From positions 12,719 through 76,718 of the forward strand of contig CALWAK010000001.1 in NCBI GenBank assembly GCA_944373095.1: a stretch of 64,000 bases of DNA. Reading direction: 5' to 3'. The first letter of the stretch is position 1, and each line of letters opens with the position of its first letter. Below the pieces are notes generated by a model that saw nothing but the letters and a program-made list of their open reading frames with translations, did not search any database and had not been told where the DNA came from. The translations under genes were made by a program, and so were the position numbers. This stretch comes from an uncultured Bacilli bacterium. Its GTDB lineage: Bacteria > Bacillota_I > Bacilli_A > RF39 > UBA660. Shown here piece after piece: positions 1-64,000 of this stretch.

Positions 1-486
1 GAAGAATCTCCAACTATTAAATAACTATCTGTTTTATAATCATTAACCCATAACTCATGTGCTTCATAATCTGTTACAACAGTAATCAATTTAGATCTAG
101 TTATTTCTTTTTTATTGTAATAAGTAATTAAACTACTTCCAAAAAAATGAGTTGCAATAGTTAAATCAGGATTATAACTTTTAAAAAAATCAGCCATAGA
201 TTTATTCTTAAATAAACTCATAGAAACATTATCTGCTATTGCACCACTTATTCGATTATCAAAAATTTTATATACTAAATTATGTATAGATGGTACTTTT
301 AACATTAAATACCCGTTTACTTTTTGAGACCATTTGCCAATAATTGGCATAGAAAATTCTAATAAATCAATAGTTTTAATCTCTAATTCACTATTTTGTT
401 TCAAAAAATAATCTTCTATATATTTTGCAATTGCTTTATGTCCACTACCATATGATGCATATGGAATTAATATTTTCTTTTTCATA
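1..486 (-). CDS. Glycosyltransferase, UgtP/MGDG-synthase-like N-terminal domain (partial; C-terminus lies outside the window)
   Basis: Reverse-strand translation from ATG at 486 gives MKKKILIPYASYGSGHKAIAKY...VVTDYEAHELWVNDY, which resembles B. subtilis UgtP N-terminus (ILTANYGNGH...VMTDFCLHKIW). Weak RBS AGGA upstream. Confidence 0.5.
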
Positions 487-592
487 TCTTACATCCTAAC
501 ATTATTATACATATTTAAATATTAACTAGCAACTAAAATACATAATTATTGACAAGTATTTTTTTATAAGATATTCTTTTATTGGTGATATT

Positions 593-1108
593 ATGAATCT
601 AAATCTTAGTAAAAAACAAGAAGAAATATTAAATTTTCTTAATAATTATATTAGTCAAAATGGATTTCCACCATCTATAAGAGAAATTGGTAAAAATGTT
701 GGCTTATCTAGTCCTGCTAGTGTTCATTCATATTTAAAGCAATTAGAAGAACTAAATCTAATTAAACATACTTCTAATAAATTTAGAAGTATTAAAGTAA
801 TAAAAAAAGATAATAAAAATAAAATTCCTTTAATTGATAATATAAATTTTATAAATAACACTAAAAAATATTTAGAATTACCATTTATTATAGATAATCC
901 TAAATGCTATGCTTATAAATGTATTAACGATATTTTTGATTTTAAAACAAATGATTACCTAATAATTATTAATCAAAAAAAATATAAAAACAAAGATATT
1001 ATTTTATATTCACTAAATGATAAATTAAAACTTGATAAATATGAAAATATAAAAGAAAAAAAAGATATTATAGGTAAAGTTATTTGCTCTATAAATAAGT
1101 TATTTTAA
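593..1108 (+). CDS. LexA-like transcriptional repressor. The N-terminal winged-HTH closely resembles LexA, but the C-terminal S24-like domain lacks the catalytic Ser
   Basis: N-terminus KKQEEILNFLNNYISQNGFPPSIREIGKNVGLSSPASVHSYLKQLEELNLIKH matches the LexA DNA-binding domain. The C-terminal layout parallels LexA, but GDSM is replaced by CINDIF. RBS GGTGAT sits 3 nt before the ATG. Confidence 0.6.
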   Translation: MNLNLSKKQEEILNFLNNYISQNGFPPSIREIGKNVGLSSPASVHSYLKQLEELNLIKHTSNKFRSIKVIKKDNKNKIPLIDNINFINNTKKYLELPFIIDNPKCYAYKCINDIFDFKTNDYLIIINQKKYKNKDIILYSLNDKLKLDKYENIKEKKDIIGKVICSINKLF

Positions 1109-1734
1109 CTATTCAACATCTTTCTAGCTTGTTTATAGGAAGGATACCTTTTTTCTACTTCATTCCAAAATAATTTTGAGTGATTAGCTTGTAAAAAATG
1201 GCATAATTCATGAATTATAACATAATCAATTAAGGTTATGTCTTTTTTTATAAGTTCACTATTTAAAGTAATTGTATGACTTCCCCTATTATTTACACCC
1301 CATCTAGTTTTCATTTGTCTTATTCTAAGATCAAACTTAGGTAGATTATTAAATAGTGTACTACATTTTTCTAATCTGCTACTAAATATTCTTAAACATT
1401 CATTTTTATAAAAAGTATCTAGCATTTTTTTATTTTTTACTAATATAACATCATCATCTAATTTTATCTTTTCTACTTCATTATTAAATATAACTACATA
1501 TTTATTACCTAAGTAATAGTAAAACATATTATCATTATCTTTTTTTACTTGTTTTTCATACATTTTATTTATAGACATAATATTATTATTAATAATATCT
1601 AATATTTGTTTATCGCTAACAAACCTATTACAAGTTACATATAATTTACTATCTTTAACTCTTATATATACATTTTTATTATTCTTATAATTTATTACAA
1701 CATCAATTAGCTTATCTTTTAATTTTACCTGCAT
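1105..1734 (-). CDS. YgjP-like metal-dependent hydrolase (DUF45/M48-type, HExxH)
   Basis: C-terminus IIHELCHFLQANHSKLFWNEVEKRYPSYKQARKMLN matches the YgjP/DUF45 signature. Start moved to the internal ATG at 1734, which has RBS AGAGGG 7 nt upstream; this avoids a 131-bp overlap with the upstream gene. Confidence 0.55.
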   Translation of the reverse strand: MQVKLKDKLIDVVINYKNNKNVYIRVKDSKLYVTCNRFVSDKQILDIINNNIMSINKMYEKQVKKDNDNMFYYYLGNKYVVIFNNEVEKIKLDDDVILVKNKKMLDTFYKNECLRIFSSRLEKCSTLFNNLPKFDLRIRQMKTRWGVNNRGSHTITLNSELIKKDITLIDYVIIHELCHFLQANHSKLFWNEVEKRYPSYKQARKMLNS

Positions 1735-2173
1735 TATATCCCTCTTCATATAAAAATCTTTCAAACATTTCAATTGTGCTTTCGTGATTTTCAGCATAAA
1801 AATCTTTGCCAAGGGCTTCTCCTTCAACAATTTCAATATCACTAATTATGCGTATATTAAAATTAGCAAATTCTGATATTAATTTTTTTAAAGAATTTAT
1901 TTGCAATTCATTACAATTTTTACCTATTAAAAGTACACCACTTAAAACTTTATTTTTTGTTGTATTTAAAAAAACAATATTATTTGCGTATGTTAAAATC
2001 GTTCCTAATGTAAATGGTGAAACAGTTATATCTAATGATTTTAAAATACTCCAATTAGGGTATTTTTCCTTTATATAATTTAATAATGTTATGCTATGTC
2101 TTAAATCAGTTAAAGAGCCTCTAGAATTTACATTACCATTTTTATCTATTATTATAATTTTACTATTTTTCAT
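1712..2173 (-). CDS. Hypothetical protein (about 153 aa)
   Basis: ORF with RBS GGAGA 5 nt before the ATG at 2173 (MKNSKIIIIDKNGNV...). No family recognised. Confidence 0.4.
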   Translation of the reverse strand: MKNSKIIIIDKNGNVNSRGSLTDLRHSITLLNYIKEKYPNWSILKSLDITVSPFTLGTILTYANNIVFLNTTKNKVLSGVLLIGKNCNELQINSLKKLISEFANFNIRIISDIEIVEGEALGKDFYAENHESTIEMFERFLYEEGYNAGKIKR

Positions 2174-2311
2174 AATTTTCTCCATAGATAATGTTATAAC
2201 ATTAAAATTAATATCTGTCAAAAAAATAAACAATACATTATAGAAAATGTAGAAAAAATATCATATTTGTAATATCATAATTCTTATTTGATAATCTTAA
2301 CTATGTTTAAA

Positions 2312-2340
2312 AATTAAAAAAATAAGCATTACACTTATTC
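2312..2340 (-). terminator. Rho-independent terminator ending the cassette-2/ABC/thioredoxin operon
   Basis: Minus-strand transcript AAUAAG-ugUaaug-CUUAUU hairpin followed by UUUUUUAA, just after the stop of the 2347..2898 gene. Confidence 0.4.
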
Positions 2341-2346
2341 TTTTCG

Positions 2347-2898
2347 TTATCTTAAATAATAAACATCTATAAACGCTTTAATAACTTCTTTAGAAGTTGA
2401 GCCATTAAATGTATGAATTACTTTACCATTTTCTATTATGTAAGTTACAGGTGTACCATCAAAGTATATGTAATCGTACATTTTTCTTATTTCATCTTCA
2501 CTAAATTCAGTAATATCTATTGAATAAGCATTTATATTATATTCTTTTAAAGCATTAGTTAATAAAGGTTTAAAAGTTTCACATGCTGCACAACCTGTTT
2601 TATCTAAAAATAATATACTTCTTTTATTTGTTTTAAATAGTTTCGTAAAATTATTAAAATTTAATTTTGTTAAATTACCAGTTGTTTTTGGTAAATCATC
2701 TTCTGTAACTTTAACATCTGGTGTGGGCTGTTTTAATTTATCTATTCTATCTGCACTAGATTCTACATATTCCATTTCAGTTTTTACAACATCTGTTGTA
2801 TCTTTATAATTATTAAAAAAATAATAACATCCATATATTAGTATACCAAATATAACTAATACAAGAATTATAATTAATATATTTTTTTTATCTTTCAT
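2347..2898 (-). CDS. Membrane-anchored thioredoxin-like protein (CxxC = CAAC); putative extracytoplasmic thiol-disulfide oxidoreductase
   Basis: N-terminal TM helix (ILIIILVLVIFGILIYGCYYFF), then LDKTGCAACETFKP, a thioredoxin-fold motif. Translationally coupled to the permease (ATGA at 2898). Confidence 0.55.
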   Translation of the reverse strand: MKDKKNILIIILVLVIFGILIYGCYYFFNNYKDTTDVVKTEMEYVESSADRIDKLKQPTPDVKVTEDDLPKTTGNLTKLNFNNFTKLFKTNKRSILFLDKTGCAACETFKPLLTNALKEYNINAYSIDITEFSEDEIRKMYDYIYFDGTPVTYIIENGKVIHTFNGSTSKEVIKAFIDVYYLR

Positions 2899-4211
2899 TA
2901 TTCTTTACTCCTTAATGATTTAAACATTTTTTTCCATAAACCAGAACTTGAATAATTTAAAATACCAACTTTATATACTCTAATACCATATTTGAATAAT
3001 AAATAACAAGTTCCTAAAAGGAGTATAACACTTATTCCTAAATCTAACAAGCTTGTCTGTAATAAAGTATAAGTTATTGGGGCTACTAAACAAGAAATAA
3101 ATGGAATATAACTTACTATTTTAATAAAAATAGAACCTTGAAACAAAGAAGCCATAATTCCGATATAATAACCAGCCATAAGAAGAAGCATTAAAGGAGT
3201 TTGAAGTTGTTGATAATCTTCACTAGAAGTTGTCATAGAGGCAAGTATTCCAGCAAGAAGAGCATAGGCAATTAAACTAAATATAAATAATACTAATAAA
3301 AGAGGAATTGCTGGATATATTTGGTTTATCAAAGTATTTAAGCTTAAATTTTCTAGTAATTTAGATAAATCTCCAACAATATTAGTATTAGAATTTAACA
3401 GCATTCTTGCTCCTAAACCTAACATTGTATAAATAAAAATTAAAAATGATTGCAAAATAACAAAACCTGTTGATGCAACAATTTTTGATAAAAAGTGCAT
3501 TTTAGGTGATACATTAGATATAATAATTTCCATACTTTTAGTAGATTTCTCATCATTAATTTCAGCTCCAATCATTTGAACTAATAAAACTATTAGTATG
3601 AAAAAAGGAATAAGAAAAACTGATATAATTGACGCTGCTGCGGCTTCATGTGTTTCACTATCTAACTTTTCATCATTTGTGACAACTTTATTTATTGTAA
3701 TAGGACTTAATACCTTATTTAATAATTCTGGATCAATATTACTATTTGCAAGAGCATAATTAGATTTAATTTCCGATAAACTATTACTGATTATAGTAGA
3801 TGTAATTGTATCTATGCCCTCATAACTATATATGGTTGATTTCATAAATTCAGTTTGATCAGTTACTATACTAATTACTAAATCATTATTTTCTTCATTT
3901 AAATTATTTAGTAAATTATCAATATTTTCATTAGATTTAGTAACTTCAAATTTAAAACCACCATTCAATAGTTTATTATTATTATCTATGTAACCTTGTA
4001 AATAGTCACCATAACCTGTCTCATCAATTAAATAAATTTTAGTAACATCTTCAAAGTCACCACCAAAATAATTAATTACTTTATCAATATTTAATATACC
4101 TATCATTAAAATTAATAATAATATATTAATAATTTTAAACCATTTAGTATCAATTTTTTTCTTAATACTCTGTTTAATTAAAAACAACACTTTATTTTTC
4201 ATATTCCTCAC
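2898..4211 (-). CDS. ABC-2 family transporter permease (NatB-like)
   Basis: 437 aa with an N-terminal TM, a large extracytoplasmic loop and about 5 C-terminal TM helices. Overlaps the ATPase gene by 20 bp. Confidence 0.55.
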   Translation of the reverse strand: MRNMKNKVLFLIKQSIKKKIDTKWFKIINILLLILMIGILNIDKVINYFGGDFEDVTKIYLIDETGYGDYLQGYIDNNNKLLNGGFKFEVTKSNENIDNLLNNLNEENNDLVISIVTDQTEFMKSTIYSYEGIDTITSTIISNSLSEIKSNYALANSNIDPELLNKVLSPITINKVVTNDEKLDSETHEAAAASIISVFLIPFFILIVLLVQMIGAEINDEKSTKSMEIIISNVSPKMHFLSKIVASTGFVILQSFLIFIYTMLGLGARMLLNSNTNIVGDLSKLLENLSLNTLINQIYPAIPLLLVLFIFSLIAYALLAGILASMTTSSEDYQQLQTPLMLLLMAGYYIGIMASLFQGSIFIKIVSYIPFISCLVAPITYTLLQTSLLDLGISVILLLGTCYLLFKYGIRVYKVGILNYSSSGLWKKMFKSLRSKE

Positions 4212-5088
4212 CTACTTTTTCAATAAATATTTCATTCAATGTTGGTTCTTCCACACAAAATTTAGTTATATTCTTTTGTTTGGCTACATAATTAAACACA
4301 TTAGATACAAAATTTTCATTTTTTACTCTTACTACTATCTCATTAGTTTCAATTATTTCTTCCACACCATCAATTTTTAATAATTCATCTTTATCCACAT
4401 TACCTATAATATGAATATTCTTTTTTCCATATTGCTTTTTTATATCTTTTAAATTACCTTCTAAAACACTTTTACCATGAACTAAAATAACTAATTTTTC
4501 ACAAAATAATTCAACATGTTCCATACGATGTGATGAGAATATTATTGATGTTCCTTTTTCTTTTAATTCATTAATAATATTCATAAATAACGCAACATTA
4601 ATTGGATCTAATCCACTAAAAGGTTCATCTAAAATTAATAATTTTGGATCATTTATTATTGCAGTAATAAATTGAACTTTTTGCTGATTTCCTTTACTTA
4701 ATTCCTTAATTTTTTTATCTTTATATTCTTTAATTTTAAGTTTATCTAAAAGAATATCTAATTTATTTAGAATATCTTCTTCTTTCATTCCTTTTAATAC
4801 ACCATAATAAATCACTTGCTCTTTAACTGTTAGCTTTAATAATAAACTTCTTTCTTCAGTCAAAAAACCAATTTTATCTGTTATTTTATAATTTATTGGT
4901 TTTCCATCTAAAGTGATTTTACCAGAATCTTTTTCTAATAACCCAATTATCATTCTAAATGTTGTTGTTTTTCCAGCACCATTAACTCCTAATAAGCCAA
5001 AAATTTCTCCATTAGCAACTTCAAATGATAAGTTATCAACAGCTTTTAAATTTCCATAACTTTTACTAACATTTTCTACTTTTAACAT
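4192..5088 (-). CDS. ABC transporter ATP-binding protein
   Basis: Walker A GVNGAGKTT, ABC signature LSKGNQQKV, Walker B LLILDEP, H-loop SSHRM. RBS AGGAGATAATT before the ATG. Confidence 0.85.
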   Translation of the reverse strand: MLKVENVSKSYGNLKAVDNLSFEVANGEIFGLLGVNGAGKTTTFRMIIGLLEKDSGKITLDGKPINYKITDKIGFLTEERSLLLKLTVKEQVIYYGVLKGMKEEDILNKLDILLDKLKIKEYKDKKIKELSKGNQQKVQFITAIINDPKLLILDEPFSGLDPINVALFMNIINELKEKGTSIIFSSHRMEHVELFCEKLVILVHGKSVLEGNLKDIKKQYGKKNIHIIGNVDKDELLKIDGVEEIIETNEIVVRVKNENFVSNVFNYVAKQKNITKFCVEEPTLNEIFIEKVGEEYEK

Positions 5089-5161
5089 AAATTATCTCCT
5101 AATTACATTATACCTTAATATACTATTTATTCCAATAGAAAAAGATGATTTTAAATCACCT

Positions 5162-8100
5162 TTATTCTTTACCAGTATTGTCATTAGTTACTATGCATCC
5201 GTAACTAGATAACTCATTTAAAAATTGAGAATCAGAATTTACTAATGTAAAATCATTAAATCCTAAATCATTTCTTTCTTGTTGTTTATTATATTCTCTA
5301 ATTTTTGCAGCACATTCTGCATCCATTACTAAACTATATACTGGTTCTTCACTATAAATACTTTCGCCCTTTTCTTCTATTTCATCTATAATTGTATCTA
5401 TTACTGTACCATCTGATGTTTCACCTACCCAGTTAAATCCTCTACTATCTTCTTTATTAGGAAATAAATTATTTAATGAAACTATTTTTGAGAAAAATTC
5501 TAATTTGCCATCAGATATGCTTGCACTATTATTATAATGATTATTTCCACCACCACTAGGACTTCCGCCTATACTTGATGAAAAACTGCCTTCAATTATT
5601 CCTGTACCACTGCAGTAGAAATTTTTACCACAAACAGCATTATATTCATCTATAGTATTTTGAGAAATTACCATTTTACCAAGTGCATCAACAAAATCAC
5701 AGCAACTGCTTGCAAGTAATTGACTTATACAATCATCAAGTGTAGAATCGTAACGACACAATTCACTTGAATATATAGATTTACATGTATCATCACCATC
5801 ATCATTATCTTCATCTGTTGAAGGAGGTACATCCTCACAATCAGGGTCATTTACAGCACAAACTGAATAATCACATAAATAATCATTTTTCTTATAACCT
5901 GTAATTGATCCAACAGCATTATTAATTGCACTATCAATAAAACCTATTCCAGTTGAAATGTTAACTGATGGTAGTATGGAAACATAGCCACTATCTCCTA
6001 AAACTCGTCCATATCTACTTTCGTTATTAAACATTTGTCCAACACCATTAAATGTTAATTTATATAAATAACTACCAGGCTCAGTTGTTAACTTAATTGG
6101 ATAAACTAAACCATCACCATCTATATATTTACTATCTTCTGTTAATGGTGTTAAAGAAACAATTCCTTTATCAGGTGTAGTATAAAAAGAGTATTTAGGT
6201 TTAAAATATATGAACGCTTTATCAGAAAACGTCCGGATTGCTTCTTGAAGGAATAAACTAATTACTGTTTCAGTGTTAACTCCACCATTTAGTCCAATAC
6301 CTGTATAACCATACATAGCAACACTTGCAAGGCGTTTAACGTCAAAATAATAATCATCTAAATTTAAGCTAACATATGATTTATCTGAAATTACTCCTAA
6401 ATCAAACAATGAAGCTCCTGTAGATATAACATTGGCTGAATTCGGTATTTGAACATCTTTCTTTTTAATACCAAATAGACTTGACTGCAAAGTATCAGAA
6501 GCAATTGAAGCTAAACCACTTAATATTCCACTACTATTTGAAAAAACATTAATTGCTGGCTTACAATTTGTATAAATATCTTTAACTTCTGTCATATTTT
6601 CGCAATATAAATTGTAACTAAAAGGATTTTTTGGTTCATTATCAATAACCAGTTCTTTATCATTAGAAATCATATTAATATATTCTTGTTCTTCGTAATC
6701 AAATTCTAATTCAACGCCAAAATCATACCCTTTCCCACTATTCCATCTTGTGCAATCTTTAATAAATGTCGTTTTTTCAAGTAATTTATCCCTGATTTCG
6801 TTATATTTATTTGCATATGAAATAGCAGAAGCAATTACTTTAGCAATTGCAATAATTGGTTGTGTTTCTTTTGCAATCGTTGGTGAAATTATTGCACCAT
6901 GGCAAGACCACGTTCCAACGCATGGAGATCCTCCAATGGTTGCTGTTCCATTCGTAGGAACAGGAATATCATAAGGATTTACATCACTTGTAGGAATTGT
7001 TCCATTATTTAAGGTCTCTGATATTGTTCCCATTAATGTTTTATCATGATCATCTATTTTTCCAATAAAAGATGCATCATTAGAGGAATTACCTTTTTTT
7101 GTTTTATCTGCTTTAACTATTTTTGCAGAAAGAACATCTTTTTCATTTGAATATTCAAATTCAAAATATTCATAATCAAAATTATAATCGTATTTTTCTA
7201 CATAATTTTCTTTAAAAGGCCATACTGGTGAATCTGAAAGACAAATGCCTTGAATACCATTAATAATAATTGTAAAAAAATTTTGAGTACAACCTTGGTT
7301 TCGAACCCTAACATTACTTTTATAAGTTGCAATATTTTCAGGAGTAAGTAACCATTTTAACATGCCAATATAATAGTAATATCTATTTAAATATGTTAAC
7401 ATGTTATTTTTTAAAGTCGTTGCATCTTCTTCATAATCATCAACCAATATTTCACTAGTTACGCATGATTTTTGAGTAGCGGCTCCCGCAATTGTATGTG
7501 TGTAACCATCAAGGTTAACAGGAATATATCTTCCTTGACTAAATTCACCTAAACTACCTGGTAATCTAAAAGCAAAATCTTCTTTACAAGATATTTTACA
7601 ATAATCATTTTCTAATACATTATAATTATTTCCAGCAGGATCTTGTTTATCAATTATACAATTATCCCAATCTACGGCCATTGTATTTAAATTTACACCT
7701 TCAATAATTAAATTTGTATTTGTTGTTGGTAAACATAAAAATGATTGAAATGTAAAACACTTAGCTTCATCTTCTCCACAACTCTCAGAAGTTGGAGTTT
7801 CTATTTGAGCTTCTATAGTAGTAGATTTAGCGTTTTCTTTGTTAAAGATTAAAAATCTTTGATAAGAACCTGCAGCATTTTCGCTAGATGCAGAAACTAT
7901 AAAAACATTATATAGGGATGAATCACTTGTATAATTACCACTAACTTTAATTTTAATATTACAGATTTCTTTATCAAAAGTACTATTTGATTTTACAGTA
8001 ATAACAGCAGTACTATTTTTATCCTTTTTTTGCCAATTATTTAATCCTTCAATTGTAAACATACTAGATATATCTTCACCCAAAGAATTGGTAATTGTAA

Positions 8101-8809
8101 CTTTTAAATCGCTTATTTTGGTCACATCTTCTATATTACTAGCTGTTAAATTAAACTTAATACCATTTTTAACATCATCACCACTACTTTTTTCTATTTC
8201 TAATTTAGCAGTATTCTGTAAGATAGAATCCTTTGTAGTCATTTTAGCTTTTGTTTCAACTTGTGTATAAATAGCAGCAGCGCTTGCTGGAGTAATAGAA
8301 TCATTTAAATAAGCATTTAAATTATCTTTATGATTACCAATTAAAAATCCACCTGATTCATTAGGATAATTTTTAACCAAATATCTAGATACTTGTGTAG
8401 CAATAAATAGGCCTTCATCAGTTTTATTTTTTAAATAATAATCAGTATATAAAAAGTATATTGCTCTACCAAATACAGTATCTAAATCTAATTCATTAGT
8501 AATTGTATAAGGTGTTTTTTTAGGGTTATCTCTTGCTGGGTCTATACAAATTGCATCATATTCAACTTCTTTACCATCATTACAACTTGATTTAGCTGTA
8601 TATGCCATTAAATAATAACCCATTGTATGCCTATATCCACCCCACATTGCATTACTAGGGTCATAATATTTTGAGTATAAATAGTAATTCCCGCTTCTTG
8701 TATTAATAGTTAAATATTTACAAAATTCATCTTCTGCTTTAACTTTATTAGCACTTAAAAATAGAAAAAAGAATAAGAATAGTAATAAACTTTTAAATTT
8801 TAAATTCAT
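5162..8809 (-). CDS. Giant secreted Cys-rich protein, paralog 2 (about 1215 aa); cassette component, putative adhesin
   Basis: Sec signal MNLKFKSLLLFLFFFLFLSANKVKA. Shares conserved blocks with the 15809..20305 protein (YDAxCIDPA, FGRAIYxLYxDYY, IATQVSR, a Cys-rich C-terminal region, and the conserved KLEF...NNLFPN...GFNWVG...GCIV tail). Start set at the ATG at 8809 with RBS GGAAGTGA; the track start at 8818 is GTG. Confidence 0.65.
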   Translation of the reverse strand: MNLKFKSLLLFLFFFLFLSANKVKAEDEFCKYLTINTRSGNYYLYSKYYDPSNAMWGGYRHTMGYYLMAYTAKSSCNDGKEVEYDAICIDPARDNPKKTPYTITNELDLDTVFGRAIYFLYTDYYLKNKTDEGLFIATQVSRYLVKNYPNESGGFLIGNHKDNLNAYLNDSITPASAAAIYTQVETKAKMTTKDSILQNTAKLEIEKSSGDDVKNGIKFNLTASNIEDVTKISDLKVTITNSLGEDISSMFTIEGLNNWQKKDKNSTAVITVKSNSTFDKEICNIKIKVSGNYTSDSSLYNVFIVSASSENAAGSYQRFLIFNKENAKSTTIEAQIETPTSESCGEDEAKCFTFQSFLCLPTTNTNLIIEGVNLNTMAVDWDNCIIDKQDPAGNNYNVLENDYCKISCKEDFAFRLPGSLGEFSQGRYIPVNLDGYTHTIAGAATQKSCVTSEILVDDYEEDATTLKNNMLTYLNRYYYYIGMLKWLLTPENIATYKSNVRVRNQGCTQNFFTIIINGIQGICLSDSPVWPFKENYVEKYDYNFDYEYFEFEYSNEKDVLSAKIVKADKTKKGNSSNDASFIGKIDDHDKTLMGTISETLNNGTIPTSDVNPYDIPVPTNGTATIGGSPCVGTWSCHGAIISPTIAKETQPIIAIAKVIASAISYANKYNEIRDKLLEKTTFIKDCTRWNSGKGYDFGVELEFDYEEQEYINMISNDKELVIDNEPKNPFSYNLYCENMTEVKDIYTNCKPAINVFSNSSGILSGLASIASDTLQSSLFGIKKKDVQIPNSANVISTGASLFDLGVISDKSYVSLNLDDYYFDVKRLASVAMYGYTGIGLNGGVNTETVISLFLQEAIRTFSDKAFIYFKPKYSFYTTPDKGIVSLTPLTEDSKYIDGDGLVYPIKLTTEPGSYLYKLTFNGVGQMFNNESRYGRVLGDSGYVSILPSVNISTGIGFIDSAINNAVGSITGYKKNDYLCDYSVCAVNDPDCEDVPPSTDEDNDDGDDTCKSIYSSELCRYDSTLDDCISQLLASSCCDFVDALGKMVISQNTIDEYNAVCGKNFYCSGTGIIEGSFSSSIGGSPSGGGNNHYNNSASISDGKLEFFSKIVSLNNLFPNKEDSRGFNWVGETSDGTVIDTIIDEIEEKGESIYSEEPVYSLVMDAECAAKIREYNKQQERNDLGFNDFTLVNSDSQFLNELSSYGCIVTNDNTGKE

Positions 8810-8814
8810 TATTT

Positions 8815-9528
8815 TCACTTCCTACTCCAATCATCTTCTATATCATATTTTTTATTTTTTAATTTCTTTTTCCATAAAAAAACGGTTAATCCTAAAATTA
8901 AAATTATTGCAATTATTATAAATACATAATAATTTTTTAAAAAATTTAATATATTGTTAATCCAACTTATATCTTCATCTTTAACATTGTCTTCTCTTTT
9001 AGCATAATTATTTATTCCAGATAAGAATTCATTTTGTGTTATTTTATCTAAGAAAACAAATTTATTACAATAATAATAGTCTGGATTCTCTAAACATTGA
9101 GGATAAGTGCTATATACATTAAAACGTGGTATATTTTCATATATTGTTCTAATTGGATTATTATCACAAGTGCCATCAACCGCCATGATATTAATTTGAT
9201 ACTCCTTAATATCATCAGTTATTCCTGTATCTATAATAATAGTATCGTCATCAGTTGAATAAAATTTACCAAGGTTTTTAACTTCAATGTATAGCTCATC
9301 AGTAACGTTATAAATATAAATTTTTCCATACCATGATGAGATCTTTACATTTTCACCAAAGCCTTCATCATAATATTCTTCAATCTTTTCATATAACTGA
9401 TATTCAGACGTTACTAATCCAGCTAAATCATTTAATTTTGCTTGATATTCGTAATTACATTCTGCATTAACACTATTGTTAAAACAAATTATTAATAGCA
9501 AAATTATAAATAAAAATATTTTTTTCAT
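8815..9528 (-). CDS. Small type-I membrane protein (signal peptide + C-terminal TM anchor), cassette-2 copy
   Basis: MKKIFLFIILLLIICFNNSVNA signal, conserved Cys pattern, and C-terminal TM (YVFIIIAIILILGLTVFLW) with a basic tail. Paralog of 20302..21015. RBS AGGGTGA. Confidence 0.55.
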   Translation of the reverse strand: MKKIFLFIILLLIICFNNSVNAECNYEYQAKLNDLAGLVTSEYQLYEKIEEYYDEGFGENVKISSWYGKIYIYNVTDELYIEVKNLGKFYSTDDDTIIIDTGITDDIKEYQINIMAVDGTCDNNPIRTIYENIPRFNVYSTYPQCLENPDYYYCNKFVFLDKITQNEFLSGINNYAKREDNVKDEDISWINNILNFLKNYYVFIIIAIILILGLTVFLWKKKLKNKKYDIEDDWSRK

Positions 9529-9548
9529 TTTTTCACCCTGTTTCTATG

Positions 9549-10286
9549 TTAAGAACAAGAAGTAGCATTTGTTATTATATATGCTTGATTGTTATTTATT
9601 GCCTGACTTAAAATTGGATCACTTAACATGTAATTTCTTAACTCATTCATATCTATATAACTATTTCTTATTATGCCAGGAAATTCAGGAATAATAGCTT
9701 GACGAAAATTAATTTTTCCATCTTTATATTCTTTTAAATAACTATAGCCATTGCTTGTTAAATATTCATTACTTAGTGATTTTATATAATTTTTAAAACT
9801 ATCATTAAAATGAATACAACAAATACTTTCTGAGCTACTATTAATATTATCGTTATTTTCAGATGAACTTTTTACTCCACCAACTAAAATTAAATCCATT
9901 TTATTAACTAAATTAAAGGAATTATTTACATCATTTGCAATATTTACCGAATTACTGTTACTTGAAATTTTAATACTAACTTTAGGTGGCAATTCATAAA
10001 TATCGTAAAATTCTATATTATATTGTTTAACTATTGTATTTGATTCTGCAAATCTTCTAATAAAATTTTCTAAAAATTTATCTTCGCTAATTTTAATATC
10101 GCCATATAAACGATAGTAAGAATAATCAATTGCATCAATCATTGCAGATTGAGTAACTTCTTTTAACATATAATAATCTTGGGTTGTTCCTGTTGTAACA
10201 CTATTTACTAGCATCATTACACCTATTATAAATACGCCTAATAAAATTAACCAATATGCCCAATATGTTGCTTTCAATATTATCAC
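9549..10286 (-). CDS. N-terminally anchored (single TM) protein, cassette-2 copy; possible pseudopilin/TadE-like accessory
   Basis: N-terminus ATYWAYWLILLGVFIIGVMMLVNS. The first about 100 aa are near-identical to 15096..15797 at both protein and nucleotide level. RBS AAGGAGTGAT. Confidence 0.55.
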   Translation of the reverse strand: MIILKATYWAYWLILLGVFIIGVMMLVNSVTTGTTQDYYMLKEVTQSAMIDAIDYSYYRLYGDIKISEDKFLENFIRRFAESNTIVKQYNIEFYDIYELPPKVSIKISSNSNSVNIANDVNNSFNLVNKMDLILVGGVKSSSENNDNINSSSESICCIHFNDSFKNYIKSLSNEYLTSNGYSYLKEYKDGKINFRQAIIPEFPGIIRNSYIDMNELRNYMLSDPILSQAINNNQAYIITNATSCS

Positions 10287-10343
10287 TCCTTGTATTCTAC
10301 TATTGCTATATTAATTTTAACATCTAATATTTGGATATACAAG

Positions 10344-10376
10344 AGCAAATAAAAAAGAGTGTTAATTACACTCAAA
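10344..10376 (-). terminator. Internal Rho-independent terminator between the TadC-like gene and cassette 2
   Basis: Transcript GAGUGU-AAUUA-ACACUC hairpin followed by UUUUUUAUUU; a TTGTAT-N17-TAAAAT promoter-like element lies immediately downstream. Confidence 0.5.
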
Positions 10377-10381
10377 AATTT

Positions 10382-11170
10382 TTATGATCCCATCATCTGT
10401 AAAACAGCGAATATTAATAAAACCATGACACCAAGTCCAGTTGCAATAAGCATACTCATTGTTTTATTCTCCATTTTATCTAATCTTTCTTTATATTTTG
10501 TATCACGAGCTTTTTGCTGTAATGAAGATATAGATCTTGAAAATGTTAATAATTGTTCTTGTTTACGTTCTTGCCTACCTAAACCTAAACGGTATAATAA
10601 ACGCATCATACGCATTGAATCTCTTACGGGATAAGTTCTAGCAAATTCCATATATGGTTCTATAGAAGAATCTCCTGCATTTATTTTTGCTATCATTGTA
10701 AGTAAACCTTTTTTAAAAATTTCAGGAGCTGTATCAACACTTTTACCAATTGCAACTGGTACAGTATAATGTTGTATTAATATCTCTAATCCCTTTAAAT
10801 AGTGTGGTAACATTGCATCAATAGTATGTAAATTATTTTTATAATAATTTTTTAATTTATTATAATCTAATTTAAAAACTAATATTCCAATTACAACTGC
10901 AACAATAAAATAAACATAACTTAAATTATTTATCATCAAACATATAATAATTAATGCAACTAATATCCCATTACTTATTCTTTTACCAAACAAATAATCG
11001 GGATCTACACCTTCGCCATATCTAGCTCTAACTAAAAAGTCATAATCATTTTCTTTAAATCTTCTAAAATAACTAACATTATCATTTATACACTTTTTTA
11101 CATCTATAACTTTAGTATAATTTAAAACTAACAAAAATAACCCACCTAATGCCAATATTTCAAAATACAT
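10382..11170 (-). CDS. TadC-like (type II secretion system F domain) inner-membrane platform protein
   Basis: 262-aa polytopic membrane protein; start overlaps the upstream stop (TAATG), as in TadB/TadC pairs. Confidence 0.55.
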   Translation of the reverse strand: MYFEILALGGLFLLVLNYTKVIDVKKCINDNVSYFRRFKENDYDFLVRARYGEGVDPDYLFGKRISNGILVALIIICLMINNLSYVYFIVAVVIGILVFKLDYNKLKNYYKNNLHTIDAMLPHYLKGLEILIQHYTVPVAIGKSVDTAPEIFKKGLLTMIAKINAGDSSIEPYMEFARTYPVRDSMRMMRLLYRLGLGRQERKQEQLLTFSRSISSLQQKARDTKYKERLDKMENKTMSMLIATGLGVMVLLIFAVLQMMGS

Positions 11171-12072
11171 TATTCTACCCCCACATCTTCATTGTAATAT
11201 TTTTCTCCTGAATGTAAGAAGTAACAGTTTATTAATATTATTCCATGTAACAATATTTTTACATACCATATTTCTATTAATTCAATATAAGAATCTCTAC
11301 CTAATAAAAATTGTATTACTGCAACTAGTAAAAAAAGTGCCATACCAAACGTTAAAAATTTCTTATGAAAGTTTGAACGATCCATTCGGTCACGATATAC
11401 ACCCTCTACTAAAGCATCAATATCGAGTGACATATTTTCTAAAGACTCTCCAGAATCTCTTGCACCTTCTTTAGTAATTTGATAAAAAAGTTGATGCATA
11501 TTTTTAATCATATAATATGGATATTTTTCGTTAAAATATGAAATAGATTGATCTATAGTACCATTAGCATAAGCCATATCTATCATCACTTTAACATCAT
11601 CTTTAACAGGTGACCCTAAAATTTGAGAATTATATACACCTTCTAAAGATTTTACAAAACTTTGAGTCGTATTAAATTCCATAATAACATTAGTACAGTA
11701 AGTTTGAATTTCTTCAAAAATATATTCTGAATATATTCTCTGAGTACGTAAATATGATAAATAAGGAATGGTAGATACAGCTGCAACTGCGTATATAACA
11801 GCCCAAACTAGACTATAAAAATATAAGTATGCTATACCACCAGCAACCCCTGCAAAAAGAATTATTTGGCCAATGTACTGCTTGATAGTATATTCTTCAC
11901 CTAATTCCTTAGTTTTTTCTCTTATTTGCTTATAACTATATGGTGCGTATTTTTCATACAAATTACCAATACCACTTTTTATAAATTTAAATGTTCCTTC
12001 AACATCAGTATCAGCATTTAATCTATAACTAATTGCATAAATTGCAAGAACTAGTAAAATTATTAATTCCAT
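11170..12072 (-). CDS. TadB-like (T2SSF domain) inner-membrane platform protein
   Basis: 300-aa membrane protein directly downstream of the CpaF-like ATPase. RBS GGGTGAT. Confidence 0.55.
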   Translation of the reverse strand: MELIILLVLAIYAISYRLNADTDVEGTFKFIKSGIGNLYEKYAPYSYKQIREKTKELGEEYTIKQYIGQIILFAGVAGGIAYLYFYSLVWAVIYAVAAVSTIPYLSYLRTQRIYSEYIFEEIQTYCTNVIMEFNTTQSFVKSLEGVYNSQILGSPVKDDVKVMIDMAYANGTIDQSISYFNEKYPYYMIKNMHQLFYQITKEGARDSGESLENMSLDIDALVEGVYRDRMDRSNFHKKFLTFGMALFLLVAVIQFLLGRDSYIELIEIWYVKILLHGIILINCYFLHSGEKYYNEDVGVE

Positions 12073-12081
12073 ATCATCACC

Positions 12082-13473
12082 CTATAATATATCTTCATTA
12101 TTATTTAAACTAATATTATTATTTAAATTTATATTAGGTTTAATTGTAGTATTTTCACTTGAAGATTGGGGATTATTCTGATTTAATATTGATGAATTTT
12201 GCTGAATAGAAGATATATTTTGAGCATAATTATTTTGATTATTGGTTAATGTAGTTGATTGTTGTGGGATTTGATTTTTATTAACATTGGCTGCAATACT
12301 AGCAAACACACTAGATTGCGTATTATTAGCATCTTTTAATACATCTTTTGTGTCTTTTAAAGCTTCAATTTTTGTCCTAGTATCTGTGCTATTATCTCCG
12401 TCTAATTCAGTATTACTCCCTAATCCGAATACATCTTCAGGTAACATAACATTTTGTATACTCATGTAATCTAACAATTTTTTTGTTGGATTTTTCAATA
12501 CAAAATGTCCATCAAGATTCTTTTTATAAATAATATTTACTTTTGGTTTGTTTTCTTCATCAACATAAAATTCACAAACTTCAATTATTTCTCTTTGAAA
12601 TCTATTATAAACTTTGCTAAAATATCCCTTTACGTATATTCCAATCTGGACATACCTATGAATGGTACTTAAAAACTGTTCTGGGTCTTGAGAAGATTCA
12701 AGTAATGAATACATACGCATTGGTATACTACTTGCTTTATCCGCATGAATAGTAGATAAAATATTATGACCAGATGAAATAGAATTTCGAACTGCCATAA
12801 CTGCTTCTGCACTACGTACTTCTGATAGTAAAATCCATTTAGGATTTTGCCTCATACAAGCAACTAATACGTCAGAATATGATGCTATATTATTAGTTTT
12901 CATTGCAACAATATCACGATGTGGAAAAATTTTATCTAAGTGAAGTTCTAAAGTATCTTCAATAGTAATAATTTTTTCATTTTCTTTTATGTGAGCAGCA
13001 AGATACTTTACAAGTTCAGTTTTACCAGAACCAGTTTCTCCTGAAACAATTATATTACAATGCCCTTCAACACATTTAATTAAAAAATCATGTAAATTCT
13101 CTATAACATACTTTTCATTTATTAATTTTTCTTTATTTAACCTTATTTTAGCAGGTGTTTTACGAATCAAACAAGCAATTCCATTTGTTGCTATTGAATC
13201 ATGAACAAAATTCATACGTAATTCTGCTGATTCTGCATCTAGCAATGGATGAGCCATATTAAAGGTTTTTCCCATTACATTAGAACATTGAAAAGCAAGT
13301 TTTTCCATAAAGGCATCATTAATATCCGGTCTATCAACTTGATAAACACCTTTAGATAATGTCTTTAACCAGACTTGTCCACCATTTGAGTAAGAAATAT
13401 CCGTAACATCATCCTCAGCTAAAAATTCTGCTAATGGGCCAAAGTCCATTTGCTCAAATATAGCACCATTCAT
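12082..13473 (-). CDS. CpaF/TadA-type secretion ATPase (VirB11-like) with a Q/N-rich C-terminal tail
   Basis: Walker A IIVSGETGSGKT, then ITIEDTLEL...ILLSEVRSAEAV...ILSTIHADKASS, matching CpaF/TadA motifs. About 110-aa low-complexity Q/N/S tail at the C-terminus. Confidence 0.8.
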   Translation of the reverse strand: MNGAIFEQMDFGPLAEFLAEDDVTDISYSNGGQVWLKTLSKGVYQVDRPDINDAFMEKLAFQCSNVMGKTFNMAHPLLDAESAELRMNFVHDSIATNGIACLIRKTPAKIRLNKEKLINEKYVIENLHDFLIKCVEGHCNIIVSGETGSGKTELVKYLAAHIKENEKIITIEDTLELHLDKIFPHRDIVAMKTNNIASYSDVLVACMRQNPKWILLSEVRSAEAVMAVRNSISSGHNILSTIHADKASSIPMRMYSLLESSQDPEQFLSTIHRYVQIGIYVKGYFSKVYNRFQREIIEVCEFYVDEENKPKVNIIYKKNLDGHFVLKNPTKKLLDYMSIQNVMLPEDVFGLGSNTELDGDNSTDTRTKIEALKDTKDVLKDANNTQSSVFASIAANVNKNQIPQQSTTLTNNQNNYAQNISSIQQNSSILNQNNPQSSSENTTIKPNINLNNNISLNNNEDIL

Positions 13474-13492
13474 AACATCAACCCTTTTCTTT

Positions 13493-14263
13493 TTAATTTA
13501 TTTGTGCACAATTATTTAATATATAATTTGTTAATTCACTAGAAGATACCATAGTAGCGCCCTCTTCTTTAGTATAATTTGCATTTCTTGGTACAGGAAT
13601 TATTTCAACATTTGAAACGTACTCACTTTTTTTCAACAAATCAAATAGTGAATCTTCTACTTCAAATAACATTGCAGCAGGTGTACCTCCAGAAATAGTA
13701 TTTTCTAACAATGAATTACCATTACTATCCTTAATTGCTTTAATTTTTATAGATTTTACAAGTATTGCCATAATTACCTTACCATTATCTTTTGCTTGCA
13801 TATATAAATCTATATAATCTCCAGGTCTTAAACGATTAGAATAAGTAGAATTATTATTAACTTTCAAAGAATAGACAGTATAACCATCCTGCATACTCAT
13901 AAACGCATAATCTGGCATCTCTTGTTCTTCTAAAATTACCTCTTTATAAAATAAACTTTTTGCCGGTATGCTAGTTGAATAACTAGAATAATAATTTATT
14001 AATTCTTCATCACTAGTTATTATATTCTTAGCCGAATTAACTAAAGAAGCAGGAACTTTAACATGTCCTATCATATCTTTTGTAATTTGGGTTTTTTTAG
14101 GGATTTCTTTTAAAGCATATGGTACAGTAACCAAATCTGTTGCAACACTTACGCGATAATTATAACCAATAACTAATGTTAATACTCCAAGAACAATACA
14201 AATAATTGTAACAGTGTTTTTGTTTTTTAAAAATTTTTTAAAAGGTGTTAAAATATTACTCAT
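13493..14263 (-). CDS. CpaB/RcpC-like Flp pilus assembly protein (N-terminal TM + SAF domain), copy 2
   Basis: N-terminal TM, then LVTVPYALKEIPKKTQITKDMIGHVKVPASLV SAF-like segment. C-terminal beta domain ends AMLFEVEDSLFDLLKKSEYVSNVEIIPVPRN. Paralog of 14278..15081. Confidence 0.6.
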   Translation of the reverse strand: MSNILTPFKKFLKNKNTVTIICIVLGVLTLVIGYNYRVSVATDLVTVPYALKEIPKKTQITKDMIGHVKVPASLVNSAKNIITSDEELINYYSSYSTSIPAKSLFYKEVILEEQEMPDYAFMSMQDGYTVYSLKVNNNSTYSNRLRPGDYIDLYMQAKDNGKVIMAILVKSIKIKAIKDSNGNSLLENTISGGTPAAMLFEVEDSLFDLLKKSEYVSNVEIIPVPRNANYTKEEGATMVSSSELTNYILNNCAQIN

Positions 14264-14277
14264 AAATTTCCTTTCTC

Positions 14278-15081
14278 TTATTGATTAACATAACTATTTT
14301 GAAAGTCAACACCAATATTAATTGATTTAGACAAAATATAATTTTCAATATATTGACTATCTATTGTTGGTTCTCTATCATAAGAAGAATAACTAGCATT
14401 TCTTGGTATTGGCATTACTTCAATACCACCACTAATATATTCTGTTTTTTTAAGTAGCGTATATAATTCATCAGGTACTGCAAACCACATTTGACGTGGT
14501 GATCTATCATCAGCTGATGATTCAAAGACATCATTTCCATTACTATCTAGTACCGCTAAAACTTTTATTCCTTCAATTAATCTTCCAAATATTATTTTAT
14601 TATTATCATCTACAGCTTTAACATATAAATCTACATAATTTCCAGTATATATTGAATTTCCATATGTAGAATCAATATCAACCGCTAAATTGTATGCAGT
14701 ATAACCATCCTTCATATCAGAAAATTCTGTTTTAATTGCTTCTTCAAAATTAACAATAATACTTGAATAGAAAAAACTATTTGCTGGTATTGTATTTCCA
14801 TATTTAACATAATTACCATTAATGCTTATAGAGTTAGTTACAATCCCAAGTGAGCTAGCAATCTTTTTAGGAATCTCCGTATATCCGATCATCTCAGCAG
14901 TTATTTGTGTACGACTAGTTATTTCAACTTTAGCATAAGGCACTTTTATTAGCGTTACCGCTTGATTTACCCTGTTATTATATATTGCATATAGTACTAT
15001 AATCCCAGCTAACACAATAAGAATTGTAAGCGTATTCTTATTACTTAATATTTTTTTAAATTCTTCTTTTACATTACCCAT
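14278..15081 (-). CDS. CpaB/RcpC-like Flp pilus assembly protein (N-terminal TM + SAF domain), copy 1
   Basis: TM (TLTILIVLAGIIVLYAIY), then LIKVPYAKVEITSRTQITAEMIGYTEIPKK (SAF), then VDLYV...KVLAVLD...WFAVPDELYTLLKKTEYISGGIEVMPIPRN, matching the CpaB pattern. Start set at the ATG at 15081 with RBS AAGGAGA. Confidence 0.65.
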   Translation of the reverse strand: MGNVKEEFKKILSNKNTLTILIVLAGIIVLYAIYNNRVNQAVTLIKVPYAKVEITSRTQITAEMIGYTEIPKKIASSLGIVTNSISINGNYVKYGNTIPANSFFYSSIIVNFEEAIKTEFSDMKDGYTAYNLAVDIDSTYGNSIYTGNYVDLYVKAVDDNNKIIFGRLIEGIKVLAVLDSNGNDVFESSADDRSPRQMWFAVPDELYTLLKKTEYISGGIEVMPIPRNASYSSYDREPTIDSQYIENYILSKSINIGVDFQNSYVNQ

Positions 15082-15095
15082 TTTATTCTCCTTAA

Positions 15096-15797
15096 TTAAC
15101 TGCAATAAGTAGCATTGTTAACAATATATACCCAATTTTTTTCAATAGCTTCTTTAAAAAATGGTTCGGAAAGCATTTCGCGACTTAATTCTGCAGCACT
15201 ACTTGAATTATGAATCCAAGCAAACTGACTAGATATTGCTTGTCTAAAATTTGTAGTTCCTCCATCATCCTTCCATTTTTGCAAATACGCATAATTAGAT
15301 ACATCATTAGACATTATATATTCTTTAAAATCATCATCAAAATGCAAGCAGCAAATACTTTCGTATCCACTAGTGCCACTAGAGCCATTATTTACTCCAC
15401 CAATTAATATAACATCAATAGTATCGACTAATTCAACTGCGTTATTAGAAGTGTTAGCAATATTAAATGAATTACTAACACTTGAAACTTTAACGCTTAC
15501 TTTAGGAGGAACTTCATGAATATCATAAAATTCAACGGTGTAATTTTTTGATAAAGTTGTAGATTCTACAAACCTTCTAATAAAATTTTCAGCAAATTTT
15601 TGTTCACTCATTCTTATATCACCATAAAGTCTATAATATGAGTAATCAATTGCATCAATCATTGCAGATTGAGTAACTTCTTTTAGCATATAATAATCTT
15701 CTGTACTTCCAGTAGTAGCACTATTTACTAACATCATTACACCGATTATAAATACACCTAATAATATTAACCAATACGCCCAATATGACGATTTCAT
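15096..15797 (-). CDS. N-terminally anchored (single TM) protein, cassette-1 copy
   Basis: MKSSYWAYWLILLGVFIIGVMMLVNS; paralog of 9549..10286. RBS AGGAGGAAG. Confidence 0.55.
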   Translation of the reverse strand: MKSSYWAYWLILLGVFIIGVMMLVNSATTGSTEDYYMLKEVTQSAMIDAIDYSYYRLYGDIRMSEQKFAENFIRRFVESTTLSKNYTVEFYDIHEVPPKVSVKVSSVSNSFNIANTSNNAVELVDTIDVILIGGVNNGSSGTSGYESICCLHFDDDFKEYIMSNDVSNYAYLQKWKDDGGTTNFRQAISSQFAWIHNSSSAAELSREMLSEPFFKEAIEKNWVYIVNNATYCS

Positions 15798-15808
15798 AAG
15801 TCTTCCTC

Positions 15809-18800
15809 CTAATCAAAGTCTTTTTCAACAATACATCCAGCAGCTTCTAATTGAGCTAAGAATGTAGAAGTATCATATGTACCACTACTATTCATACTTA
15901 ATGTATAATCATTAAATCCTAAACTATTGTTTTCTTGAGTATTGTTATACTCTAAAATTTTAGCACGACATGTAGCATTTATTACTATTTTAAAATCAGG
16001 TTCATTATTATAAATAGATTCACCAGCACTCTCAATATCTTCAATTATACTTCCAATACTAGTTCCATCATGAGTAGTACCAACCCAGTTAAAGCCTTTA
16101 CTATCAGAAGAATTAGGGAATAAGTTATTTAATGATACAGATTTTGGTGTAAATTCTAATTTCCCATTAACTATTATTGCGGAGCCCGTATCATTAGATG
16201 TTCCGTTATTTCCTTCTATAATTCCAAAACCTTGGCAATATTTTTGTTTTGGACATACTGCATTATATCTATCTACCATATTAATTGTCATTTTATTTAA
16301 ATTAATAACTTCATCACAGCATTCTTTATCAAGTAGTGCAGAAATACATTCATCTAAATCTTCTATATCCCCACTCTTACAAACATCACTAGCTAAGATA
16401 TTTGAACATACTTCGTTACCATCTGGAGTATTATCACAATTAGGGTCATCAATTGCACATACTGTGTATTTACATAAATATGAATCACTTTCATTAACTG
16501 TTAAGTATCCTTCTTGACCATTATTATTTCCCATAATACGTCCTAAAGTATCATCAGTCATAAAATATTGACCAATATTTTTAAATGTTAATTTGTAATC
16601 ATAAATACCTGCAGGTGTAGTTAATTTAATTGGATATACTAAGCCATCTGGTTTTGTACCATCTGGTCTATTCTTATCACCAATATCAATTAACGTACTA
16701 TCGTCTGTATTATCAGTAGTAACGATACCTTTATTTGGATGAGTATAGAAAGGAACGCTTGATTTATAATAAATTAATTCTGGTTCTTTTCTAGTACCAT
16801 CTAACGCCACACCAGGATCACCATATTTAACAATTCCAGTAATTCTCTTGTACTCGTAATAAATTTCATCAGTTGATTTTGTAGCATTTTCAATTGAACT
16901 ATTAGGAACTTTAACAGTAATTTTATTATCATCAGAAACGCTTGTAGAACAACTACCAGTTTCAACTACTGTTTCTTTATTATCTTCACAATAATATCCT
17001 AATGTTGTTGATGTTACTTCTTTTTCAGGTTGTAGTTTATTATTACCATTCATCATATCAATATATTCATTTTCAGCATAATCAAATCTAATTTCAGGTT
17101 CAAATTCATAAGAATCTTTTAACTTTTCTTCATCTGTCCAAGTAGTACAATCTTGAATTTTATCTACTTGATTATTTAATTTATTTAAAGCATCATTATA
17201 ATCTTTTTGAGCTGTAGAAATTCCATTATTTATGTTAGATAATAATTCATTATAGTTATTTTTCTTTATTGAATTTCCAAAAATATTATCAATTATATTA
17301 TTACCTGTGCCAGATGTTTGACTATTTTTACTACCCTCAACAATTAGCCTATGGCTTGCTGAACTAGTTAAGAGAACTATATTAGACTCAATTATATCAT
17401 GAGAAGTTGAAGAATTTTCAAATTTATATATAGAATATGTATAATTAATTATGCTATTTGATGTAGGATCATCTAAGCAATCGCTATTTTCTAATGCTTC
17501 TTTTTGAGCCTTATACTTATAGTATCTATTAACAGCATCTAATAAATCCTTCTTCTGCTCAACTGAATCTTTTAAAAACTTCTCTGTCATAACTTCACTA
17601 GTGACACAAGTCTTTTGACCAGCTAATCCAGCAACTGCATGATAATGTTTATCTAGATTTATTGAAATATATCTACCTTGAGCAAAGCCGTTTCCATTTG
17701 CAGAATATTGATTTAAGTTTCCAGGAACTTTAAAGGCATAATCCTCTTTACAATAAATTGCACAGTACCCATTATCTTCTTGTAATTCGTAAGTATTGCC
17801 ATTTGGATCTTTTCCTCCAGATACATTACCATCTTCACCTTCTTCTCCAATTATACAAGATTCCCATTTTACATTAGAATCTTTAGCTTCTGTACCTTCA
17901 ACAACATAAGTTACACTTGATGCATCATCACATGTATATTCTGCTACTGGAGTACAAGCACTATTAGAGTTACAAGTTTTATTAACTTTAAAATTTTCAT
18001 AATCATTTATATTTGAAACGCCACTCTTGTTAAAAATTAAGAATCTTTGTAATGTTCCAGATGAAGTTGTTGAAGTTGCAATACCTATATTAGCAACATC
18101 ATTTTCACCATTATATTTAGCACTTGCAAGTAATATTACCTCGCAAACATCTTCATCAAGATTAAATGCTTTTACTGTAACTTCCATGACATAATCTTTA
18201 TCTTTTTGCTTCCATTCACCTTTTGAAATAGTAAACATTGATGAAATGTCTTTTTTAGTATTATTATCAACTACATATAAATTCAAATCTGTTACTTTAC
18301 TTATATCAGTAACATTTTTAGCAGTGACAATAAATTTTATTCCATCTTCTACATTATCACCACTAGAATGACTTACATCTATACTTACTTCACTAGCACT
18401 AAAATCTTCTGATTTAGCTTTATTTAATACATCTTCATAAATAGCTCTTACATCACTTGTAACTGCACTATTCATATATGCTTGAGCTTTATCTTTGTAT
18501 GGGCCATTATCCCAACCTAAAAACTCATATTTACCATCCTTTATTTTACCTAATAAGAATCTTGAAACTTGGGTAGCTATATATAAATCTTTTGCAGTTT
18601 TTCCAGTATTAGCATAATAATCTCTATACAAAATATAAATTGCCCTACCAAATTCAGTATTTAAATCTACCGTATCTGTAATATTGTAATATGACCTACT
18701 ATCGCCATTTTCTTTTTGGTGTGGTCCATGCATTGCAGGATCTATACAAAATGCATCATAAATTGTAGTCTTATCATCTGTACAATTTGCAGTAGCTTCA

Positions 18801-20305
18801 TATAAATGGATTCCACTTTGACCATTATAAGTACTATATCCCTTAAATCCATCTACATTGCTTGGATAAAAACCATTTTGAAATATTTTTAGCGAAGTAC
18901 AAGTATTTTGAGTAGTGCTACTAGAACTATTGCTAGTATTAAAATTATTTCCTAAAATACCACTAACTTGGCCGTTATTTATCAAACCATTTATGATATC
19001 TTCTAATTTTACCGAATTATTATTGCCTTGAATACTATTTAAAATATTAGTAATAGTTTCATTGCTATTTCCACCTAAAATAACGTTAATTGCATCTTTG
19101 ATAACTGTGCTACTATATTTATTTATAGTATCACTAATAATTTTATCAATATTACCAGTATTTCCGTCCTTAATTACTTGATTAACAATATCAGTTAACA
19201 TATTTTTAATAGTATTATTAACATTTACATCATTTCCTATAGAAGTACTAATTGTTCTTGGATCAAATTGAATTAAACTATAAAAGCAATTAGTTGGAAC
19301 AGCTTGATTTTTTCCAATATATTTATAACCATCTTCACAAACGTAATATCCACCAGGGCTTGTCATAGATATTCCATCTTGACCTAAAACAATACCACCA
19401 ACTTTAGTATTAATTATAGCTTGAGGACTAATTCCATAATTTCCTTTATTATCAGAAGAAACATCTATCTTTAAAGTATATGAATCTACACCTAAATTTG
19501 ATATAGCTTCACTAGTCTTACAAGTAATTGAACAGCTTCCATTATTTGTAGCTGTAATATTTACCTTTCCGTCTACAACTAAATAACTTGCAACACCACA
19601 AGTACCACTACAAGACTCAGTTGAGAAATTTTTATTTAAATTTAGAAGTGTGCCTAATTGAAATGTTACATCATCTCCAGTGGTAGTATCTGTTGAACCG
19701 CCTGTTGAACTAGAGCCAGAGCCGGTTGAACTAGAACCACCTGAACTTGTTGAACCACCGGTTGAACTAGAATCACCTGTTGAATCTTGATGTTCTGAAT
19801 CATCTTCTTTAGTCACATTAACTCGATAAAGATTGTTGCCAACATAAGCAATTGCAAAGCAAGTTTTATTTTCAGCAACTAGTTTACATGAAGTATTCCC
19901 ATTGCTATCTTTAGTTGCTGTTGTTTTAAGACAGCTCTCATCACTAGATTTACAAGTAGGTGATTCAGATGTTACCGATAAAGATCCCATTGAACTTCCA
20001 TATTCTAAATTCAAATATCTAATTCTACCAACTTTAACAGTATAATTTTTGTATCCATCATTACCAACTGATACATTAGCAACGCAACTTTGACCATATG
20101 CTTTTAAAGTACATACGTTATCTTTTAAAAGTGCAGATACACAAGCTTTATTATAACTAACGCAAACATTAGAATCACTAAATTCCATTTCTTGAAATGG
20201 ATATAAATAAGCATCACTTGCATTAACTTTAAAACCAAAACCAAATATACATATTAAAGAAAATAATGATATTGATAATTTTTTATAATTAACTAATTTT
20301 TTCAT
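15809..20305 (-). CDS. Giant secreted Cys-rich protein, paralog 1 (1498 aa); putative adhesin
   Basis: Sec signal MKKLVNYKKLSISLFSLICIFGFGFKVNA, an S/G/T-rich linker and many Cys. Conserved blocks shared with 5162..8809. Start overlaps the upstream stop (ATGA). Confidence 0.65.
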   Translation of the reverse strand: MKKLVNYKKLSISLFSLICIFGFGFKVNASDAYLYPFQEMEFSDSNVCVSYNKACVSALLKDNVCTLKAYGQSCVANVSVGNDGYKNYTVKVGRIRYLNLEYGSSMGSLSVTSESPTCKSSDESCLKTTATKDSNGNTSCKLVAENKTCFAIAYVGNNLYRVNVTKEDDSEHQDSTGDSSSTGGSTSSGGSSSTGSGSSSTGGSTDTTTGDDVTFQLGTLLNLNKNFSTESCSGTCGVASYLVVDGKVNITATNNGSCSITCKTSEAISNLGVDSYTLKIDVSSDNKGNYGISPQAIINTKVGGIVLGQDGISMTSPGGYYVCEDGYKYIGKNQAVPTNCFYSLIQFDPRTISTSIGNDVNVNNTIKNMLTDIVNQVIKDGNTGNIDKIISDTINKYSSTVIKDAINVILGGNSNETITNILNSIQGNNNSVKLEDIINGLINNGQVSGILGNNFNTSNSSSSTTQNTCTSLKIFQNGFYPSNVDGFKGYSTYNGQSGIHLYEATANCTDDKTTIYDAFCIDPAMHGPHQKENGDSRSYYNITDTVDLNTEFGRAIYILYRDYYANTGKTAKDLYIATQVSRFLLGKIKDGKYEFLGWDNGPYKDKAQAYMNSAVTSDVRAIYEDVLNKAKSEDFSASEVSIDVSHSSGDNVEDGIKFIVTAKNVTDISKVTDLNLYVVDNNTKKDISSMFTISKGEWKQKDKDYVMEVTVKAFNLDEDVCEVILLASAKYNGENDVANIGIATSTTSSGTLQRFLIFNKSGVSNINDYENFKVNKTCNSNSACTPVAEYTCDDASSVTYVVEGTEAKDSNVKWESCIIGEEGEDGNVSGGKDPNGNTYELQEDNGYCAIYCKEDYAFKVPGNLNQYSANGNGFAQGRYISINLDKHYHAVAGLAGQKTCVTSEVMTEKFLKDSVEQKKDLLDAVNRYYKYKAQKEALENSDCLDDPTSNSIINYTYSIYKFENSSTSHDIIESNIVLLTSSASHRLIVEGSKNSQTSGTGNNIIDNIFGNSIKKNNYNELLSNINNGISTAQKDYNDALNKLNNQVDKIQDCTTWTDEEKLKDSYEFEPEIRFDYAENEYIDMMNGNNKLQPEKEVTSTTLGYYCEDNKETVVETGSCSTSVSDDNKITVKVPNSSIENATKSTDEIYYEYKRITGIVKYGDPGVALDGTRKEPELIYYKSSVPFYTHPNKGIVTTDNTDDSTLIDIGDKNRPDGTKPDGLVYPIKLTTPAGIYDYKLTFKNIGQYFMTDDTLGRIMGNNNGQEGYLTVNESDSYLCKYTVCAIDDPNCDNTPDGNEVCSNILASDVCKSGDIEDLDECISALLDKECCDEVINLNKMTINMVDRYNAVCPKQKYCQGFGIIEGNNGTSNDTGSAIIVNGKLEFTPKSVSLNNLFPNSSDSKGFNWVGTTHDGTSIGSIIEDIESAGESIYNNEPDFKIVINATCRAKILEYNNTQENNSLGFNDYTLSMNSSGTYDTSTFLAQLEAAGCIVEKDFD

Positions 20306-21015
20306 TTTTTCTTTCCCTTTCTCTTATAAACTTTTATATAAAATATGTATCCCCCAGCACTTAAACAAGCAACTAATATTGCAATTGGAACCCAATTGTT
20401 TTTTAATAAATCTACTGCTTGTCCTATTATCCCTTCTTTATCCTCTTCTTCCTTTCTTTTTGCATAATCTTCAATTCCTTTATAAAATTCTTTTTCAGAA
20501 ATATTATCTAAAAAAACAAATTCACTACAGTAATAATAATCAGGATACTCATCACATTGACTATATATACTAAATAAATTATAACGTGGAATCGAAATAT
20601 CAATTGTACGAATAACATTATCTATACATGAAGAATCAGTAGCGTAAACTTCTATCTTATATTTTTTTACTTCATTAGCCATCCCTGTTCCAACATATAT
20701 AACATTGTCAGCTGAAACATCATCTATTGTATATTTTCTAGAATTTCCATTATTATCTATAACATTTATATAAATATCTTCAGTTATATTATAAATATGA
20801 ATTAACCCATACCAATAAGAATCAGTTACATACTCTCCATATGTTTCATCATAATAGTCATTCTCATACAAAAAGGTTTCATACTCTGCCCTAACTGCAC
20901 CTGCAGCATTGTTTATTTTTGCTTGTGTTTCATAGTCACATTCAGCATATACGTAGTTTGTAAAACATAAAAATAACATAAAAGGTACAAGCACTAAAAC
21001 CTTTTTCATTTTCAT
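20302..21015 (-). CDS. Small type-I membrane protein (signal peptide + C-terminal TM), cassette-1 copy
   Basis: MKMKKVLVLVPFMLFLCFTNYVYA signal and C-terminal TM (WVPIAILVACLSAGGYIFYI). Paralog of 8815..9528. Start set at the ATG at 21015, preceded by GGGTGGTG. Confidence 0.55.
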   Translation of the reverse strand: MKMKKVLVLVPFMLFLCFTNYVYAECDYETQAKINNAAGAVRAEYETFLYENDYYDETYGEYVTDSYWYGLIHIYNITEDIYINVIDNNGNSRKYTIDDVSADNVIYVGTGMANEVKKYKIEVYATDSSCIDNVIRTIDISIPRYNLFSIYSQCDEYPDYYYCSEFVFLDNISEKEFYKGIEDYAKRKEEEDKEGIIGQAVDLLKNNWVPIAILVACLSAGGYIFYIKVYKRKGKKK

Positions 21016-21040
21016 AGCACCACCCACATTTCTACATTTA

Positions 21041-21069
21041 ATTCTATCATGAATATAGTAATCTTACAA
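21041..21069 (-). promoter_or_regulatory. Sigma-A-type promoter for the Tad-like/cassette-1 operon
   Basis: Minus-strand TTGTAA-N17-TAGAAT, about 25 nt upstream of the first cassette gene. Confidence 0.4.
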
Positions 21070-21120
21070 GTACTATTAATTTAAAGTTTATTGCAAAAAA
21101 ATCTTTAAATTATTATTTAA

Positions 21121-21150
21121 TAGGAAAATAAAAACACTTTATAATAAAGT
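21121..21150 (-). terminator. Weak AT-rich hairpin plus U-tract after dnaJ
   Basis: Transcript ACUUUA-UAA-UAAAGU followed by GUUUUUAUUUUCC. Confidence 0.3.
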
Positions 21151-21160
21151 ATAAAGCGTC

Positions 21161-22297
21161 TTAATCTAAATATTTATTTATTTCTTTAAATTCTGGATTA
21201 ACTTCTAAATTTGTTTCATCTAATTCCTTAAATAACTCTTTTTGCTTACGATCTAACTTAGTTGGTGTCATAACTTTAATAGTAATATACATATCACCTT
21301 TACGATGAGTATTAGGATTTTCTACTCCTTTACCCTTTATTCTAAGTTTAGTACCTGATTGAGTGCCAGCATCTATAGCTAAAACAACATTACCATATAT
21401 TGTAGGTACCTCTTTTTTACATCCAAAGATTGCTTCTGTTATAGTTATTGGTAAATTAATATTAATATCATCTTCTTCACGTTTAAATAAAGGATGTTCT
21501 TTTACTTTAAATTCAATATATATATCACCATTAGCACCGCCATTAGTACCGCTTGAACCTTTACCACTAATTCTTAGTTGAGTTCCGTTTGATACACCTG
21601 CTGGTACACTTACTTCAATAGTCTTATTTTTTACACAAACACCTTTACCACGACATTTACTACAAGTTCTTTTAAAAGATTTTCCAGCCCCGTTACAATC
21701 AGGACACGTAGTTTCACTTTGAAAAGTACCAAACATTGTTCTTTGAACTTGAACTACTCTACCACGACCTTTACATGTACTACAAGTAGTTGCATCAAAA
21801 CCACCGGCACCTCCACATTCATCACATTTATCATTTAAATCAAGATTAATTTCTTTAGTGCAACCAAATACAGCTTCCTCAAATGTTAATGATATTCTAA
21901 CTAGACTATCTTCACCCTTAGTAGCTCTATTTTTATTTCTTCCGCCACCAAAGCCGCCAAAACCAAAGGCTCCACCAAATAAATCACGGAATAAATCATC
22001 AGTATCAAAATCTGCAAAATTGCCAAATCCACCAAAGCCACCAAAACCACCGCCGGCAGCATTACCAGTTCCATCAAAGGCAGCTGAACCAAATTGATCA
22101 TAAGTTTTACGCTTTTCAGGATCTCCTAAAATACTGTAAGCTTCACCAATTTCTTTAAATTTTTCTTCAGCACCTGGTTCTTTATTAATATCAGGGTGAT
22201 ATTTTTTAGCTAGTTTTCTAAATGCTGATTTAATTTCATCTTGACTAGCATTTTTATCTACACCTAATATTTCATAATAATCTTTATTCTTTGCCAT
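21161..22297 (-). CDS. dnaJ: Molecular chaperone DnaJ
   Basis: J-domain ([30 protein letters not shown]), G/F-rich region, and four CxxCxGxG zinc-finger repeats. RBS AGGAGGTAAT. Confidence 0.92.
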
Positions 22298-24083
22298 TAT
22301 TATTACCTCCTACTAAATTTTCTAATTCTTTAACTTTACTATCAAATATTTCTAATGCATCTTTAATAGGTTCTTCTAAAGTACTATCAATATCAGCAAG
22401 TTTTAAAGTATCAAGTGGATATTTAGATGAACCACTGCTTAAAAATTCGATATATTTTTTATAATAGTTATTATCTTTTTTTAATTTACTTATTATTGAA
22501 AGTGCTATTATAAAACCTGATGCATACTTATATACGTAAAATGGGCTATAAAAATGAGGTATTCTTGACCATTCATATTTTATTTCATCATCATAAATTA
22601 CTGTATTACCATAATAAAATTTATTTAATTCTAAATAAGTATTATTTAAATATTCTGGACTAATAGTAGTACCATTTTGATAAGCAGTATATACTTTAGT
22701 TTCAAATTCACTAAACATTAATTGCCTAAAAACAGTAGTTCTAAACTTTTCTAAAAAACTATTTAAATAATATATCTTTTCTTTTTTACTTTTAGCATTA
22801 TTAATAAAATATTCATCTATTAAACATTCATTAACAGTAGATGCTATCTCTGCTAAAAATATTGAATAATTATGATATGGAAAATCTTGAGTTTTATTAG
22901 AATAATATGAATGCATTGCATGACCTAATTCATGGGCAAGAGTACTTACTGAATTAAAATCATCCATATAATTTATTGATACACATGGGCTTATATTATA
23001 AGCTGCTATTTCATAAGCACCACTTCTCTTACCTATATTTTCATACTTATCAATCCATTTTTCTTTAAAAGCATTTTCTAGCATCTTTAAATAATCTTTT
23101 CCAAGTGGTTTTAATACATCAAATAAAATATCTTTACCTTTAGCAAATGGTATTTTTATATCAATACTATTTTCTAAATTTAAATATAAATCATACATAT
23201 GCATATTCTTAATATTTAAATATTTTTTTCTAAGTAATTCATATTTTCTTAAAGTATCTATACCATTATGAATCTTACTTGTTAAATTATTATAGAATTG
23301 AGTACTAATATTATCTTCAAATAAAGACATATCTAAAACTGAGTTATATCCTCTTAAATCACTTACAAAAGATGATTCTTTAATACTAGCTAAATATAGG
23401 GAACTTAAAGTATTATTTAAATTTTTATAATATTTATATAGTTTCTTAAAAGCACTACGTCTAATAGAGGCATCTTCATTATTTAAAAACAAATGATAAT
23501 TTTCACTAGTTAATTCTATTTTTTTATTATTTAATAAAATACTTCCTAACTTTATATCAGTATTATCAATATTTTCAAAGATATCACTACTATTACATAA
23601 ATTTATTAATGCTTTACTTAAAACACTTTCTTTTTCTTCACTCAAAGAATATTTTTTACTTCTAAATAATTCTATAAAATAAAAATCATATTTTATAAGT
23701 GGAGTATTAATAATTAAAGACTTAATATAATCATAATTAGATTTTAATAGTTCTGGTTCAACAAAACTTAATTTTACTACGACATCCTCAATAGCTTTAT
23801 TAATCTTTTCTCTTAAACCTAACGCACTAGCATTAGTCATATCTTGATAAAAGTTTATCTCGCCATAAACGCTTAAACGTTCTAAAATAATTTCTAATTT
23901 TTCATAGGTAATTAAAAATTTTTCTAAACTAGAATAATTATCTAAGATATGATTTTTTAAATTTAATATTTCTAAACAATAAGTATTTAAATCTTCAATA
24001 TCTTTATTAATTTCTACTTCTGTTTTATAAAATTTTGTTAAATCCCATTTATCTGAAATATTTATATCTTCTCTTTTTTTCAT
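22284..24083 (-). CDS. pepF: Oligoendopeptidase F (M3 family)
   Basis: [12 protein letters not shown] HExxH motif and about 600-aa length. N-terminus KWDLTKFYK is typical of PepF. Start set at the ATG at 24083 with RBS GGGAG; the track start is GTG. Confidence 0.75.
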
Positions 24084-24084
24084 A

Positions 24085-25353
24085 TTATAAACTCCCACAA
24101 ATAATTATATCATTTAGTAGTAAAGAAGGACTAGATATTCTACTATTAAATTCTTTTAAATCACTACCTACTTCTAAAACGTTATTTAATATTTCTATAA
24201 TATTACTTTGTAAAATAATCATATTTAATGGTTTAATAATTATGCCATTTTCAACAAGTAGTCCTGTTGCTTGTAATGAAATATCGCCATTTCTAGTATT
24301 TATACCACTATGCATTCCTTCAATACGATTAATAATTATACCATTTTGCATAATACTTATTAATTCATTATAAGATTTATTACCTTCTTTAATATGAAAA
24401 TTACGTACTCCATAAGAATTACCAGTTTTTTCTTCCTTATTTTTAAGAGCATATTCTAAATTATTATATGTTTTTACAAATATACCATTAGAAACATATT
24501 CTTTATTATAGGTTAGTGTACCTTCGTCATCAAAATGTCTAGTTGAAACAAATTTAGTATTTACTGGTTCTTCAATAATACTTATTTTATCACTAAATAC
24601 TTTTTGATTAAGTTTATCTGTTAAAAAAGATAATTTCATATCTATATTTCTTGTACTAAAAGAAGGAATAAAAGTACTTAATATATCTTTTACTACATTA
24701 TTATTTAATAAAACTGTATATTTATTAGTATTTATAGAAGTTTCATCAAACTTAATTTTAATATAATTAATTAGTTTTATAACTTCTTCTTTAATGCTAT
24801 TAAAATCATAATTATTAGTATAAATACTTATATAATCACTTTTAACAATATTATTTTTCTCTCCACTTATAGATACATATATATAGTTACTATGAGTATT
24901 ATCAGTCATATAATTATTTTTATTTTTAATACTTATATCCATATAATTATATGAATAACTAGCTTCAATATTTTTTATAAAAGAATACTCTTTTTTTAAA
25001 TCATATAAACTTAATAAATCTTCTTTTACTTTTTTAAAATCAGGTTTACTAAATTCTTTATTTATATTTTCATAACTATTAATACTTAATATATTTTTAT
25101 TATCATTATCACTAAGTATAAATGTCTTATTTAATTCACTAATTATATAATCAGGATTAGATAAATCTTCACTAACATAGAAAATACATTTATCATCTTT
25201 AATTGCTTTTATATTATGTTTAGTTGTATTAGATATATAAAAATTTTCAAGAGTAGAATTTAATACCGAAATTTGGGCAGAATATTCTTTTTTAGAACAG
25301 ACTTCTAAATCAATATTATTTTCTTTGGCTAAATTAATTAATTTATCAATCAT
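24085..25353 (-). CDS. pmbA: TldE/PmbA-family metalloprotease subunit
   Basis: C-terminus GMHSGINTRNGDISLQATGLLVENGIIIKPL is typical of the PmbA/TldD family. Translationally coupled to tldD (overlap). Confidence 0.65.
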   Translation of the reverse strand: MIDKLINLAKENNIDLEVCSKKEYSAQISVLNSTLENFYISNTTKHNIKAIKDDKCIFYVSEDLSNPDYIISELNKTFILSDNDNKNILSINSYENINKEFSKPDFKKVKEDLLSLYDLKKEYSFIKNIEASYSYNYMDISIKNKNNYMTDNTHSNYIYVSISGEKNNIVKSDYISIYTNNYDFNSIKEEVIKLINYIKIKFDETSINTNKYTVLLNNNVVKDILSTFIPSFSTRNIDMKLSFLTDKLNQKVFSDKISIIEEPVNTKFVSTRHFDDEGTLTYNKEYVSNGIFVKTYNNLEYALKNKEEKTGNSYGVRNFHIKEGNKSYNELISIMQNGIIINRIEGMHSGINTRNGDISLQATGLLVENGIIIKPLNMIILQSNIIEILNNVLEVGSDLKEFNSRISSPSLLLNDIIICGSL

Positions 25354-26707
25354 TTTTTATTCCTCCAACTAATATTTCAGATACTTTTATTGTTGGCTCG
25401 CCAATTGTAACAGGAACCATTCCACTTGCTGCTCCACACATTCCAGCACCAAATTCTAAATCATTAGATACCATTTCAATTTTATTTAGAATATCTAATG
25501 TATTTCCAATTAAACTAGCACCTTTTACACATTCACAGACTTTACCATCACGTATCATATAAGCAGTAGCAACACCAAAATTAAAGTCTCCTGTTTCTGG
25601 ATTAACTGACCCACCATTCATTTCTTTAGCATATAAACCATATTTGATACTTTTTATCATATCATCGATAGAGTCATCTTTTGGTTCTAAATAAGTATTA
25701 TTCATTCTTGATACAGGAGGATAATAATATGATTCTCTTCTTGATGAACCAGTTAAATTCATCTTTAATAAACGATTATTTATCGTATCATTTAAATAGT
25801 TTACTAATATACCATCCTTAATTAAATAGTTTTTCTTTGTATTATATCCCTCATCATCAATTACAGTTGTACCCCATAAATTAGGAATAGTTCCATCATC
25901 AATAATAGTTACTTTATTAGAAGCAATTTTCTTACCAATCATATTACTTAAAACTGATCTATTACGCGCTGTAGCGTTTGCTTCCATCGCATGACCACAT
26001 GCTTCATGAAATATAACAGCTCCAAAACCTGGACCTAAAATAACAGGCATTTTCTTTCCAACACAATTTTTAGCATATAATTTATCTATTCCATATTTAA
26101 CTAAATCTTCTAAATTTTTATCTATATTACGATTTAAAATATCTTTAATAGTACTCCTCCCCCAATTATAACTTGAAGTTGATACTAAATCATTATCTTT
26201 AAATGTAACAGATATATAAAATCTAGCATAACATCTAGATTCATTATTATATAATCCAGTATGATTAGAAACAGTAATATCTTTTAAAATCTCGGTAAAA
26301 CTTAATGATACTTGATCAATTCTTTTATCCATTAAACGAATTTTATGATTTAACTTATTCATATAATCTTTAACTAAGTTATCATCTAAAAATTCATTAT
26401 TTATACTTTTATAAATCTTCATATCATCTAGCTTTATATCTTTATATAATACTTTGCTATCTAAATTACTTATTAAATCTAAAACAACATCTAAAGAATT
26501 ATTATTGTTTATAGCTGCATAATATACTTCATTATCTTTAGCAATCCTAAGACCAATACCTTTATCTAACTTATTATCTATTTTTTGTAACTTATTATCT
26601 AAATAAGTAAATACCTTCGTTTTTGTATCTTCTAAATATACTTCAGCAAAATCAGCTCCCGTAGAGCACATTTTATTAAGTAATTGTTCTAGTTTTTCTT
26701 TTCCCAT
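25346..26707 (-). CDS. tldD: TldD-family metalloprotease
   Basis: FHEACGHAMEANA (HExxxH) TldD motif. Start set at the ATG at 26707 with RBS GAGGG; the track start is TTG. Confidence 0.72.
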   Translation of the reverse strand: MGKEKLEQLLNKMCSTGADFAEVYLEDTKTKVFTYLDNKLQKIDNKLDKGIGLRIAKDNEVYYAAINNNNSLDVVLDLISNLDSKVLYKDIKLDDMKIYKSINNEFLDDNLVKDYMNKLNHKIRLMDKRIDQVSLSFTEILKDITVSNHTGLYNNESRCYARFYISVTFKDNDLVSTSSYNWGRSTIKDILNRNIDKNLEDLVKYGIDKLYAKNCVGKKMPVILGPGFGAVIFHEACGHAMEANATARNRSVLSNMIGKKIASNKVTIIDDGTIPNLWGTTVIDDEGYNTKKNYLIKDGILVNYLNDTINNRLLKMNLTGSSRRESYYYPPVSRMNNTYLEPKDDSIDDMIKSIKYGLYAKEMNGGSVNPETGDFNFGVATAYMIRDGKVCECVKGASLIGNTLDILNKIEMVSNDLEFGAGMCGAASGMVPVTIGEPTIKVSEILVGGIKND

Positions 26708-26715
26708 TTTTTCCC

Positions 26716-26747
26716 TCAAAAATTATTGGGGAAGATATTTCTTCCCC
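26716..26747 (-). terminator. Intra-operon attenuator/partial terminator between dnaK and tldD
   Basis: Perfect 8-bp stem GGGGAAGA-uauu-UCUUCCCC, followed by AAUAAUUUUU on the minus-strand transcript. Confidence 0.4.
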
Positions 26748-26755
26748 AAGTCAAA

Positions 26756-28582
26756 TTATTTTTCTTCGTATTTAGCTTCTTTAATATCATCAGCATTATT
26801 ATTTGTTTCGGTTGAATCAGTATTAGCATTTGCTTGGTTAGCTTTAGCAGCTTCTTCATAAACTTTGCTTGCATAACTAATAGCAATGTCATTTAATTCT
26901 TTAGTAACATTTTTAATTTTATCTACATCATCACTATTTAGTGCTTCTCTTACTTCATTAATCTTATCTTCAGCTTTCTTCTTATCATCAGCACTTACTT
27001 TATCACCTAAATCTTTTAATGATTTTTCAGTTTGGAAGATTGTTGCATCAGCTTCATTTTTAGCTTCTGCTAATGCTTTTTTCTTATCATCAGCTTCTTT
27101 ATTAGCTTCTGCTTCTTTTTTCATCTTTTCTATTTCTTCATCAGATAAGTTTGTAGAAGATGTAATAGTAATTGATTGTTCTTTATTAGTTCCTAAATCT
27201 TTAGCTGTAACATTAACAATACCATTAGCATCAATATCAAATTTAACTTCAATTTGAGGAACACCACGTGGTGCTGCTGGAATGCTATCTAATCTAAAGT
27301 TTCCTAAAGTCTTGTTATCAGATGCCATTGGTCTTTCACCTTGAAGTACATGAATATCAACAGCAGGTTGATTATCAGCAGCAGTAGAGAATACTTGTGA
27401 CTTACTTGTTGGAATAGTAGTATTACGAGGAATTAATACAGTCATAACATTACCCATAGTTTCAATACCAAGTGATAATGGAGTAACATCTAGTAATACT
27501 AAGTCATCTACTTCACCAGTTAGTACGCCACCTTGAATTGCAGCACCCATTGAAACAACTTCATCTGGGTTAACTTCTTTAGAAGGTTCCTTACCAAGAT
27601 CTTTTTTAACTAATTCTTGAATATATGGAATACGAGTTGAACCACCAACTAATAATACTTTATCAATATCACTAGCACTTAATTTAGCATCTTTTAATGC
27701 TTTATGAACAGCATCTAATGTTGAATCAAATAAGTCTTTATTTAATTCTTCAAATTTAGCTCTGTTTAAAGTCATATTTAAATGTAATGGTCCTTCACTA
27801 CTTTGGGCAATAAATGGAATAGAAATTTCTGCACTCATCATACCAGATAAGTCTTTCTTAGCTTTTTCAGCTGCATCTTTAATTCTTTGCATTGCCATTT
27901 TATCAGTAGATAAATCAACACCATTTTCTTTTTTAAATTCAGAAACTAAATAATCCATTACTCTTTGGTCGAAGTCATCGCCACCTAAATGGTTGTTACC
28001 AGCAGTTGATTTAACTTCAAAAACACCATCACCTAAATCTAGAATAGAAACATCAAATGTTCCACCACCTAAATCGTAAACTAAAATAGTATGTGTTTTT
28101 TCTTGTTTATCAATACCATATGCTAATGCTGCTGCTGTTGGTTCATTAATAATTCTTTCAACATCTAAACCAGCAATTTTACCAGCATTCTTAGTTGCTT
28201 GTCTTTGAGAATCGTTAAAGTAAGCAGGAACTGTAATAACAGCTTTAGTTACTTTTTCTCCTAAGTATGCTTCAGCATCACTTTTTAATTTCATTAAAAT
28301 CTTAGCAGAAATCTCTTCTGGTGTATATTTCTTACCATTAGCTTCTACTTTTTCATCAGTACCCATTTTTCTTTTAATACTAGAAATAGTATTTTTTACA
28401 TTAGTTACTGCTTGTCTTTTAGCTGTTTCACCAACTAATTCTTCACCATCAGCTTTAAATGCTACTACAGATGGAGTAGTTCTATTGCCTTCTGGATTCG
28501 GAATTACTTTTGGAACACCACCTTCTAATACAGATACACATGAATTTGTTGTACCTAAATCTATACCTATAATTTTACTCAT
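26756..28582 (-). CDS. dnaK: Molecular chaperone DnaK (Hsp70)
   Basis: [22 protein letters not shown]..., DLGGGTFD, and an EEVD-less C-terminus. RBS AAAGGTGAT. Confidence 0.97.
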
Positions 28583-28599
28583 AATTAATCACCTTTCTT

Positions 28600-29130
28600 T
28601 TATTCATTTACCTTAACCATCGCAGGTCTTAGTAATTTATCTTTATACATATAACCTTTTTGTAACACATCCAAAACAACCCCTTGTTCTTCTTCGATTA
28701 TTTGTTCAGTTAATACTGCTTCCATAAGATTTGGATCAAACGGTTTATGTAAGCATTCAATTTCTACTACCCCAATACTTTTTAAAGTATTAATCATATT
28801 AACATAGATCATTTTAAAGCCTTCTAAATACTTTTCATTTTCCGAAGTATCCATTGCAATAGCACGTTCAAAATTATCTATAATAGGTAGTAAATTTTTG
28901 ATTAAATCAGCTCCTTCATATTTTGCCATATTAGCTTTAGTTTCTTCAAACCTACGCATCATATTTTGCATCTCAGCTGATAATCTTAAAACTTTATCAT
29001 TTAATTTAGAGTTTTCTAATTTTAAATTTTCTAACTCTTTATTTTCCTTTTTATCTTTATGTTTATCTTTAGCTTTATGTTGTTCTTCTTTTACAACTTT
29101 CTTTTCTTCTTCCATATTAAGATTCATCAC
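28600..29130 (-). CDS. grpE: Nucleotide exchange factor GrpE
   Basis: Coiled-coil N-terminus and a GrpE C-terminal domain (DPNLMEAV...GYMYKDKLLRPAMVKV). Confidence 0.85.
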   Translation of the reverse strand: MMNLNMEEEKKVVKEEQHKAKDKHKDKKENKELENLKLENSKLNDKVLRLSAEMQNMMRRFEETKANMAKYEGADLIKNLLPIIDNFERAIAMDTSENEKYLEGFKMIYVNMINTLKSIGVVEIECLHKPFDPNLMEAVLTEQIIEEEQGVVLDVLQKGYMYKDKLLRPAMVKVNE

Positions 29131-30118
29131 CTTTTTCTATTTTATCATTAATGTATTTTAGAATTCCAACAACCTTAGCATATTCCATTCTTTTTGGTCC
29201 TACTACTGCTATTGTACCTTCCTCACCATTAATGTGATATTTTGTTTTAACAATAGTAACATCTTTATCAAAATCATTATCTTCACCAATATATACTTTA
29301 ATTCCGTCATAATCAGATTCAATATTTCTAATTAATTCTTCATCTTCTAACTTTTTAGCTATTCTTCTAATATCATTAGTATTATCATATTCTGGTTGAT
29401 TTAATAACTTAGTCTTTCCACTAAAATGAACATTACTTGTATTTTTAGTAAAATTATTAAATGCATCATAAAATATATTATATACTTGCTCATATTGAAC
29501 TATTTTTTTAGCAATAATTGGTTTGATTTCAAATTCTAGTCTTTTAGCAACTTCAGTAATCGGAGTGCCTACTAACATTTTATTAATTATTTCTGATGTT
29601 TTAACTATTTCATTAATATTTGTATTATTTGATAATGTAAATTGTTTATTTTCTACAATACCTTTATCAGTACAAACTAATGCTACTATTTTATTTTCAT
29701 TAAGAGGTATAATACTTACTTGTTGTAATGCATTATCTTTGGATGAAGTACCTAGTACGATAGAAGTATAATTAGTAATTTCACTAATAATATCTACACA
29801 TTTAGTAATTGCATCAGATATTTCTAAACTTTGATTAGAAAATATTGTTTGCAATTGTAGCATCTCTTCACCAGTTAGTTCTTTAGGTTTCATTAAATTT
29901 TCAACATAATATTTATACCCTTTTTCACTTGGAACTCTTCCTGATGAAATGTGATTCTTTTCTATGTAACCTAAATCTTCTAAGATAGCCATTTCATTAC
30001 GAATAGTAGCTGAAGAACATTTAAACTTTTTACATAGCGACTTACTTCCAATAGGCTTAACTTCTTTGATATAGTTTTCCACTATCTCTTTTAGTAAACG
30101 TTTTTTTCTTTCGTCCAC
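29117..30118 (-). CDS. hrcA: Heat-inducible transcription repressor HrcA
   Basis: LLKEIVENYIKEVKPIGSKSL N-terminus. Start set at the GTG at 30118, preceded by AGAGGTGAT and a 4-nt spacer; the track start at 30139 is also GTG with no RBS. Confidence 0.85.
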   Translation of the reverse strand: MDERKKRLLKEIVENYIKEVKPIGSKSLCKKFKCSSATIRNEMAILEDLGYIEKNHISSGRVPSEKGYKYYVENLMKPKELTGEEMLQLQTIFSNQSLEISDAITKCVDIISEITNYTSIVLGTSSKDNALQQVSIIPLNENKIVALVCTDKGIVENKQFTLSNNTNINEIVKTSEIINKMLVGTPITEVAKRLEFEIKPIIAKKIVQYEQVYNIFYDAFNNFTKNTSNVHFSGKTKLLNQPEYDNTNDIRRIAKKLEDEELIRNIESDYDGIKVYIGEDNDFDKDVTIVKTKYHINGEEGTIAVVGPKRMEYAKVVGILKYINDKIEKGDES

Positions 30119-30132
30119 TTGTATCACCTCTA

Positions 30133-30159
30133 TTAGCACTTATTAACTTAAAATGCTAA
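30133..30159. promoter_or_regulatory. Second, degenerate CIRCE-like inverted repeat (TTAGCACTT-N9-AAATGCTAA) in the hrcA 5' UTR
   Basis: Matches the CIRCE consensus TTAGCACTC-N9-GAGTGCTAA with about 3 mismatches; lies downstream of the promoter. Confidence 0.4.
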
Positions 30160-30178
30160 CTACATAATACTATTATAT

Positions 30179-30206
30179 TTAGCACTTGTCAATATATGAG
30201 TGCTAA
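30179..30206. promoter_or_regulatory. CIRCE operator (HrcA binding site) overlapping the hrcA promoter
   Basis: TTAGCACTT-gtcaatatat-GAGTGCTAA. A TTGACA -35 sits inside the spacer, with TATTAT 17 nt downstream on the minus strand. Confidence 0.8.
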
Positions 30207-30244
30207 TTTTCGAAAAATTTTTCAAAAAAAGAAATAGCATCAAG

Positions 30245-31258
30245 CTATCTCTTAAATGTTTTTTTAACCCTGTCTTCTATAAACTTTGGAATTTCACTTT
30301 TAATAAAATCTTCATAATTCAAATATTCTTTTAATTTATCTTCAATTAAATTAATTAAATCAGGTAAAAATCGAAAACCATTTTTAACAATCCAACGTTC
30401 TTCTATATTAGGAATCATATTACCATAATATTTTTTTGCTAATATGTAAGCGTTGGCTCTAACCAAATATTCATATAATATAATACATTGATTTTTACTA
30501 TATACTCTCGGCAAATTATTTTGAATTGCATCTTCATATAAAGATTCTAATATTTTAGTACCTTCAAAATATTTATTTACTAAAGGATTAACAATAGGAT
30601 GAGAAAATTCATGAAATAAACATTCAACTAAATATTCATTATCAACAACAAATTTATCTTTCTTATCATCATAAATAAATCCGTAATTATAAAACATATT
30701 TTCTTTTTTATCAGATACGCCAAAGCCACCATTCATTAAAACTGATGGAATAAAAGTATAGCTTTTATTATTTGTAGAGTAAAATCTATTTAAATCATTT
30801 AAATCTAAATTTTTAGGAAAATTGCATATACTTTTAATTAATATTTTATAAAAATTAATAACATATTCACTAAAAAATTTATCCCAATTTATGTCAATGG
30901 CTATAGCTTTGAGTTCCTTAGCAAATCCTTCAACTGAACCATAACCTATATATTTATTTATATCTTCCTCTTTTATTTTCTCATAATTAACGTTATAAAA
31001 ATCATCTAGTCCTATAGCAATTTTAATTGGTAGTGAACAATCTTCAAAATTAATTATATATTTTATAATTTCTGGATATTTATCAATATTAATTAATTTA
31101 GCTAACTCAGTTAAATATTCAATATTAGGTGTTTCTATAAAATCAAATTCATCTTTCTTTTCTGGATATTTTAATAAATAAACTGCATGAATTGCTAGTA
31201 TTAATTCATATTGCTTATTTATCTCTATATTAAGACCTTTTATAATAAAATTTTTCAT
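30245..31258 (-). CDS. HExxH-motif protein, putative zinc metallopeptidase (DUF-type)
   Basis: LFHEFSHPIVNPL motif. Start moved to the ATG at 31258 with RBS AAGGAAAGTG; the track start at 31321 has no RBS. Confidence 0.45.
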   Translation of the reverse strand: MKNFIIKGLNIEINKQYELILAIHAVYLLKYPEKKDEFDFIETPNIEYLTELAKLINIDKYPEIIKYIINFEDCSLPIKIAIGLDDFYNVNYEKIKEEDINKYIGYGSVEGFAKELKAIAIDINWDKFFSEYVINFYKILIKSICNFPKNLDLNDLNRFYSTNNKSYTFIPSVLMNGGFGVSDKKENMFYNYGFIYDDKKDKFVVDNEYLVECLFHEFSHPIVNPLVNKYFEGTKILESLYEDAIQNNLPRVYSKNQCIILYEYLVRANAYILAKKYYGNMIPNIEERWIVKNGFRFLPDLINLIEDKLKEYLNYEDFIKSEIPKFIEDRVKKTFKR

Positions 31259-31577
31259 AATTAATTCACTTTCCTTACTTATAGACTTTATATATGTTAC
31301 CTTTAATTTTCTATAAAGCATTGAAATGGTAAAACTTATATTTAGTAATAATTATATATTAAATTTATTATGTATTAAAGATATAAATATTAGTAATGGA
31401 ATTATTATAGTTACAAATAATCTAATCAAAGTAATTAAAAGAATTTTATTTGGCTATAAATAATATTATAATTTAAAACAAAATTAAAAGCATTATAAAA
31501 GAGTGATCTTAAAATCACTCAATATGCCAATTCATTTATCAAATTTACTACTAACAACACCATTTAATAAAAAACTT

Positions 31578-31991
31578 TTACTTATGTCTTTTCAATGTTG
31601 TATTAATTGTACTTTCATTTGTTTCTTGTTGTTTATTGTCAAAATAAGGTCTTATAGATGATTTTTCAACATATTGACCAAATGCAATAGTGTGTGTGCG
31701 TATTACAAGTCCATTGTATAAATTATTCTTTACTTCAAAATATATTTTAATATAATCCAAAATAGATTTAATATTACTAACATCGACATAGCAGCCAGGA
31801 GCAACTTCTAATAAAATAGCATCTTTTTTTAAAAGTCTCTCAGATCTCTCAGTATATTTAGAATAAAATAACCATTCACCCCAGTTACCAAATTCATCTT
31901 TAACTACCTCATTTGGGTCAAAACAATGTTTCGTTAAATTATAGTCAATACATAACTTAATATCACCAATAAATATCTTTTCTGGTTTCAT
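31578..31991 (-). CDS. Hypothetical protein (137 aa)
   Basis: ORF with strong RBS GGGGGGAG 8 nt before the ATG at 31991. Confidence 0.4.
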   Translation of the reverse strand: MKPEKIFIGDIKLCIDYNLTKHCFDPNEVVKDEFGNWGEWLFYSKYTERSERLLKKDAILLEVAPGCYVDVSNIKSILDYIKIYFEVKNNLYNGLVIRTHTIAFGQYVEKSSIRPYFDNKQQETNESTINTTLKRHK

Positions 31992-32169
31992 ATTATAACT
32001 CCCCCCTTTTGTTGCTGTATACGATATCAAATTTTCAATTAATTGTCAAGCATTAATTTGTTTTGTATGTTTATCTTACGATAATGTCTTAATAGTTATC
32101 TTTTAATTATGTCCCACTTTGAGATAAATACGGCACCTAATGTGATTTGGTGAGTAGGTTATTTTAAGA

Positions 32170-32522
32170 ATGAAAGAATATGAAAAATATATAATTATTA
32201 AAAATTTAGTTGATAATAACGTCAACAAAAATTCTGCTGCTATTAAATAGATTTATCTAAAAGAAAAATTAATCTTATTATTATTATTATTATTTATAAG
32301 GATAAAGGTAAATCTGGTTTTATCCACGGTAATCGTGGACGTCTCCCTACCAAGGCACTAGATAAATCAATCTCCGAGAATATTATACTACTTTATAAGA
32401 ATAAATACTATGATTGTAATTTTAATCATTTTAAAGATTTATTAAAAGAAAGAGAAAATATCAGTATTTCTTATAATTTTATTTATAGAACTTTAACTAA
32501 AAATAGTATCTATTTCCCCTAA
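32170..32522 (+). pseudogene. Truncated, frameshifted IS-element transposase N-terminal remnant (HTH region; family undetermined, IS481/IS3-superfamily-like)
   Basis: ATG at 32170 encodes MKEYEKYIIIKNLVDNNVNKNSAAIK* then a +2 frame continues ...SKRKINLIIIIIIYKDKGKSGFIHGNRGRLPTKALDKSISENIILLYKNKYYDCNFNHFKDLLKERENISISYNFIYRTL and stops at 32522 with no catalytic domain. Locally GC-richer than the surroundings. Confidence 0.4.
32275..32292. repeat. (TTA)6 trinucleotide microsatellite inside the transposase remnant
   Basis: ttattattattattatta; encodes poly-Ile in the remnant frame. Confidence 0.8.
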
Positions 32523-32614
32523 AATAAGAAAAAAGAACATACATAATATTGTATGTACCTAACACTTATGTTTTAAATTTTTTAAGACATTCTCAAAAGA
32601 TATTGACAGTCCTA

Positions 32615-32835
32615 TAGCAATTTTAATTGGTAATGAACAATCTTCAAAATTAATTATATATTTTATAATTTAATGATATTTATCAATATTAATTAAGCTA
32701 GATAATTTAGTTAAATAATCTATTTTTGGTAATTCAATAAAGTCAAATTATTCTTTAAGTTCAGGATGTTTTAATAAATAAACAGCGTGAATTGCTAATA
32801 ATAATTAGTATTGTTTATTTATTTCGATATTAAGA
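32615..32835 (-). pseudogene. Degenerate duplicated fragment of the 5' part of gene 30245..31258
   Basis: About 220 bp at roughly 85% identity to 31011..31240 (cctatagcaattttaattggta[a/g]tgaacaatcttcaaaattaattatatattttataatt...). Contains indels and no intact ORF. Confidence 0.55.
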
Positions 32836-32863
32836 TTATTAAATCTTTCTATAATCATACCAA

Positions 32864-33067
32864 TTAGCGTCCCATTTTTTTGCTATAACTAATAGATAAC
32901 ACTTTAAAATATTCATCCATAATAGATTTAGTTCTTTTTAATTGTTCACTATTCATCTTTGAAATATAGCTTTGTAACTCTTTTAACCCACTTTTATATT
33001 CCTCTGGTATTTCCTCATATGTAGTTAATTCATAACTTTCTAATCTATTTAATAATTCTTCAATCAT
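32864..33067 (-). CDS. Small hypothetical protein (67 aa)
   Basis: ATGA overlap with the upstream 459-aa gene; no motifs recognised. Confidence 0.35.
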   Translation of the reverse strand: MIEELLNRLESYELTTYEEIPEEYKSGLKELQSYISKMNSEQLKRTKSIMDEYFKVLSISYSKKMGR

Positions 33068-34443
33068 CTGCTACCCTTTCTTTTGTTATCATCTATATAA
33101 GCTTTAACCATTTCAAATATTTCTTTTCCTTCTTCAATTAAATCAGAATATTCTTTTTTATTCTTAGGATATCCTCTACTGCATATTGTTTCATATATTA
33201 AAACACCAAGATTTTCTTTCTTAACAGCAACACCAACTACACAAAATAATGTTGGAGATATTTGTCTAATAACAATTCTTACTTGATCATCCTTTAGTTT
33301 TTTAAATTCAGTAAATCTAGCTAATCTATCTATATTTCTATTCATCAATACGCCATCTTGTAAATCATTAAGCAACTTTAAAACTTTTTCTAAATATTCT
33401 TTATTAACATGTTTTAAATCCTTTAAAATATAGGGATGATTATTAATATCTTTAGCAAATATTAAATCTAATTTAGTTTGAGGAATTTCTTCTTCCTTAA
33501 CTTCATAAACTTTTACATACTCATCTCTAAATATTTTATACCATGATAATAATTTTTGATAACTACTAATAATATCTTTTCTAATATCTTCATCCATGTA
33601 AAATTCTTTATCTTTAATCATTGAAATTAAATCGGTTATTTCTTTTTGAATTTTTTCTAGCATTAAAGTCATAAATAATTTTATATCATTTTCATCTGGT
33701 ATTTCTTTTTTTAACTCTTCAAAATAATTTTTAAAATCGGTTTGATATTCTAAAATAGAGTAATGTAAATCTATCTTTTTAGCTACTTCTTGATTATAAT
33801 CTAACGTATCATCATGAAAATCTTCAAAGCAAAAATTTAGCATATCTAGAATATTATTTTTATAAGTTTCTTCATAATCATACATTTTTTCATATATAGT
33901 TTGATTATAAATACGTAAGTATTCTAATAAAGTTATCTGTGTAACATCATCAATATCTTTACTATCAAATAAATTTTTTATATATTCTACAAGATGCCAT
34001 TCGATAAACTGCTTATATTTTATTTTAGAGATAATTTTTTGATAAATAAGACCATTTTCTTCGTTTTTATTTGCTGATAAAGTATTTATTCTTATTATTA
34101 AATCATTATACTTTAATTGTAAATCAAAAAATAATTTGTTAATACTTTTTACAGCATTATCAGTTATTTCTTTATCTACTTCAGTTTTATTATTCTTATT
34201 TCTTATTTCTTCTAAAATATTTATTTTATTACCCATTAGATGATAAATATTTTCATCAATATTTTTTAATAAAATTAACACTCTTTCTTTATTTTCTAAT
34301 AAATTATTTAACGTATTACAATAACTATAAAATTCATCAAATATATCTTTAATAGAAATTAAATCATTTAATTCTTCTTCTTTTAAAGTAATACTTCTTA
34401 CTTCTTCTTCTAATATACTTTTTATTCTTTCTATTTGTTCCAT
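33064..34443 (-). CDS. Hypothetical, predominantly alpha-helical/coiled-coil protein (459 aa)
   Basis: RBS AAGGAG inside the pheT 3' end, with TAG-ATG abutting pheT; apparently co-transcribed with pheST. No family recognised. Confidence 0.5.
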   Translation of the reverse strand: MEQIERIKSILEEEVRSITLKEEELNDLISIKDIFDEFYSYCNTLNNLLENKERVLILLKNIDENIYHLMGNKINILEEIRNKNNKTEVDKEITDNAVKSINKLFFDLQLKYNDLIIRINTLSANKNEENGLIYQKIISKIKYKQFIEWHLVEYIKNLFDSKDIDDVTQITLLEYLRIYNQTIYEKMYDYEETYKNNILDMLNFCFEDFHDDTLDYNQEVAKKIDLHYSILEYQTDFKNYFEELKKEIPDENDIKLFMTLMLEKIQKEITDLISMIKDKEFYMDEDIRKDIISSYQKLLSWYKIFRDEYVKVYEVKEEEIPQTKLDLIFAKDINNHPYILKDLKHVNKEYLEKVLKLLNDLQDGVLMNRNIDRLARFTEFKKLKDDQVRIVIRQISPTLFCVVGVAVKKENLGVLIYETICSRGYPKNKKEYSDLIEEGKEIFEMVKAYIDDNKRKGSR

Positions 34444-36822
34444 CTAAATACTCCTTAATTTAGCATTACAATTATCTTCAACATCTTTAATTATCTTATT
34501 AAATATCATCATTACTTCTTCATCGCTTAATGTTCTAGTTGGATCACTAAAGGTTAATTTAAACGCAATTGATTTTTCATTTTCTAAAACATTAGATCCT
34601 GTATATACATCAAATATATCTATATCAGTAAGAAGTCTTCCACCAGATTTTTTAATTACTTTCATTAAAGTATCTACAGTAATTTCTCTATCAACTACAA
34701 ACGCTAAATCTTTAATAATATTTGGATATAATGAAGCTTTTTTATATTTAATTGGTTTAGTCTTAGTAAGTAAACTATTCATACTTAGCTCTGCTACATA
34801 TATATCATCTTTATTTAAAGATGGGTGAACTCTACCAATAATACCTATTTCTTTTTGATCTAGTAATATTTTAGCAGAAATACCAGGATGTAAGGAAGGA
34901 ATAACATCACTTACAAATGTATATCTATTTTTAAATCCTAGGTAATCTAATAAGTTTTCAATAATTCCTTTTACTAAATAAAAATCTACTTTAATATTTG
35001 CTTTATTCCAGTTATTAGTAACATAATTACCTTTCAAAAGAAGAGATACTTTAGTTTCTTCATTATAATTTTTATCATAAGTTTTAGCTATTTCATATAG
35101 TAATATATCACTAACTTTACGAGCTTTATTATATTCATAAACATTTAATAGTGATGGTAAGATAGAAGTTCTTATAACACTTTTATCAATACTCATTGGA
35201 TTAGGTAGTATTATATTTTCTTTATTATCATATCTAAATAATTTAGCCATATCGGGATGAGTTAAAGTATATGTTTTAGTTTCATTAAGACCTAAGGTTC
35301 TTAATCTCTTAGATATACTTTTTCTTAAACCTACATCTCCTACATAAGTACCTCTTTTATAACTACCATGAGGTAATGTTGATACTAAGTTATTATAGCC
35401 ATAAAGTCTACCTATTTCTTCGGCAATATCATTTACAAATGGATCAATATCTAAACGACGATTAGGAATAGTACAAGTAAATTCATCTCCATTTAATTCA
35501 TATGCAAAATCAAGTCTATCAAGTTCTTTTTCCATATCTGGAATACTAATATCAATACCAAGTAATTTATTAACAGCACTTGCTCTAAATTTAACTACTT
35601 TAGGAGTTTTATCAACTTTATCAAAAGATACTGTATCACTTAGTATTGTAGCATTAGCATATTTTTCTAAAAGATGACAACATCTATCTAAAGCCATATT
35701 AGTATATTCATAATTTAGACCTTTACCATATCTTATAGATGCTTCACTTTTTAAATTTAGGTTACTCGCAGTATATCTAATACTTACAGCATCAAATATA
35801 GCAGACTCAATTAAAATATTTTTAGTATCACTTGTTACTTCAGTGTCTAACCCACCCATTACACCTGCAATACAAACTGGTTTTTCACCATCTGTAATAA
35901 CAATATCACTAGTTTTTAATATTCTTTCTTTATTATCTAAAGTAGTTATTACTTCGCTTTCTAAAGCATCTCTTACTACTATTTTATTACCTAATTTATC
36001 ATAATCAAAAAAGTGAGTTGGTTGACCAAATTCTAACATTACATAATTAGATATATCTACAACATTATTAATGGGACGCATACCTGCACTTACTAAACGT
36101 TTTTTAATAAATTCTGGAGATTCTTTAATTTCGACATTTGTAACTAATTTAGCTAAATAATATGGACACTTATTAGTTTCTACTTCTAAGCTAAATTTAT
36201 CTTTAATAGATTCTTTAGAAGAATTATAAGTACAATCTGGTAATTTTACTTTTTTATTTAGAATGGCCGCTATTTCATATGCAAACCCAATATGATAATA
36301 ACAATCATTATTACGATGTTTATGAACATCAAGTTCATACAAAGTATCATCTAAACCTAAATATTTTAATGGATCAGTACCAACTATAGCATCATCATTT
36401 AGTATTTCAATTCCTTTATTATAATTTTCTTCAGTCTTTTCTTCTAAACCTAATTCAAATAAAGCACATATCATACCATTAGATTCTTCACCACGTATAC
36501 TTCCCTTTTTTATTTCAAAATCACCAGGTAATATAGCACCTACTTTAGCAACAATTACTTTTATACCACTACATACATTTTTTGCACCACAAACAATTTG
36601 AATTACTTCACTACCAATATCAACTTGACAAATATGAAGATGATCAGAATTAGGATGATTAACACATTCTAAGACTTTACCAACTACAAGATTATTAATA
36701 TTATTTGTAACAACTTTTTCAATATTAATTCCCGCTTTAGTTATTTTAGTAGCTAGTTCAACAGGATCAATACCATCAATATCTATATAATCTTTTACCC
36801 AATTTAAACTAATCATTTTCAA
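34444..36822 (-). CDS. pheT: Phenylalanine--tRNA ligase beta subunit
   Basis: MKMISLNWVKDYIDIDG... tRNA-binding N-terminus, B3/B4 and B5 domains, about 790 aa. Confidence 0.92.
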   Translation of the reverse strand: MKMISLNWVKDYIDIDGIDPVELATKITKAGINIEKVVTNNINNLVVGKVLECVNHPNSDHLHICQVDIGSEVIQIVCGAKNVCSGIKVIVAKVGAILPGDFEIKKGSIRGEESNGMICALFELGLEEKTEENYNKGIEILNDDAIVGTDPLKYLGLDDTLYELDVHKHRNNDCYYHIGFAYEIAAILNKKVKLPDCTYNSSKESIKDKFSLEVETNKCPYYLAKLVTNVEIKESPEFIKKRLVSAGMRPINNVVDISNYVMLEFGQPTHFFDYDKLGNKIVVRDALESEVITTLDNKERILKTSDIVITDGEKPVCIAGVMGGLDTEVTSDTKNILIESAIFDAVSIRYTASNLNLKSEASIRYGKGLNYEYTNMALDRCCHLLEKYANATILSDTVSFDKVDKTPKVVKFRASAVNKLLGIDISIPDMEKELDRLDFAYELNGDEFTCTIPNRRLDIDPFVNDIAEEIGRLYGYNNLVSTLPHGSYKRGTYVGDVGLRKSISKRLRTLGLNETKTYTLTHPDMAKLFRYDNKENIILPNPMSIDKSVIRTSILPSLLNVYEYNKARKVSDILLYEIAKTYDKNYNEETKVSLLLKGNYVTNNWNKANIKVDFYLVKGIIENLLDYLGFKNRYTFVSDVIPSLHPGISAKILLDQKEIGIIGRVHPSLNKDDIYVAELSMNSLLTKTKPIKYKKASLYPNIIKDLAFVVDREITVDTLMKVIKKSGGRLLTDIDIFDVYTGSNVLENEKSIAFKLTFSDPTRTLSDEEVMMIFNKIIKDVEDNCNAKLRSI

Positions 36823-37861
36823 TTACCTCTCTATCAAATGTTTTTACTTCTCTTAAATCTGTATTATAAAATACTCTAATATCATTAATACCATATTTTA
36901 ACATTGCTAGTCGTTCTGCTCCAAAACCAAAGGCAAAGCCAGTCCACTTTTTTGGATCATATCCACAAGTTTTTAAAACATTAGGATGAACCATACCAGC
37001 CCCAGATACAGTTATCCAACCAGTATTTTTACATAAACTACAACCTTTACCATGACAGTTAAAACAACTAATATCCATTTCTACTGATGGTTCAGTAAAC
37101 TGATAATAGCTTGGTCTAAAACGAGTTTCAATATCCTTACCAAATAACTTTTTAGCTAAAACATCAAATGTACCTTTTAAATCTGATAAACTAACTTCTT
37201 TATCAACTAATAAACCTTCAATTTGCATAAATTGATGAGAATGAGTTGCATCATCATCATCTCTTCTATATGTTTTACCTGGGCAAATCATTCTAATAGG
37301 TTCCATACCTTTTTTAGCTAACATAGTTCTTGCTTGAACAGGAGATGTTTGACTCCGAAGTAAAATATTTTCATCTTCAATATAAAATGTATCTTGCGCA
37401 TCTCTTGCTGGATGACCTTTAGGAATATTTAATAACTCAAAGTTAAATTTATCTTCTTCTACTTCTGGGCCATCAACCACATCATATCCCATAGACATAA
37501 AAATACTTTCTACTTCTTCTACAATACATTCTAAAATATTAGGAGACCCAACTGGTATTTTAGTTGCTGGTAGATTAATATCTATTTTTTCACTTTCTAA
37601 CTTTTTATTTAACTCTATTTCTTCTAATTCTTCTTTTTTATTATCAAAAAGATTAGTAATTTCATTTTTAAAATCATTTATTAATTTACCATATACTTTT
37701 TTATCTTCTATACTCATATCCTTTAATGAATTAGAAAGAACTCCTATTTCACTTTTTTTACTTAAATACTCAACTTTCAAATTATTCAATTCATTTAAAT
37801 CAGATATATCACTAATTTTATCAATTATAATACTTCTTAAACTTTTTAATTTTTCTTCCAT
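36809..37861 (-). CDS. pheS: Phenylalanine--tRNA ligase alpha subunit
   Basis: Class II aaRS motifs (FRPSYYQFTEPSVEMD, GAGMVHPNVL...GFAFGFGAERLAML). RBS AAGGAGG. Confidence 0.92.
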   Translation of the reverse strand: MEEKLKSLRSIIIDKISDISDLNELNNLKVEYLSKKSEIGVLSNSLKDMSIEDKKVYGKLINDFKNEITNLFDNKKEELEEIELNKKLESEKIDINLPATKIPVGSPNILECIVEEVESIFMSMGYDVVDGPEVEEDKFNFELLNIPKGHPARDAQDTFYIEDENILLRSQTSPVQARTMLAKKGMEPIRMICPGKTYRRDDDDATHSHQFMQIEGLLVDKEVSLSDLKGTFDVLAKKLFGKDIETRFRPSYYQFTEPSVEMDISCFNCHGKGCSLCKNTGWITVSGAGMVHPNVLKTCGYDPKKWTGFAFGFGAERLAMLKYGINDIRVFYNTDLREVKTFDREVIEND

Positions 37862-37874
37862 AATTTCCTCCTTA

Positions 37875-38075
37875 AGTTTTAATTAAAAAAAGCACGTCCT
37901 AAAAGGACGTGCTTAAACGTGGTACCACCTTAATTTTTACTCTATAATCAGTTAACGGTAATTACTCGGGAATAATCCAGTTCATAAGGTGAATTCATAA
38001 CCATTTATTTTATAACCTCGCACCAATTTAGTTAATTCTCTTTAAAATAAATATTAGTTATTACTACTTCTTAAT
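37875..38075 (-). promoter_or_regulatory. T-box riboswitch leader (Phe specifier) controlling pheST
   Basis: Minus-strand transcript contains the T-box sequence AAUUAAGGUGGUACCACG, followed by the terminator AAGCACGUCC-uuuua-GGACGUGCUU + U7. GAAUUCA (UUC = Phe) is the candidate specifier. A TTGAAG...TGTTATACT promoter lies upstream. Confidence 0.65.
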
Positions 38076-38135
38076 CAAAACCTTTAAATTTCTTAATTAG
38101 TATAACATAACTAATTTATAAACTTCAATAGAATT

Positions 38136-39092
38136 TCATAACTTTCTAATCTTTTTAACATCACTTACAACACTTTGTAAATAACTAATATTATTATAAG
38201 AATCTTTATAATATTCATCGATTAGTTGTTTATTTTCTTTAAAATATTCTAAAAGTTCTTTAAAAATACTTATAAAGTAATCTTCTTCATATGGGCAAAT
38301 AAATTCTCTTTTATCTAAATACATATTTAAAGCATTTATAGATTCTTCGGAAAAGTTTAACTCATAACTTTTAGCTGGATAAATTTTATAGTCTCCAGCA
38401 CCATTAATTATCGTACATAAACTAGGATTAATAATTTTATGTATAGATGTATTTGTTGCATCATAAATATAGGCCATATCTTTTTCAAAGATTAGTGTAA
38501 ATACATGCTTTTCTAAAACTCTATCAATTAAACTACTTTGTTTACTAAGATCAATATTTCTTTCTATTAAAATATCACCGCTTATAGTTTTTGTATTGCT
38601 TTTAGCTAATAAATTACAAGATTGGTAACCCATATTATTTAATAAATCTTTTAATAAATCACTATGATTTAAGCATACTCCTAAACCATCAAATAAATCA
38701 TATGAAAATAGTCCATTTGTCATTACACAATTCTTGTTAGCAAAAGTATTACTTCTATTTATTGAAAAATAGCCATTCCATAAAAGATATGTATATAAAA
38801 TTGCAGCATTAAGAGAATTTTCTAAATGTAGTTCATTTGCTAATTTAGAAAATTTATTACATAAAGCATTATATACATCGAATGTATAATAAAAATTATA
38901 TCTTTGCACGGAACTACTATTAACATTATATTTTATATTTAAAGCATAAAAAGCAATTATAACATATTCAATATTTTCTAAAAATAAATTTTTAATAAAT
39001 CTATATATCTCTATTTTATCAGTCTCATTAATGATATATTTATATATAGTATATCTCTTTTCATCTCTTAATAATTTCGAAAAATATTCCAT
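38136..39092 (-). CDS. Transglutaminase-like superfamily protein (putative Cys-His-Asp cysteine protease fold)
   Basis: GLGVCLNHSDLLKDLLNNMGYQS (Cys motif) and HVFTLIFEKDMAYIYDATN (His...Asp) resemble the TGase-like core. Own promoter TGCTATAAT and RBS GGTGAT. Confidence 0.4.
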   Translation of the reverse strand: MEYFSKLLRDEKRYTIYKYIINETDKIEIYRFIKNLFLENIEYVIIAFYALNIKYNVNSSSVQRYNFYYTFDVYNALCNKFSKLANELHLENSLNAAILYTYLLWNGYFSINRSNTFANKNCVMTNGLFSYDLFDGLGVCLNHSDLLKDLLNNMGYQSCNLLAKSNTKTISGDILIERNIDLSKQSSLIDRVLEKHVFTLIFEKDMAYIYDATNTSIHKIINPSLCTIINGAGDYKIYPAKSYELNFSEESINALNMYLDKREFICPYEEDYFISIFKELLEYFKENKQLIDEYYKDSYNNISYLQSVVSDVKKIRKL

Positions 39093-39111
39093 TTTATCAC
39101 CAACAATGAGT

Positions 39112-39140
39112 AATTATAGCATAACTAAAAAAAGATGCAA
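39112..39140 (-). terminator. Rho-independent terminator after pilin gene copy A
   Basis: Transcript AAAGAUG-ugauauug-CAUCUUU followed by UUUUUU. Confidence 0.45.
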
Positions 39141-39150
39141 TATCACATCT

Positions 39151-41091
39151 TTAATAATAAACTGTCCGAGTTTCAGTTTCACATATATCACATCCAGTTG
39201 CCGAGCAACTCTTGCTTCCATCAGTCCAACTAGTCCATGGATACCATGTATCACATCCATTACATTTACTTGCACATCTTTTATATACGTCACAACTGCC
39301 ATCTGAACATGGTGATTGTGTGCCATCTTCATACCAATGATTAGGGTTTGAAGAACCCGAGTTTGCTGCATCACAATCACTTGAAGAAAAATTGTCATTA
39401 CAAGGATATGAACTACAACCAGTTTGATTTTGAGGATCCCAACAACTTGTACACATTTGATTAGAACTATTTGAACCACATGATGTCAATGTTTCATTAG
39501 AAGTATTTGGACACATTCTAGGTACTTCACATTCAGCAGCTGAACATCTTTTTCCATCTTTACAATTTCTTGTTCGATATTGTGGTTGTGGATATACCAT
39601 TACACTACATGTACCTTTATTATTTAAATTATCGTATATTTCAAATGTATGTAATCCATCTTTTAAATTATCTTTAGTTAAAGTTAATTCTTTTACTCCA
39701 CTATGATCATCTTGTTCCTGAAATACAACTTTTAATCCATCTATATCTGTTTTTACATCATATTTTTGGTATGACGTACAATAAGGGGGAGTTGTATCAA
39801 CCAATGTATTAACTGTTTTTACACAATGAGTTGAATTACCTAAGTTATCATATATATACCAATCTACTACATCATAAACTTTTGTGCTTGTTATATCTAC
39901 TTTATAACTTGTTGTATTATCATTACAAGTTGTTTCTCCATTTTTAGTGGTACATTTGCAACCACTACCTGAGTCGGTACTACAACCATATGTATATGAA
40001 TAACTTGTTTTCCATGCTGTATTATCTTCTGGATACAAACATGTTGGTCCAGTTTTATCTATATTAGTTATTTCAAATGATGTTGATTTTGATATATTAC
40101 CAGATTTATCAATTACATACGCATAATATATACCAACATCTTCTCTTACTTTAGCCATATCCTCGCCCAAAGACGAATCAATATCTATATTAAAATCACT
40201 TTCTGTCGGCTCATAACTAGAGTTTGCAGTAACAAAAAATTTACTTATTCCCGATCCTAAACCATCACTTCCTACTAAAGTCACCTCTTTATTTCCATCA
40301 CTCCATGTTGGTGATACACTTACTTGAACAAATGGTTTTTCTTTATCTATTTTTACTTTACTTTTTTTTACTGCATTCCCACTACTTAATTTCATTGTAA
40401 ACATAAATTCATTATTTAATAATGAATCTGTACTTACTACCAATATATTGGCATATTCATTACTATTTACATCATCTAAAGTTGTTAAATCATATAATAC
40501 TTTTCCTGTTTTTTCTTTATTACCTGATGCTGTTTGCCATACTGCTGTAACCTCTTCAGGTAATTCTTCATCAACTAAACTTAAATCTGCAACTAATAAA
40601 ACATTTTTATTTGTCCAGTTAAATTCATCATTATTTCTAAATATAGATGCACCAACTGATGAACCATCTATTTCATAAGCAAACAAGTTTATATTATGAC
40701 TACTTTCCTCTAATTCAATATTACAATTCTCTTTATTTGAATCTATAGATATATCATATTCCATTCCATCTCTAGTTATATACACACAATATTCATCTAA
40801 ATATCCACCTAGAGGATTTTCTATTTTTTCAAATTCATTATTTTCTGGTATTTCTTCTAATAAATATCCCATTTCTATTAGTTTATTTACTGATACAATA
40901 TCACTATCAATATTATTTTCATTAGCATATATATATGCTTTAGATTTTATATTTTCTAACTTTGTTTCATATTCCCTTTGTCTAACTACTTCTGTTAATT
41001 TATTATAGGCAGGAACTGCCATAAATATTAGTATTGATAGTATTACTAATACTGCTAGTAATTCTACTATTGTAAAACCCTTTTTTCTCAT
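39151..41091 (-). CDS. Modular type IV pilin-like protein, copy A (646 aa): prepilin N-terminus + large C-terminal module ending in a Cys-rich domain
   Basis: MRKKG|FTIVELLAVLVILSILIFMAVPAYNK is a class III (prepilin) signal with Gly at -1, Phe at +1 and Glu at +5, plus a hydrophobic alpha1 helix. The C-terminal about 130 aa carry more than 20 Cys. RBS GGAGTG 5 nt before the ATG at 41091. Confidence 0.75.
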   Translation of the reverse strand: MRKKGFTIVELLAVLVILSILIFMAVPAYNKLTEVVRQREYETKLENIKSKAYIYANENNIDSDIVSVNKLIEMGYLLEEIPENNEFEKIENPLGGYLDEYCVYITRDGMEYDISIDSNKENCNIELEESSHNINLFAYEIDGSSVGASIFRNNDEFNWTNKNVLLVADLSLVDEELPEEVTAVWQTASGNKEKTGKVLYDLTTLDDVNSNEYANILVVSTDSLLNNEFMFTMKLSSGNAVKKSKVKIDKEKPFVQVSVSPTWSDGNKEVTLVGSDGLGSGISKFFVTANSSYEPTESDFNIDIDSSLGEDMAKVREDVGIYYAYVIDKSGNISKSTSFEITNIDKTGPTCLYPEDNTAWKTSYSYTYGCSTDSGSGCKCTTKNGETTCNDNTTSYKVDITSTKVYDVVDWYIYDNLGNSTHCVKTVNTLVDTTPPYCTSYQKYDVKTDIDGLKVVFQEQDDHSGVKELTLTKDNLKDGLHTFEIYDNLNNKGTCSVMVYPQPQYRTRNCKDGKRCSAAECEVPRMCPNTSNETLTSCGSNSSNQMCTSCWDPQNQTGCSSYPCNDNFSSSDCDAANSGSSNPNHWYEDGTQSPCSDGSCDVYKRCASKCNGCDTWYPWTSWTDGSKSCSATGCDICETETRTVYY

Positions 41092-41102
41092 ATACACTCC
41101 TT

Positions 41103-43043
41103 TTAATAATAAACCATACGAGTTTCAGTCTCGCATATATCGCATCCAGTTGCTGAGCAACTCTTGCTTCCATCAGTCCAACTAGTCCATGGATACCATG
41201 TATCACATCCATTACATTTACTTGCACATCTTTTATATACGTCACAACTGCCATCTGAACATGGTGATTGTGTGCCATCTTCATACCAATGATTAGGGTT
41301 TGAAGAACCCGAGTTTGCTGCATCACAATCACTTGAAGAAAAATTGTCATTACAAGGATATGAACTACAACCAGTTTGATTTTGAGGATCCCAACAACTT
41401 GTACACATTTGATTAGAACTATTTGAACCACATGATGTCAATGTTTCATTAGAAGTATTTGGACACATTCTAGGTACTTCACATTCAGCAGCTGAACATC
41501 TTTTTCCATCTTTACAATTTCTTGTTCGATATTGTGGTTGTGGATATACCATTACACTACATGTACCTTTATTATTTAAATTATCGTATATTTCAAATGT
41601 ATGTAATCCATCTTTTAAATTATCTTTAGTTAAAGTTAATTCTTTTACTCCACTATGATCATCTTGTTCCTGAAATACAACTTTTAATCCATCTATATCT
41701 GTTTTTACATCATATTTTTGGTATGACGTACAATAAGGGGGAGTTGTATCAACCAATGTATTAACTGTTTTTACACAATGAGTTGAATTACCTAAGTTAT
41801 CATATATATACCAATCTACTACATCATAAACTTTTGTGCTTGTTATATCTACTTTATAACTTGTTGTATTATCATTACAAGTTGTTTCTCCATTTTTAGT
41901 GGTACATTTGCAACCACTACCTGAGTCGGTACTACAACCATATGTATATGAATAACTTGTTTTCCATGCTGTATTATCTTCTGGATACAAACATGTTGGT
42001 CCAGTTTTATCTATATTAGTTATTTCAAATGATGTTGATTTTGATATATTACCAGATTTATCAATTACATACGCATAATATATACCAACATCTTCTCTTA
42101 CTTTAGCCATATCCTCGCCCAAAGACGAATCAATATCTATATTAAAATCACTTTCTGTCGGCTCATAACTAGAGTTTGCAGTAACAAAAAATTTACTTAT
42201 TCCCGATCCTAAACCATCACTTCCTACTAAAGTCACCTCTTTATTTCCATCACTCCATGTTGGTGATACACTTACTTGAACAAATGGTTTTTCTTTATCT
42301 ATTTTTACTTTACTTTTTTTTACTGCATTCCCACTACTTAATTTCATTGTAAACATAAATTCATTATTTAATAATGAATCTGTACTTACTACCAATATAT
42401 TGGCATATTCATTACTATTTACATCATCTAAAGTTGTTAAATCATATAATACTTTTCCTGTTTTTTCTTTATTACCTGATGCTGTTTGCCATACTGCTGT
42501 AACCTCTTCAGGTAATTCTTCATCAACTAAACTTAAATCTGCAACTAATAAAACATTTTTATTTGTCCAGTTAAATTCATCATTATTTCTAAATATAGAT
42601 GCACCAACTGATGAACCATCTATTTCATAAGCAAACAAGTTTATATTATGACTACTTTCCTCTAATTCAATATTACAATTCTCTTTATTTGAATCTATAG
42701 ATATATCATATTCCATTCCATCTCTAGTTATATACACACAATATTCATCTAAATATCCACCTAGAGGATTTTCTATTTTTTCAAATTCATTATTTTCTGG
42801 TATTTCTTCTAATAAATATCCCATTTCTATTAGTTTATTTACTGATACAATATCACTATCAATATTGTTTTCATTAGCATATATATATGCTTTAGATTTT
42901 ATATTTTCTAACTTTGTTTCATATTCTCTTTGTCTAACTACTTCTGTTACTTTATTATAGGCAGGAACTGCCATAAATATTAGTATTAATAGTATTACTA
43001 ATACTGCTAGTAATTCTACGATTGTAAAACCTTTTTTATTCAT
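41103..43043 (-). CDS. Modular type IV pilin-like protein, copy B (646 aa)
   Basis: MNKKG|FTIVELLAVLVILLILIFMAVPAYNK. Differs from copy A by only a handful of residues (leader R/N, S/L, L/V, T/M near the C-terminus). Start set at the ATG at 43043. Confidence 0.75.
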   Translation of the reverse strand: MNKKGFTIVELLAVLVILLILIFMAVPAYNKVTEVVRQREYETKLENIKSKAYIYANENNIDSDIVSVNKLIEMGYLLEEIPENNEFEKIENPLGGYLDEYCVYITRDGMEYDISIDSNKENCNIELEESSHNINLFAYEIDGSSVGASIFRNNDEFNWTNKNVLLVADLSLVDEELPEEVTAVWQTASGNKEKTGKVLYDLTTLDDVNSNEYANILVVSTDSLLNNEFMFTMKLSSGNAVKKSKVKIDKEKPFVQVSVSPTWSDGNKEVTLVGSDGLGSGISKFFVTANSSYEPTESDFNIDIDSSLGEDMAKVREDVGIYYAYVIDKSGNISKSTSFEITNIDKTGPTCLYPEDNTAWKTSYSYTYGCSTDSGSGCKCTTKNGETTCNDNTTSYKVDITSTKVYDVVDWYIYDNLGNSTHCVKTVNTLVDTTPPYCTSYQKYDVKTDIDGLKVVFQEQDDHSGVKELTLTKDNLKDGLHTFEIYDNLNNKGTCSVMVYPQPQYRTRNCKDGKRCSAAECEVPRMCPNTSNETLTSCGSNSSNQMCTSCWDPQNQTGCSSYPCNDNFSSSDCDAANSGSSNPNHWYEDGTQSPCSDGSCDVYKRCASKCNGCDTWYPWTSWTDGSKSCSATGCDICETETRMVYY

Positions 43044-43077
43044 CTCTACCATCCTAAAAAGATTATAGCAAATAATA

Positions 43078-43110
43078 AAAAAAATGTATACTATTTTACT
43101 TCGTATACAC
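43078..43110 (-). terminator. Rho-independent terminator overlapping the rpmA stop, followed by a promoter for pilin copy B
   Basis: Transcript UGUAUAC-gaaguaaaaua-GUAUACA + U8; then TATACA-N17-TATAAT and AGGA before the pilin ATG. Confidence 0.45.
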
Positions 43111-43378
43111 TTACTTTTTTCCTATCTTTTCCAAGACGTTCAAATCTTACAGTACCACTTATTAAGGCAAATAATGTATGATCTTTACCCATTCCAACAT
43201 TTACTCCTGGATAAATCTTAGTTCCTCTTTGACGATAAAGAATACTACCAGCTGAAACGATTTCTCCATCAGCAGCTTTAGCACCTAATCTACGTCCTGC
43301 AGAATCTCTACCATTTTGAGTAGAACCCTGAGCTTTAACATGAGCAAATAATTGGATATTCAATTTCAAAAAGTTCAT
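43091..43378 (-). CDS. rpmA: 50S ribosomal protein L27 with a Firmicutes-type cleavable N-terminal extension
   Basis: [34 protein letters not shown]... The L-x-L-x-F-A motif precedes the conserved GSTxNGRDS core. Confidence 0.92.
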
Positions 43379-43686
43379 CTTAATCCTCCTATTTTAATGT
43401 TCTTAGGATAAGTTTCTTCTAGCTCTTTTAACATATTTAACATATTATTAATAAGTTTTATAGCTATTTCACTATCCTCTTTAATGGTAATATTTAATAT
43501 TCCATCAGTTGTATCATAATAACAAGCTTTACTATCTAAAGTAATTATTGCATTTACTGTTGTAGTAACAATACTACTAACAGCAGCACAAACAATATCT
43601 TTACCATAATCATCATATAATGCATGACCTTTAAAACTCACTTTAGATATTTTGTCATTTTCATAAAATACGTTTACTTTAATCAT
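43375..43686 (-). CDS. prp: Ribosomal-processing cysteine protease Prp (YsxB/DUF464)
   Basis: GHA...[13 protein letters not shown] motif, about 103 aa, located between rplU and rpmA. Confidence 0.8.
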
Positions 43687-43687
43687 A

Positions 43688-43990
43688 CTACTTAATGTTA
43701 ATAGCTTTAATAACTAACTTAGTATATGGTTGTCTATGACCTTGTTTCTTACGATATTTTTTCTTAGGTTTATACTTAAATACAGTGATTTTTTTACCTT
43801 TGCCTTGTTTTTCAACTTTAGCAACAACTGTAGCATTTTTTACAGTAGGATTACCTACTACATCTCCAGCCATTAATACTTCATCAAAAGTAACTTCACT
43901 ACCTACTGATGCATCTAGTTTTTCAACATAAATAACATCGCCACAAGAAACATAATATTGTTTTCCACCAGTGACAAATATAGCTTTCAT
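43688..43990 (-). CDS. rplU: 50S ribosomal protein L21
   Basis: [14 protein letters not shown]... Start at the ATG at 43990 with RBS AAGGAGGG 5 nt upstream; the track start at 44008 is upstream of the RBS. Confidence 0.88.
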
Positions 43991-44306
43991 ATTTTCCCTC
44001 CTTAACATAAGACACGCCTTTAAGGTGACCTAAAGTTCTTTTTTACCTTTTTAGTGCGGTTTTAAAGAAAGCCCTTAAAACGCTTTAATTCTATCAAGAA
44101 TTTTAAAATATGTCAAACAATTTATACTAATTATAGTATAAAATTAATTTTTTTATAAAAAAATTATACAACTAAGAAAGAAAATTAAACTAAATTTTTT
44201 TAATTTTACTAAAATAGTTATATAAGTTTTATTTTAAATATTTATTAAAAGAAAAATTTAGCTTTATTTAAATTTTAAAGCATAATTATTTTTGTTTTAA
44301 ATTTAA

Positions 44307-47300
44307 TTAGCAACCACCGCCGCCACTTGAGCCTCCATCATCTGTTTCAATTTCATCTTTCCATATTGCTGTTAATGTGATAGTACCACCGTCTTCCGAA
44401 ACTATGTTTTTTAAATTAGCTAAATTTTCATGGGGAGTACCATTACTATCTAGCCATCCAGCAAACGTTGTGTTAGCTTTCGTAAATTGATTTTCAGGAA
44501 GATAACAATCTTGATCATATACACAAGTTCTAGATTCCATAAAACCTTTACCTGTACCTGAACTAAACAAAATTGTAAATTTATTTGGAGCAGCTACTAA
44601 ATTTATTGAAGCATCACCCTCAAGCAATCGAATTTTCAAAAAAGAAATATTGTCAACATTTATTTTTTCAATTGGTCCAAATGAAGTAAAGCCTGAATAA
44701 TGATATCCTATTTTAGCATTTATTTCAGATATTTCAATATTTGTAAAGTAAGGAATAATTTCATTGTAATAAGTTTGTTGACTTAAAATTGGATTATTTC
44801 CAACTTTTACATTAAAAGACGCTATATTTTGATCAGTCTCTATCTTAAAATTATATTTTTCATTTGTCCAATGAGCATATAATGTTTGATTACCAGGAGT
44901 TTTATAAATTGTACTATTACTTATTAAATCTCCACCTTCTTTTTCAGTATACCAGCCTATAAAAATATATTCATCCTTCGTAGGAATAGGCAAATAACCA
45001 TAATTATTTCCAAACAAGACATTAATATTTTGCGTATCAATTAATCCACCATTAGCATCAAAATATACAATGTACTCATTAGATTTCCAATGAGCATATA
45101 AAGTATGAGTTTTATTTTCAATAACAACAGATTCAGATGTAATTTTGTTGCCACTAGTAAATTTAGTATACCAGCCATCAAATTCATATCCAATTCGAAA
45201 TGGAATTGGTAAATCTCCATAAGTTTTTGTGTATGTTACTTGTTTACTTTGAGGATTAACAGTTCCACCTGTTGCATCAAAATTAACAGAATAATTTGCT
45301 AATCTCCAATGAGCATAAATTGTTTGACTTTCAGTTAAAGTAACAATGTCATTTTCATCAATTCTAGTTCCGCCTTCTCTTTTAGTATACCAGCCATCAA
45401 ACTCATAACCATCTCTTGTTGCAGTTGGTAAAACCCCATATTTAGAATTATGTAGAACCCAAATTGTTTTAAAGTCTAAATTAACATTATCAGCATTTCC
45501 ATCAAAAGTTAGTTCAAAATAATTGTCCAAAGTTCCATTTATTTTAGTAATTTTAATAAATCCATTTCCTTCTTTTGCTGAATAACTAATTGGTTCATAC
45601 TCTCCATCATCAACCCTATAAATATTGTTGGTCGATATTGTATAAGTATCTGTTGATTCACTACTTTGGCAATTATAGCAATACATTTTTTTATCGTATA
45701 GGCTATTATTTACATAGCCCGAGCCACCTGTTCCAATTTTAAGAGTGCTTGCTCTACCGCCATAATATCCACCTCCTGAGCCTGAATAATTATTTCCAGA
45801 TTCACCTTGGCCAAATGAAAATCCATTAGACTGGGTCCCCCCATTATCACTAGAAGTTGCCCCACTACCAATGTATCCTCCTCCTGAACCACCATTTTTC
45901 CCATCGTTACCGGTCACTATAGCTCCGCCGCCACCACCAGCAACTAATATTATAGAAGATTTATTAGATTCTAAACCACTTAAAACTCCATTAATAGTGG
46001 CAATATGGCTAGCTCCGCCGCCACCAGCGCATAAATTATTATCAGTGCAATTTGCACCGCCGCCACCGTTAAAACTTGTGGATATAGTAGTAGAATTATT
46101 AAAATTATCACTACCTTTTTCTCCTACAGCCAAATATAAATAAGTATTATATGAAATATCTAACATACCGATACTATAGCCACCATAGCCACCACTATAA
46201 GTTGTATTATTTTTAGAAACTGAACCTCCTTGTGCTCCCCATGCTTCTAATTTATAGCTACCTGGTGCCGTTATTAATAAACGCTCTACTGTACCCGTAT
46301 AAGGATAATAAAAAACCTCATTTGTCCAAAAAGCATATAATGTCATATTTTTATTAATAGTTTCATTCTCATTTGGCCTACCTAATCTATCAAAATATCT
46401 TGTTCCTGTCCCATTAGGACTACTAAAATAGCCTAAAAAAGTGTAATTTTCACGTTTTGGTGGTGCAATAGTAAATAGATTTTGGCCAGCAGTTAAACTA
46501 ATATATGTTTTTGCAACATCATTTCCATTATCAAAAGTAATATTAATTTTCTCATAACTTTCTAAAAGTTCATAAGATATTGTACCTTCAAAATAATTTA
46601 TTTTATAACGATTATTTATTGTTCCATCAGAATTTAATTTTGTACCATCAAAATATTCTTTTGCTTCATCTAAATTCCATGAATTTGCATTAATTATATC
46701 TGTTACATCAGTAAATAATAATTCATCAATTAAAATATATGCACCAGAAATATTTGTATTAGATTCGATACTAAAATCTACTACATTAAAGTTATCAGTA
46801 ACTTCAATTTTAAAAACAATGGAATCCTGATACCAATCAGAATATCCACCATTAAGATTGATACTATTATTACCATCAACATAGCAGCCACTGCTACAAG
46901 TAATATTAATTTTATTATCGCCATTTGTTGACTGATTTCTTAAAATTTTTGAACTAACATAAATATAATGAGTTCCAACACTTAAATTTTCTAATTTTTG
47001 TAAAATATTACGACTTACATTTTTTTTGCCAACTTCATAATTATATGTATTACTTTGAGTTCCATTTTGATATATCTCAGAATAATTATAAGTTCCTAAC
47101 ATTAAAGCATAGTCTCCAGAATATCTAACATTTTTTATATAGCGATAAGCATAATCTCTATCATTATTCCAATTTTCAATAGTAGAATCTAGTTTATAAT
47201 CTTTTGAACCATTATAATGAATCTCTACTAAATAATCAGTATCATAAATTGCTGAACTAGGATTAGATGGATATTCAAAGCCACTATTTTTCAAATAATT

Positions 47301-47480
47301 AGTTATCTTAAAATATTTAGATTCAATTAGATTATTTAAAGAATTTGTAACATCTCTATTACTGCTAAAAATAATACCTTGATAGTATGCATAAGTTCCT
47401 ATTATTGCTGCAATTAATGCTATGAAAACTATAATAAAAGAATATATTAGTGAAGAAGAAACAAACCCTTTTTTATTCAT
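44307..47480 (-). CDS. Large surface protein (1057 aa) with a prepilin-like MNKKGF leader (non-canonical, Ser at +5), a Gly-rich region and five or more Listeria-Bacteroides (Flg_new) repeats
   Basis: N-terminus MNKKGFVSSSLIYSFIIVFIALIAAIIG. Repeats such as GYEFDGWYTKREGGTRIDENDIVTLTESQTIYAHW, GYEFDGWYTKFTSG...HTLYAHW, YIFIGWYTEKEGG...QTLYAHW, YTFLGYFSSPNGTG...TLYAFW and TFAGWLDSNGT...TLTAIW. Ends ...GGSSGGGGC. Confidence 0.7.
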   Translation of the reverse strand: MNKKGFVSSSLIYSFIIVFIALIAAIIGTYAYYQGIIFSSNRDVTNSLNNLIESKYFKITNYLKNSGFEYPSNPSSAIYDTDYLVEIHYNGSKDYKLDSTIENWNNDRDYAYRYIKNVRYSGDYALMLGTYNYSEIYQNGTQSNTYNYEVGKKNVSRNILQKLENLSVGTHYIYVSSKILRNQSTNGDNKINITCSSGCYVDGNNSINLNGGYSDWYQDSIVFKIEVTDNFNVVDFSIESNTNISGAYILIDELLFTDVTDIINANSWNLDEAKEYFDGTKLNSDGTINNRYKINYFEGTISYELLESYEKINITFDNGNDVAKTYISLTAGQNLFTIAPPKRENYTFLGYFSSPNGTGTRYFDRLGRPNENETINKNMTLYAFWTNEVFYYPYTGTVERLLITAPGSYKLEAWGAQGGSVSKNNTTYSGGYGGYSIGMLDISYNTYLYLAVGEKGSDNFNNSTTISTSFNGGGGANCTDNNLCAGGGGASHIATINGVLSGLESNKSSIILVAGGGGGAIVTGNDGKNGGSGGGYIGSGATSSDNGGTQSNGFSFGQGESGNNYSGSGGGYYGGRASTLKIGTGGSGYVNNSLYDKKMYCYNCQSSESTDTYTISTNNIYRVDDGEYEPISYSAKEGNGFIKITKINGTLDNYFELTFDGNADNVNLDFKTIWVLHNSKYGVLPTATRDGYEFDGWYTKREGGTRIDENDIVTLTESQTIYAHWRLANYSVNFDATGGTVNPQSKQVTYTKTYGDLPIPFRIGYEFDGWYTKFTSGNKITSESVVIENKTHTLYAHWKSNEYIVYFDANGGLIDTQNINVLFGNNYGYLPIPTKDEYIFIGWYTEKEGGDLISNSTIYKTPGNQTLYAHWTNEKYNFKIETDQNIASFNVKVGNNPILSQQTYYNEIIPYFTNIEISEINAKIGYHYSGFTSFGPIEKINVDNISFLKIRLLEGDASINLVAAPNKFTILFSSGTGKGFMESRTCVYDQDCYLPENQFTKANTTFAGWLDSNGTPHENLANLKNIVSEDGGTITLTAIWKDEIETDDGGSSGGGGC

Positions 47481-47638
47481 AAAAACATCTACCTTTACTA
47501 AAGTGATTATAACATGAATAAAAGAGATTGTAAATTGATGATTAATAAAATAATTTTCTTCTTAACAATTTTTCATATAATCAAAATGATTATGCTATTT
47601 TTGATATATAATTAATAATTCAATTCTATTTTTAACAA

Positions 47639-48412
47639 TTAAATAGTTCTTTTTTTAGAATAGTATAAATAATAATCGTTTATTAATTGTTCAGTTGTAA
47701 TTTTATATTTTATTGTCATTTCCTGATTAGGCAAACGATATAATTCATGAAAAAAGCCTTTTTCATCTACCAAATTTATGCCAAAACTTTCTAAAAAATT
47801 TGTTTTAGCAACTAATTCTTGTATCGAAATACAAGCTAATATATTTCTATTAATATAAGCGTCTATATTTTTACTCTTGCAAAAATTTATTATAAAATTT
47901 CTATTTACTTTAGTATTCCATATCATTCCTATGTTAATTAATTTTTGACCTTGATAACTTGTAGGACTTATTTTTTCTCTTTGTTTAGTTATCCATCTTC
48001 CTAACAAAATTTTTCCATTTGGACTATATTCATAACCATTATCAGTTTTAAAACTTACAGGCACTTCTAAATTTTTATGAAATTTATAATATATACAAGC
48101 ATATTTATAAAAATCATCCCAACTAAGAACCTTGCGATTAAAGCGCATACCTATCTTTAATAAATCCTTCCCAAACTCACTATTTGGATCAATAGTACTT
48201 CTTTTACTAGCTATCCAAACTCCTAAATTATATTTTCCATTCTCATTTTCTTCATATCCATTATCAGTTTTAAAATCTATAGGAACCTCTAAGTTTCCAT
48301 AATATTCATAATACTTACAAGCAAGATTATACATTATACGTTTATAACGTTCTCTTTTAGATAAATCATTATTATTTTCTAATACATTTTCTATATTGAT
48401 TACTTCTAACAT
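47639..48412 (-). CDS. Protein with two helicase-associated (HA) domain repeats
   Basis: Tandem YYEYYGNLEVPIDFKTDNGYE...LGVWIASKR and YYKFHKNLEVPVSFKTDNGYE...LGRWITKQR. Confidence 0.5.
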   Translation of the reverse strand: MLEVINIENVLENNNDLSKRERYKRIMYNLACKYYEYYGNLEVPIDFKTDNGYEENENGKYNLGVWIASKRSTIDPNSEFGKDLLKIGMRFNRKVLSWDDFYKYACIYYKFHKNLEVPVSFKTDNGYEYSPNGKILLGRWITKQREKISPTSYQGQKLINIGMIWNTKVNRNFIINFCKSKNIDAYINRNILACISIQELVAKTNFLESFGINLVDEKGFFHELYRLPNQEMTIKYKITTEQLINDYYLYYSKKRTI

Positions 48413-48564
48413 TTAATATTTCCCCCTCAAATTCATAGGATGGTATTATACATCAATTTTTAATATTAGTATATAAAAAATTATGTATATTATTTAAAAT
48501 ATTTAGCATAATAATAATGTAGATGAAATATATCTACAATAAATCATATGATTTATAAGTGCTT

Positions 48565-48615
48565 ATGCACTAAAAAAGTAACCACTCCAATACTAGATGG
48601 TGTTAATATGTGGTT
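48565..48615 (-). terminator. Hairpin plus U-tract downstream of 48621..49145
   Basis: Transcript AGUAACCAC...(long loop)...GUGGUUACU + UUUUUU, followed by a second small palindrome AGUGCAUAAGCACU. Confidence 0.3.
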
Positions 48616-48620
48616 ACTTT

Positions 48621-49145
48621 TTAATTTACATTAACTTTTAATATATATTTAACAGATATATCTTCTATATTAGAGGATTTTTTATTCCATATACTAAATT
48701 TCAATTCATTAGATGAATAAGGTTCTAATGAACTATTTAATATTTCAAAACAAGAATTATCATAATTAAATTTATTTAAAGATTTTACTAAAGACTTATT
48801 TATACTTATTCTAATATTTTCTTTATTAGAATCATTACCACATAATAATACGTGATAACTTTTTTTTATATTAGAATTATTAGTTAACATTATAGTATTA
48901 GATTCTAAATTAATTCCTTCTATATCAGATACTTTTTCTAACTTTTTATCTATATTAGAATCAATATCTATTACTACATCTTTTAATACATAAGTATCTC
49001 TATTATTAGTTAATAACCATTTACCTAATAGTATAGATAAATATATTAAAATAAAAACTATAAAAAGACATTGAATAATTAGAAAAATAATTTGATTATC
49101 AATAAAATCTTTATATTTCATACTATCACAATCTAATAATAGCAC
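48621..49145 (-). CDS. Hypothetical membrane-anchored protein
   Basis: N-terminal TM (IIFLIIQCLFIVFILIYLSILLG). No family recognised; start ambiguous, with an alternative ATG at 49121. Confidence 0.4.
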   Translation of the reverse strand: MLLLDCDSMKYKDFIDNQIIFLIIQCLFIVFILIYLSILLGKWLLTNNRDTYVLKDVVIDIDSNIDKKLEKVSDIEGINLESNTIMLTNNSNIKKSYHVLLCGNDSNKENIRISINKSLVKSLNKFNYDNSCFEILNSSLEPYSSNELKFSIWNKKSSNIEDISVKYILKVNVN

Positions 49146-49195
49146 AAAATATATTAACTAACAATCACTTAAAAATATCATTATCATATTATATA

Positions 49196-49393
49196 GTGGT
49201 GAAGCTTATGTGTAATAATCGACCTCGAATCCCCGGATTTTTTACTATTTTAGCCATAATGGCACTATCAATATTAATATTTTATCAAACTATAATAACT
49301 TTAATCTTACCATTTAGATGGAATATCTTTTTACTACTTATTGAAGTATCATTATTATTCTTTTTAATCTTTAGAATAATATGGCCTTATTAA
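49196..49393 (+). CDS. Possible small membrane protein (65 aa) on the plus strand
   Basis: Lies in the gap between two minus-strand genes. RBS GGTGA 5 nt before the ATG; two predicted TM helices. Confidence 0.3.
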   Translation: MVKLMCNNRPRIPGFFTILAIMALSILIFYQTIITLILPFRWNIFLLLIEVSLLFFLIFRIIWPY

Positions 49394-50239
49394 TTTCTCA
49401 GTTTTATAAATATAGTCTATTAAGTTATTAATCATCTTACAATTTTCTAACTCATTTTTAGTTAAATTAATAGTCCAAGGCATACTAATCATTATAAATA
49501 ATAATTTTTTTTCATCTTCCAATAATTCAAATATACTTAAATATTTTTTTAATACTGGTTCAAAAGAAGCAGAATAGTACTCTTTCCTATATAATTTTAT
49601 TATATCAAGTATAGGGCTATCAATAATATATTCATTCCAACTAATAATGTTATTATTTACTAAATGATTTAGTTCTAAATTATTATGAAGTAAGGCTACT
49701 CTTTTAGTTTTATTATCTTTAACAAGTTCATACCAATTATCAAGTTCTTGTTCACAGAATAATAAGCTATTATTTATTTTAGTATAATTTCGCATAAATA
49801 AATATGTAGAAGGAGACATATATATTTCTTTAAAGCCTTCTTCAAACATATTACCATAATATTCTTTTAAATAAAGAATATTATTTTTTATATCTTCATA
49901 GACACTCTTAAATTTATCTTCACTTACTTCTTTAAAATAAGCAGTTTTTCTATGTAAATCCGCTATTAATACGATTAAATCATTTATTTTTTGTTCTTTT
50001 GGAACTTCTATATCTTCAACATAATTAAATAAATATTCATTATCTTTATTATCTATTATCTTTGGATGACTATTAAAGTTTCTTGAATCTAGATATTTAA
50101 ATAAACTATTAAGATCATTATTACACTCTTTTAAAACATAATTACCAGCAGTACTTTCTAAAATAATACTTTTACCTTTATAAGTATAACGATATGGTTT
50201 TATTTTATTTTTTAACTCTTCAATATATCTATTAGTCAC
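49364..50239 (-). CDS. CotS-family/phosphotransferase-like (spore-coat-type kinase fold) protein
   Basis: About 290 aa with HNNLELNHLVNNNIISWNEYIIDSP, which resembles the kinase-like catalytic loop of the CotS/YutH family. Tentative. Confidence 0.4.
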   Translation of the reverse strand: MTNRYIEELKNKIKPYRYTYKGKSIILESTAGNYVLKECNNDLNSLFKYLDSRNFNSHPKIIDNKDNEYLFNYVEDIEVPKEQKINDLIVLIADLHRKTAYFKEVSEDKFKSVYEDIKNNILYLKEYYGNMFEEGFKEIYMSPSTYLFMRNYTKINNSLLFCEQELDNWYELVKDNKTKRVALLHNNLELNHLVNNNIISWNEYIIDSPILDIIKLYRKEYYSASFEPVLKKYLSIFELLEDEKKLLFIMISMPWTINLTKNELENCKMINNLIDYIYKTEKLIRPYYSKD

Positions 50240-50924
50240 TATTTTCTGGTATTAATACTTTATCTCCTGTTTCCCATTTAATAAACTCATTATACTCATT
50301 TAAAGTATCTTTAGAAACATTATATTTTAATGCAATAGAATCAATATTTTCTCCTTCGTCTAATACATGAATATGATAAGTTACATATGTATTAACTGTA
50401 TTAAAACTATTATTTAAAACAACATTATCCGTAGTATTAGTAGTTTTTTCATTAATTACATTGTCTTTAACTATTTCATTAGTTTTATCTAAAACATTAT
50501 CTAATATATTAATATCATTGTCTTTATTTTCTTCTATATTAATTATTTCTTCATTATCAATAGGAATATTAATTCTTTCTTCTTCCTCTTCTTTTTGTAT
50601 TTTTTCTTCTACTTCTTCATAGTCTAAACTAAATTCAATATTTACTCTTAAAGTATCTTCATCAAGTATTTCATAAGTAAAATTATTTATATCATGTTTA
50701 ATAGAATCTCTAATTATATTATCACTTAATTCTATGCTAAATGGGATACGATACTTAAATGGTTCTTTATTAACACTAAGTTCATGAATTTTATATTCTC
50801 CAGTCAAAATAAAATCCCCACTTAATTCCTCATCTAATACATTAGCTTCATATTCTAAAGAAATACTACATATTTCTTTTATTTTAGTATTAAATACTAT
50901 TTCTTTTTCATAAGGTACTATCAT
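50232..50924 (-). CDS. LysM-domain protein (C-terminal LysM; the N-terminal domain may be SPOCS/DUF3794-like, as in SipL/SafA-type morphogenetic proteins)
   Basis: C-terminus YHIHVLDEGENIDSIALKYNVSKDTLNEYNEFIKWETGDKVLIP is a LysM domain. An acidic E-rich linker precedes it. Confidence 0.5.
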   Translation of the reverse strand: MIVPYEKEIVFNTKIKEICSISLEYEANVLDEELSGDFILTGEYKIHELSVNKEPFKYRIPFSIELSDNIIRDSIKHDINNFTYEILDEDTLRVNIEFSLDYEEVEEKIQKEEEEERINIPIDNEEIINIEENKDNDINILDNVLDKTNEIVKDNVINEKTTNTTDNVVLNNSFNTVNTYVTYHIHVLDEGENIDSIALKYNVSKDTLNEYNEFIKWETGDKVLIPENSD

Positions 50925-50973
50925 AAATTATCATCTCCTAATTAAGAGTATGAAATTTTATTTTATTTAGTAC

Positions 50974-51381
50974 TTATTTTTTTAATACTTTTCGCAATAT
51001 ATCTAAATCTTTATTTATTTCTTCTATAATAAAAGCGTTGGAATACAAAGCATTATTAACAAAATTAAAGCTTGTTAAATTATTTTTATAAACTACATTA
51101 TACATTTCATCATCTATAATATTATAATGAATGTAACTAACTAACTTTCCTTCTTCAAAATGGATATATATACATTCTCCAGTTTTTTTTACTATTCTTA
51201 ACTCTAAATTTTTTTCTTTTCTTAATCTTCCTAATACTCTTATTGATAATATTATTTCATAAATATCTTCATTATCTAATTCTTTTAAATAATCTGTTAT
51301 TAAATTTTCATTATATATTTTATCATCACCTAAATATATAATACTCAGTGTATAATTTTCATTAGTGATTATCTTTCTCAT
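50974..51381 (-). CDS. Hypothetical protein (135 aa)
   Basis: Overlaps the yvcK 3' end by 20 bp. No family recognised. Confidence 0.4.
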   Translation of the reverse strand: MRKIITNENYTLSIIYLGDDKIYNENLITDYLKELDNEDIYEIILSIRVLGRLRKEKNLELRIVKKTGECIYIHFEEGKLVSYIHYNIIDDEMYNVVYKNNLTSFNFVNNALYSNAFIIEEINKDLDILRKVLKK

Positions 51382-52336
51382 ATTCCTCCTTATTATCCAT
51401 TAAATAACTAAATATTAAATAAGCTGTTTTTAAAGAATCATGGCGATATACATTATCCTCAATTGTATATAATTTATCACTAAGTAATTTAATATGCATT
51501 TTTTCTATTTCTTCTTTATCTAAAATAATTGGATCTTTTTCTTCTTCATTTGCATACTTTAATGCTAATTCGCTATTCATTATTGAATCATTAGCAACTA
51601 CAACATCTAATTTATTTTTACCTAAATATTTTTCTATTTCTTTTAAATGGTCACTTACTTTGAAATCATCTGTTTCTCCTGGTTGCGTAAATAAGTTGCA
51701 TACATACATTTTATTTGCCTTAGATTTATTAATACAATTCACTAAAGTTTTATCAATTAAATGCGGTATTATTGATGTAAGTAGTGATCCTGTAGAAAAT
51801 ATTATTAAATCAGCTTCTTCAACTGCTTTAATGACTTTAGGATTTATCTTGAATTTTTTATCATACATAACTTTTATTATTTTTTTATCACATTTAGTAA
51901 GTTGTTCTTCCCCAACTATTTTTTTGTTATCATCTGTAATTCCAACTAAATTAACATTATCTTCAGTTAAAGGTAAGACAATACCATTAATATTTAATAA
52001 TGATATTAAAACTGGTATTGCCTTATCAAAATTACCCTTTATATCTAATAAAGCAGTTAAGAGTAAGTTTTTAACAGAATGATTTCCTAAAGTTTTAGAC
52101 TTAGTAAAACGATAATTCATTAATTTTTCTAAATCACTACTAGTATTAGCCATCGCAAGCATTACTTTAGAAATATCACCTACTGCTGGTATATCTAGCT
52201 CATCACGAAGTCTTCCAGTTGAAGCACCATTATCGGCAACTGATACAATCGCTGTTATATTAACTGGAAATAGTTTTAATCCTTTTAAAATTTGAGATAA
52301 ACCAGAGCCACCACCAAATACTACTACTTTTTTCAT
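51362..52336 (-). CDS. yvcK: YvcK/gluconeogenesis-factor family (UPF0052, CofD-like)
   Basis: MKKVVVFGGGSGLSQILKGLK...AIVSVADNGASTGRLRDELDIPAVGD. Start at the ATG at 52336 with RBS GGTGAT. Confidence 0.8.
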   Translation of the reverse strand: MKKVVVFGGGSGLSQILKGLKLFPVNITAIVSVADNGASTGRLRDELDIPAVGDISKVMLAMANTSSDLEKLMNYRFTKSKTLGNHSVKNLLLTALLDIKGNFDKAIPVLISLLNINGIVLPLTEDNVNLVGITDDNKKIVGEEQLTKCDKKIIKVMYDKKFKINPKVIKAVEEADLIIFSTGSLLTSIIPHLIDKTLVNCINKSKANKMYVCNLFTQPGETDDFKVSDHLKEIEKYLGKNKLDVVVANDSIMNSELALKYANEEEKDPIILDKEEIEKMHIKLLSDKLYTIEDNVYRHDSLKTAYLIFSYLMDNKEEYEKDNH

Positions 52337-52426
52337 ATTATCACCATTAAATAATATACTACACAATCTAAATTAATAACATAAAATTAAAATAAATTAA
52401 TTTTTAAATAATAATATTTAACTTTT

Positions 52427-54206
52427 TTATAACATCCAAAAATATATATACTTATTCTTTCTTTCTAATTTTTTTGAATTGTCAGAATTTGATTTTTTCT
52501 TATCTACTCTATTACTATACTCATCATATTCTTCTAATCTAGTTAAGTAACTTTTTAATTCACTTTTTATTTCATATAAATCACTTATTATTTTCGTTTT
52601 AATAATTAATATATCACTTGTTAAACCATAGGTTTTATTATTTGATTCGATAATACTATTTAAATCTTCATTATTTAATAATTTATACCAATATTTTAAT
52701 AATTTTTTTAGTTTATTATTTATATTATCTTTAGTATTGTCATCTAATAGACAATTATTAGTTAAACTTAGTATTTCTTTTAGAATAGAAATTAACCAAT
52801 TATCATTTTCATTAACCTTATTTTTCATATATTTTTTAGTTAAAGCAATATCATTTAATAATTCTTTATTTTCCATTATTTTAGAAATTTCCTTATTTAA
52901 TTCTTCTAAGATACGATTTAATTCCTGACGAAAGTTAGTCTCAATTTGACAAGCTGATAAATATTCTTCATCATCAAATAAAAAAAACAACATTATCTTT
53001 TACAAACTTAATATATTTTTTAATTAACTTATGATATTTATCATATAGTTCACTAATTATTTTATTATTTATATTAGTAAATACATCATTTAAACTGATT
53101 AATTCATTTGCTAAACTACTATTCCCCTCAAATTGCAAACTCTTTAATAAATTTTCATATGGTAAAGCAAGCATTACTTGTTGATATATTTTATCAAGTT
53201 CAATATTAAAAAATATATTTATATCAATGTCATTTAAATCTATTTTATTATTAAATATATTACTTAAACTATTATTAATAAATTCTTTAGCAGCCAATAA
53301 TAACTCTTTTAATTTATTTACTAAACTCTTATTTTTAAATAAACTAGAAATTTCTTTTATTTTACGTATTTTATTAAAATTATTATCATCTTTTAATTCT
53401 ATATATTTATCTTCTATAATAAAACTATAATACTCTCTTATTTTAAAAGATAAATTTAACATTTTCTTATTACTGTTTAATAATATTAATATATTATTTA
53501 AAGAAATGATTAAATTATTTTGTAAGTCTCTAGGACTTGTACATTCTAAAGTTAAACAAGTATTTTCTTTTCGATTATAATCTTGTTTAAAATTCGATAG
53601 ATTATTCTCATATTCATCTAACAATTTAGAAACTTTTCTTTTAATAACATTAGCAACCTCATCATCCAAGCTTTTACAAAGTTTTTTAATTTCCTTTACT
53701 AAGTCTTTTACTTCATCATCATTAATATTAGATTTAGCTAAATCTAATTCTTCTACAATACTAATTTGTATGCCATTCATATAAGAAAGTTTTTTTATCA
53801 TAGTTTTTTCGTGAGTAGAAAGTTTATTATTTACAATAACTATTTTTTTTAACTTATTAAAATTATCAATTGTATAAATTCTATCGTGTAATAAGAATTT
53901 TTTTAAAAAATTATAATCACCATCAATAGCATTAATTTTTGTTACTAAAGAAAAATTATTATCAGCAATAAAAAGGCCATTATTATAAAAAGTTAGTTCA
54001 TTTATTGGATTATTAAAAAAGGCATACGAAAATATATCTGTAACACTACTTGGTATAAATAGCTTTGTTATATAGTTATTCGCAAAAGCATATCCTCCTA
54101 TTACTTTAACACCATTTTCTATAACAATAGAATCTATATTCTTGTTGTAGTACTCTTCACATTCTATTTGTTTCTTATCATCGTGAATTATTAAAGTCTT
54201 CCCCAT
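52427..54206 (-). pseudogene. BspA-type LRR protein paralog split by a -1/+1 frameshift in a T8 homopolymer (ORFs 52974..54206 and 52427..52993)
   Basis: The two ORFs align end-to-end with the intact 618-aa paralog (...KYIKFVKDNVVFF | LFDDEEYLSACQIETNFRQ... vs ...KYIDIIKSNVTDIFNNQEFLSANQIETNFRQ...). The junction is at aaaaaaaa, 52980..52987. Confidence 0.6.
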
Positions 54207-54258
54207 AAAAATATCCCCTTAATTGGGGATATTATAGCATATTTTTTATATAAGTAAA

Positions 54259-56115
54259 TTAATTTCTTCCAGAATAGTATTTGTCATATTTAGCAAAATC
54301 CCAAAAAGAAAGATGCTTATATTCTTTTTTTAATTCTTTTGAATTATTTTCTATTAAACTACTTTTAGTTTCTTTGGTTTTATTCATCTCTAAATTATTG
54401 TATTTATTATATTCTTCTAATCGTATTAAATAACTTTCCACTTCTCTTTTTATTTCATAGAAATCTCTAATTATTTTTGTTTTTACTATTAAAACGTCAC
54501 TTGTTAAACCATAACTATTATTAAGAGATTCAACAATACTATTTAAACTATTATTGCTTAATAATGTGTACCAATATTGTAACAATTTTGTTAACTTATC
54601 ATTAATATCTCCTACAATGTTATCTTCTAATAAATTATTATTAGTTAAACTCAATACCTCTATGATAATAGAAATTAACCAATTTTCATTTTCACTATAA
54701 TGATATTCTATATACTTGTTAGCTAGACATATATCACTAAGTAATTCTTGATTTTCTAATATTTTAGGTAATTCTTTATTTAATTCTTCTAATAATAAAT
54801 TTAACTCTTGACGAAAATTAGTTTCAATTTGATTAGCTGATAAAAATTCTTGATTATTAAAAATATCAGTTACATTGCTTTTTATAATATCAATATATTT
54901 TTTTATTAATTCTTGATATTTATTAAATAAAGAATTAAGTAATTCGCTATTTACCTTACTAAATATATCATTTAAATTATTTAAATCAGCTGCTAATTTA
55001 CTATCGCCTTTTAGTCCTAAACTCTTTAACAAATTTTCATATGGAATTAAAAATAATGCTTGTTGATAAATTTTATCAAGTTCAGAATCAAAAAGACTAG
55101 GTATATCTAAGTTAGTCAAATCTAATTTATCATTAAATAAATTATCTAAATTATTATTAATTTGCATTTTTATATTTAATAATAACTCTGCAACTTTAGC
55201 AACTAAAAATTTATTTTTAAATATTCTATCTAATTCTTTTATTTTACTTATTTTTTTAAAATTATTATCTTCTGCTACTTCTATATTTTTATCATACATA
55301 AAAAATTCATTATATCGAGTTATTTTAGTTGATAAATTTAATATTTTTTTACGACTATTTAATAACAATATTAAATTATTTAAAGATATGATTAAATTAT
55401 TTCGTAAATCTCTAGGATTTGTACATTCTAATGTTAATATTTGTTCTTCTTGATAATAATCTGGTTTTAAATTTACTAAATTTTTATTATATTCATCTAA
55501 TAATTTAGTAACTTTCATTTGAATTATATTACTACTCTGTTCATCTAACCCCTTACAAAGTAACTTAATTTCTTCTAATAAATTATTTAACTCATCATCA
55601 ACACTAATTTCTTGAAAAGAATCTTCTTCTGCAACATTAAACCTAGTTATATCAGTTGCAAAACTTATTTGAATTCCTTTTATCATGGCAAATTCTTTTA
55701 TTTTTCTCTTTTCACTAAAAGTTAATTTATTATTAACTAGCACTATTCTTTCTAATTTTTTAAAATTATCTGTATCAATAATTTCAATATATCTAAAAAA
55801 TTTTTCTAAAAAAGCAGAATTACCATTTATTACATTAAGTGTTAAGACATAATAAAAATTATAATCACAAATATAAGGTAAAATTCCATTATTATAAAGC
55901 GTTAACTCTGTTATTGGATTTCCAGAAAAAGCCTCATAAAAAATTTTATCTATACTTTTAGGTATAATCAAATTAGTTATATTATTGTGAGCAAAAGCAC
56001 GTACTGCTATTTCTTTAACTCCTTCTTTTATAAAAAGAAAAGCAATACCTTGATCAAAATATTCTTCATATTTAATAAGTTGTCTTTTTCCATCAATTAC
56101 TACAGTTTTTCCCAT
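54259..56115 (-). CDS. BspA-type leucine-rich-repeat N-terminal domain protein with a long helical C-terminal region (618 aa)
   Basis: N-terminus IKEGVKEIAVRAFAHNNITNLIIPKSIDKIFYEAFSGNPITELTLYNNG follows the LRR_5 pattern. Own promoter and RBS shared verbatim with the paralog. Confidence 0.5.
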   Translation of the reverse strand: MGKTVVIDGKRQLIKYEEYFDQGIAFLFIKEGVKEIAVRAFAHNNITNLIIPKSIDKIFYEAFSGNPITELTLYNNGILPYICDYNFYYVLTLNVINGNSAFLEKFFRYIEIIDTDNFKKLERIVLVNNKLTFSEKRKIKEFAMIKGIQISFATDITRFNVAEEDSFQEISVDDELNNLLEEIKLLCKGLDEQSSNIIQMKVTKLLDEYNKNLVNLKPDYYQEEQILTLECTNPRDLRNNLIISLNNLILLLNSRKKILNLSTKITRYNEFFMYDKNIEVAEDNNFKKISKIKELDRIFKNKFLVAKVAELLLNIKMQINNNLDNLFNDKLDLTNLDIPSLFDSELDKIYQQALFLIPYENLLKSLGLKGDSKLAADLNNLNDIFSKVNSELLNSLFNKYQELIKKYIDIIKSNVTDIFNNQEFLSANQIETNFRQELNLLLEELNKELPKILENQELLSDICLANKYIEYHYSENENWLISIIIEVLSLTNNNLLEDNIVGDINDKLTKLLQYWYTLLSNNSLNSIVESLNNSYGLTSDVLIVKTKIIRDFYEIKREVESYLIRLEEYNKYNNLEMNKTKETKSSLIENNSKELKKEYKHLSFWDFAKYDKYYSGRN

Positions 56116-56167
56116 AAAAAATTCCCCTTAATTGGGGATATTATAGCATATTTTTTATATAAGTAAA

Positions 56168-56818
56168 TTATTTTTTTACTTCACTTCTTCTAATTAAATA
56201 TATCTTATTTCTTTTATAAAAAGCATATAATACATCTTTAGTAGTTAATCTACTTTTTAAAAGTTCATCTATTAACCATTTTTTACTCTTTTTAATTTCT
56301 GTTAAAGTATTATAATCTATTTTACCATCTATAATTAATGGCAATGGATAAGAACTTTTTAATTTTAATAAATCATAGGGAAATATTGATAATTTACCAT
56401 TAGATTCTAATAAGGCATACTCTATTTCTTCAATACTTTTATTGCCATTTAATCTTAATTGAACTAATAAATCATCTAAAGAGTACCTTAATTTAGCCAT
56501 CTCATTATAATTTAGTTTGCCATCACATATAATTAGTGATGGTTTACCTCCTAGAAAATTTCTAATTTTACGAGATTTAGTTGATAAATAAGCAAGTACT
56601 ATTTCTAATATAACTAGTACACTAATAGGTATAATCGTTTTAAATAAAGTTTGCTCATAATTTTCAATAGATATAGCAACCATTTCTGCAATTAAAATAG
56701 ATACTATTAAATCTATTATACCTAATTGACCTACTTCTCTTTTACCCATAATACGATATGCTAATATTATAAAAAAGTAAAAAAAGATAGTTTTTAAAGT
56801 AACTATTACTAAGTCCAT
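56168..56818 (-). CDS. DUF421 (YetF-like) membrane protein
   Basis: RIMGKREVGQLGIIDLIVSILIAEMVAISI matches the DUF421/YetF N-terminal signature. Confidence 0.6.
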   Translation of the reverse strand: MDLVIVTLKTIFFYFFIILAYRIMGKREVGQLGIIDLIVSILIAEMVAISIENYEQTLFKTIIPISVLVILEIVLAYLSTKSRKIRNFLGGKPSLIICDGKLNYNEMAKLRYSLDDLLVQLRLNGNKSIEEIEYALLESNGKLSIFPYDLLKLKSSYPLPLIIDGKIDYNTLTEIKKSKKWLIDELLKSRLTTKDVLYAFYKRNKIYLIRRSEVKK

Positions 56819-56884
56819 AACATCACCATTATTATTATGAGTAATAATTAATTATTTTAAACATAGATTTTATTAGGTGATTAT

Positions 56885-57247
56885 ATGAAAAATATTCATT
56901 TATCTATAAAAGATATAGGTATATTCTTATTAGCTATATTACTTAGTAATTTATTAATATCTACATTATATTTATATACTAATATGTCACTAAATACTAA
57001 TAATACTCTTTTATTAATTACTACTATTCTTAGTTTTTCTTATTTAGGTTTAGTAACAGGTAGAAAAACAACTAATAAAGGTTACATTAGTGGTTTAATA
57101 GTAAGTGGTATAGTAATAAGTATTATGTTTATTATAAGTATATTATTTCATAATTATATAAGTGTATTTAAAATTCTATATTATATATTACTAATGTTAG
57201 TAACAGTTATATCTAGTATAATTGGTATTAATATAAAAAAAAGATAG
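56885..57247 (+). CDS. Small polytopic membrane protein (120 aa)
   Basis: Three to four predicted TM helices; the only sizeable plus-strand ORF in the region. Confidence 0.4.
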   Translation: MKNIHLSIKDIGIFLLAILLSNLLISTLYLYTNMSLNTNNTLLLITTILSFSYLGLVTGRKTTNKGYISGLIVSGIVISIMFIISILFHNYISVFKILYYILLMLVTVISSIIGINIKKR

Positions 57248-58679
<1,432 letters not shown>

Positions 58680-58711
58680 TTATCAAATATGTTATTTAAT
58701 GTAAAATACTT

Positions 58712-58743
58712 AATATAAAAAGATTAGAATATCTTTTCTAATC
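58712..58743 (-). terminator. Rho-independent terminator downstream of the DUF362 gene
   Basis: Transcript GAUUAGAA-aagaua-UUCUAAUC (8-bp stem) followed by UUUUUAUAUU. Confidence 0.45.
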
Positions 58744-58749
58744 AAATTA

Positions 58750-59628
58750 TTATTCAATAGTAATTAATTCATAGTCAGCAGTACCAAAATTATGTTTTAA
58801 AGCGGCCTCTACTGTATGAGTTCCATGACGAGATTCAATTCTTTCTACTAAATGATCTCGACCAGGATCTTTTGAATTATAAACTAAATCTAGGCATGCC
58901 TTATCTATAGCAATAGGATCTAAGCTAGCAAGTATACCAATATCTTTCATACATGGGTCTTCAGCAATCATACAACAATCACAATCAACACTCATATTAG
59001 CCATAACATTGATATAAAGAATATTACCATTAAAATATTTATGAACACTAGATGCTGCATCAGCCATTGCTTCTAAAAATAAATCTTGTTCAGGTAAATT
59101 ATCTAATAATTTTGTTTGATCCTTTTCTTTTCCGGCTGAATGAATCCAAGTTTTTCCTGCTGAAGAAGCACAACCAATTGATAATTGTTTTAAGGCACCG
59201 CCATATCCACCCATTGGATGTCCTTTAAAGTGTGATATTACTAACATCGAATCATAGTTTTCTATTTTTTTACCAACAAAATTATTTTTTATTACTAACC
59301 CATCTGGTATAGCAAGTTCTAAGTCATCATCACTATCTAAAATATCAACATTATAATATTTATTCCAGCCATGTTTTTCAATTAACCTTTTATGTTTTTC
59401 AGTACTATTTCTAGCTCCTTCATAAGCAGTATTACATTCTACAATCGTTCCACCAACATATTTTACAATATCTTGATAAAATTCTGGTTTTAAAAAATTT
59501 TGATTACCTTCTTCTCCAGAATGTACTTTTATAGCAACTTTACCTTTTAAATTAATATTTAACATCTTATATATTTTTACTAAGTTTTCTTTATTTATTT
59601 CTTTTATAAAATATACTTTACTTTTCAT
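58750..59628 (-). CDS. DUF362-domain protein
   Basis: ISHFKGHPMGGYGGALKQLSIGCAS...VDCDCCMIAEDPC is DUF362-like. Start at the ATG at 59628 (MKSKVYFIKEI) with RBS AAGGAAAG. Confidence 0.5.
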   Translation of the reverse strand: MKSKVYFIKEINKENLVKIYKMLNINLKGKVAIKVHSGEEGNQNFLKPEFYQDIVKYVGGTIVECNTAYEGARNSTEKHKRLIEKHGWNKYYNVDILDSDDDLELAIPDGLVIKNNFVGKKIENYDSMLVISHFKGHPMGGYGGALKQLSIGCASSAGKTWIHSAGKEKDQTKLLDNLPEQDLFLEAMADAASSVHKYFNGNILYINVMANMSVDCDCCMIAEDPCMKDIGILASLDPIAIDKACLDLVYNSKDPGRDHLVERIESRHGTHTVEAALKHNFGTADYELITIE

Positions 59629-59651
59629 ATTATCTTTCCTTTTTTCTAATA

Positions 59652-59694
59652 TTTTCACCAGAAAATATCGTATAATGGTAAATTCTGGTGAAAA
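59652..59694. promoter_or_regulatory. Perfect 12-bp inverted repeat (TTTTCACCAGAA-N19-TTCTGGTGAAAA) between murT and the DUF362 gene
   Basis: Seen directly in the sequence. The spacer contains TATAAT on the plus strand. Candidate operator or stem-loop. Confidence 0.5.
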
Positions 59695-59702
59695 TTAAGA
59701 TA

Positions 59703-61013
59703 TTAATTCTTTATACTTTTAATAAATGTTTCTTCTGTACCCATATTTAAAATAGCATAAATAGTACCTTTACTATCTTCTAAATACTTATTTATATCTT
59801 TAAAATCTTTAATAGCAATAATATTATCTTTAGGTATTTTAGTAACTAGTATTCTTAAGGCTATTTCATTAGCAAATGGTCCTACACATATAAATTTATC
59901 AATATTATTTAGTAATTCAAAATCAATATCATATAACCAAGATATATCTTCATAAGGATATCTTTTACTAATATATTCAAAGCCAAAGACAATAGTTTTT
60001 AATTCTTTTTTATTTCTAACATAATTAATAGCTTGATTATAAGAAGTAGCATTTTCATTCTTACCATTTATTATATAACAATCTCTATCATTATATTTTA
60101 ATACTTCATATCTTTGATTTAATAATTCAATATTATTTAAACTAGTTATTATATCTTTAATATCTATACCAATAGTATTACACATGCTAATAGCACCAAT
60201 TAAATTATAATATAAATATAACATTTGATAATTAGTTTTAATTTTATACTTATTATTTATAGTTATAGTATCTTTATTAATATTAGTAATTTCATAATCT
60301 AATTTAGGATGTTTAAAATCACAGTTAGGACAATAATAATCTCCGACATTACCATATTGAACATAATTATATACTAATTTATGGTTACATTTAGGACAGT
60401 AGACCATATCTAAGCAACTAGATATTAAATTATCATAAGATTCACTATTTTTATCTAAACCAAAATAGACTTTTTTAGTATCAAATTTACTAGCTAAAGT
60501 AGTAACAATAGGATCATCACCATTAATAACTAAGATAGCATCTTTAGGAATAGAATCTAATATAACATTATATACTTTTTTATAATTACCATGTCTAGGT
60601 GGTTGATCACGGGTTATATTAGAAAGTAATACATGAGTAGGTTTTATTAAGTCAAATACTTCTTTAGTATATCTTTCATCTATTTCAATAACCATTGCAT
60701 CTAATTTATTTTTACCAAAGATATTAGAATTATCTAAAAATAAATTAATTACTCCAGTTACTAAATTACTTCCTTTACTATTATGCGCTACTTTATAACC
60801 ATTATCCTTTAATATTTTATATATCATATAAGAAGTAGAAGTTTTACCACTGGAACCAGTTACCGCAATTACTATTTTAGGTGGTTTAAATTTACTTAAA
60901 ATATTATGATCTAAATCCCACGCTAGGGCACCTGGATAAACAGACCCTCTTCCCATAAGTTTTAGTATAAACATAATAGATTTACATAAAGACATTATTA
61001 AGATACTTTTCAT
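59703..61013 (-). CDS. murT: Mur-ligase-family lipid II isoglutaminyl synthase subunit MurT-like
   Basis: GSSGKTST P-loop (Mur ligase middle domain), Cys4 ribbon CPKCNHKLVYNYVQYGNVGDYYCPNCDFKHP, and a DUF1727-like C-terminus. Fits MurT. Confidence 0.6.
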   Translation of the reverse strand: MKSILIMSLCKSIMFILKLMGRGSVYPGALAWDLDHNILSKFKPPKIVIAVTGSSGKTSTSYMIYKILKDNGYKVAHNSKGSNLVTGVINLFLDNSNIFGKNKLDAMVIEIDERYTKEVFDLIKPTHVLLSNITRDQPPRHGNYKKVYNVILDSIPKDAILVINGDDPIVTTLASKFDTKKVYFGLDKNSESYDNLISSCLDMVYCPKCNHKLVYNYVQYGNVGDYYCPNCDFKHPKLDYEITNINKDTITINNKYKIKTNYQMLYLYYNLIGAISMCNTIGIDIKDIITSLNNIELLNQRYEVLKYNDRDCYIINGKNENATSYNQAINYVRNKKELKTIVFGFEYISKRYPYEDISWLYDIDFELLNNIDKFICVGPFANEIALRILVTKIPKDNIIAIKDFKDINKYLEDSKGTIYAILNMGTEETFIKSIKN

Positions 61014-61028
61014 ACTACTACTCCATTT

Positions 61029-62024
61029 CTAACATTTATAATATCTTTGATTTTTATTAGTTGGATTATCCGGATAAACCATTTTAATTAATCCATTTTT
61101 GGTAGCGGGAATTAAATAATTTTCTCTAAAAGCCACTCTTGATTTCATATTTAATAATTTCATCAAATCATTAGTAGTATAAAATACATTTTCTTCCATA
61201 ACATCTAATAATTTTTTCACATAAGTATTCATATGATTTAACTCAATATTAACACCTAAGACTAAACTATCTAATATTTCATCAATCATTCGTAACATAA
61301 ATTCAATAAATTCTGTTGAATCACCTTTTAAATTACAATTATTAATTGCTTTATAATATTCGTTTTGATACTTTTTTATAGCACTTTCTATTGGAACATA
61401 TAAAAATATTTCTTCCCAATTAGTTAAAATAACATTTTGCCATAATCTAGCAGTTCTTCCATTACCATCACTAAATGGATGAATAAAAACAAACTCATAA
61501 TGAAATATAGATGATAATATTAAAGGATGAATTTTATTTTCATTTTCTTTTAACCATTTAAAAAGGCTTTTCATTAATCTATTTACTTCGCTAGCAGGAG
61601 GGCAAATATGAATACAATTACCCGATTCATCAAATACGCCCTCACTTCCTAGCCTATATTTACCAGCATCTTTTACGGTTAAATATGTCATAATACCATG
61701 AATATATTTTAAATCATCTATTGAATATGGATTAAGTTCTGGTATTTTTGTATAAGCATTATAAGCATTTTCTACTTCTTGAATTTCTTTTTTAGGTCCA
61801 ATTACTAATTTACCATTTATAATATCTTTAACTTCTTCATATGATAAAGAATTAGCTTCAATAGCAAGAGAAGAATGGATTGATTTTATTCTATTATTAC
61901 GTCTTAATAGAGGCATTTTATCCAAATCTTTATAGTTATCTAATTTACCTATTTTTTTCATAATAGATGATATTTTATCTAACATAATATTAGTTATAGT
62001 AAATGGTGGAACATAGTTACTCAT
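61029..62024 (-). CDS. fic: Fic-family protein (AMPylation/Fido domain) with an internal inhibitory-helix-like SLAIEAN segment
   Basis: Fic motif HPFSDGNGRTARL. An upstream SxxxE[A]N segment is present. RBS AAGAGGT. Confidence 0.8.
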   Translation of the reverse strand: MSNYVPPFTITNIMLDKISSIMKKIGKLDNYKDLDKMPLLRRNNRIKSIHSSLAIEANSLSYEEVKDIINGKLVIGPKKEIQEVENAYNAYTKIPELNPYSIDDLKYIHGIMTYLTVKDAGKYRLGSEGVFDESGNCIHICPPASEVNRLMKSLFKWLKENENKIHPLILSSIFHYEFVFIHPFSDGNGRTARLWQNVILTNWEEIFLYVPIESAIKKYQNEYYKAINNCNLKGDSTEFIEFMLRMIDEILDSLVLGVNIELNHMNTYVKKLLDVMEENVFYTTNDLMKLLNMKSRVAFRENYLIPATKNGLIKMVYPDNPTNKNQRYYKC

Positions 62025-62047
62025 AGCATACCTCTTTATATATAAAA

Positions 62048-62076
62048 ATTATATAATATAATTAATTTAATTACAA
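62048..62076 (-). promoter_or_regulatory. Sigma-A-type promoter of fic (TTGTAA-N17-TATAAT)
   Basis: Read on the minus strand, immediately downstream of the 12-mer repeats. Confidence 0.4.
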
Positions 62077-62079
62077 TAT

Positions 62080-62115
62080 CTTGTATGTTTTCTTGTATGT
62101 TTTCTTGTATGTTTT
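62080..62115. repeat. Three perfect tandem 12-mers (cttgtatgtttt)x3 immediately upstream of the fic promoter -35
   Basis: Seen directly: cttgtatgttttcttgtatgttttcttgtatgtttt. Confidence 0.85.
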
Positions 62116-62118
62116 CAT

Positions 62119-62143
62119 AAAAAATAACTGCAATTTGCAGTTA
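62119..62143 (-). terminator. Palindrome TAACTGCAA-T-TTGCAGTTA + U-tract after the small 46-aa gene
   Basis: Perfect 9-1-9 palindrome, followed on the minus-strand transcript by UUUUUUAUG. Confidence 0.4.
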
Positions 62144-62147
62144 TATA

Positions 62148-62288
62148 TTATAAATTCATCATATCCTTAGCTTCATCTAGCATGTCATCAATTAATTGTT
62201 CTGCTTTCTTTCTAGATGATTTATTCATCAATATAAAAGTTAGAGCAGCACCCATTGCCATACCAGAAGCCATAAACATTTTTTTCAT
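62148..62288 (-). CDS. Unannotated small protein (46 aa), probable small membrane/amphipathic protein
   Basis: Strong RBS AGAGGTGAG before the ATG at 62288. Encodes MKKMFMASGMAMGAALTFILMNKSSRKKAEQLIDDMLDEAKDMMNL. Below the size cutoff of the ORF track. Confidence 0.45.
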   Translation of the reverse strand: MKKMFMASGMAMGAALTFILMNKSSRKKAEQLIDDMLDEAKDMMNL

Positions 62289-62320
62289 CGCTCACCTCTA
62301 ATACTAGTATGAATTAAATC

Positions 62321-64000
62321 TTAAATATTATTCAATAATCTTTCTTTTAAACTAGTTTTTCGATTAGAAGAATAATCATTATTAATAGCCATTTTAAACG
62401 CTACTTCTTCCCCAATAATAACTAATGATTTCTTAGCTCTAGATACCCCCGTATAAATAAGTTTATTATATAACATTCTATTATAACTATTACATACTGG
62501 TAATATGACATGGGGAAACTCACTACCTTGAGATTTATGAATAGATATAGCATAAGCATGTTTTACATAAAACATTTCATCTTTTTTATATATAACATTA
62601 TTATTATCAAAATCTATAGTAATTACAGTACTACTTTTAGGTACTTTTAATACTTCTATACTTTTTATATATCCTATATCCCCATTAAATACACCTTTAT
62701 CAGGATCATTTACTAATTGTAATACTTTATCTCCTACTCGATAAGTAATATCTCCTATTTTAACTTCATTTTTATTATTACTTTTTGGATTAAATAATTC
62801 TCTTAACATAATATTTAAATTATCTATACCATTTACTCCTTTATACATAGGCACTAAAATTTCTATATCTTTATCAGTTAAACCTTTATTAATAGACATA
62901 CTACATATTTTATTAATCATTTCTTTTATAACTATACCACTAGCTTCTAAGAAATTATAATCATCTTTTTTAGTTTTAAAATCAGTACTTAAACATCTAT
63001 CTTTTATTTCTTTAGCAAGTATAGGTATATAAGAATTACTACTTTGTCTATAAATATGATTTAACATACAATTAGTGAACATATTACTATTTATTAAATC
63101 ATTTAATATTAAACCGTTACCTACTGATGGTAATTGAAAAGAATCTCCTACTAATACTAATTGAATATTACTACCTATTCCTTTTAATAATGAATAAAAA
63201 AGGTTAGTATCTACCATAGATGTTTCATCAACAATAATTAATTTATGATAGTTCTTATTAAACTCATTTACTTGAAATTCATTAGATTCTTTATTCCATT
63301 TTAAATACCTATGAATAGTACTAGCACCTAACCCAGTAGATTCAGCTAATTTTTTAGCAGCCCTGCCGGTTGGCGCTAGTAAAGCAATAACACCTTCTAT
63401 ATCTCTATTTTTTATATTATTTAGCTTTATATATAAATTAGTAATTGCTTTTACAATTGTACTTTTACCAGTACCAGGACCACCTGTAATAATCGTAATT
63501 CTATTTTCTAGAGCACTTCTAATGGCATATTTTTGTTCCTCATTATAAGTTACATTAATACTTTCTTGTAACTTAATTATTTCAGTATCAAAGATACTTA
63601 TATCTTTTTTAGGTAATCTATTAATTAACATTAAATCTTTAGCTATAGATACTTCCATATTATAAGTTTCTTTTAAATAATATTTATTATCATCAATTAC
63701 TATATCTTTATTATCTTTTATAATATTATCTATATCATTATCTTCGATAAATATATTAAAATATCTTCTTAATCCATCTATTATTTCATCTAAATAAAAA
63801 TAAGTATCTCCGTTACTATATTCTAATCTTTTAATAGTTTCTATAAAACAGGCTTTTAATCTTATTAAATCATGTTCATTACCTATATTTAAATATACTT
63901 TATCTAATTTATCAAACTCTATTATATTTATTAAATTATAAGGATTTTCTTCTACTATACTTAATGCATTATCTTGATACTTATTAATAATTAATAAAGT
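62321..64000 (-). CDS. RecD2-like SF1 ATP-dependent DNA helicase (partial; N-terminus beyond the window end)
   Basis: Walker A ITGGPGTGKST, LLAPTGRAAKKL, LIIVDETSMV and SIHKSQGSEF motifs. The reading frame stays open upstream of the M at 63658 to the window edge. Confidence 0.7.
   Translation of the reverse strand, partial: TLLIINKYQDNALSIVEENPYNLINIIEFDKLDKVYLNIGNEHDLIRLKACFIETIKRLEYSNGDTYFYLDEIIDGLRRYFNIFIEDNDIDNIIKDNKDIVIDDNKYYLKETYNMEVSIAKDLMLINRLPKKDISIFDTEIIKLQESINVTYNEEQKYAIRSALENRITIITGGPGTGKSTIVKAITNLYIKLNNIKNRDIEGVIALLAPTGRAAKKLAESTGLGASTIHRYLKWNKESNEFQVNEFNKNYHKLIIVDETSMVDTNLFYSLLKGIGSNIQLVLVGDSFQLPSVGNGLILNDLINSNMFTNCMLNHIYRQSSNSYIPILAKEIKDRCLSTDFKTKKDDYNFLEASGIVIKEMINKICSMSINKGLTDKDIEILVPMYKGVNGIDNLNIMLRELFNPKSNNKNEVKIGDITYRVGDKVLQLVNDPDKGVFNGDIGYIKSIEVLKVPKSSTVITIDFDNNNVIYKKDEMFYVKHAYAISIHKSQGSEFPHVILPVCNSYNRMLYNKLIYTGVSRAKKSLVIIGEEVAFKMAINNDYSSNRKTSLKERLLNNI

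Follow-up and report, generated by a model that had tools for sequence, protein, structure and literature searches.

A divergent Tad-like operon encoding giant proteins that resemble thioester adhesins in an uncultured gut bacterium

The window analyzed in this study, a 64-kb stretch of DNA from a low-GC uncultured gut bacterium, contained 11 tightly packed minus-strand genes running in one direction at positions 5162-21027, as identified by ORF analysis (Table 1). The operon comprises a pair of paralogous S/G/N cassettes, two CpaB-like genes, a single gene for a secretion ATPase, and two genes for platform-like membrane proteins, transcribed in the order S2, G2, N2, CpaB-a, CpaB-b, ATPase, B, D, N1, S1, and G1. 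The Tad-like gene set with paired cassettes proposed in a preliminary description of this DNA was confirmed by these 11 ORFs, with which the gene calls of an identical metagenome contig (L001) agreed. All intergenic gaps in the operon are 20 nt or less except the 95-nt gap between D and N1, and therefore there is no space for a hidden small pilin gene inside the operon.

Table 1. Genes and features of the operon, in order of transcription (positions in the window).
Feature	Position	Strand	Description
S2	20302-21009	-	small partner protein; Sec signal peptide
G2	15809-20305	-	giant Cys-rich secreted protein, 1498 aa
G2 thioester-like (TED) domain	17936-18913	-	about aa 465-790
N2	15096-15797	-	N-terminally anchored; DUF5411 (PF17424, 3.6e-50) and C-terminal DUF7893-like domain
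CpaB-a	14278-15081	-	N-terminal TM segment and divergent SAF/RcpC-type ectodomain
CpaB-b	13493-14263	-	paralogue of CpaB-a
Secretion ATPase	12082-13473	-	CpaF/FlaI/VirB11 group
B	11170-12072	-	polytopic platform protein; GspF/PilC-fold cytoplasmic domain (TadB-like); homologue of pLS20 p38
D	10382-11170	-	second polytopic platform-like protein; TadC-like by topology
Terminator-like hairpin and T-run	10357-10373	-	within the 95-nt D/N1 gap
N1	9549-10277	-	second DUF5411 protein (2.5e-51)
S1	8815-9528	-	second small partner protein
G1	5162-8809	-	1215-aa Cys-rich giant secreted protein, equal to the conserved G core
G1 thioester-like (TED) domain	7784-8725	-	residue numbering from the 1218-aa ORF

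The corresponding members of the two cassettes were similar far beyond chance, as expected of the paralogous units described earlier. G1 and G2 shared 37% identity in two blocks (E = 1e-87 and 8e-79), S1 and S2 shared 45% (E = 1e-48), and N1 and N2 shared 62% (E = 2e-98), with 76% for aa 1-135 but 50% for the C-terminal part of the last pair. The permuted order (S-G-N upstream, N-S-G downstream) and the coupling of S to G were likewise recovered, with a 4-nt overlap between the S2 stop and the G2 start and, assuming an ATG start, 5 nt after the stop between S1 and G1. The 4-nt S-G overlap recurred in 45 of 63 junctions among related loci. The S2 protein has an extracytoplasmic domain of ~180 aa with four invariant Cys residues, a C-terminal TM segment, and a basic tail.

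Related loci, 76 at the species level, were found in MAGs of uncultured Bacilli/"Tenericutes", and the order S-G-N-CpaB-(CpaB)-ATPase-B-D was colinear in most of them, except for loci truncated where a contig ends and for the most distant ones (L069-L077), in which S or G was not detected. In L001-L071, the large gene flanked by S and N proved to be a G homologue in an iterative search, whereas the large upstream protein of the most distant loci L072-L077 lacks the Cys motif described below. Thus, the bracketing by two cassettes is true of the window but is a local feature, and the conserved unit is S-G-N-C-(C)-A-B-D. The second N-S-G cassette is a lineage-specific add-on behind the terminator-like hairpin, which marks the end of the conserved core operon. 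This position would suit adhesin cassettes that merely adjoin a Tad-like gene set with no functional link; nevertheless, we consider such a coincidence extremely unlikely, given that the gene order is the same in most of the 76 loci although the genomic neighbourhood of the operon is not conserved in the nearest relatives, and that the linkage of a TED adhesin with a motor recurs in the Bacillus plasmid pLS20.

G1 and G2 contained 30 and 42 Cys residues, respectively. Apart from the signal peptide at the N terminus, neither has an anchoring element: a C-terminal TM segment and an LPXTG motif are both missing. G2 consists of a lineage-specific N-terminal extension of ~460 aa followed by the conserved G core. 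The G core begins with a domain in which C, D, P, R, and Q residues (including the YCxDP Cys and the QRF Gln) are invariant, and these motifs appear as ICIDP (C91) and YQRF (Q320) in G1 and as FCIDP (C520) and LQRF (Q753) in G2. The G motifs YCxDP and YQRF correspond to YCID(P) and YQRL in TIEpLS20, a protein studied experimentally, in which they contain Cys68 and Gln256 (PMC8092201). In a Pfam search of G-domain members, TED_2 and TED were the top two families (5 and 4 of 20 hits; best E = 2.8e-5), with no individual TED match for the G1 and G2 of the window. PDB profile searches with the G domain did not retrieve BaTIE, and hhalign against TIEpLS20 gave a probability of 20% with an alignment covering the Cys motif only. 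The giant proteins were previously called adhesin-like; this relation stands and, with TED matches at the family level only, can now be named: judged from their sequences, the G proteins look like relatives of thioester-domain adhesins and would carry a divergent thioester adhesin domain.

In relatives, peptidoglycan hydrolase domains have been fused to G independently (Peptidase_M23 in L021 and Peptidase_M15/VanY in P0123), and therefore G is placed at the cell wall. The same fusions could indicate that the machine acts on other bacteria upon contact, for example in epibiotic attachment or cell-wall attack, with G as a wall-targeting effector or adhesin. Genomes of the host lineage are small and low in GC, and the lineage probably depends on partner organisms. 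However, G1 and G2 in the window have no hydrolase domain, no immunity-like gene was evident, and remodelling of the own wall, as with VirB1, PrgK, and CwlT, explains the fusions equally, which makes this role very improbable.

The ATPase matched the Pfam T2SSE family (7.8e-28), and its best solved relatives in a PDB search were CpaF (5.7e-20), FlaI, and VirB11, with GspE, PilB, and PilT ranking far behind, in line with its earlier assignment as CpaF/TadA-like and not with the GspE class. It contains a Walker A motif (GETGSGKT, aa 145), a His box (STIHA, aa 240), and an N/Q/S-rich tail of ~120 aa. B and D both show TadB/C-like topology without any T2SSF sequence match. The modelled cytoplasmic domain of B has a GspF/PilC fold, which supports the proposed TadB/TadC-like platform for B, while the case for D comes from topology and from a colinear alignment with B of 233 columns (E = 0.0039, with an hhalign probability of only 8.5%); D may thus be a weak paralogue of B and TadC-like, a weak assignment. 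CpaB-a and CpaB-b shared 41% identity (E = 2e-68), and Pfam RcpC was matched by 40 and SAF by 13 of the 42 members of this family, so that their description as tandem CpaB/RcpC-like SAF proteins holds at the family level.

The DUF5411 protein N occurs in every system of the S-G-N-C-(C)-A-B-D family. It has no canonical class III signal (G, A, or T precedes the hydrophobic stretch and there is no Glu at +5), its AlphaFold model was poor in the DUF5411 part, and a fold search yielded no informative match. Across the 64 kb, we found no Flp motif, no peptidase GxGDxK motif, and no homologue of the pilin-like or TadZ-sized genes of relatives, in agreement with the reported absence of Flp, TadZ, and prepilin peptidase in or near the operon. 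This pilin-less reading is correct for the window but does not extend to the system family, because about 40 sister loci carry, directly after D, one or two genes for pilin-like proteins of 80-100 aa with a hydrophobic helix after MKEATGELN..., N-anchored proteins of 150-170 aa, and a TadZ-sized gene of ~329 aa. These sister loci raise the possibility of an ordinary but very divergent Tad-type pilus, whose pilin, pseudopilin, TadZ-like, and peptidase genes would lie elsewhere in the genome and for which G would be a tip or pilus-associated adhesin or an independent surface protein. The genome of the window does encode two proteins with the N_methyl motif elsewhere, and since these are class III signal proteins, a prepilin peptidase is expected somewhere in the genome; the clade of the window may simply keep its pilin-like genes at another site. 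On the other hand, the pilin-like, N-anchored, and TadZ-sized genes are absent beside the operon in this whole clade (L001-L022 and L042), N carries an extra C-terminal domain in the same clade, and the small pilin-like proteins of the sister loci have neither the Flp G|xxxxEY motif nor a Pfam match. We therefore regard an ordinary Tad pilus as rather unlikely.

The preliminary description found no described system to match, a statement that no longer holds, as genes 34-39 of the conjugation operon of Bacillus subtilis pLS20 (TED adhesin, small ORFs, p36, ATPase p37, p38, and p39) are a relative. The best plasmid matches of the ATPase were the 'VirB11/tadA' genes of the pLS20 family, the B-family profile matched p38 with 68.8 bits, and the D profile matched p39 weakly with 19.4 bits. 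N1 matched p36 with 17 bits, and p36 itself matched Pfam DUF5411 (1.4e-5). Based on sequence homology, the same core module is present, so far uninterpreted, in this conjugative plasmid, for which p36 and p38-41 have been given as of unknown function and Gram-positive conjugation has been called pilus-less (PMC8557374, PMC11730352).

This homology also suggests a mating-pair-formation front end of a conjugative T4SS, or a domesticated remnant of one, serving donor-recipient attachment for DNA transfer. In loci L075-L077, the operon is followed by genes of the TrbL/VirB6-like type (Pfam TrbL_4, 3.3e-10) and by small genes that are PrgI-like by eye without a Pfam match; in L083, a DUF5411/RcpC/T2SSE set is linked to a protein that weakly matches PXO2_28_C; and T4SS_pilin-like small genes (weak matches) follow the operon in many loci. 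Yet clear T4SS genes occurred in only 3 of the 76 loci, no VirD4, VirB4, VirB6, relaxase, or integrase was recognized among the window ORFs (partly by Pfam, the rest by eye), the flanking genes have housekeeping roles (dnaJ, pepF, the dnaK operon, and an ABC exporter), and the operon is kept across many species of one lineage like a core trait. A conjugative role is thus clearly unlikely.

Taken together, we slightly favor the view that the locus encodes a chromosomal, highly divergent Tad-like envelope machine that belongs to the type IV filament superfamily, is related to VirB11, and is dedicated to a giant adhesin with a thioester domain. It is plausible that the giant proteins, and not a Flp pilus, are what this machine serves. 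G would be exported by Sec, and because it lacks its own anchor and S has a C-terminal TM segment, S would hold G at the membrane. N is a probable pilin-like adaptor coupling each S-G pair to the platform, a role suggested by its conserved TM/DUF5411 half, its variable C-terminal half, and its duplication together with S and G; we infer that S, N, and G may be physically linked partners. That no pilin, prepilin peptidase, or TadZ was found in the window to supply the moving part of the machine speaks against this view. The CpaB pair might form a wall-spanning collar. A short pilin-like assembly powered by ATP hydrolysis might push or present G through the peptidoglycan; there, a covalent bond could form between the G thioester and a target surface, either that of another cell or a host or mucus glycoprotein. 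If this reading is true, the second N-S-G unit would provide the lineage of the window with two alternative adhesins per motor.

Like the Tad/Flp (Cpa) pilus, the locus has a secretion ATPase, with CpaF as its closest relative of known structure, a platform split into two single-domain proteins (one of them with a modelled GspF/PilC fold), and N-anchored proteins of the CpaB/RcpC type. It differs in that Flp prepilin, TadE/F, TadZ/CpaE, and TadV are missing from the window, all components fall below curated family cut-offs, the CpaB gene is duplicated, and conserved DUF5411, S, and giant TED-like proteins are added. The type II secretion pseudopilus is a mechanistic analogue only: the window ATPase is not of the GspE type, GspG-like pseudopilins and a secretin are absent, and the monoderm host has a peptidoglycan wall, but an ATPase and a GspF-fold platform could likewise drive a short, non-extended pilin-like assembly pushing a Sec-exported folded protein outward.

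Like the class II TIE adhesins (BaTIE and TIEpLS20), the G proteins are large secreted surface proteins with a thioester-type domain, located after the signal peptide in G1 and after the ~460-aa extension in G2, in which the Cys of a [YFL]C-hydrophobic-hydrophilic motif and, downstream, the Gln of YQR[FL] are invariant. In contrast to them, the G domain is far more divergent, with Pfam matches at family level only, and is followed by a Cys-rich region of ~800 aa without known domains instead of Cna/Ig stalks, with neither a sortase signal nor a TM anchor of its own.

The pLS20 module is colinear with the locus in its thioester adhesin, small N-anchored DUF5411-like protein, CpaF/VirB11-group ATPase (32% identity), and two polytopic membrane proteins homologous to B and D. 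Unlike the locus, it lacks both CpaB-like genes and an S partner, encodes a TIE of 768 aa with Cna-like stalk domains, and is part of a plasmid-borne operon with a full T4SS and relaxase. Finally, Miller, Stern and Burstein (2022) computationally predicted DUF5411/CpaF/PilC 'membrane machinery' operons in Clostridia and drew no connection to thioester adhesins or pLS20 (PMC9523054). According to the supplement of that study, these operons encode only one PilC-like protein (~434 aa), their DUF5411 proteins are shorter (112-127 aa), and they include internalin-like proteins but not the S-G-N-CpaB-CpaB layout; nevertheless, in these likewise uncharacterized systems, as in our locus, DUF5411 occurs together with an ATPase of the CpaF type, a membrane protein resembling GspF/PilC, and an adhesin/invasion-like protein.

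With a GC content of ~25%, the window is very AT-rich. Eleven minus-strand ORFs were found packed into 5162-21027, with gaps of no more than 20 nt save one of 95 nt, and they agree with independent gene calls on the identical metagenome contig (L001 in our numbering of related loci). The operon encodes two CpaB-like proteins (a and b), an ATPase, two platform-like polytopic membrane proteins (B and D), and two cassettes (1 and 2), each consisting of a small anchored partner (S), a giant Cys-rich secreted protein (G), and a DUF5411 protein (N). Identities between copies were 37% for G (E = 1e-87), 45% for S (1e-48), 62% for N (2e-98), and 41% for the CpaB-like pair (2e-68). As judged by sequence similarity, the two cassettes are unambiguously paralogous. 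The eleven-gene layout of the preliminary description is thus borne out by ORFs, gene calls, and paralogy E-values, as is its translational coupling of S to G, with start and stop coupled at 45 of 63 junctions in the related loci.

Coordinates of the operon and of further features in the window
Feature	Position	Strand	Remarks
Thioredoxin/exporter genes	2347-5088	-	directly downstream of G1, co-directional
G1	5162-8809	-	1215 aa
S1	8815-9528	-	
N1	9549-10277	-	
N1, C-terminal end	9549-9560		
Terminator-like hairpin	10357-10373	-	between D and N1
D	10382-11170	-	4 predicted TM segments
B	11170-12072	-	5 predicted TM segments
ATPase	12082-13473	-	
ATPase, C-terminal tail	12082-12440	-	aa ~345-463
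CpaB-like b	13493-14263	-	
CpaB-like a	14278-15081	-	
N2	15096-15797	-	
N2, C-terminal end	15096-15107		
G2	15809-20305	-	1498 aa
S2	20302-21009	-	signal peptide and C-terminal TM segment
Pilin-like paralogue	39151-41097	-	648 aa
Pilin-like paralogue	41103-43052	-	649 aa
L21 ribosomal leader	44000-44071	-	RF00559, 41.2 bits
Protein with pilin-like N-terminus	44307-47480	-	1057 aa
Smaller paralogue of a further pair	52974-54206	-	
Larger paralogue of a further pair	54259-56115	-	weak LRR_5 annotation in public collection

G1 and G2 contain 30 and 42 Cys residues, respectively; both carry a single signal peptide at the N-terminus, with neither a C-terminal anchor nor a sorting signal. The C-terminal TM segment of S is followed by a basic tail. 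Both N proteins matched DUF5411 (PF17424) above the gathering score (173.5 bits for N1 and 169.8 bits for N2; cut-off, 30), and they are 76% identical in their TM/DUF5411 halves and only 50% in their C-terminal halves. In the window clade, N terminates in ...(S/Y)CS, and a ...GCIV... motif is conserved at the C-termini of G1 and G2. The terminal Cys residues of N and G, together with four invariant Cys of S, hint at intermolecular disulfides. The genes downstream of G1 comprise an ABC-2 exporter pair and one for a thioredoxin, anchored in the membrane and bearing a CAAC motif (Pfam ABC_tran, 9.4e-32; ABC2_membrane_3, 2.7e-23; Thioredoxin, 1.4e-6). They may act as a thiol-disulfide helper on S and G, which are rich in Cys. 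A promoter scan of this AT-rich DNA gave 146 sites versus 141 expected from shuffles, i.e., no excess.

Five residues were invariant in the first ~300 aa of the G core among 20 diverse members, namely the Cys, Asp, and Pro of (Y/F)CxDP (20/20 domains), one Arg, and the Gln of QRF located 230-320 residues downstream. The Cys is C91 in AICIDP of G1 and C520 in AFCIDP of G2, and the partner Gln is Q320 in YQRF and Q753 in LQRF. The Cys context corresponds to the [YFL]C-hydrophobic-hydrophilic motif of thioester (TIE) adhesins. Large-database searches with G listed at least 10 close relatives. The thioester domain families TED_2 (5/20) and TED (4/20) were the most-matched Pfam families among these members (best E = 2.8e-5); the domains of G1 and G2 themselves gave no significant TED or TED_2 match in Pfam, and PDB profile searches with G found no solved TED structure. 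A PDB match of the full-length G profile to a helical "fibronectin-binding protein" (E = 0.37) was discarded as spurious. In the thioester adhesin of plasmid pLS20 (TIEpLS20), Cys68 (YCID) is essential by mutation and Gln256 (…SSYQRL…) has been modelled as its partner (PMC8092201), and we confirmed both positions in the sequence with an offset of 11. The local YQRL at Gln256 is like the Gln motif of G; with hhalign, alignment of the G N-terminal domain to TIEpLS20 was limited to the Cys motif, and the equivalence is one of motif and spacing, not of confident alignment. We regard G as a thioester-adhesin relative, for which a Cys-Gln thioester and covalent binding are predicted.

Two different peptidoglycan hydrolase domains have been joined to G-family proteins independently: Peptidase_M23 in the G of L021 (1695-5927; aa 915-1009; 2.5e-32), and Peptidase_M15/VanY (aa 127-286) in P0123, a further G copy of the near relative L004. 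These fusions place G at the cell wall, and the MurT encoded in the window shows that a peptidoglycan wall is made. Alongside the hydrolase fusions we weighed use of the system in interbacterial attack, which we consider very unlikely.

The ATPase matched Pfam T2SSE at 7.8e-28, and both the Walker A and the His box were found. Its nearest solved structures were Caulobacter CpaF (5.7e-20), then FlaI and VirB11, and the matches to solved GspE, PilB, and PilT were at least 10 orders of magnitude weaker. VirB11, conjugal TadA, and TrbB were the top NCBIfam models, each far under its own cut-off. From these profile matches, the ATPase is assigned to the CpaF/FlaI/VirB11 group as a divergent enzyme, not to the GspE/PilB/PilT type. 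The GspE/GspF-type classification that would have refuted the earlier Tad-like call was not found. Its N/Q/S-rich tail is of low complexity, and lengths in relatives (360-559 aa) vary mostly by this tail. The two CpaB-like proteins scored 19.6 and 24.7 bits against Pfam RcpC, just under the gathering threshold of 28.8, and matched TIGR03177 at 1.3e-7; RcpC was matched by 40 of 42 family members and SAF by 13, upholding the CpaB/RcpC assignment at the family level.

A scan with the DUF5411 alignment, taking one genome per species, yielded 76 loci. Almost all of them are in MAGs of uncultured gut bacteria that bear the label Bacilli, Tenericutes, or Erysipelotrichaceae, together with CAG genomes (e.g., Coprobacillus sp. 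CAG:605, Mycoplasma sp. CAG:956, and Clostridium sp. CAG:609) that we take to be members of the RF39-type order. When the eleven proteins were mapped across all the loci, one colinear core emerged, S-G-N-C-(C)-A-B-D (C, CpaB-like; A, ATPase). By iterative search, the protein of 900-2450 aa encoded between the S and N genes is a G homologue in L001-L071, and the common G core corresponds to the whole of G1 and to about residues 460-1498 of G2. Conservation differed widely from gene to gene: mean column identity was 73% for B, 66% for D, 46% for N, 37% for C, and 36% for S. With 66-73% in B/D versus 17% in the adhesin G, few multi-gene surface systems within these loci are better conserved than this operon. 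The dnaJ neighbourhood of the operon was not conserved. Mere adjacency of the genes, with no functional link behind this colinear order, is highly improbable in our estimate.

Outside the window, only its nearest relatives L003 and L004 have the second N-S-G unit, S-G units are multiplied at other positions in other lineages (L055 and L068), and a hairpin sets D apart from N1 in the window. The "bracketing" or "circular permutation" of cassettes is thus a local add-on and not the design of the system. The Tad-like call of the preliminary description was broadly right at the family level, while its stress on bracketing and its claim that no described system matches need correction.

Approximately 40 more distant loci carry extra genes after D, encoding one or two 80-100-aa proteins in which MKEATGELNxTV precedes a hydrophobic helix, one or two N-anchored 150-170-aa proteins, a ~329-aa protein that we suspect to be TadZ-like though it has no Pfam match, and two small proteins of the membrane that match T4SS_pilin weakly (e.g., L039, 14906-18230; L075, 14700-19803). 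None of these genes was present at the locus in the window clade (L001-L022 and L042), whose N bears an additional C-terminal domain. All N, E-like, and pilin-like families begin with MKE[SA] and a hydrophobic helix. The hhalign signals were weak (N vs E-like, E = 0.019; E-like vs pilin-like, E = 0.0015), and N was not adopted as a paralogue of the pilin-like proteins. In a more distant chromosomal variant (L081/L082, 9209-12774), genes for RcpC, B-like, D-like, and 330-aa proteins stand beside ribosomal protein genes, with no T2SSE gene called adjacent.

None of the reading frames of the 64 kb contained a Flp-type prepilin (G↓xxxxEY) or TadE/TadF motif, and since the gaps are tight, the operon has no room for a hidden small ORF. 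For the prepilin peptidase (TadV), no membrane ORF contained a GxGDxK motif, and the ORFs of the window included no candidate. The 326-329-aa proteins of sister loci, which have no Pfam match themselves, found no TadZ/CpaE in the window by tblastn, and the relatives' pilin-like genes had no homologue within it. Thus, motif and homologue searches confirm the reported absence of Flp, TadZ/CpaE, and prepilin peptidase within the 64-kb window. Two paralogous proteins with near-identical N-terminal halves start with the canonical type IV prepilin signal KKG↓FTIVELL, matched N_methyl above the Pfam gathering threshold, and are giant modular pilin-like proteins. Given these N_methyl-bearing proteins, a prepilin peptidase is expected in the genome, and none is in the window. 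An ordinary pilus with its remaining genes elsewhere in the genome is, in our assessment, rather unlikely.

Elsewhere in the window, a 1057-aa protein has an N-terminus (MNKKG↓FVSSSL...) that is pilin-like but lacks Glu at +5. It also contains a glycine-rich domain of the ALK/LTK type (1.6e-35) and a set of four Listeria-Bacteroides (Flg_new) repeats (2.1e-49). The L21 leader lies upstream of rplU-ysxB-rpmA-like genes, and a further pair of paralogues has common N-terminal regions.

Because G is unanchored, S is anchored and coupled to G, and N has been duplicated along with these two, three roles are proposed, namely tethering by S, adaptation by N, and presentation by the motor. G would be exported by Sec and stay unanchored, S would tether it at the membrane, N would act as a pilin-like adaptor linking this cargo to the platform, and an assembly of ATPase, B, D, and CpaB would present G through the wall, leading to covalent adhesion. 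Both the step from the same operon to the same machine and the nature of the moving part are what we infer. A pilin-poor, Tad-derived "adhesin launcher", in which a CpaF/VirB11-type motor, split GspF-fold platforms, and DUF5411 adaptors extend, and perhaps retract, a giant, covalently binding thioester adhesin through the Gram-positive wall, is our tentative and still doubtful proposal. If it is true, the module would have been domesticated in uncultured gut Bacilli for host or partner attachment. The operon is a strong candidate for the main attachment device of the reduced-genome gut Bacilli carrying it.

In L075-L077, and only in these loci, the operon runs into a TrbL/VirB6-like gene (Pfam TrbL_4) and a small gene that is PrgI-like by eye only, without a Pfam match. 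In L083, a gene whose product matches PXO2_28_C weakly is joined to DUF5411, RcpC, T2SSE, and B/D-like genes. A language-model study in 2022 predicted, with no experiments, a "secretion-related" Clostridia operon of CpaF, PilC, and DUF5411 (PMC9523054), which differs in composition from the window operon. These cases tie the family to conjugation-type systems. No VirD4, VirB4, VirB6, VirB8, relaxase, or oriT was recognised in the window (some by Pfam, the rest by eye), and a conjugation front end is an unlikely identity for the operon.

The best plasmid tblastn matches of the ATPase were the "VirB11-like/tadA" genes of the pLS20 family of Bacillus subtilis (32% identity). The pLS20 order is TIE (gene 34), small ORFs, p36 (126 aa with an N-terminal TM), p37 (ATPase), p38 (267 aa), p39 (245 aa), p40, p41, and later VirD4. 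A broadened B profile matched p38 over its whole length (68.8 bits), with weaker matches of the D profile to p39 (19.4 bits) and of N1 to p36 (17 bits); Pfam placed DUF5411 on p36 (1.4e-5) and TED/TED_2 on TIE. In the literature, p36 and p38-41 are of unknown function, p37 is a putative VirB11, unusual for Gram-positive systems, and Gram-positive conjugation is said to be without pili (PMC8557374; PMC11730352). Within pLS20 (L079, NC_015148.1; 8389-11529), genes 36, 38, and 39 are homologous to the DUF5411 protein and the two platform-like proteins, which implies that this Gram-positive conjugation operon contains a Tad-like motor module.

We conclude that the feature is real and that the locus is a variant assembled from parts of known kinds. 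It matters chiefly because it connects Tad-like motors, DUF5411, and thioester adhesins, pLS20 included. The orphan family DUF5411, the predicted "membrane machinery", and pLS20 genes 36-39 are separate in the literature searched; they appear to belong to a single Tad-like motor module that is coupled to thioester adhesins, which bears on how pilus-less Gram-positive donors attach to recipients. Because it stands at the front of pLS20-family conjugation operons, the module would, if the launcher reading is true, be the long-missing functional counterpart, in Gram-positive bacteria, of a conjugative pilus, and the genetic tractability of pLS20 in B. subtilis makes this hypothesis directly testable. 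Contrary to the earlier claim, a described relative exists in pLS20 genes 34-39. Compared with the window operon, the pLS20 conjugation module is without CpaB and S, both present here, but it carries the same colinear genes for a TED adhesin, a DUF5411-like protein, a VirB11-like ATPase, and p38-like and p39-like proteins.

Follow-up and report, generated by a model that had tools for sequence, protein, structure and literature searches.

Tandem genes for candidate modular type IV pilins with an Ig-like stalk and a cysteine-rich terminal module in an uncultured Bacilli bacterium

A 64,000-nucleotide stretch of DNA from an uncultured gut bacterium of the Bacilli (hereinafter the window) carries two nearly identical tandem genes, each of which probably codes for a modular type IV pilin, i.e., a subunit processed by a prepilin peptidase and displayed on a filament as an adhesin. 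Modular pilins are an established class, with more than 1200 of them in 264 architectures already catalogued (Raynaud et al. 2021, PMC8179133), and are thought to give simple type IV filaments new binding functions. The combination of a pilin with Ig repeats is already common, and the pair adds one more member to this design; the current picture of type IV filaments is unchanged by it, and what is gained is a family member and a terminal module worth solving.

The pair comprises two ORFs for 646-residue proteins arranged in tandem, as initially described; both lie on the minus strand, with ATG start codons at 43043 in the upstream copy (copy A, MNKKGF...) and at 41091 in the downstream copy (copy B, MRKKGF...). 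The copies differ at 15 of 1941 nucleotides (99.2% identity) and repeat with a period of 1952 bp, in agreement with the roughly 99% identical duplication of about 1952 bp first reported. All 15 differences are confined to gene positions 5-177 and 1890-1929, and a repeat core of 1712 bp (39203-40914 and 41155-42866) is 100% identical between the copies. The features of both genes and their surroundings are collected in Table 1.

Table 1. Positions of the pilin-like genes, their predicted modules and associated features in the window
Feature	Position	Strand	Basis or remark
Copy A (upstream copy), predicted modular pilin gene, 646 aa	41103..43043, stop codon included	minus	identical to database protein P0001
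Copy A class III signal peptide: leader MNKKG, F+1, E+5, hydrophobic alpha1N (aa 1-27)	42963..43043	minus	PF07963 aa 2-25, TIGR02532 aa 3-25, PDB pilin matches
Copy A rest of pilin module: alpha1 helix to aa 58, small beta-sheet head, Cys102/Cys123 (aa 28-125)	42669..42962	minus	AF2 model
Copy A four Ig/FnIII-like beta-sandwich domains (aa 126-500)	41544..42668	minus	AF2 model and fold matches
Copy A Cys-rich C-terminal module (aa 501-646, 18 Cys)	41106..41543	minus	conserved ends in relatives
Spacer, copy A stop to copy B start, 11 nt with RBS AAGGAG (AAAGGAG)	41092..41102	minus	junction also in second assembly (L030)
Copy B (downstream copy), predicted modular pilin gene, 646 aa	39151..41091, stop codon included	minus	identical to database protein P0038
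Copy B class III signal peptide: leader MRKKG, F+1, E+5 (aa 1-27)	41011..41091	minus	motif scan and sequence
Copy B four Ig/FnIII-like domains (aa 126-500)	39592..40716	minus	protein sequence as in copy A
Copy B Cys-rich C-terminal module	39154..39591	minus	one residue different from copy A (T643 vs M643)
Promoter-like site TATACA-17-TATAAT with TG extension, in the 47-nt rpmA/copy A spacer	43062..43090	minus	consensus match only
Weak terminator-like hairpin (AAGATG/CATCTT) and T7 run directly after copy B	39127..39151	minus	read by eye
318-aa downstream gene with invariant Cys/His/Asp	38136..39092	minus	follows pilin in two related species (L007, L009); absent in a third (L005)
Tad-like, DUF5411-type locus: VirB11/TadA-type ATPase, two CpaB-like proteins, two polytopic membrane proteins	5162-21027		18-34 kb from pilins
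ATPase of the Tad-like locus	12082-13473

Both proteins begin with M(N/R)KKG followed by FTIVELLAVLVIL, thereby presenting G-1, F+1 and E+5: in copy A the leader MNKKG precedes FTIVELLAVLVILLILIFMAV and in copy B MRKKG precedes FTIVE..., in each case a basic 5-residue leader ahead of a hydrophobic segment with the Glu at +5. This agrees with the textbook class III signal (a short hydrophilic leader that ends in Gly, then about 21 hydrophobic residues with Glu at +5) and the hydrophobic α1 helix seen from the outset. This region scores above the cut-offs of both Pfam N_methyl (PF07963; 22.6 bits vs 21.2) and TIGR02532 (20.3 vs 16.3). Against solved pilins in the PDB the N-terminus matches Geobacter PilA-N with E=2.8e-4, and a weaker, non-significant match is to S. 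sanguinis PilE1 (E=0.16). The AF2 model displays a helix at residues 8-58 and head strands at 63-117 with a pLDDT of about 75-82 (the loop at residues 82-96 is of low confidence), amounting to a predicted extended α1 helix on a small β-sheet head, as is characteristic of type IV pilins. All of 29 diverse family members (29-99% identity) have E+5, and G-1 and F+1 are conserved to 90% or more; the alignment is read as showing selection on residues for processing and assembly rather than for mere membrane anchoring.

Two specific pilin types were considered and set aside. The best-scoring named pilin model is the ComGC HMM NF040999 (residues 3-80, E=1.7e-8), with 34.5 bits falling far short of its 75-bit cut-off. 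While ComGC shares the Firmicute-type leader KKGFT(L/I)xE with the window pilins, it is about 100 aa long, has nothing grafted onto it and is encoded within the comG operon; the 34.5-bit score, the length of 646 aa and the absence of adjacent comG genes rule out a ComGC competence pilin. Flp/Tad pilins are recognized by a G/XXXXEY processing motif, a mature length of about 50-80 aa and a position in a tad locus; this identity is likewise ruled out, the leader being of the GFTIVE type, with a pilin homologue at 0 of 80 loci with a Tad ATPase of the kind found in the window.

C-terminal to residue ~125 follow four Ig/FnIII-like domains and the Cys-rich tail, an architecture that falls under the definition of modular pilins (Raynaud et al. 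2021). The whole-protein AF2 model places four such sandwiches after the long α1 helix and the small head. The Ig domains accounted for most of the signal in a fold search, which returned adhesin-type Ig arrays; the Ig region has no match in Pfam at E<=10. The original reading of a pilin leader with grafted modules is thus upheld by the HMM cut-offs, the invariant residues of the family, the pilin N-terminal matches and the AF2 model.

The two ends of the tail are conserved in relatives, with the signatures QPQ.R.R.C..G.RC.AAGCE and GC..W..W..W.DGS..CS..GC..C....RTVYY. Cysteines number 16 in the last 130 residues, 18 in the last 147 and 28 in the whole protein; the tail has three CxxC but neither CC nor CxC, the sole CxC of the protein being C378-K-C380 in the third Ig-like domain. 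Hence, of what the preliminary description had claimed for the C-terminus, the CxxC spacing stands, but not the count of more than 20 Cys in the last 130 residues or so, nor the CC and CxC spacing. Structure prediction with AF2 did not yield a reliable fold for this module: the tail (~147 aa) is unreliable in the whole-protein model and alone has a mean pLDDT of 42, with strands at 5-17, 117-120 and 141-149 at pLDDT of about 75. The tail has no match in Pfam (E<=10), Foldseek with its AF2 model gave 0 matches, and its profile against PDB sequences recovered only a chance nanobody match. The C-terminal end bears a motif-level resemblance to TSP1 (W..W..W.DGS..CS..GC....R.VYY). A thrombospondin type 1 repeat (PF00090), the HMM of which recognizes a WxxWxxW ... 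CSxxCG ... R layered motif, was rejected, there being no Pfam match at E<=10 and an hhalign probability of 5% against the TSP1 region of P0034. Lacking a Pfam or PDB match, the module is one candidate for an adhesin with which poorly known gut commensals bind their host or glycans.

The proteins can be placed by sequence comparison in a large family of pilin and Ig-repeat proteins of gut Bacilli. At E<=1e-30, a profile search recovered 1057 representatives of 50% clusters; dozens of these start with a pilin N-terminus, and one verified example, P0096, reaches 1614 aa. Contrary to the initial supposition, giant pilins are consequently not rare, a conclusion that also follows from the more than 1200 modular pilins of Raynaud et al. 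2021 (PMC8179133). Abundant in uncultured Bacilli of the human gut, the family has members that reach at least 1614 aa. A genome scan with 10 aligned query sequences recovered several paralogues in each genome, which differ in their C-terminal modules. Metagenomic members such as P0002-P0028, P0096, P0185, P0204 and P0210 share the N-terminal 440-aa architecture at 29-76% identity, and the modules that follow include extra Ig repeats, a glycine-rich GRD module (P0006), TM-like Gly/Ala-rich tails and other Cys-rich tails. P0002-P0005 carry the same Cys-rich tail, conserved ends included, and P0096, P0185, P0204, P0210 and P0212 carry a more distant form of it; a word-indexed search with the tail profile added only two more proteins. 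Identity is mosaic by domain, the tail being 42% identical to P0002 and 62% to P0003, while over the N-terminal 345 aa P0002 is the nearer of the two. At the sequence level, these comparisons show the tail to be a fast-evolving, recombining Cys-rich terminal module.

As for how such a subunit would work, we propose that cleavage after Gly5 and methylation of Phe1 are carried out by a prepilin peptidase whose gene lies elsewhere in the genome. The α1 helix would then allow the subunit to be built into a filament by type IV machinery, Com-like or of another kind, from outside the window. Given its bulk, the subunit would most probably sit at the filament tip or be a low-abundance subunit, with the Ig stalk carrying the disulfide-rich tail outward as a predicted adhesin or ligand-binding tip. 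The two genes may form a single unit, transcribed from the promoter-like site or by read-through from rplU-prp-rpmA, joined by the 11-nt spacer with its RBS and closed by the weak terminator after copy B.

This arrangement has precedents. In S. sanguinis, another monoderm host, the modular pilins PilB (vWA) and PilC (lectin) similarly combine a class III signal with Glu+5 and a small pilin with grafted modules, and PilB is an established filament-displayed adhesin (PMC8179133). In both cases an adhesin is predicted at the filament tip, but the window pilins carry four Ig/FnIII-like domains and a Cys-rich tail in place of vWA or lectin domains, and are encoded by duplicated genes outside a pil locus. 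In the large minor pilins CofB of ETEC and TcpB of V. cholerae, a pilin module, a linker and β-rich domains likewise make up the filament tip (PMC8179133). However, these belong to type IVb systems of diderms and have their genes within the pilus operon; they show no sequence similarity to the window pilins, have a different number of domains and lack the Cys-rich module.

The immediate upstream neighbor is rplU-prp-rpmA with its L21 leader. No terminator was found after rpmA by a scanner needing at least three G-C pairs, a requirement that also caused it to miss the hairpin after copy B. The position directly behind a ribosomal operon without a terminator, which is kept in three species, suggests high expression, and this would be unusual for a minor pilin. 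Along with this, several observations are compatible with an unlikely alternative, namely that these are pilin-like signal-anchor surface proteins whose N-terminus, cleaved or not, serves only in export and anchoring, with no filament, and whose four-domain Ig stalk crosses the cell wall to show the Cys-rich tip. Beyond the highly expressed place behind rpmA, it draws on the pilus machinery missing from the window and from most contexts of relatives, on the several paralogues per genome with differing C-terminal modules (the GRD module included), and on a neighbor at 44307-47480 that has the same MNKKGF start without Glu+5. Yet, the invariant Glu+5 and the nearly invariant Gly-1 and Phe+1 would be needless for a plain anchor, and orphan pilin genes distant from their machinery are common in bacteria.

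The genomic contexts bear on the same question. A prepilin peptidase (Peptidase_A24) was found neither among window ORFs of 100 aa or more nor in the 10 kb past the left end, and the same 64 kb and 10 kb have neither a PilB/ComGA-type ATPase nor a PilC/ComGB platform. In all the DNA retrieved, the GxGDxK motif of prepilin peptidases occurs in no membrane protein, its matches being false positives in TyrS-like and the 318-aa proteins. Speaking against a filament, no major pilin gene adjoins the pair, and about 25 genomic contexts of the family are nearly all of the housekeeping, sporulation or T7SS kind. ORF clustering of 24 relative loci recovered the same types of neighbors and a sole recurrent partner, an unannotated membrane-anchored protein of 370-440 aa whose gene follows that of many relatives in distant subfamilies but not the window pilins; conserved pilus genes beside relatives were not borne out. 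In favor of the pilin reading, a relative in one locus (L026) adjoins other N_methyl proteins, and one in another (L002) adjoins ParA, a T2SSE ATPase and a faint T2SSF match.

While the reported absence of PilB, PilC and peptidase from the vicinity holds for the window, a Tad-like, DUF5411-type locus had been overlooked, and its ATPase is the sole T2SSE ATPase of the window. It is quite improbable that the pilins are substrates or pseudopilins of this system, even though its ATPase, two CpaB-like and two polytopic membrane proteins share the window with them, in L002 a ParA-like protein, a T2SSE ATPase and a protein faintly matching T2SSF are encoded directly upstream of a family member, and DUF5411 operons are sometimes near PilA genes (Miller et al. 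2022, PMC9523054). Of 80 metagenomic loci (1.06 Mb) centered on homologues of the ATPase, a single one shows an ORF with a class III signal within 10 kb, and homologues of the window pilin are absent from all of them. Moreover, the L002 ATPase is only 24% identical to that of the window over 164 aa, the leader is of the GFTxxE and not the Flp type, and the Tad-like locus is without a peptidase gene. A general association between such loci and the pilins was dropped given the count of 1/80.

Turning to copy number, the duplication is also present, its copy-specific ends unchanged, in another metagenome assembly (L030), located via LexA and rpmA; an exact-sequence look-up of the window pilin matched no record. 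The 3′ end of copy A, the 11-nt spacer, the 5′ end of copy B and 14 copy-specific sites at both ends are identical in the two independent assemblies, which come from different samples. A junction of this kind is possible only with two copies, which argues against a single copy; the gene thus has at least two. That the duplication is an assembly artefact of a single-copy genome is therefore very improbable, notwithstanding that the 1712-bp core resembles a collapsed repeat crossed twice by a short-read assembler, that the closest species (L005) has one copy and that the contig of a third sample (L031) ends within the gene. Further, in another species (MAG CALVSW) two copies that are 99.85% identical occupy separate loci, each with flanks of its own. 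Either gene conversion, deduced here from two short-read assemblies, or the collapse of short reads could account for the perfect identity of the 1.7-kb core.

Over the 7.2 kb compared, all 47 differences between the two assemblies fall within the pilin genes; per copy, they affect 13 nonsynonymous vs 6 synonymous codons and are concentrated in Ig-like domain 2 and the tail. Within the gene, 23 variable sites fall at positions 875-996 and 1559-1696; they may be strain differences accompanied by gene conversion, or differences between copies A and B that the assembler collapsed. Such a nonsynonymous-rich, clustered pattern is typical of exposed ligand-binding or antigenic surfaces and, if real, their confinement to the pilin genes in otherwise identical 7-kb regions would point to rapid diversification of an exposed surface. 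In Neisseria pilE/pilS and S. sanguinis pilE1/pilE2 (the latter pair mentioned in PMC8179133), near-identical pilin copies likewise exist, with variation limited to exposed parts and gene conversion; in the window, by contrast, each copy has its full length and is apparently expressed, and silent cassettes are absent. A broader scenario, which we regard as unlikely, is that wall-bearing, small-genome gut Bacilli have co-opted the pilin leader as the export signal and anchor of a large, fast-diversifying family of surface adhesins that can do without a classical pilus; the duplicated genes would evolve in concert and have hypervariable patches in Ig-like domain 2 and at the Cys-rich tip. If true, co-option and concerted evolution would together turn pilin genes behind a ribosomal operon into a system for antigenic or ligand variation.

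The location given in the preliminary description, between a ribosomal protein operon and a transglutaminase-like gene, is correct on the ribosomal side, but the label of the other neighbor is not backed by any match of the 318-aa protein in Pfam, NCBIfam or PDB sequences, even at E<=10 (PF01841 included). No tRNA genes are present in the window. Among 17 homologues of the 318-aa protein, Cys140, His196 and Asp211(PT) are invariant, which makes a transglutaminase-like or papain-like enzyme possible but unproven.

The proteins encoded by the two tandem genes, copy A (upstream) and copy B (downstream), each open with a five-residue basic leader with a terminal Gly, followed by FTIVELLAVLVIL, and exceed the curated cut-offs of both the Pfam N_methyl (22.6 against 21.2 bits) and TIGR02532 (20.3 against 16.3 bits) models; the preliminary description, which had suggested the N_methyl scan, was correct in recognizing a modular pilin gene pair. 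The ComGC, ComGD, GspG and PilA models match the N-terminus alone, with scores far under their cut-offs. Residues 1-59 align with the solved Geobacter PilA-N (E=2.8e-4), and S. sanguinis PilE1 gives a weaker, non-significant match over residues 6-70 (E=0.16). Across 29 aligned homologues (29-99% identity), Glu+5 never varies, and conservation of both Gly-1 and Phe+1 is 90% or higher; the same alignment served for modelling. With the conservation of Glu+5 and Gly-1 as the strongest argument, we posit that these are probably genuine modular type IV pilins: a prepilin peptidase encoded elsewhere would process the precursor, a filament would display the product, and the Ig stalk would present the disulfide-rich tip as an adhesin. 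The same two positions speak against the main rival, namely that the pilin N-terminus serves only to anchor a wall-spanning adhesin, which we consider unlikely.

The copies are oriented head-to-tail in a window of 25.2% G+C, with a repeat period of 1952 bp and an 11-nt spacer carrying the RBS between them. Of 1941 coding positions, 15 distinguish the two copies, confined to gene positions 5-177 and 1890-1929, and the copies share an identical 1712-bp core (39203-40914 = 41155-42866); the proteins differ in four residues (N2R, L19S, V32L and M643T, copy A to B). The 47-nt spacer between rpmA and copy A carries a promoter-like TATACA-17-TATAAT site with a TG extension, no terminator was found 3' of rpmA ahead of copy A, and a weak hairpin with a T7 run lies 3' of copy B.

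Features of the gene pair, its predicted protein and the surrounding window
Feature	Position	Strand	Remarks
Copy A ORF	43043 -> 41103	minus	ATG start, MNKKGF..., 646 aa
Copy B ORF	41091 -> 39151	minus	ATG six bases after AAAGGAG, MRKKGF..., 646 aa
Helix	residues 8-58		AlphaFold2 model
Small head with Cys102 and Cys123	residues 63-117		AlphaFold2 model
Four beta-sandwich domains	residues ~135-499		AlphaFold2 model, pLDDT 75-95
Tail, unmodelled	residues 502-646		AlphaFold2, pLDDT ~30
318-aa protein	38136-39092	minus	directly after pilin pair; preceded by TGCTATAAT extended -10-like site
T-box leader before pheS	37900-38087	minus	83.2 bits, under gathering score 93, E=1e-18
Terminator of pheS T-box	37890-37914
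L21 leader before rplU	44000-44071	minus	41.2 bits, above gathering score
1057-aa protein	44307-47480	minus	pilin-type leader MNKKGFVSSSLIYSFIIVFIALIAA without Glu+5
Tad-like / type IV filament-like locus	5162-21027	minus	internal duplication
VirB11/TadA-type ATPase	12082-13473	minus	Tad-like locus
Two CpaB-like proteins	13493-14263, 14278-15105	minus	Tad-like locus
Two polytopic membrane proteins	10382-11170, 11170-12072	minus	Tad-like locus
Two DUF5411 proteins	9549-10286, 15096-15797	minus	Tad-like locus
Two TM-anchored Cys proteins	8815-9528, 20302-21027	minus	Tad-like locus
Two giant secreted Cys-rich proteins	5162-8818, 15809-20305	minus	Tad-like locus
Membrane-anchored thioredoxin/PedC-like protein	2347-2898	minus	followed by ABC-2 permease and ATPase (to 5088)
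Three tandem paralogous BspA-type leucine-rich-repeat proteins	52427-56115	minus	188, 410 and 618 aa

The order rplU-prp-rpmA, copy A, copy B, 318-aa gene, pheS recurs identically in a second metagenome assembly from a different sample (a 57,640-bp scaffold). As the copy A-copy B junction, seen in both assemblies, could not be produced by a single copy, the genome carries at least two copies and the tandem duplication is real, as had been claimed; a pure assembly artefact is highly improbable. The assemblies mismatch at 47 of 7206 aligned bases, all 47 inside the two pilin genes, with the flanks 100% identical. Fourteen copy-specific sites are common to both assemblies and identical in each, and 23 further sites (positions 875-996 and 1559-1696) are assembly-specific, yet alike in both copies of each assembly. 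The per-copy codon changes between assemblies (13 nonsynonymous, 6 synonymous) map to the second Ig-like domain and to the tail. The identical cores may reflect gene conversion combined with hypervariable patches; alternatively, a short-read assembler may have traversed a collapsed core twice, and the 23 sites may then be true inter-copy differences. Another species (MAG CALVSW) has two 99.85%-identical copies at separate loci with unique flanks, and the closest species (75% identity) has a single copy, flanked by rpmA on one side and the pheS T-box on the other. Since the tail groups with the relatives P0003 and P0005 and the N-terminal part with P0002, these mosaic per-domain identities indicate module recombination.

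The AlphaFold2 model built on the 29-homologue alignment has a mean pLDDT of 68. The tail holds 18 Cys in its last 147 residues and 16 in the last 130, fewer than the more than 20 originally counted there, and of the spacings ascribed to it CxxC occurs three times whereas CC and CxC are absent. Its start (QPQ.R.R.C..G.RC.AAGCE) and extreme C-terminus (GC..W..W..W.DGS..CS..GC..C....RTVYY) are conserved, with the same tail-end motifs in the more distant pilin + Ig proteins P0096 (1614 aa), P0185, P0204 and P0210 and in the fragments P0212 and P0213. No match to the tail was found among Pfam families, PDB sequences or folds. Structure prediction of this module alone, another check proposed at the outset, reached pLDDT ~75 at three predicted strands (the first, the Trp-rich one and the last) but not in the remainder. 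In its Trp ladder the tail is reminiscent of a thrombospondin type 1 repeat, and the family member P0034 has real TSP_1 domains; hhalign gives this assignment a probability of only 5%, and we treat the likeness as a lead rather than a classification.

A word-indexed search recovered 37 relatives, most with N_methyl. At E<=1e-30, a full HMMER profile search yielded 1057 representatives; giant Ig-repeat proteins are numerous among these, but dozens have the pilin N-terminus from residue 1 on. Every genome matched is that of an uncultured gut member of the Bacilli ('Coprobacillus sp. CAG:605', 'Mycoplasma sp. CAG:956', Hadza and Brazilian MAGs), and in several of these genomes two to four paralogues occur together. 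The C-terminal modules differ between members: some have extra Ig repeats, some an ALK/LTK glycine-rich domain, and others different Cys-rich or Gly/Ala-rich tails. Raynaud et al. 2021 (PMC8179133) had already shown modular pilins to be widespread, with over 1200 proteins distributed over 264 architectures, FnIII being one of the frequent ones, and an extreme size of 860 aa; therefore, the kind is already known and 646 aa is not exceptional. Together with the 1614 aa of P0096, this leaves the earlier view that giant pilins are rare unsupported: the pair is a real member of a known, widespread kind whose Cys-rich module is uncharacterised. In the more distant subfamilies (L001, L014, L016, L017, L018, L010 and L002), each pilin + Ig gene is directly followed by one for a 370-440-aa protein that lacks annotation and has a membrane anchor at its N-terminus (clusters c1, c14 and c26), the pairs sometimes being repeated; this partner gene is missing from the subfamily of the window pilin.

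The preliminary description saw no pilus machine nearby. Indeed, the window and the 10 kb past its left end encode no Peptidase_A24, PilB/ComGA or PilC/ComGB; however, the window does contain a type IV filament-like locus, within which no pilin or peptidase was recognised. This locus is of the same operon kind as the DUF5411-type operon predicted to be a new secretion-related system (Miller et al. 2022, PMC9523054). While its presence in the window favors the pilins being used by it, across 80 gut metagenome loci (together 1.06 Mb), each with a homologue of its ATPase at the centre and with the core genes kept in 41-75, a class III-signal ORF occurs in only one and a homologue of the window pilin in none, making such use quite improbable. 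Elsewhere, the gene of the distant relative P0020 (L002) is preceded by genes for a ParA-like protein, a T2SSE ATPase and a third protein that matches T2SSF faintly, the relative P0028 adjoins two smaller N_methyl proteins (L026), and the remaining contexts consist of T7SS, sporulation or housekeeping genes. At two loci (L020 1977-9048 and L015 2-5787) the pilin homologue directly follows a cluster for type VII secretion that includes a 1529-aa EssC-like ATPase as well as several proteins of WXG100 size.

The 318-aa neighbor, first called transglutaminase-like, matches nothing in Pfam, NCBIfam or PDB sequences, but its Cys140, His196 and Asp211-Pro-Thr, invariant in 17 homologues, fit a papain/transglutaminase-type triad without proving it; two related species also have this gene after the pilin, and a third lacks it. 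The 1057-aa protein has no N_methyl match and combines an ALK/LTK glycine-rich domain with four Listeria-Bacteroides (Flg_new) repeats. The closest species (L003/L004) lacks its gene in the syntenic region, and P0006, a true pilin of the family, has the same glycine-rich module. The thioredoxin/PedC-like and ABC genes directly follow those of the giant Cys-rich secreted proteins, and the thioredoxin/PedC-like protein may serve the organism's many Cys-rich surface proteins as an extracellular partner for disulfide handling. In the ~630 bp at 32229-32863, neither strand has an ORF of 40 aa or longer, and Rfam gives no match at E<=0.1. Among the BspA-type ORFs, those of 188 and 410 aa may represent a single gene broken by a frameshift.

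Follow-up and report, generated by a model that had tools for sequence, protein, structure and literature searches.

A large modular protein with a Glu5-less, pilin-like N-terminus as a candidate minor or tip pilin

What is the role of a 1057-aa protein that begins like a type 4 pilin, carries Ser instead of Glu at position +5 and continues into a long array of adhesin-type modules? The gene that raises this question lies in a window of 64 kb, the whole stretch of DNA that was analyzed here, from an uncultured low-GC gut bacterium. An earlier note, made from the sequence alone, had read the product as a minor or tip pilin processed by a prepilin peptidase and bearing an adhesin repeat array. 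Our comparative analysis leads to a similar answer, to which we give a probability of roughly 60%: the protein would be a giant modular pilin of the GspK/PilA-like kind, lacking Glu5, occupying a minor or tip position and carrying adhesin modules. Two other readings of its N-terminus, as a signal peptide and as a membrane anchor, are weighed below where the evidence bears on them.

The coding sequence occupies positions 44307..47480 on the (-) strand, stop codon included; an identical protein (P0001) is present in public assemblies. Translation from its ATG gives the N-terminal sequence MNKKGFVSSSLIYSFIIVFIALIAAIIGTYAYY, which starts MNKKG/FVSSS (the slash marks the putative processing site), and the protein ends in ...GGSSGGGGC, followed by TAA. 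Cleavage after G5 would make F6 residue +1 and Ser10 residue +5. The ORF, the MNKKGF leader, the Ser in place of Glu at +5 and the final Cys were all found on re-reading as first described. The earlier note had allowed for a start codon lying further downstream. The annotated start is supported by the M-x-K-x-G-F start common to the orthologues P0002, P0003 and P0005 and to 31 family members, and by a promoter-like site (TTTACA, 17 nt, TG-TATAAT; 47506..47534, (-) strand) that is a consensus match only, at 11/12 positions with an extended -10, and that lies 26 nt 5' of the ATG. Apparently, the gene is a transcription unit of its own.

The domains of the protein, all encoded on the (-) strand, can be followed along its length. 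It opens with a putative class III leader, MNKKG (residues 1-5; 47466..47480), that ends in an invariant Gly. A pilin-like alpha1 helix follows (residues 6-58; 47307..47465), delimited by conservation, AlphaFold2 and hhalign; it is hydrophobic over residues 6-33, with Ser at +5, and then extends as an amphipathic segment. Next come a beta jelly-roll resembling CBM4, CBM16 and CBM22 (residues ~59-262, NSGFE...LIDELLFTDVT; 46695..47306), defined by a HMMER family and by Foldseek, and a conserved stretch (residues 263-310, ...YFDG...YFEG.ISYE; 46551..46694) that orthologue and family alignments identify as the C-terminal tail of a ~270-aa parent family. Beyond it lie a first Flg_new/InlB B-repeat (residues 311-386; 46323..46550), an ALK/LTK-type glycine-rich domain or GRD (residues 405-646; 45543..46268) and Flg_new/InlB B-repeats 2-4 (residues 655-872; 44865..45518). 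The protein closes with a beta-rich domain that is conserved in orthologues and gave no family match in Pfam and NCBIfam scans (residues 874-965; 44586..44861), a divergent fifth Flg_new-like repeat (residues 966-1041; 44358..44585) and a Gly/Ser linker with a terminal Cys (residues 1042-1057; 44310..44357), defined by comparison with orthologues.

The earlier count of at least five Flg_new repeats was borne out, as Pfam gives five stretches of PF09479 at residues ~311-386, 655-726, 728-799, 801-872 and 966-1041 (E 2.1e-49, 165.9 bits against a cut-off of 27). The NCBIfam model TIGR02543 also matches, with 97 bits against a cut-off of 20.95, and the region of repeats 2-4 matches the InlB B-repeat 2y5p (E 1.8e-5). 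The Gly-rich region had been described as low-complexity; it is instead a full-length ALK_LTK_GRD domain (PF12810, E 1.6e-35, 123.7 bits against a cut-off of 24.5) that covers profile positions 6-242 of 243. No Pfam CBM model matched the protein in the Pfam scan. The combination of a pilin-type start with such modules, called unusual at first, is nothing out of the ordinary for this clade: 16 of the best 120 homologues have canonical class III N-termini, and modular pilins are widespread, with IPR013378 and PF12810 already catalogued among their cargo (PMC8179133, Dataset S1). At the other end of the protein, orthologues P0002, P0004 and P0005 carry an extra Flg_new-like domain of ~85 aa past the Gly linker, and P0001 and P0003 end at the linker. 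The terminal Cys was considered as a lipid or anchor signal and ruled out because orthologues continue with another domain at this point; judging from these alignments, it is the mark of a lost C-terminal domain and not a recognizable signal.

The first ~310 residues belong to an unannotated family of uncultured gut Bacilli whose members are mostly 240-300 aa long. An exhaustive HMMER search with residues 1-320 as query collected 53 proteins in which the N-terminal module, with the consensus KNGFIATSLIYSFF, precedes the CBM4/16-like jelly-roll. The 31 family sequences that were aligned average about 26% identity to the 1057-aa protein, and M1, G5, F6, S14, F15, F19, Y30, N41 and L48 are invariant in them. 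Gly5 and Phe6 are invariant in sets of 31 and 24 family members, which were collected without any pattern. The residue at +5 is Ser in 28/31 members and Thr in the other 3/31, and G-1, F+1 and a Ser or Thr at +5 have no or hardly any exceptions across the whole family that carries the N-terminal module. Among five orthologues, residues 6-33 are the best-conserved 28-aa window of the 1057-aa protein (0.85 versus 0.645 overall, 99th percentile), which is unlike a signal peptide that is discarded.

Existing pilin models do not recognize this module. N_methyl (PF07963) and TIGR02532 gave no match to the 1057-aa protein at E <= 0.1, and both neighboring pilins match. None of the GspK and ComG/Gsp pseudopilin models in Pfam and NCBIfam matched it. 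The NCBIfam minor-pseudopilin models ComGG, GspH, GspI and GspJ match the neighboring pilins weakly, and matched neither the 1057-aa protein nor its operon-encoded relatives. Glu5 itself is present in class III signals "often, but not always" (PMC10191384). The earlier proposal of a Glu5-less, prepilin-type tip or minor pilin with an adhesin array is supported in part, on comparative grounds: homology, conservation and a predicted helix speak for it, and the N_methyl, TIGR02532, ComGG and GspK models give it no match.

AlphaFold2 modeling of the N-terminal part from a 24-sequence alignment predicted a single helix over residues 4-55 (52 residues), directly followed by a beta sandwich and not by a recognizable alpha-beta head of a pilin, which counts against the pilin reading. 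The pLDDT is about 90 at residues 11-30 in a model of moderate overall confidence (64.7), in which residues 66-113 and 123-161 fall below 50. The best Foldseek matches of the jelly-roll in this moderate-confidence model were CBM16, CBM4-2 and CBM22 (E ~1e-3, TMt ~0.4, ~100 columns). A full-length model of the 1057-aa protein, for which 5 orthologues only were used, had a pLDDT of 34.6 and was not usable.

The predicted helix bears directly on a different reading of the N-terminus, in which a Sec signal peptide would be cut after GTYA31 by signal peptidase I or a SipW-type enzyme to release a secreted or TasA-like protein starting YYQG. We consider this reading improbable, although IIGTYA/YY does resemble the signals of paralogous GRD proteins. 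Many of these paralogues open with MKK, a hydrophobic stretch and G-T-[FY]-A (38/120 by a simple pattern), and some contain the TasA/camelysin domain PF12389. In hhalign comparisons the N-terminus of the family scored 73% (E 3e-5) with these signals and 45% (E 2e-4) with canonical pilins, values that on such short N-termini do not separate SipW-like from canonical-pilin similarity because hydrophobic composition dominates both. Other evidence argues against cleavage at this site. No part of the protein is better conserved than this supposed signal peptide, the AlphaFold2 helix runs through the site, and the segment past it is predicted to be helical and not a TasA-like donor strand. In most members of the jelly-roll subfamily the site is not preceded by a helix breaker (Ala is the usual residue at position 28), and an NCBIfam scan of the first 60 residues (E up to 10) returned three weak matches, with no SipW-cognate signal model among them. 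Position 31, the equivalent of the -1 residue for signal peptidase I, is Ile, Val or Leu in 18/18 members of the homologous operon subfamily. We dropped this residue as an outright bar to signal peptidase I cleavage, since 26/31 members of the protein's own jelly-roll subfamily have Thr, Ala or Ser there; the argument holds only through the operon subfamily.

That subfamily is central to the reading as a minor or tip pilin. Glu5-less proteins whose genes lie within operons of canonical GFTLxE pilins begin with the same N-terminal module, and hhalign aligned the N-terminal ~72 aa of the family with these operon-encoded proteins at 99.7% probability (E 1e-25, 52 columns). Species genomes, scanned with a pattern and by tblastn, yielded 56 loci with the module. 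In 34/56 of these loci, one or more canonical class III genes were found no more than 3 genes away on the same strand (70 such genes), compared with 9/444 background genes. In locus L018 (7386-10758), a 415-aa KNKGFIATSLIYSFF protein is followed by a 174-aa GFVLLET protein and then by three genes whose products score above the N_methyl cut-off of Pfam. Synteny also connects the two contexts: a trio of genes encoding a LysM protein, a 291-aa protein and a small membrane protein adjoins the 1057-aa gene, and it precedes a pilin operon in L061 and Glu5-less GF proteins in L039, L048 and L004. The jelly-roll subfamily nearest to the 1057-aa protein is usually encoded by an orphan gene among housekeeping genes, so the link to the operons rests on the homology of about 50 N-terminal residues. 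No pilin neighbors were found around the orthologues of the 1057-aa gene.

The orphan state of the gene and of its closest subfamily, away from a surrounding pilin operon, speaks for another reading, in which the N-terminus is an uncleaved signal-anchor. A pilin-derived helix, neither processed nor polymerized, would then tether a long adhesin to the cytoplasmic membrane, with the repeats spanning the wall. At 22-28 residues, the hydrophobic stretch is as long as a transmembrane anchor, Glu5 is absent and N_methyl does not match, the C-terminus has no apparent sortase/LPXTG motif or other wall anchor, and the conservation of the helix also fits an anchor that is retained. We regard this as an unlikely alternative. 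The invariance of Gly5-Phe6 and of a short basic leader at about 26% average identity is hard to account for in a plain anchor, the same module is encoded in canonical pilin operons, and a neighboring pilin has an identical leader.

This neighbor is one of two tandem, nearly identical genes for canonical modular pilins of 648/649 aa (39151..43052, (-) strand), a duplication that lies 1.3 kb downstream of the 1057-aa gene, beyond the rplU operon. Both proteins have a KKGFTIVELL signal, with N_methyl, TIGR02532 and ComGC-like matches. Read from an internal Met, the product of 41103..43052 starts with MNKKGF, the same six residues as in the 1057-aa protein; the product of 39151..41097 starts M(R)KKGF, and each matches Pfam N_methyl. 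The two pilins are candidate partner subunits of the 1057-aa protein. No prepilin peptidase, PilB, PilC, PilD or type 4 pilus machinery was found in the 64-kb window, and a regular expression for the prepilin peptidase motif, G[GAMS]GD.K, had no hit in the window and none in the loci that were fetched. PilB-type ATPases are encoded in close relatives, in L004 and, on the contig of an orthologue, in L002; apart from these PilB-like ATPases, no PilB/PilC genes were found in the fetched flanks.

Two other systems were considered. A Tad-like locus at 8.8-21 kb is a possible candidate for the cognate machinery; between its ATPase and the PilB-like ATPases of the relatives there is only a distant relationship. 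A C39-peptidase ABC transporter and GG-leader peptides are encoded upstream of orthologues and of short family members, and a functional link to them was rejected for want of support: MNKKG is not a double-glycine leader, and shared synteny can account for the linkage.

If the 1057-aa protein is a minor or tip pilin, its basic leader MNKKG would stay in the cytoplasm and residues 6-33 would be inserted through Sec as a transmembrane helix. A prepilin peptidase of the cell would cut after Gly5, as for the neighboring KKGF pilins, and the retained alpha1 helix (~residues 6-58) would dock the protein into a type 4 filament. With Ser for Glu at +5, the subunit would be unable to neutralize the N-terminus of the subunit above, which would fit a capping or tip position such as that of GspK, PilK and S. 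sanguinis PilA. Tip complexes capped by a subunit without Glu5 have been described (PMC10191384; PMC9934059). The ~1000 residues displayed at the tip would present the CBM-like jelly-roll and the ALK-type glycine-rich domain, with the Flg_new repeats as spacers, and would likely serve in adhesion to glycans or other gut ligands. From cleavage and pilus incorporation to tip location and ligand, this is a course of events that we infer.

Both modular pilins and capping pilins without Glu5 are familiar concepts, and the principle is not new. More tentatively, and with considerable doubt, we propose that uncultured gut Bacilli (RF39- or Erysipelotrichales-like) possess a clade-specific, unannotated Ser5 pilin module, GFIATSLIYSFF, which is missed by current detectors, which caps type 4 filaments and which has also been copied into orphan genes, where it brings lectin-like and ALK-type glycine-rich domains to the pilus tip. 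If this is true, the bacterial GRD would gain its first concrete role, as a receptor-binding module of the tip. What would be new is a pilin-like family that is missed by Pfam N_methyl and the NCBIfam pilin models and, by analogy with S. sanguinis PilA, by PilFind, so that pilin censuses of uncultured gut Bacilli genomes would undercount tip subunits. The Ser5 family appears confined to these bacteria. Also new would be the conserved Ser/Thr at +5 and the sharply conserved motif around it, a natural test of the role of this position in a capping subunit. A third new point would be that the GRD is repeatedly joined to filament subunits of three kinds, being attached in related MAGs to canonical pilin, Glu5-less pilin-like and SipW-like N-termini. 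As far as sequence comparison goes, this repeated attachment may point to a surface-binding role of bacterial GRDs.

Several known systems share parts of this architecture. The Flg_new repeats, which match the solved InlB B-repeat directly in sequence, are shared with Listeria InlB/internalin. Unlike the latter, the 1057-aa protein has no LRR domain and no GW or LPXTG anchor, and its repeats flank a GRD after a pilin-like helix. The match to the extracellular glycine-rich domain of ALK/LTK spans PF12810 in full length, but here in a bacterial surface protein without a kinase. The SipW-dependent signals of TasA and camelysin likewise consist of a hydrophobic stretch followed by G-T-aromatic-A (IIGTYAYY in the 1057-aa protein), with the difference that the site is not kept as cleavable in the operon subfamily and lies in a region that is highly conserved and predicted to be helical.

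Known modular type 4 pilins include S. sanguinis PilB and PilC, which bear a vWA module and Ig plus lectin modules, respectively, and the 1219 proteins of a catalogue (Raynaud et al., 2021; PMC8179133) that lists architectures combining IPR012902 with IPR013378 (the Listeria-Bacteroides repeat) and IPR012902 with PF12810. They and the 1057-aa protein alike join an N-terminal pilin helix to grafted binding modules proposed to sit at the pilus tip, and the lectin beta-sandwich of PilC possibly resembles its jelly-roll. PilB and PilC have a canonical class III signal with Glu5 and a small pilin head, whereas the 1057-aa protein has Ser5, is missed by IPR012902/N_methyl and passes from the helix straight into the jelly-roll; its architecture of Flg_new repeats with a GRD is absent from the catalogue. 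GspK/PilK (HIJK), S. sanguinis PilA and ComGG share with it a class III-like leader that ends in Gly, and the lack of Glu at +5. These subunits are the largest or the first of a set of 4-5 pilin genes, with a proposed location at the tip (PMC9934059; PMC10191384). The 1057-aa protein differs from GspK and ComGG, whose models it does not match, in the conserved Ser/Thr at +5 within the motif GF[IV][AS][TS]S[LI][IM][YF]SF and in being the product of an orphan gene with an extension of ~750 aa. The operon-encoded relatives of its N-terminal module hold the same gene position as GspK/PilK, PilA and ComGG.

The ORF at 44307..47480 (-) opens with an ATG and encodes 1057 aa with the N-terminus MNKKGFVSSSLIYSFIIVFIALIAAIIGTYAYYQG; taking Gly5 as position -1, and thus Phe6 as +1, the residue at +5 is Ser10, as an earlier note had read it. 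Judged by comparison, the start codon is secure: the same Met is common to the orthologues and to 31 family members, and a promoter-like site (11/12, extended -10) lies directly 5' of the gene. The Flg_new repeats (PF09479) claimed by eye were recovered by Pfam as five stretches (E 2.1e-49). What had been taken for a Gly-rich low-complexity region is a defined domain, since residues 405-646 match ALK_LTK_GRD (GRD, PF12810) over its full length (E 1.6e-35, profile positions 6-242 of 243). The protein does end in the expected Cys (GGSSGGGGC-stop). Four orthologues (P0002-P0005, 57-66% identity) have the entire architecture in common with it. An identical protein in public assemblies (P0001) and P0003 stop at ...GGC; P0002, P0004 and P0005 carry an extra ~85-aa Flg_new-like domain beyond the Gly linker. 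As these three run past the linker, the Cys marks a truncation point within it, with no recognisable signal.

Residues 1-320, run exhaustively with HMMER against 1.84 billion representatives, retrieved 53 proteins, mostly of 240-300 aa, annotated as hypothetical and forming a family without a match in Pfam or NCBIfam. It comprises an N-terminal module, M(K)KNGFIATSLIYSFF..F......TY.HYR.L...LN..IL..LN, a beta-rich body with N(G/S).FE at its start and IDD.M..DVT at its end, and a short conserved tail. Among 31 family sequences at 22-30% identity to the target, M1, G5, F6, S14, F15, F19, Y30, N41 and L48 are invariant (for G5 and F6 this is quoted from pattern-free HMMER matches only, the locus retrieval pattern itself containing Gly-Phe), and the +5 residue is Ser in 28/31 and Thr in 3/31. 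Family members P0128, P0151 and P0170 also bear a GRD extension like that of the target. In Coprobacillus sp. CAG:605 a 272-aa member has a C39 ABC transporter on one side and yqfD-ybeY-era-recO on the other, the very place occupied by 1150-aa target orthologues; because long and short forms share this position, the long form is, by gene order, the short one with a C-terminal extension. The C39-peptidase transporter stands directly upstream of orthologues and short members alike (L002 7001-9912, L003 7071-9862, L004 1340-3626, L008, L009 and L013), accompanied by a ~145-165-aa protein. The small ORFs listed for L002-L004 include two or three peptides of 39-54 aa beside it, and both peptides read in L004 have double-glycine leaders.

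A scan for related loci, using the family alignment as query, a pattern that included Gly-Phe and one genome per species, yielded 56 loci, all from MAGs of uncultured gut Bacilli, "Tenericutes" or Erysipelotrichaceae. By our own ORF calling and regular expressions, in 34 of them one or more genes on the same strand, no further than three genes away, have a canonical class III N-terminus (G-F/M-T-L-x-E and a hydrophobic stretch), and such genes number 70 near family genes versus 9/444 among the other genes of these loci. The operons typically hold four or five pilin-like genes. In L018 and L028, three gene products that pass the Pfam N_methyl cut-off are accompanied by a KGFIATSLIYSFF protein of 413-415 aa and a GFVLLET protein of 174-176 aa. 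Many loci repeat the pairing of a Ser5 protein with one of the GFVLxET type, 160-210 aa long. The Ser5 proteins have leaders (KKGF, KDGF, KRGF) like those on the canonical pilins next to them, and hhalign relates the target family to the operon-encoded proteins over 52 N-terminal columns with a probability of 99.7% (E 1e-25).

Gene order points the same way. Adjoining the target at 49196-50924 is a trio of genes, for a LysM protein, a protein of 291 aa and a small membrane protein, which across the loci has the form of a LysM protein of ~221-249 aa, a protein of ~290 aa and a ~65-aa membrane protein on the opposite strand. The trio, at 7220-9026 in L061, 8201-9890 in both L039 and L048, and 8386-9944 in L004, is followed by a pilin operon in the first of these and by Glu5-less GF proteins in the other three; the small protein has a counterpart in L061, L039 and L048, and L004/L005 gave no match to it. 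Because the trio precedes pilin-type genes in relatives, the target sits at a position that holds such genes there, and the trio-flanked position looks like a hot spot for them. Relatives also encode a PilB-type ATPase, in one case on the contig that carries orthologue P0002. In the 3653-7374 stretch of L004, a lone gene for such an ATPase adjoins, in divergent orientation, that of a GRD protein of 531 aa whose start is class III-like and has Glu5 (KNGFFLPETIVV), and a Laminin_G_3 protein comes next; 5 kb away is P0025, of 1195 aa, which contains four GRDs and has a KGFVLST start that lacks Glu5.

The proposal of a prepilin-type tip or minor pilin thus gains from module homology to proteins in pilin operons, but the target matches none of the N_methyl, TIGR02532 and ComGC-type models of Pfam and NCBIfam. 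That no model recognises a pilin signal would suit an uncleaved signal-anchor, as would the orphan status of the target and its closest relatives and a window in which no prepilin peptidase or pilus machinery was identified. We regard this as a more serious rival than cleavage at a SipW/TasA-type site, IIGTYA31|YY. The latter draws on many paralogous GRD proteins with a SipW/TasA-like start (MKK, a hydrophobic stretch and G-T-[FY]-A), some of them (P0061, P0077) fused to a camelysin/TasA domain (PF12389). In hhalign the family N-terminus scores against SipW-like proteins (73%, E 3e-5) no less well than against canonical pilins (45%, E 2e-4), the latter in register at KKGF. The target's own subfamily mostly has Thr, Ala or Ser at position 31, so that cleavage would be possible by that column alone; however, 18/18 operon-subfamily proteins have Ile, Val or Leu there and keep Tyr/Phe30, and a helix breaker before the site is usually absent. 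AlphaFold2 (residues 1-320 with 24 family members; moderate confidence, pLDDT 64.7) runs a single helix from 4 to 55 (pLDDT about 90 at 11-30) unbroken through the site. This segment is also the best conserved of the target: mean pairwise identity across the five orthologues is 0.85 over residues 6-33 and 0.645 over the full length, which puts this stretch at the 99th percentile of all windows of 28 residues. Sec signal peptides that are discarded usually behave in the opposite way, and the conservation fits a helix that would be kept in the mature protein.

Beyond the helix, the model forms a beta sandwich whose top-ranking Foldseek matches in the PDB are CBM16, CBM4-2 and CBM22 modules (E ~1e-3, TMt ~0.4), which suggests a predicted lectin-like jelly-roll. 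This layout, helix straight to beta sandwich, is nearer to archaeal type 4 pilins than to the bacterial alpha-beta head. The first 60 residues have a weak NCBIfam match to the archaeal pilin UpsB (E 0.0098, 16 bits), a likeness that may be due to chance.

The window (GC ~25%) carries the housekeeping genes pheST, dnaK/grpE/hrcA and the ribosomal operon rplU-ysxB-rpmA. The latter, with its L21_leader (Rfam, 41.2 bits; 44000-44071, -) and promoter-like site (11/12; 44116-44088, -), separates the target from two pilin genes on the same strand, which lie 1.3 kb downstream at 41103..43052 and 39151..41097. Pfam N_methyl and the TIGR02532/ComGC-type models of NCBIfam recognise the products of both, the first of 649 aa (start (MVE)MNKKGFTIVELL) and the second of 648 aa (M(YM)RKKGFTIVELL). 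These tandem KKGFTIVELL pilins (39150-43053, -), canonical and modular with a Cys-rich C-terminal third, are two copies of a 1952-bp unit, the first at 39150-41101 and the second 1952 bp further downstream. Within the core (39203-40914 in copy 1) the copies agree at 100% identity and they differ only at both ends, which suggests gene conversion, a duplication of recent date or an effect of the assembly. The target's immediate upstream neighbour is a 257-aa protein with two helicase-associated (HA) domains (47639-48412, -), then a 174-aa ORF (48621-49145) with a hydrophobic N-terminal stretch, lacking a Gly-Phe site and homologues among the fetched loci; further upstream are two BspA-type LRR_5 proteins of 410 and 618 aa (52974-56115, -). 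A Tad-like locus at 8815-21027 (-) encodes two polytopic TadB/C-like proteins (10382-12072, -), a T2SSE-family ATPase (12082-13473, -) and two RcpC/CpaB-like proteins (13493-15105, -), with no Flp-type pilin or peptidase identified in it. It is flanked by two paralogous triplets, each consisting of a secreted protein of 237/241 aa, a giant one of 1218/1498 aa, also secreted and without a family match, and a DUF5411 protein of 245/233 aa.

A class III signal has Gly or Ala as its last residue and precedes 20-25 hydrophobic residues, often but not always with Glu5, and pili grow from a tip complex with a capping subunit that lacks it (PMC10191384). GspK/PilK and S. sanguinis PilA are such Glu5-less capping subunits, PilA being missed by all predictors (PMC9934059). 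Since Glu5 is not obligatory and capping subunits do without it, we propose that the target would be cut after Gly5 by the peptidase serving the neighbouring KKGF pilins, built in as a capping or tip subunit, and would then display its jelly-roll, GRD and Flg_new spacers for adhesion to a putative ligand. We give this reading as a whole a probability of roughly 0.6.

The combination, called unusual in the earlier note, is recurrent in the clade: canonical class III N-termini occur in 16 of the 120 best homologues, and three (P0007, P0105, P0119) unite N_methyl, Flg_new and GRD. GRD proteins of related gut Bacilli (P0012-P0118) have canonical class III, Glu5-less GF or SipW/TasA-like N-termini, and the GRD seems to recur as the cargo of various signals, for filaments or for secretion. 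What is new is the family of Ser5 N-terminal modules, detected by no current model, its direct fusion to a CBM-like jelly-roll and its use as carrier of a GRD and Flg_new array. Modular pilins are an already established class, with 1219 proteins and 264 architectures in Raynaud et al. (PMC8179133). Both types of cargo are already in that list: IPR012902 is combined with the Listeria-Bacteroides repeat IPR013378 in nine proteins with two repeats, and in others, and with PF12810 in two proteins plus one with three copies (PMC8179133).
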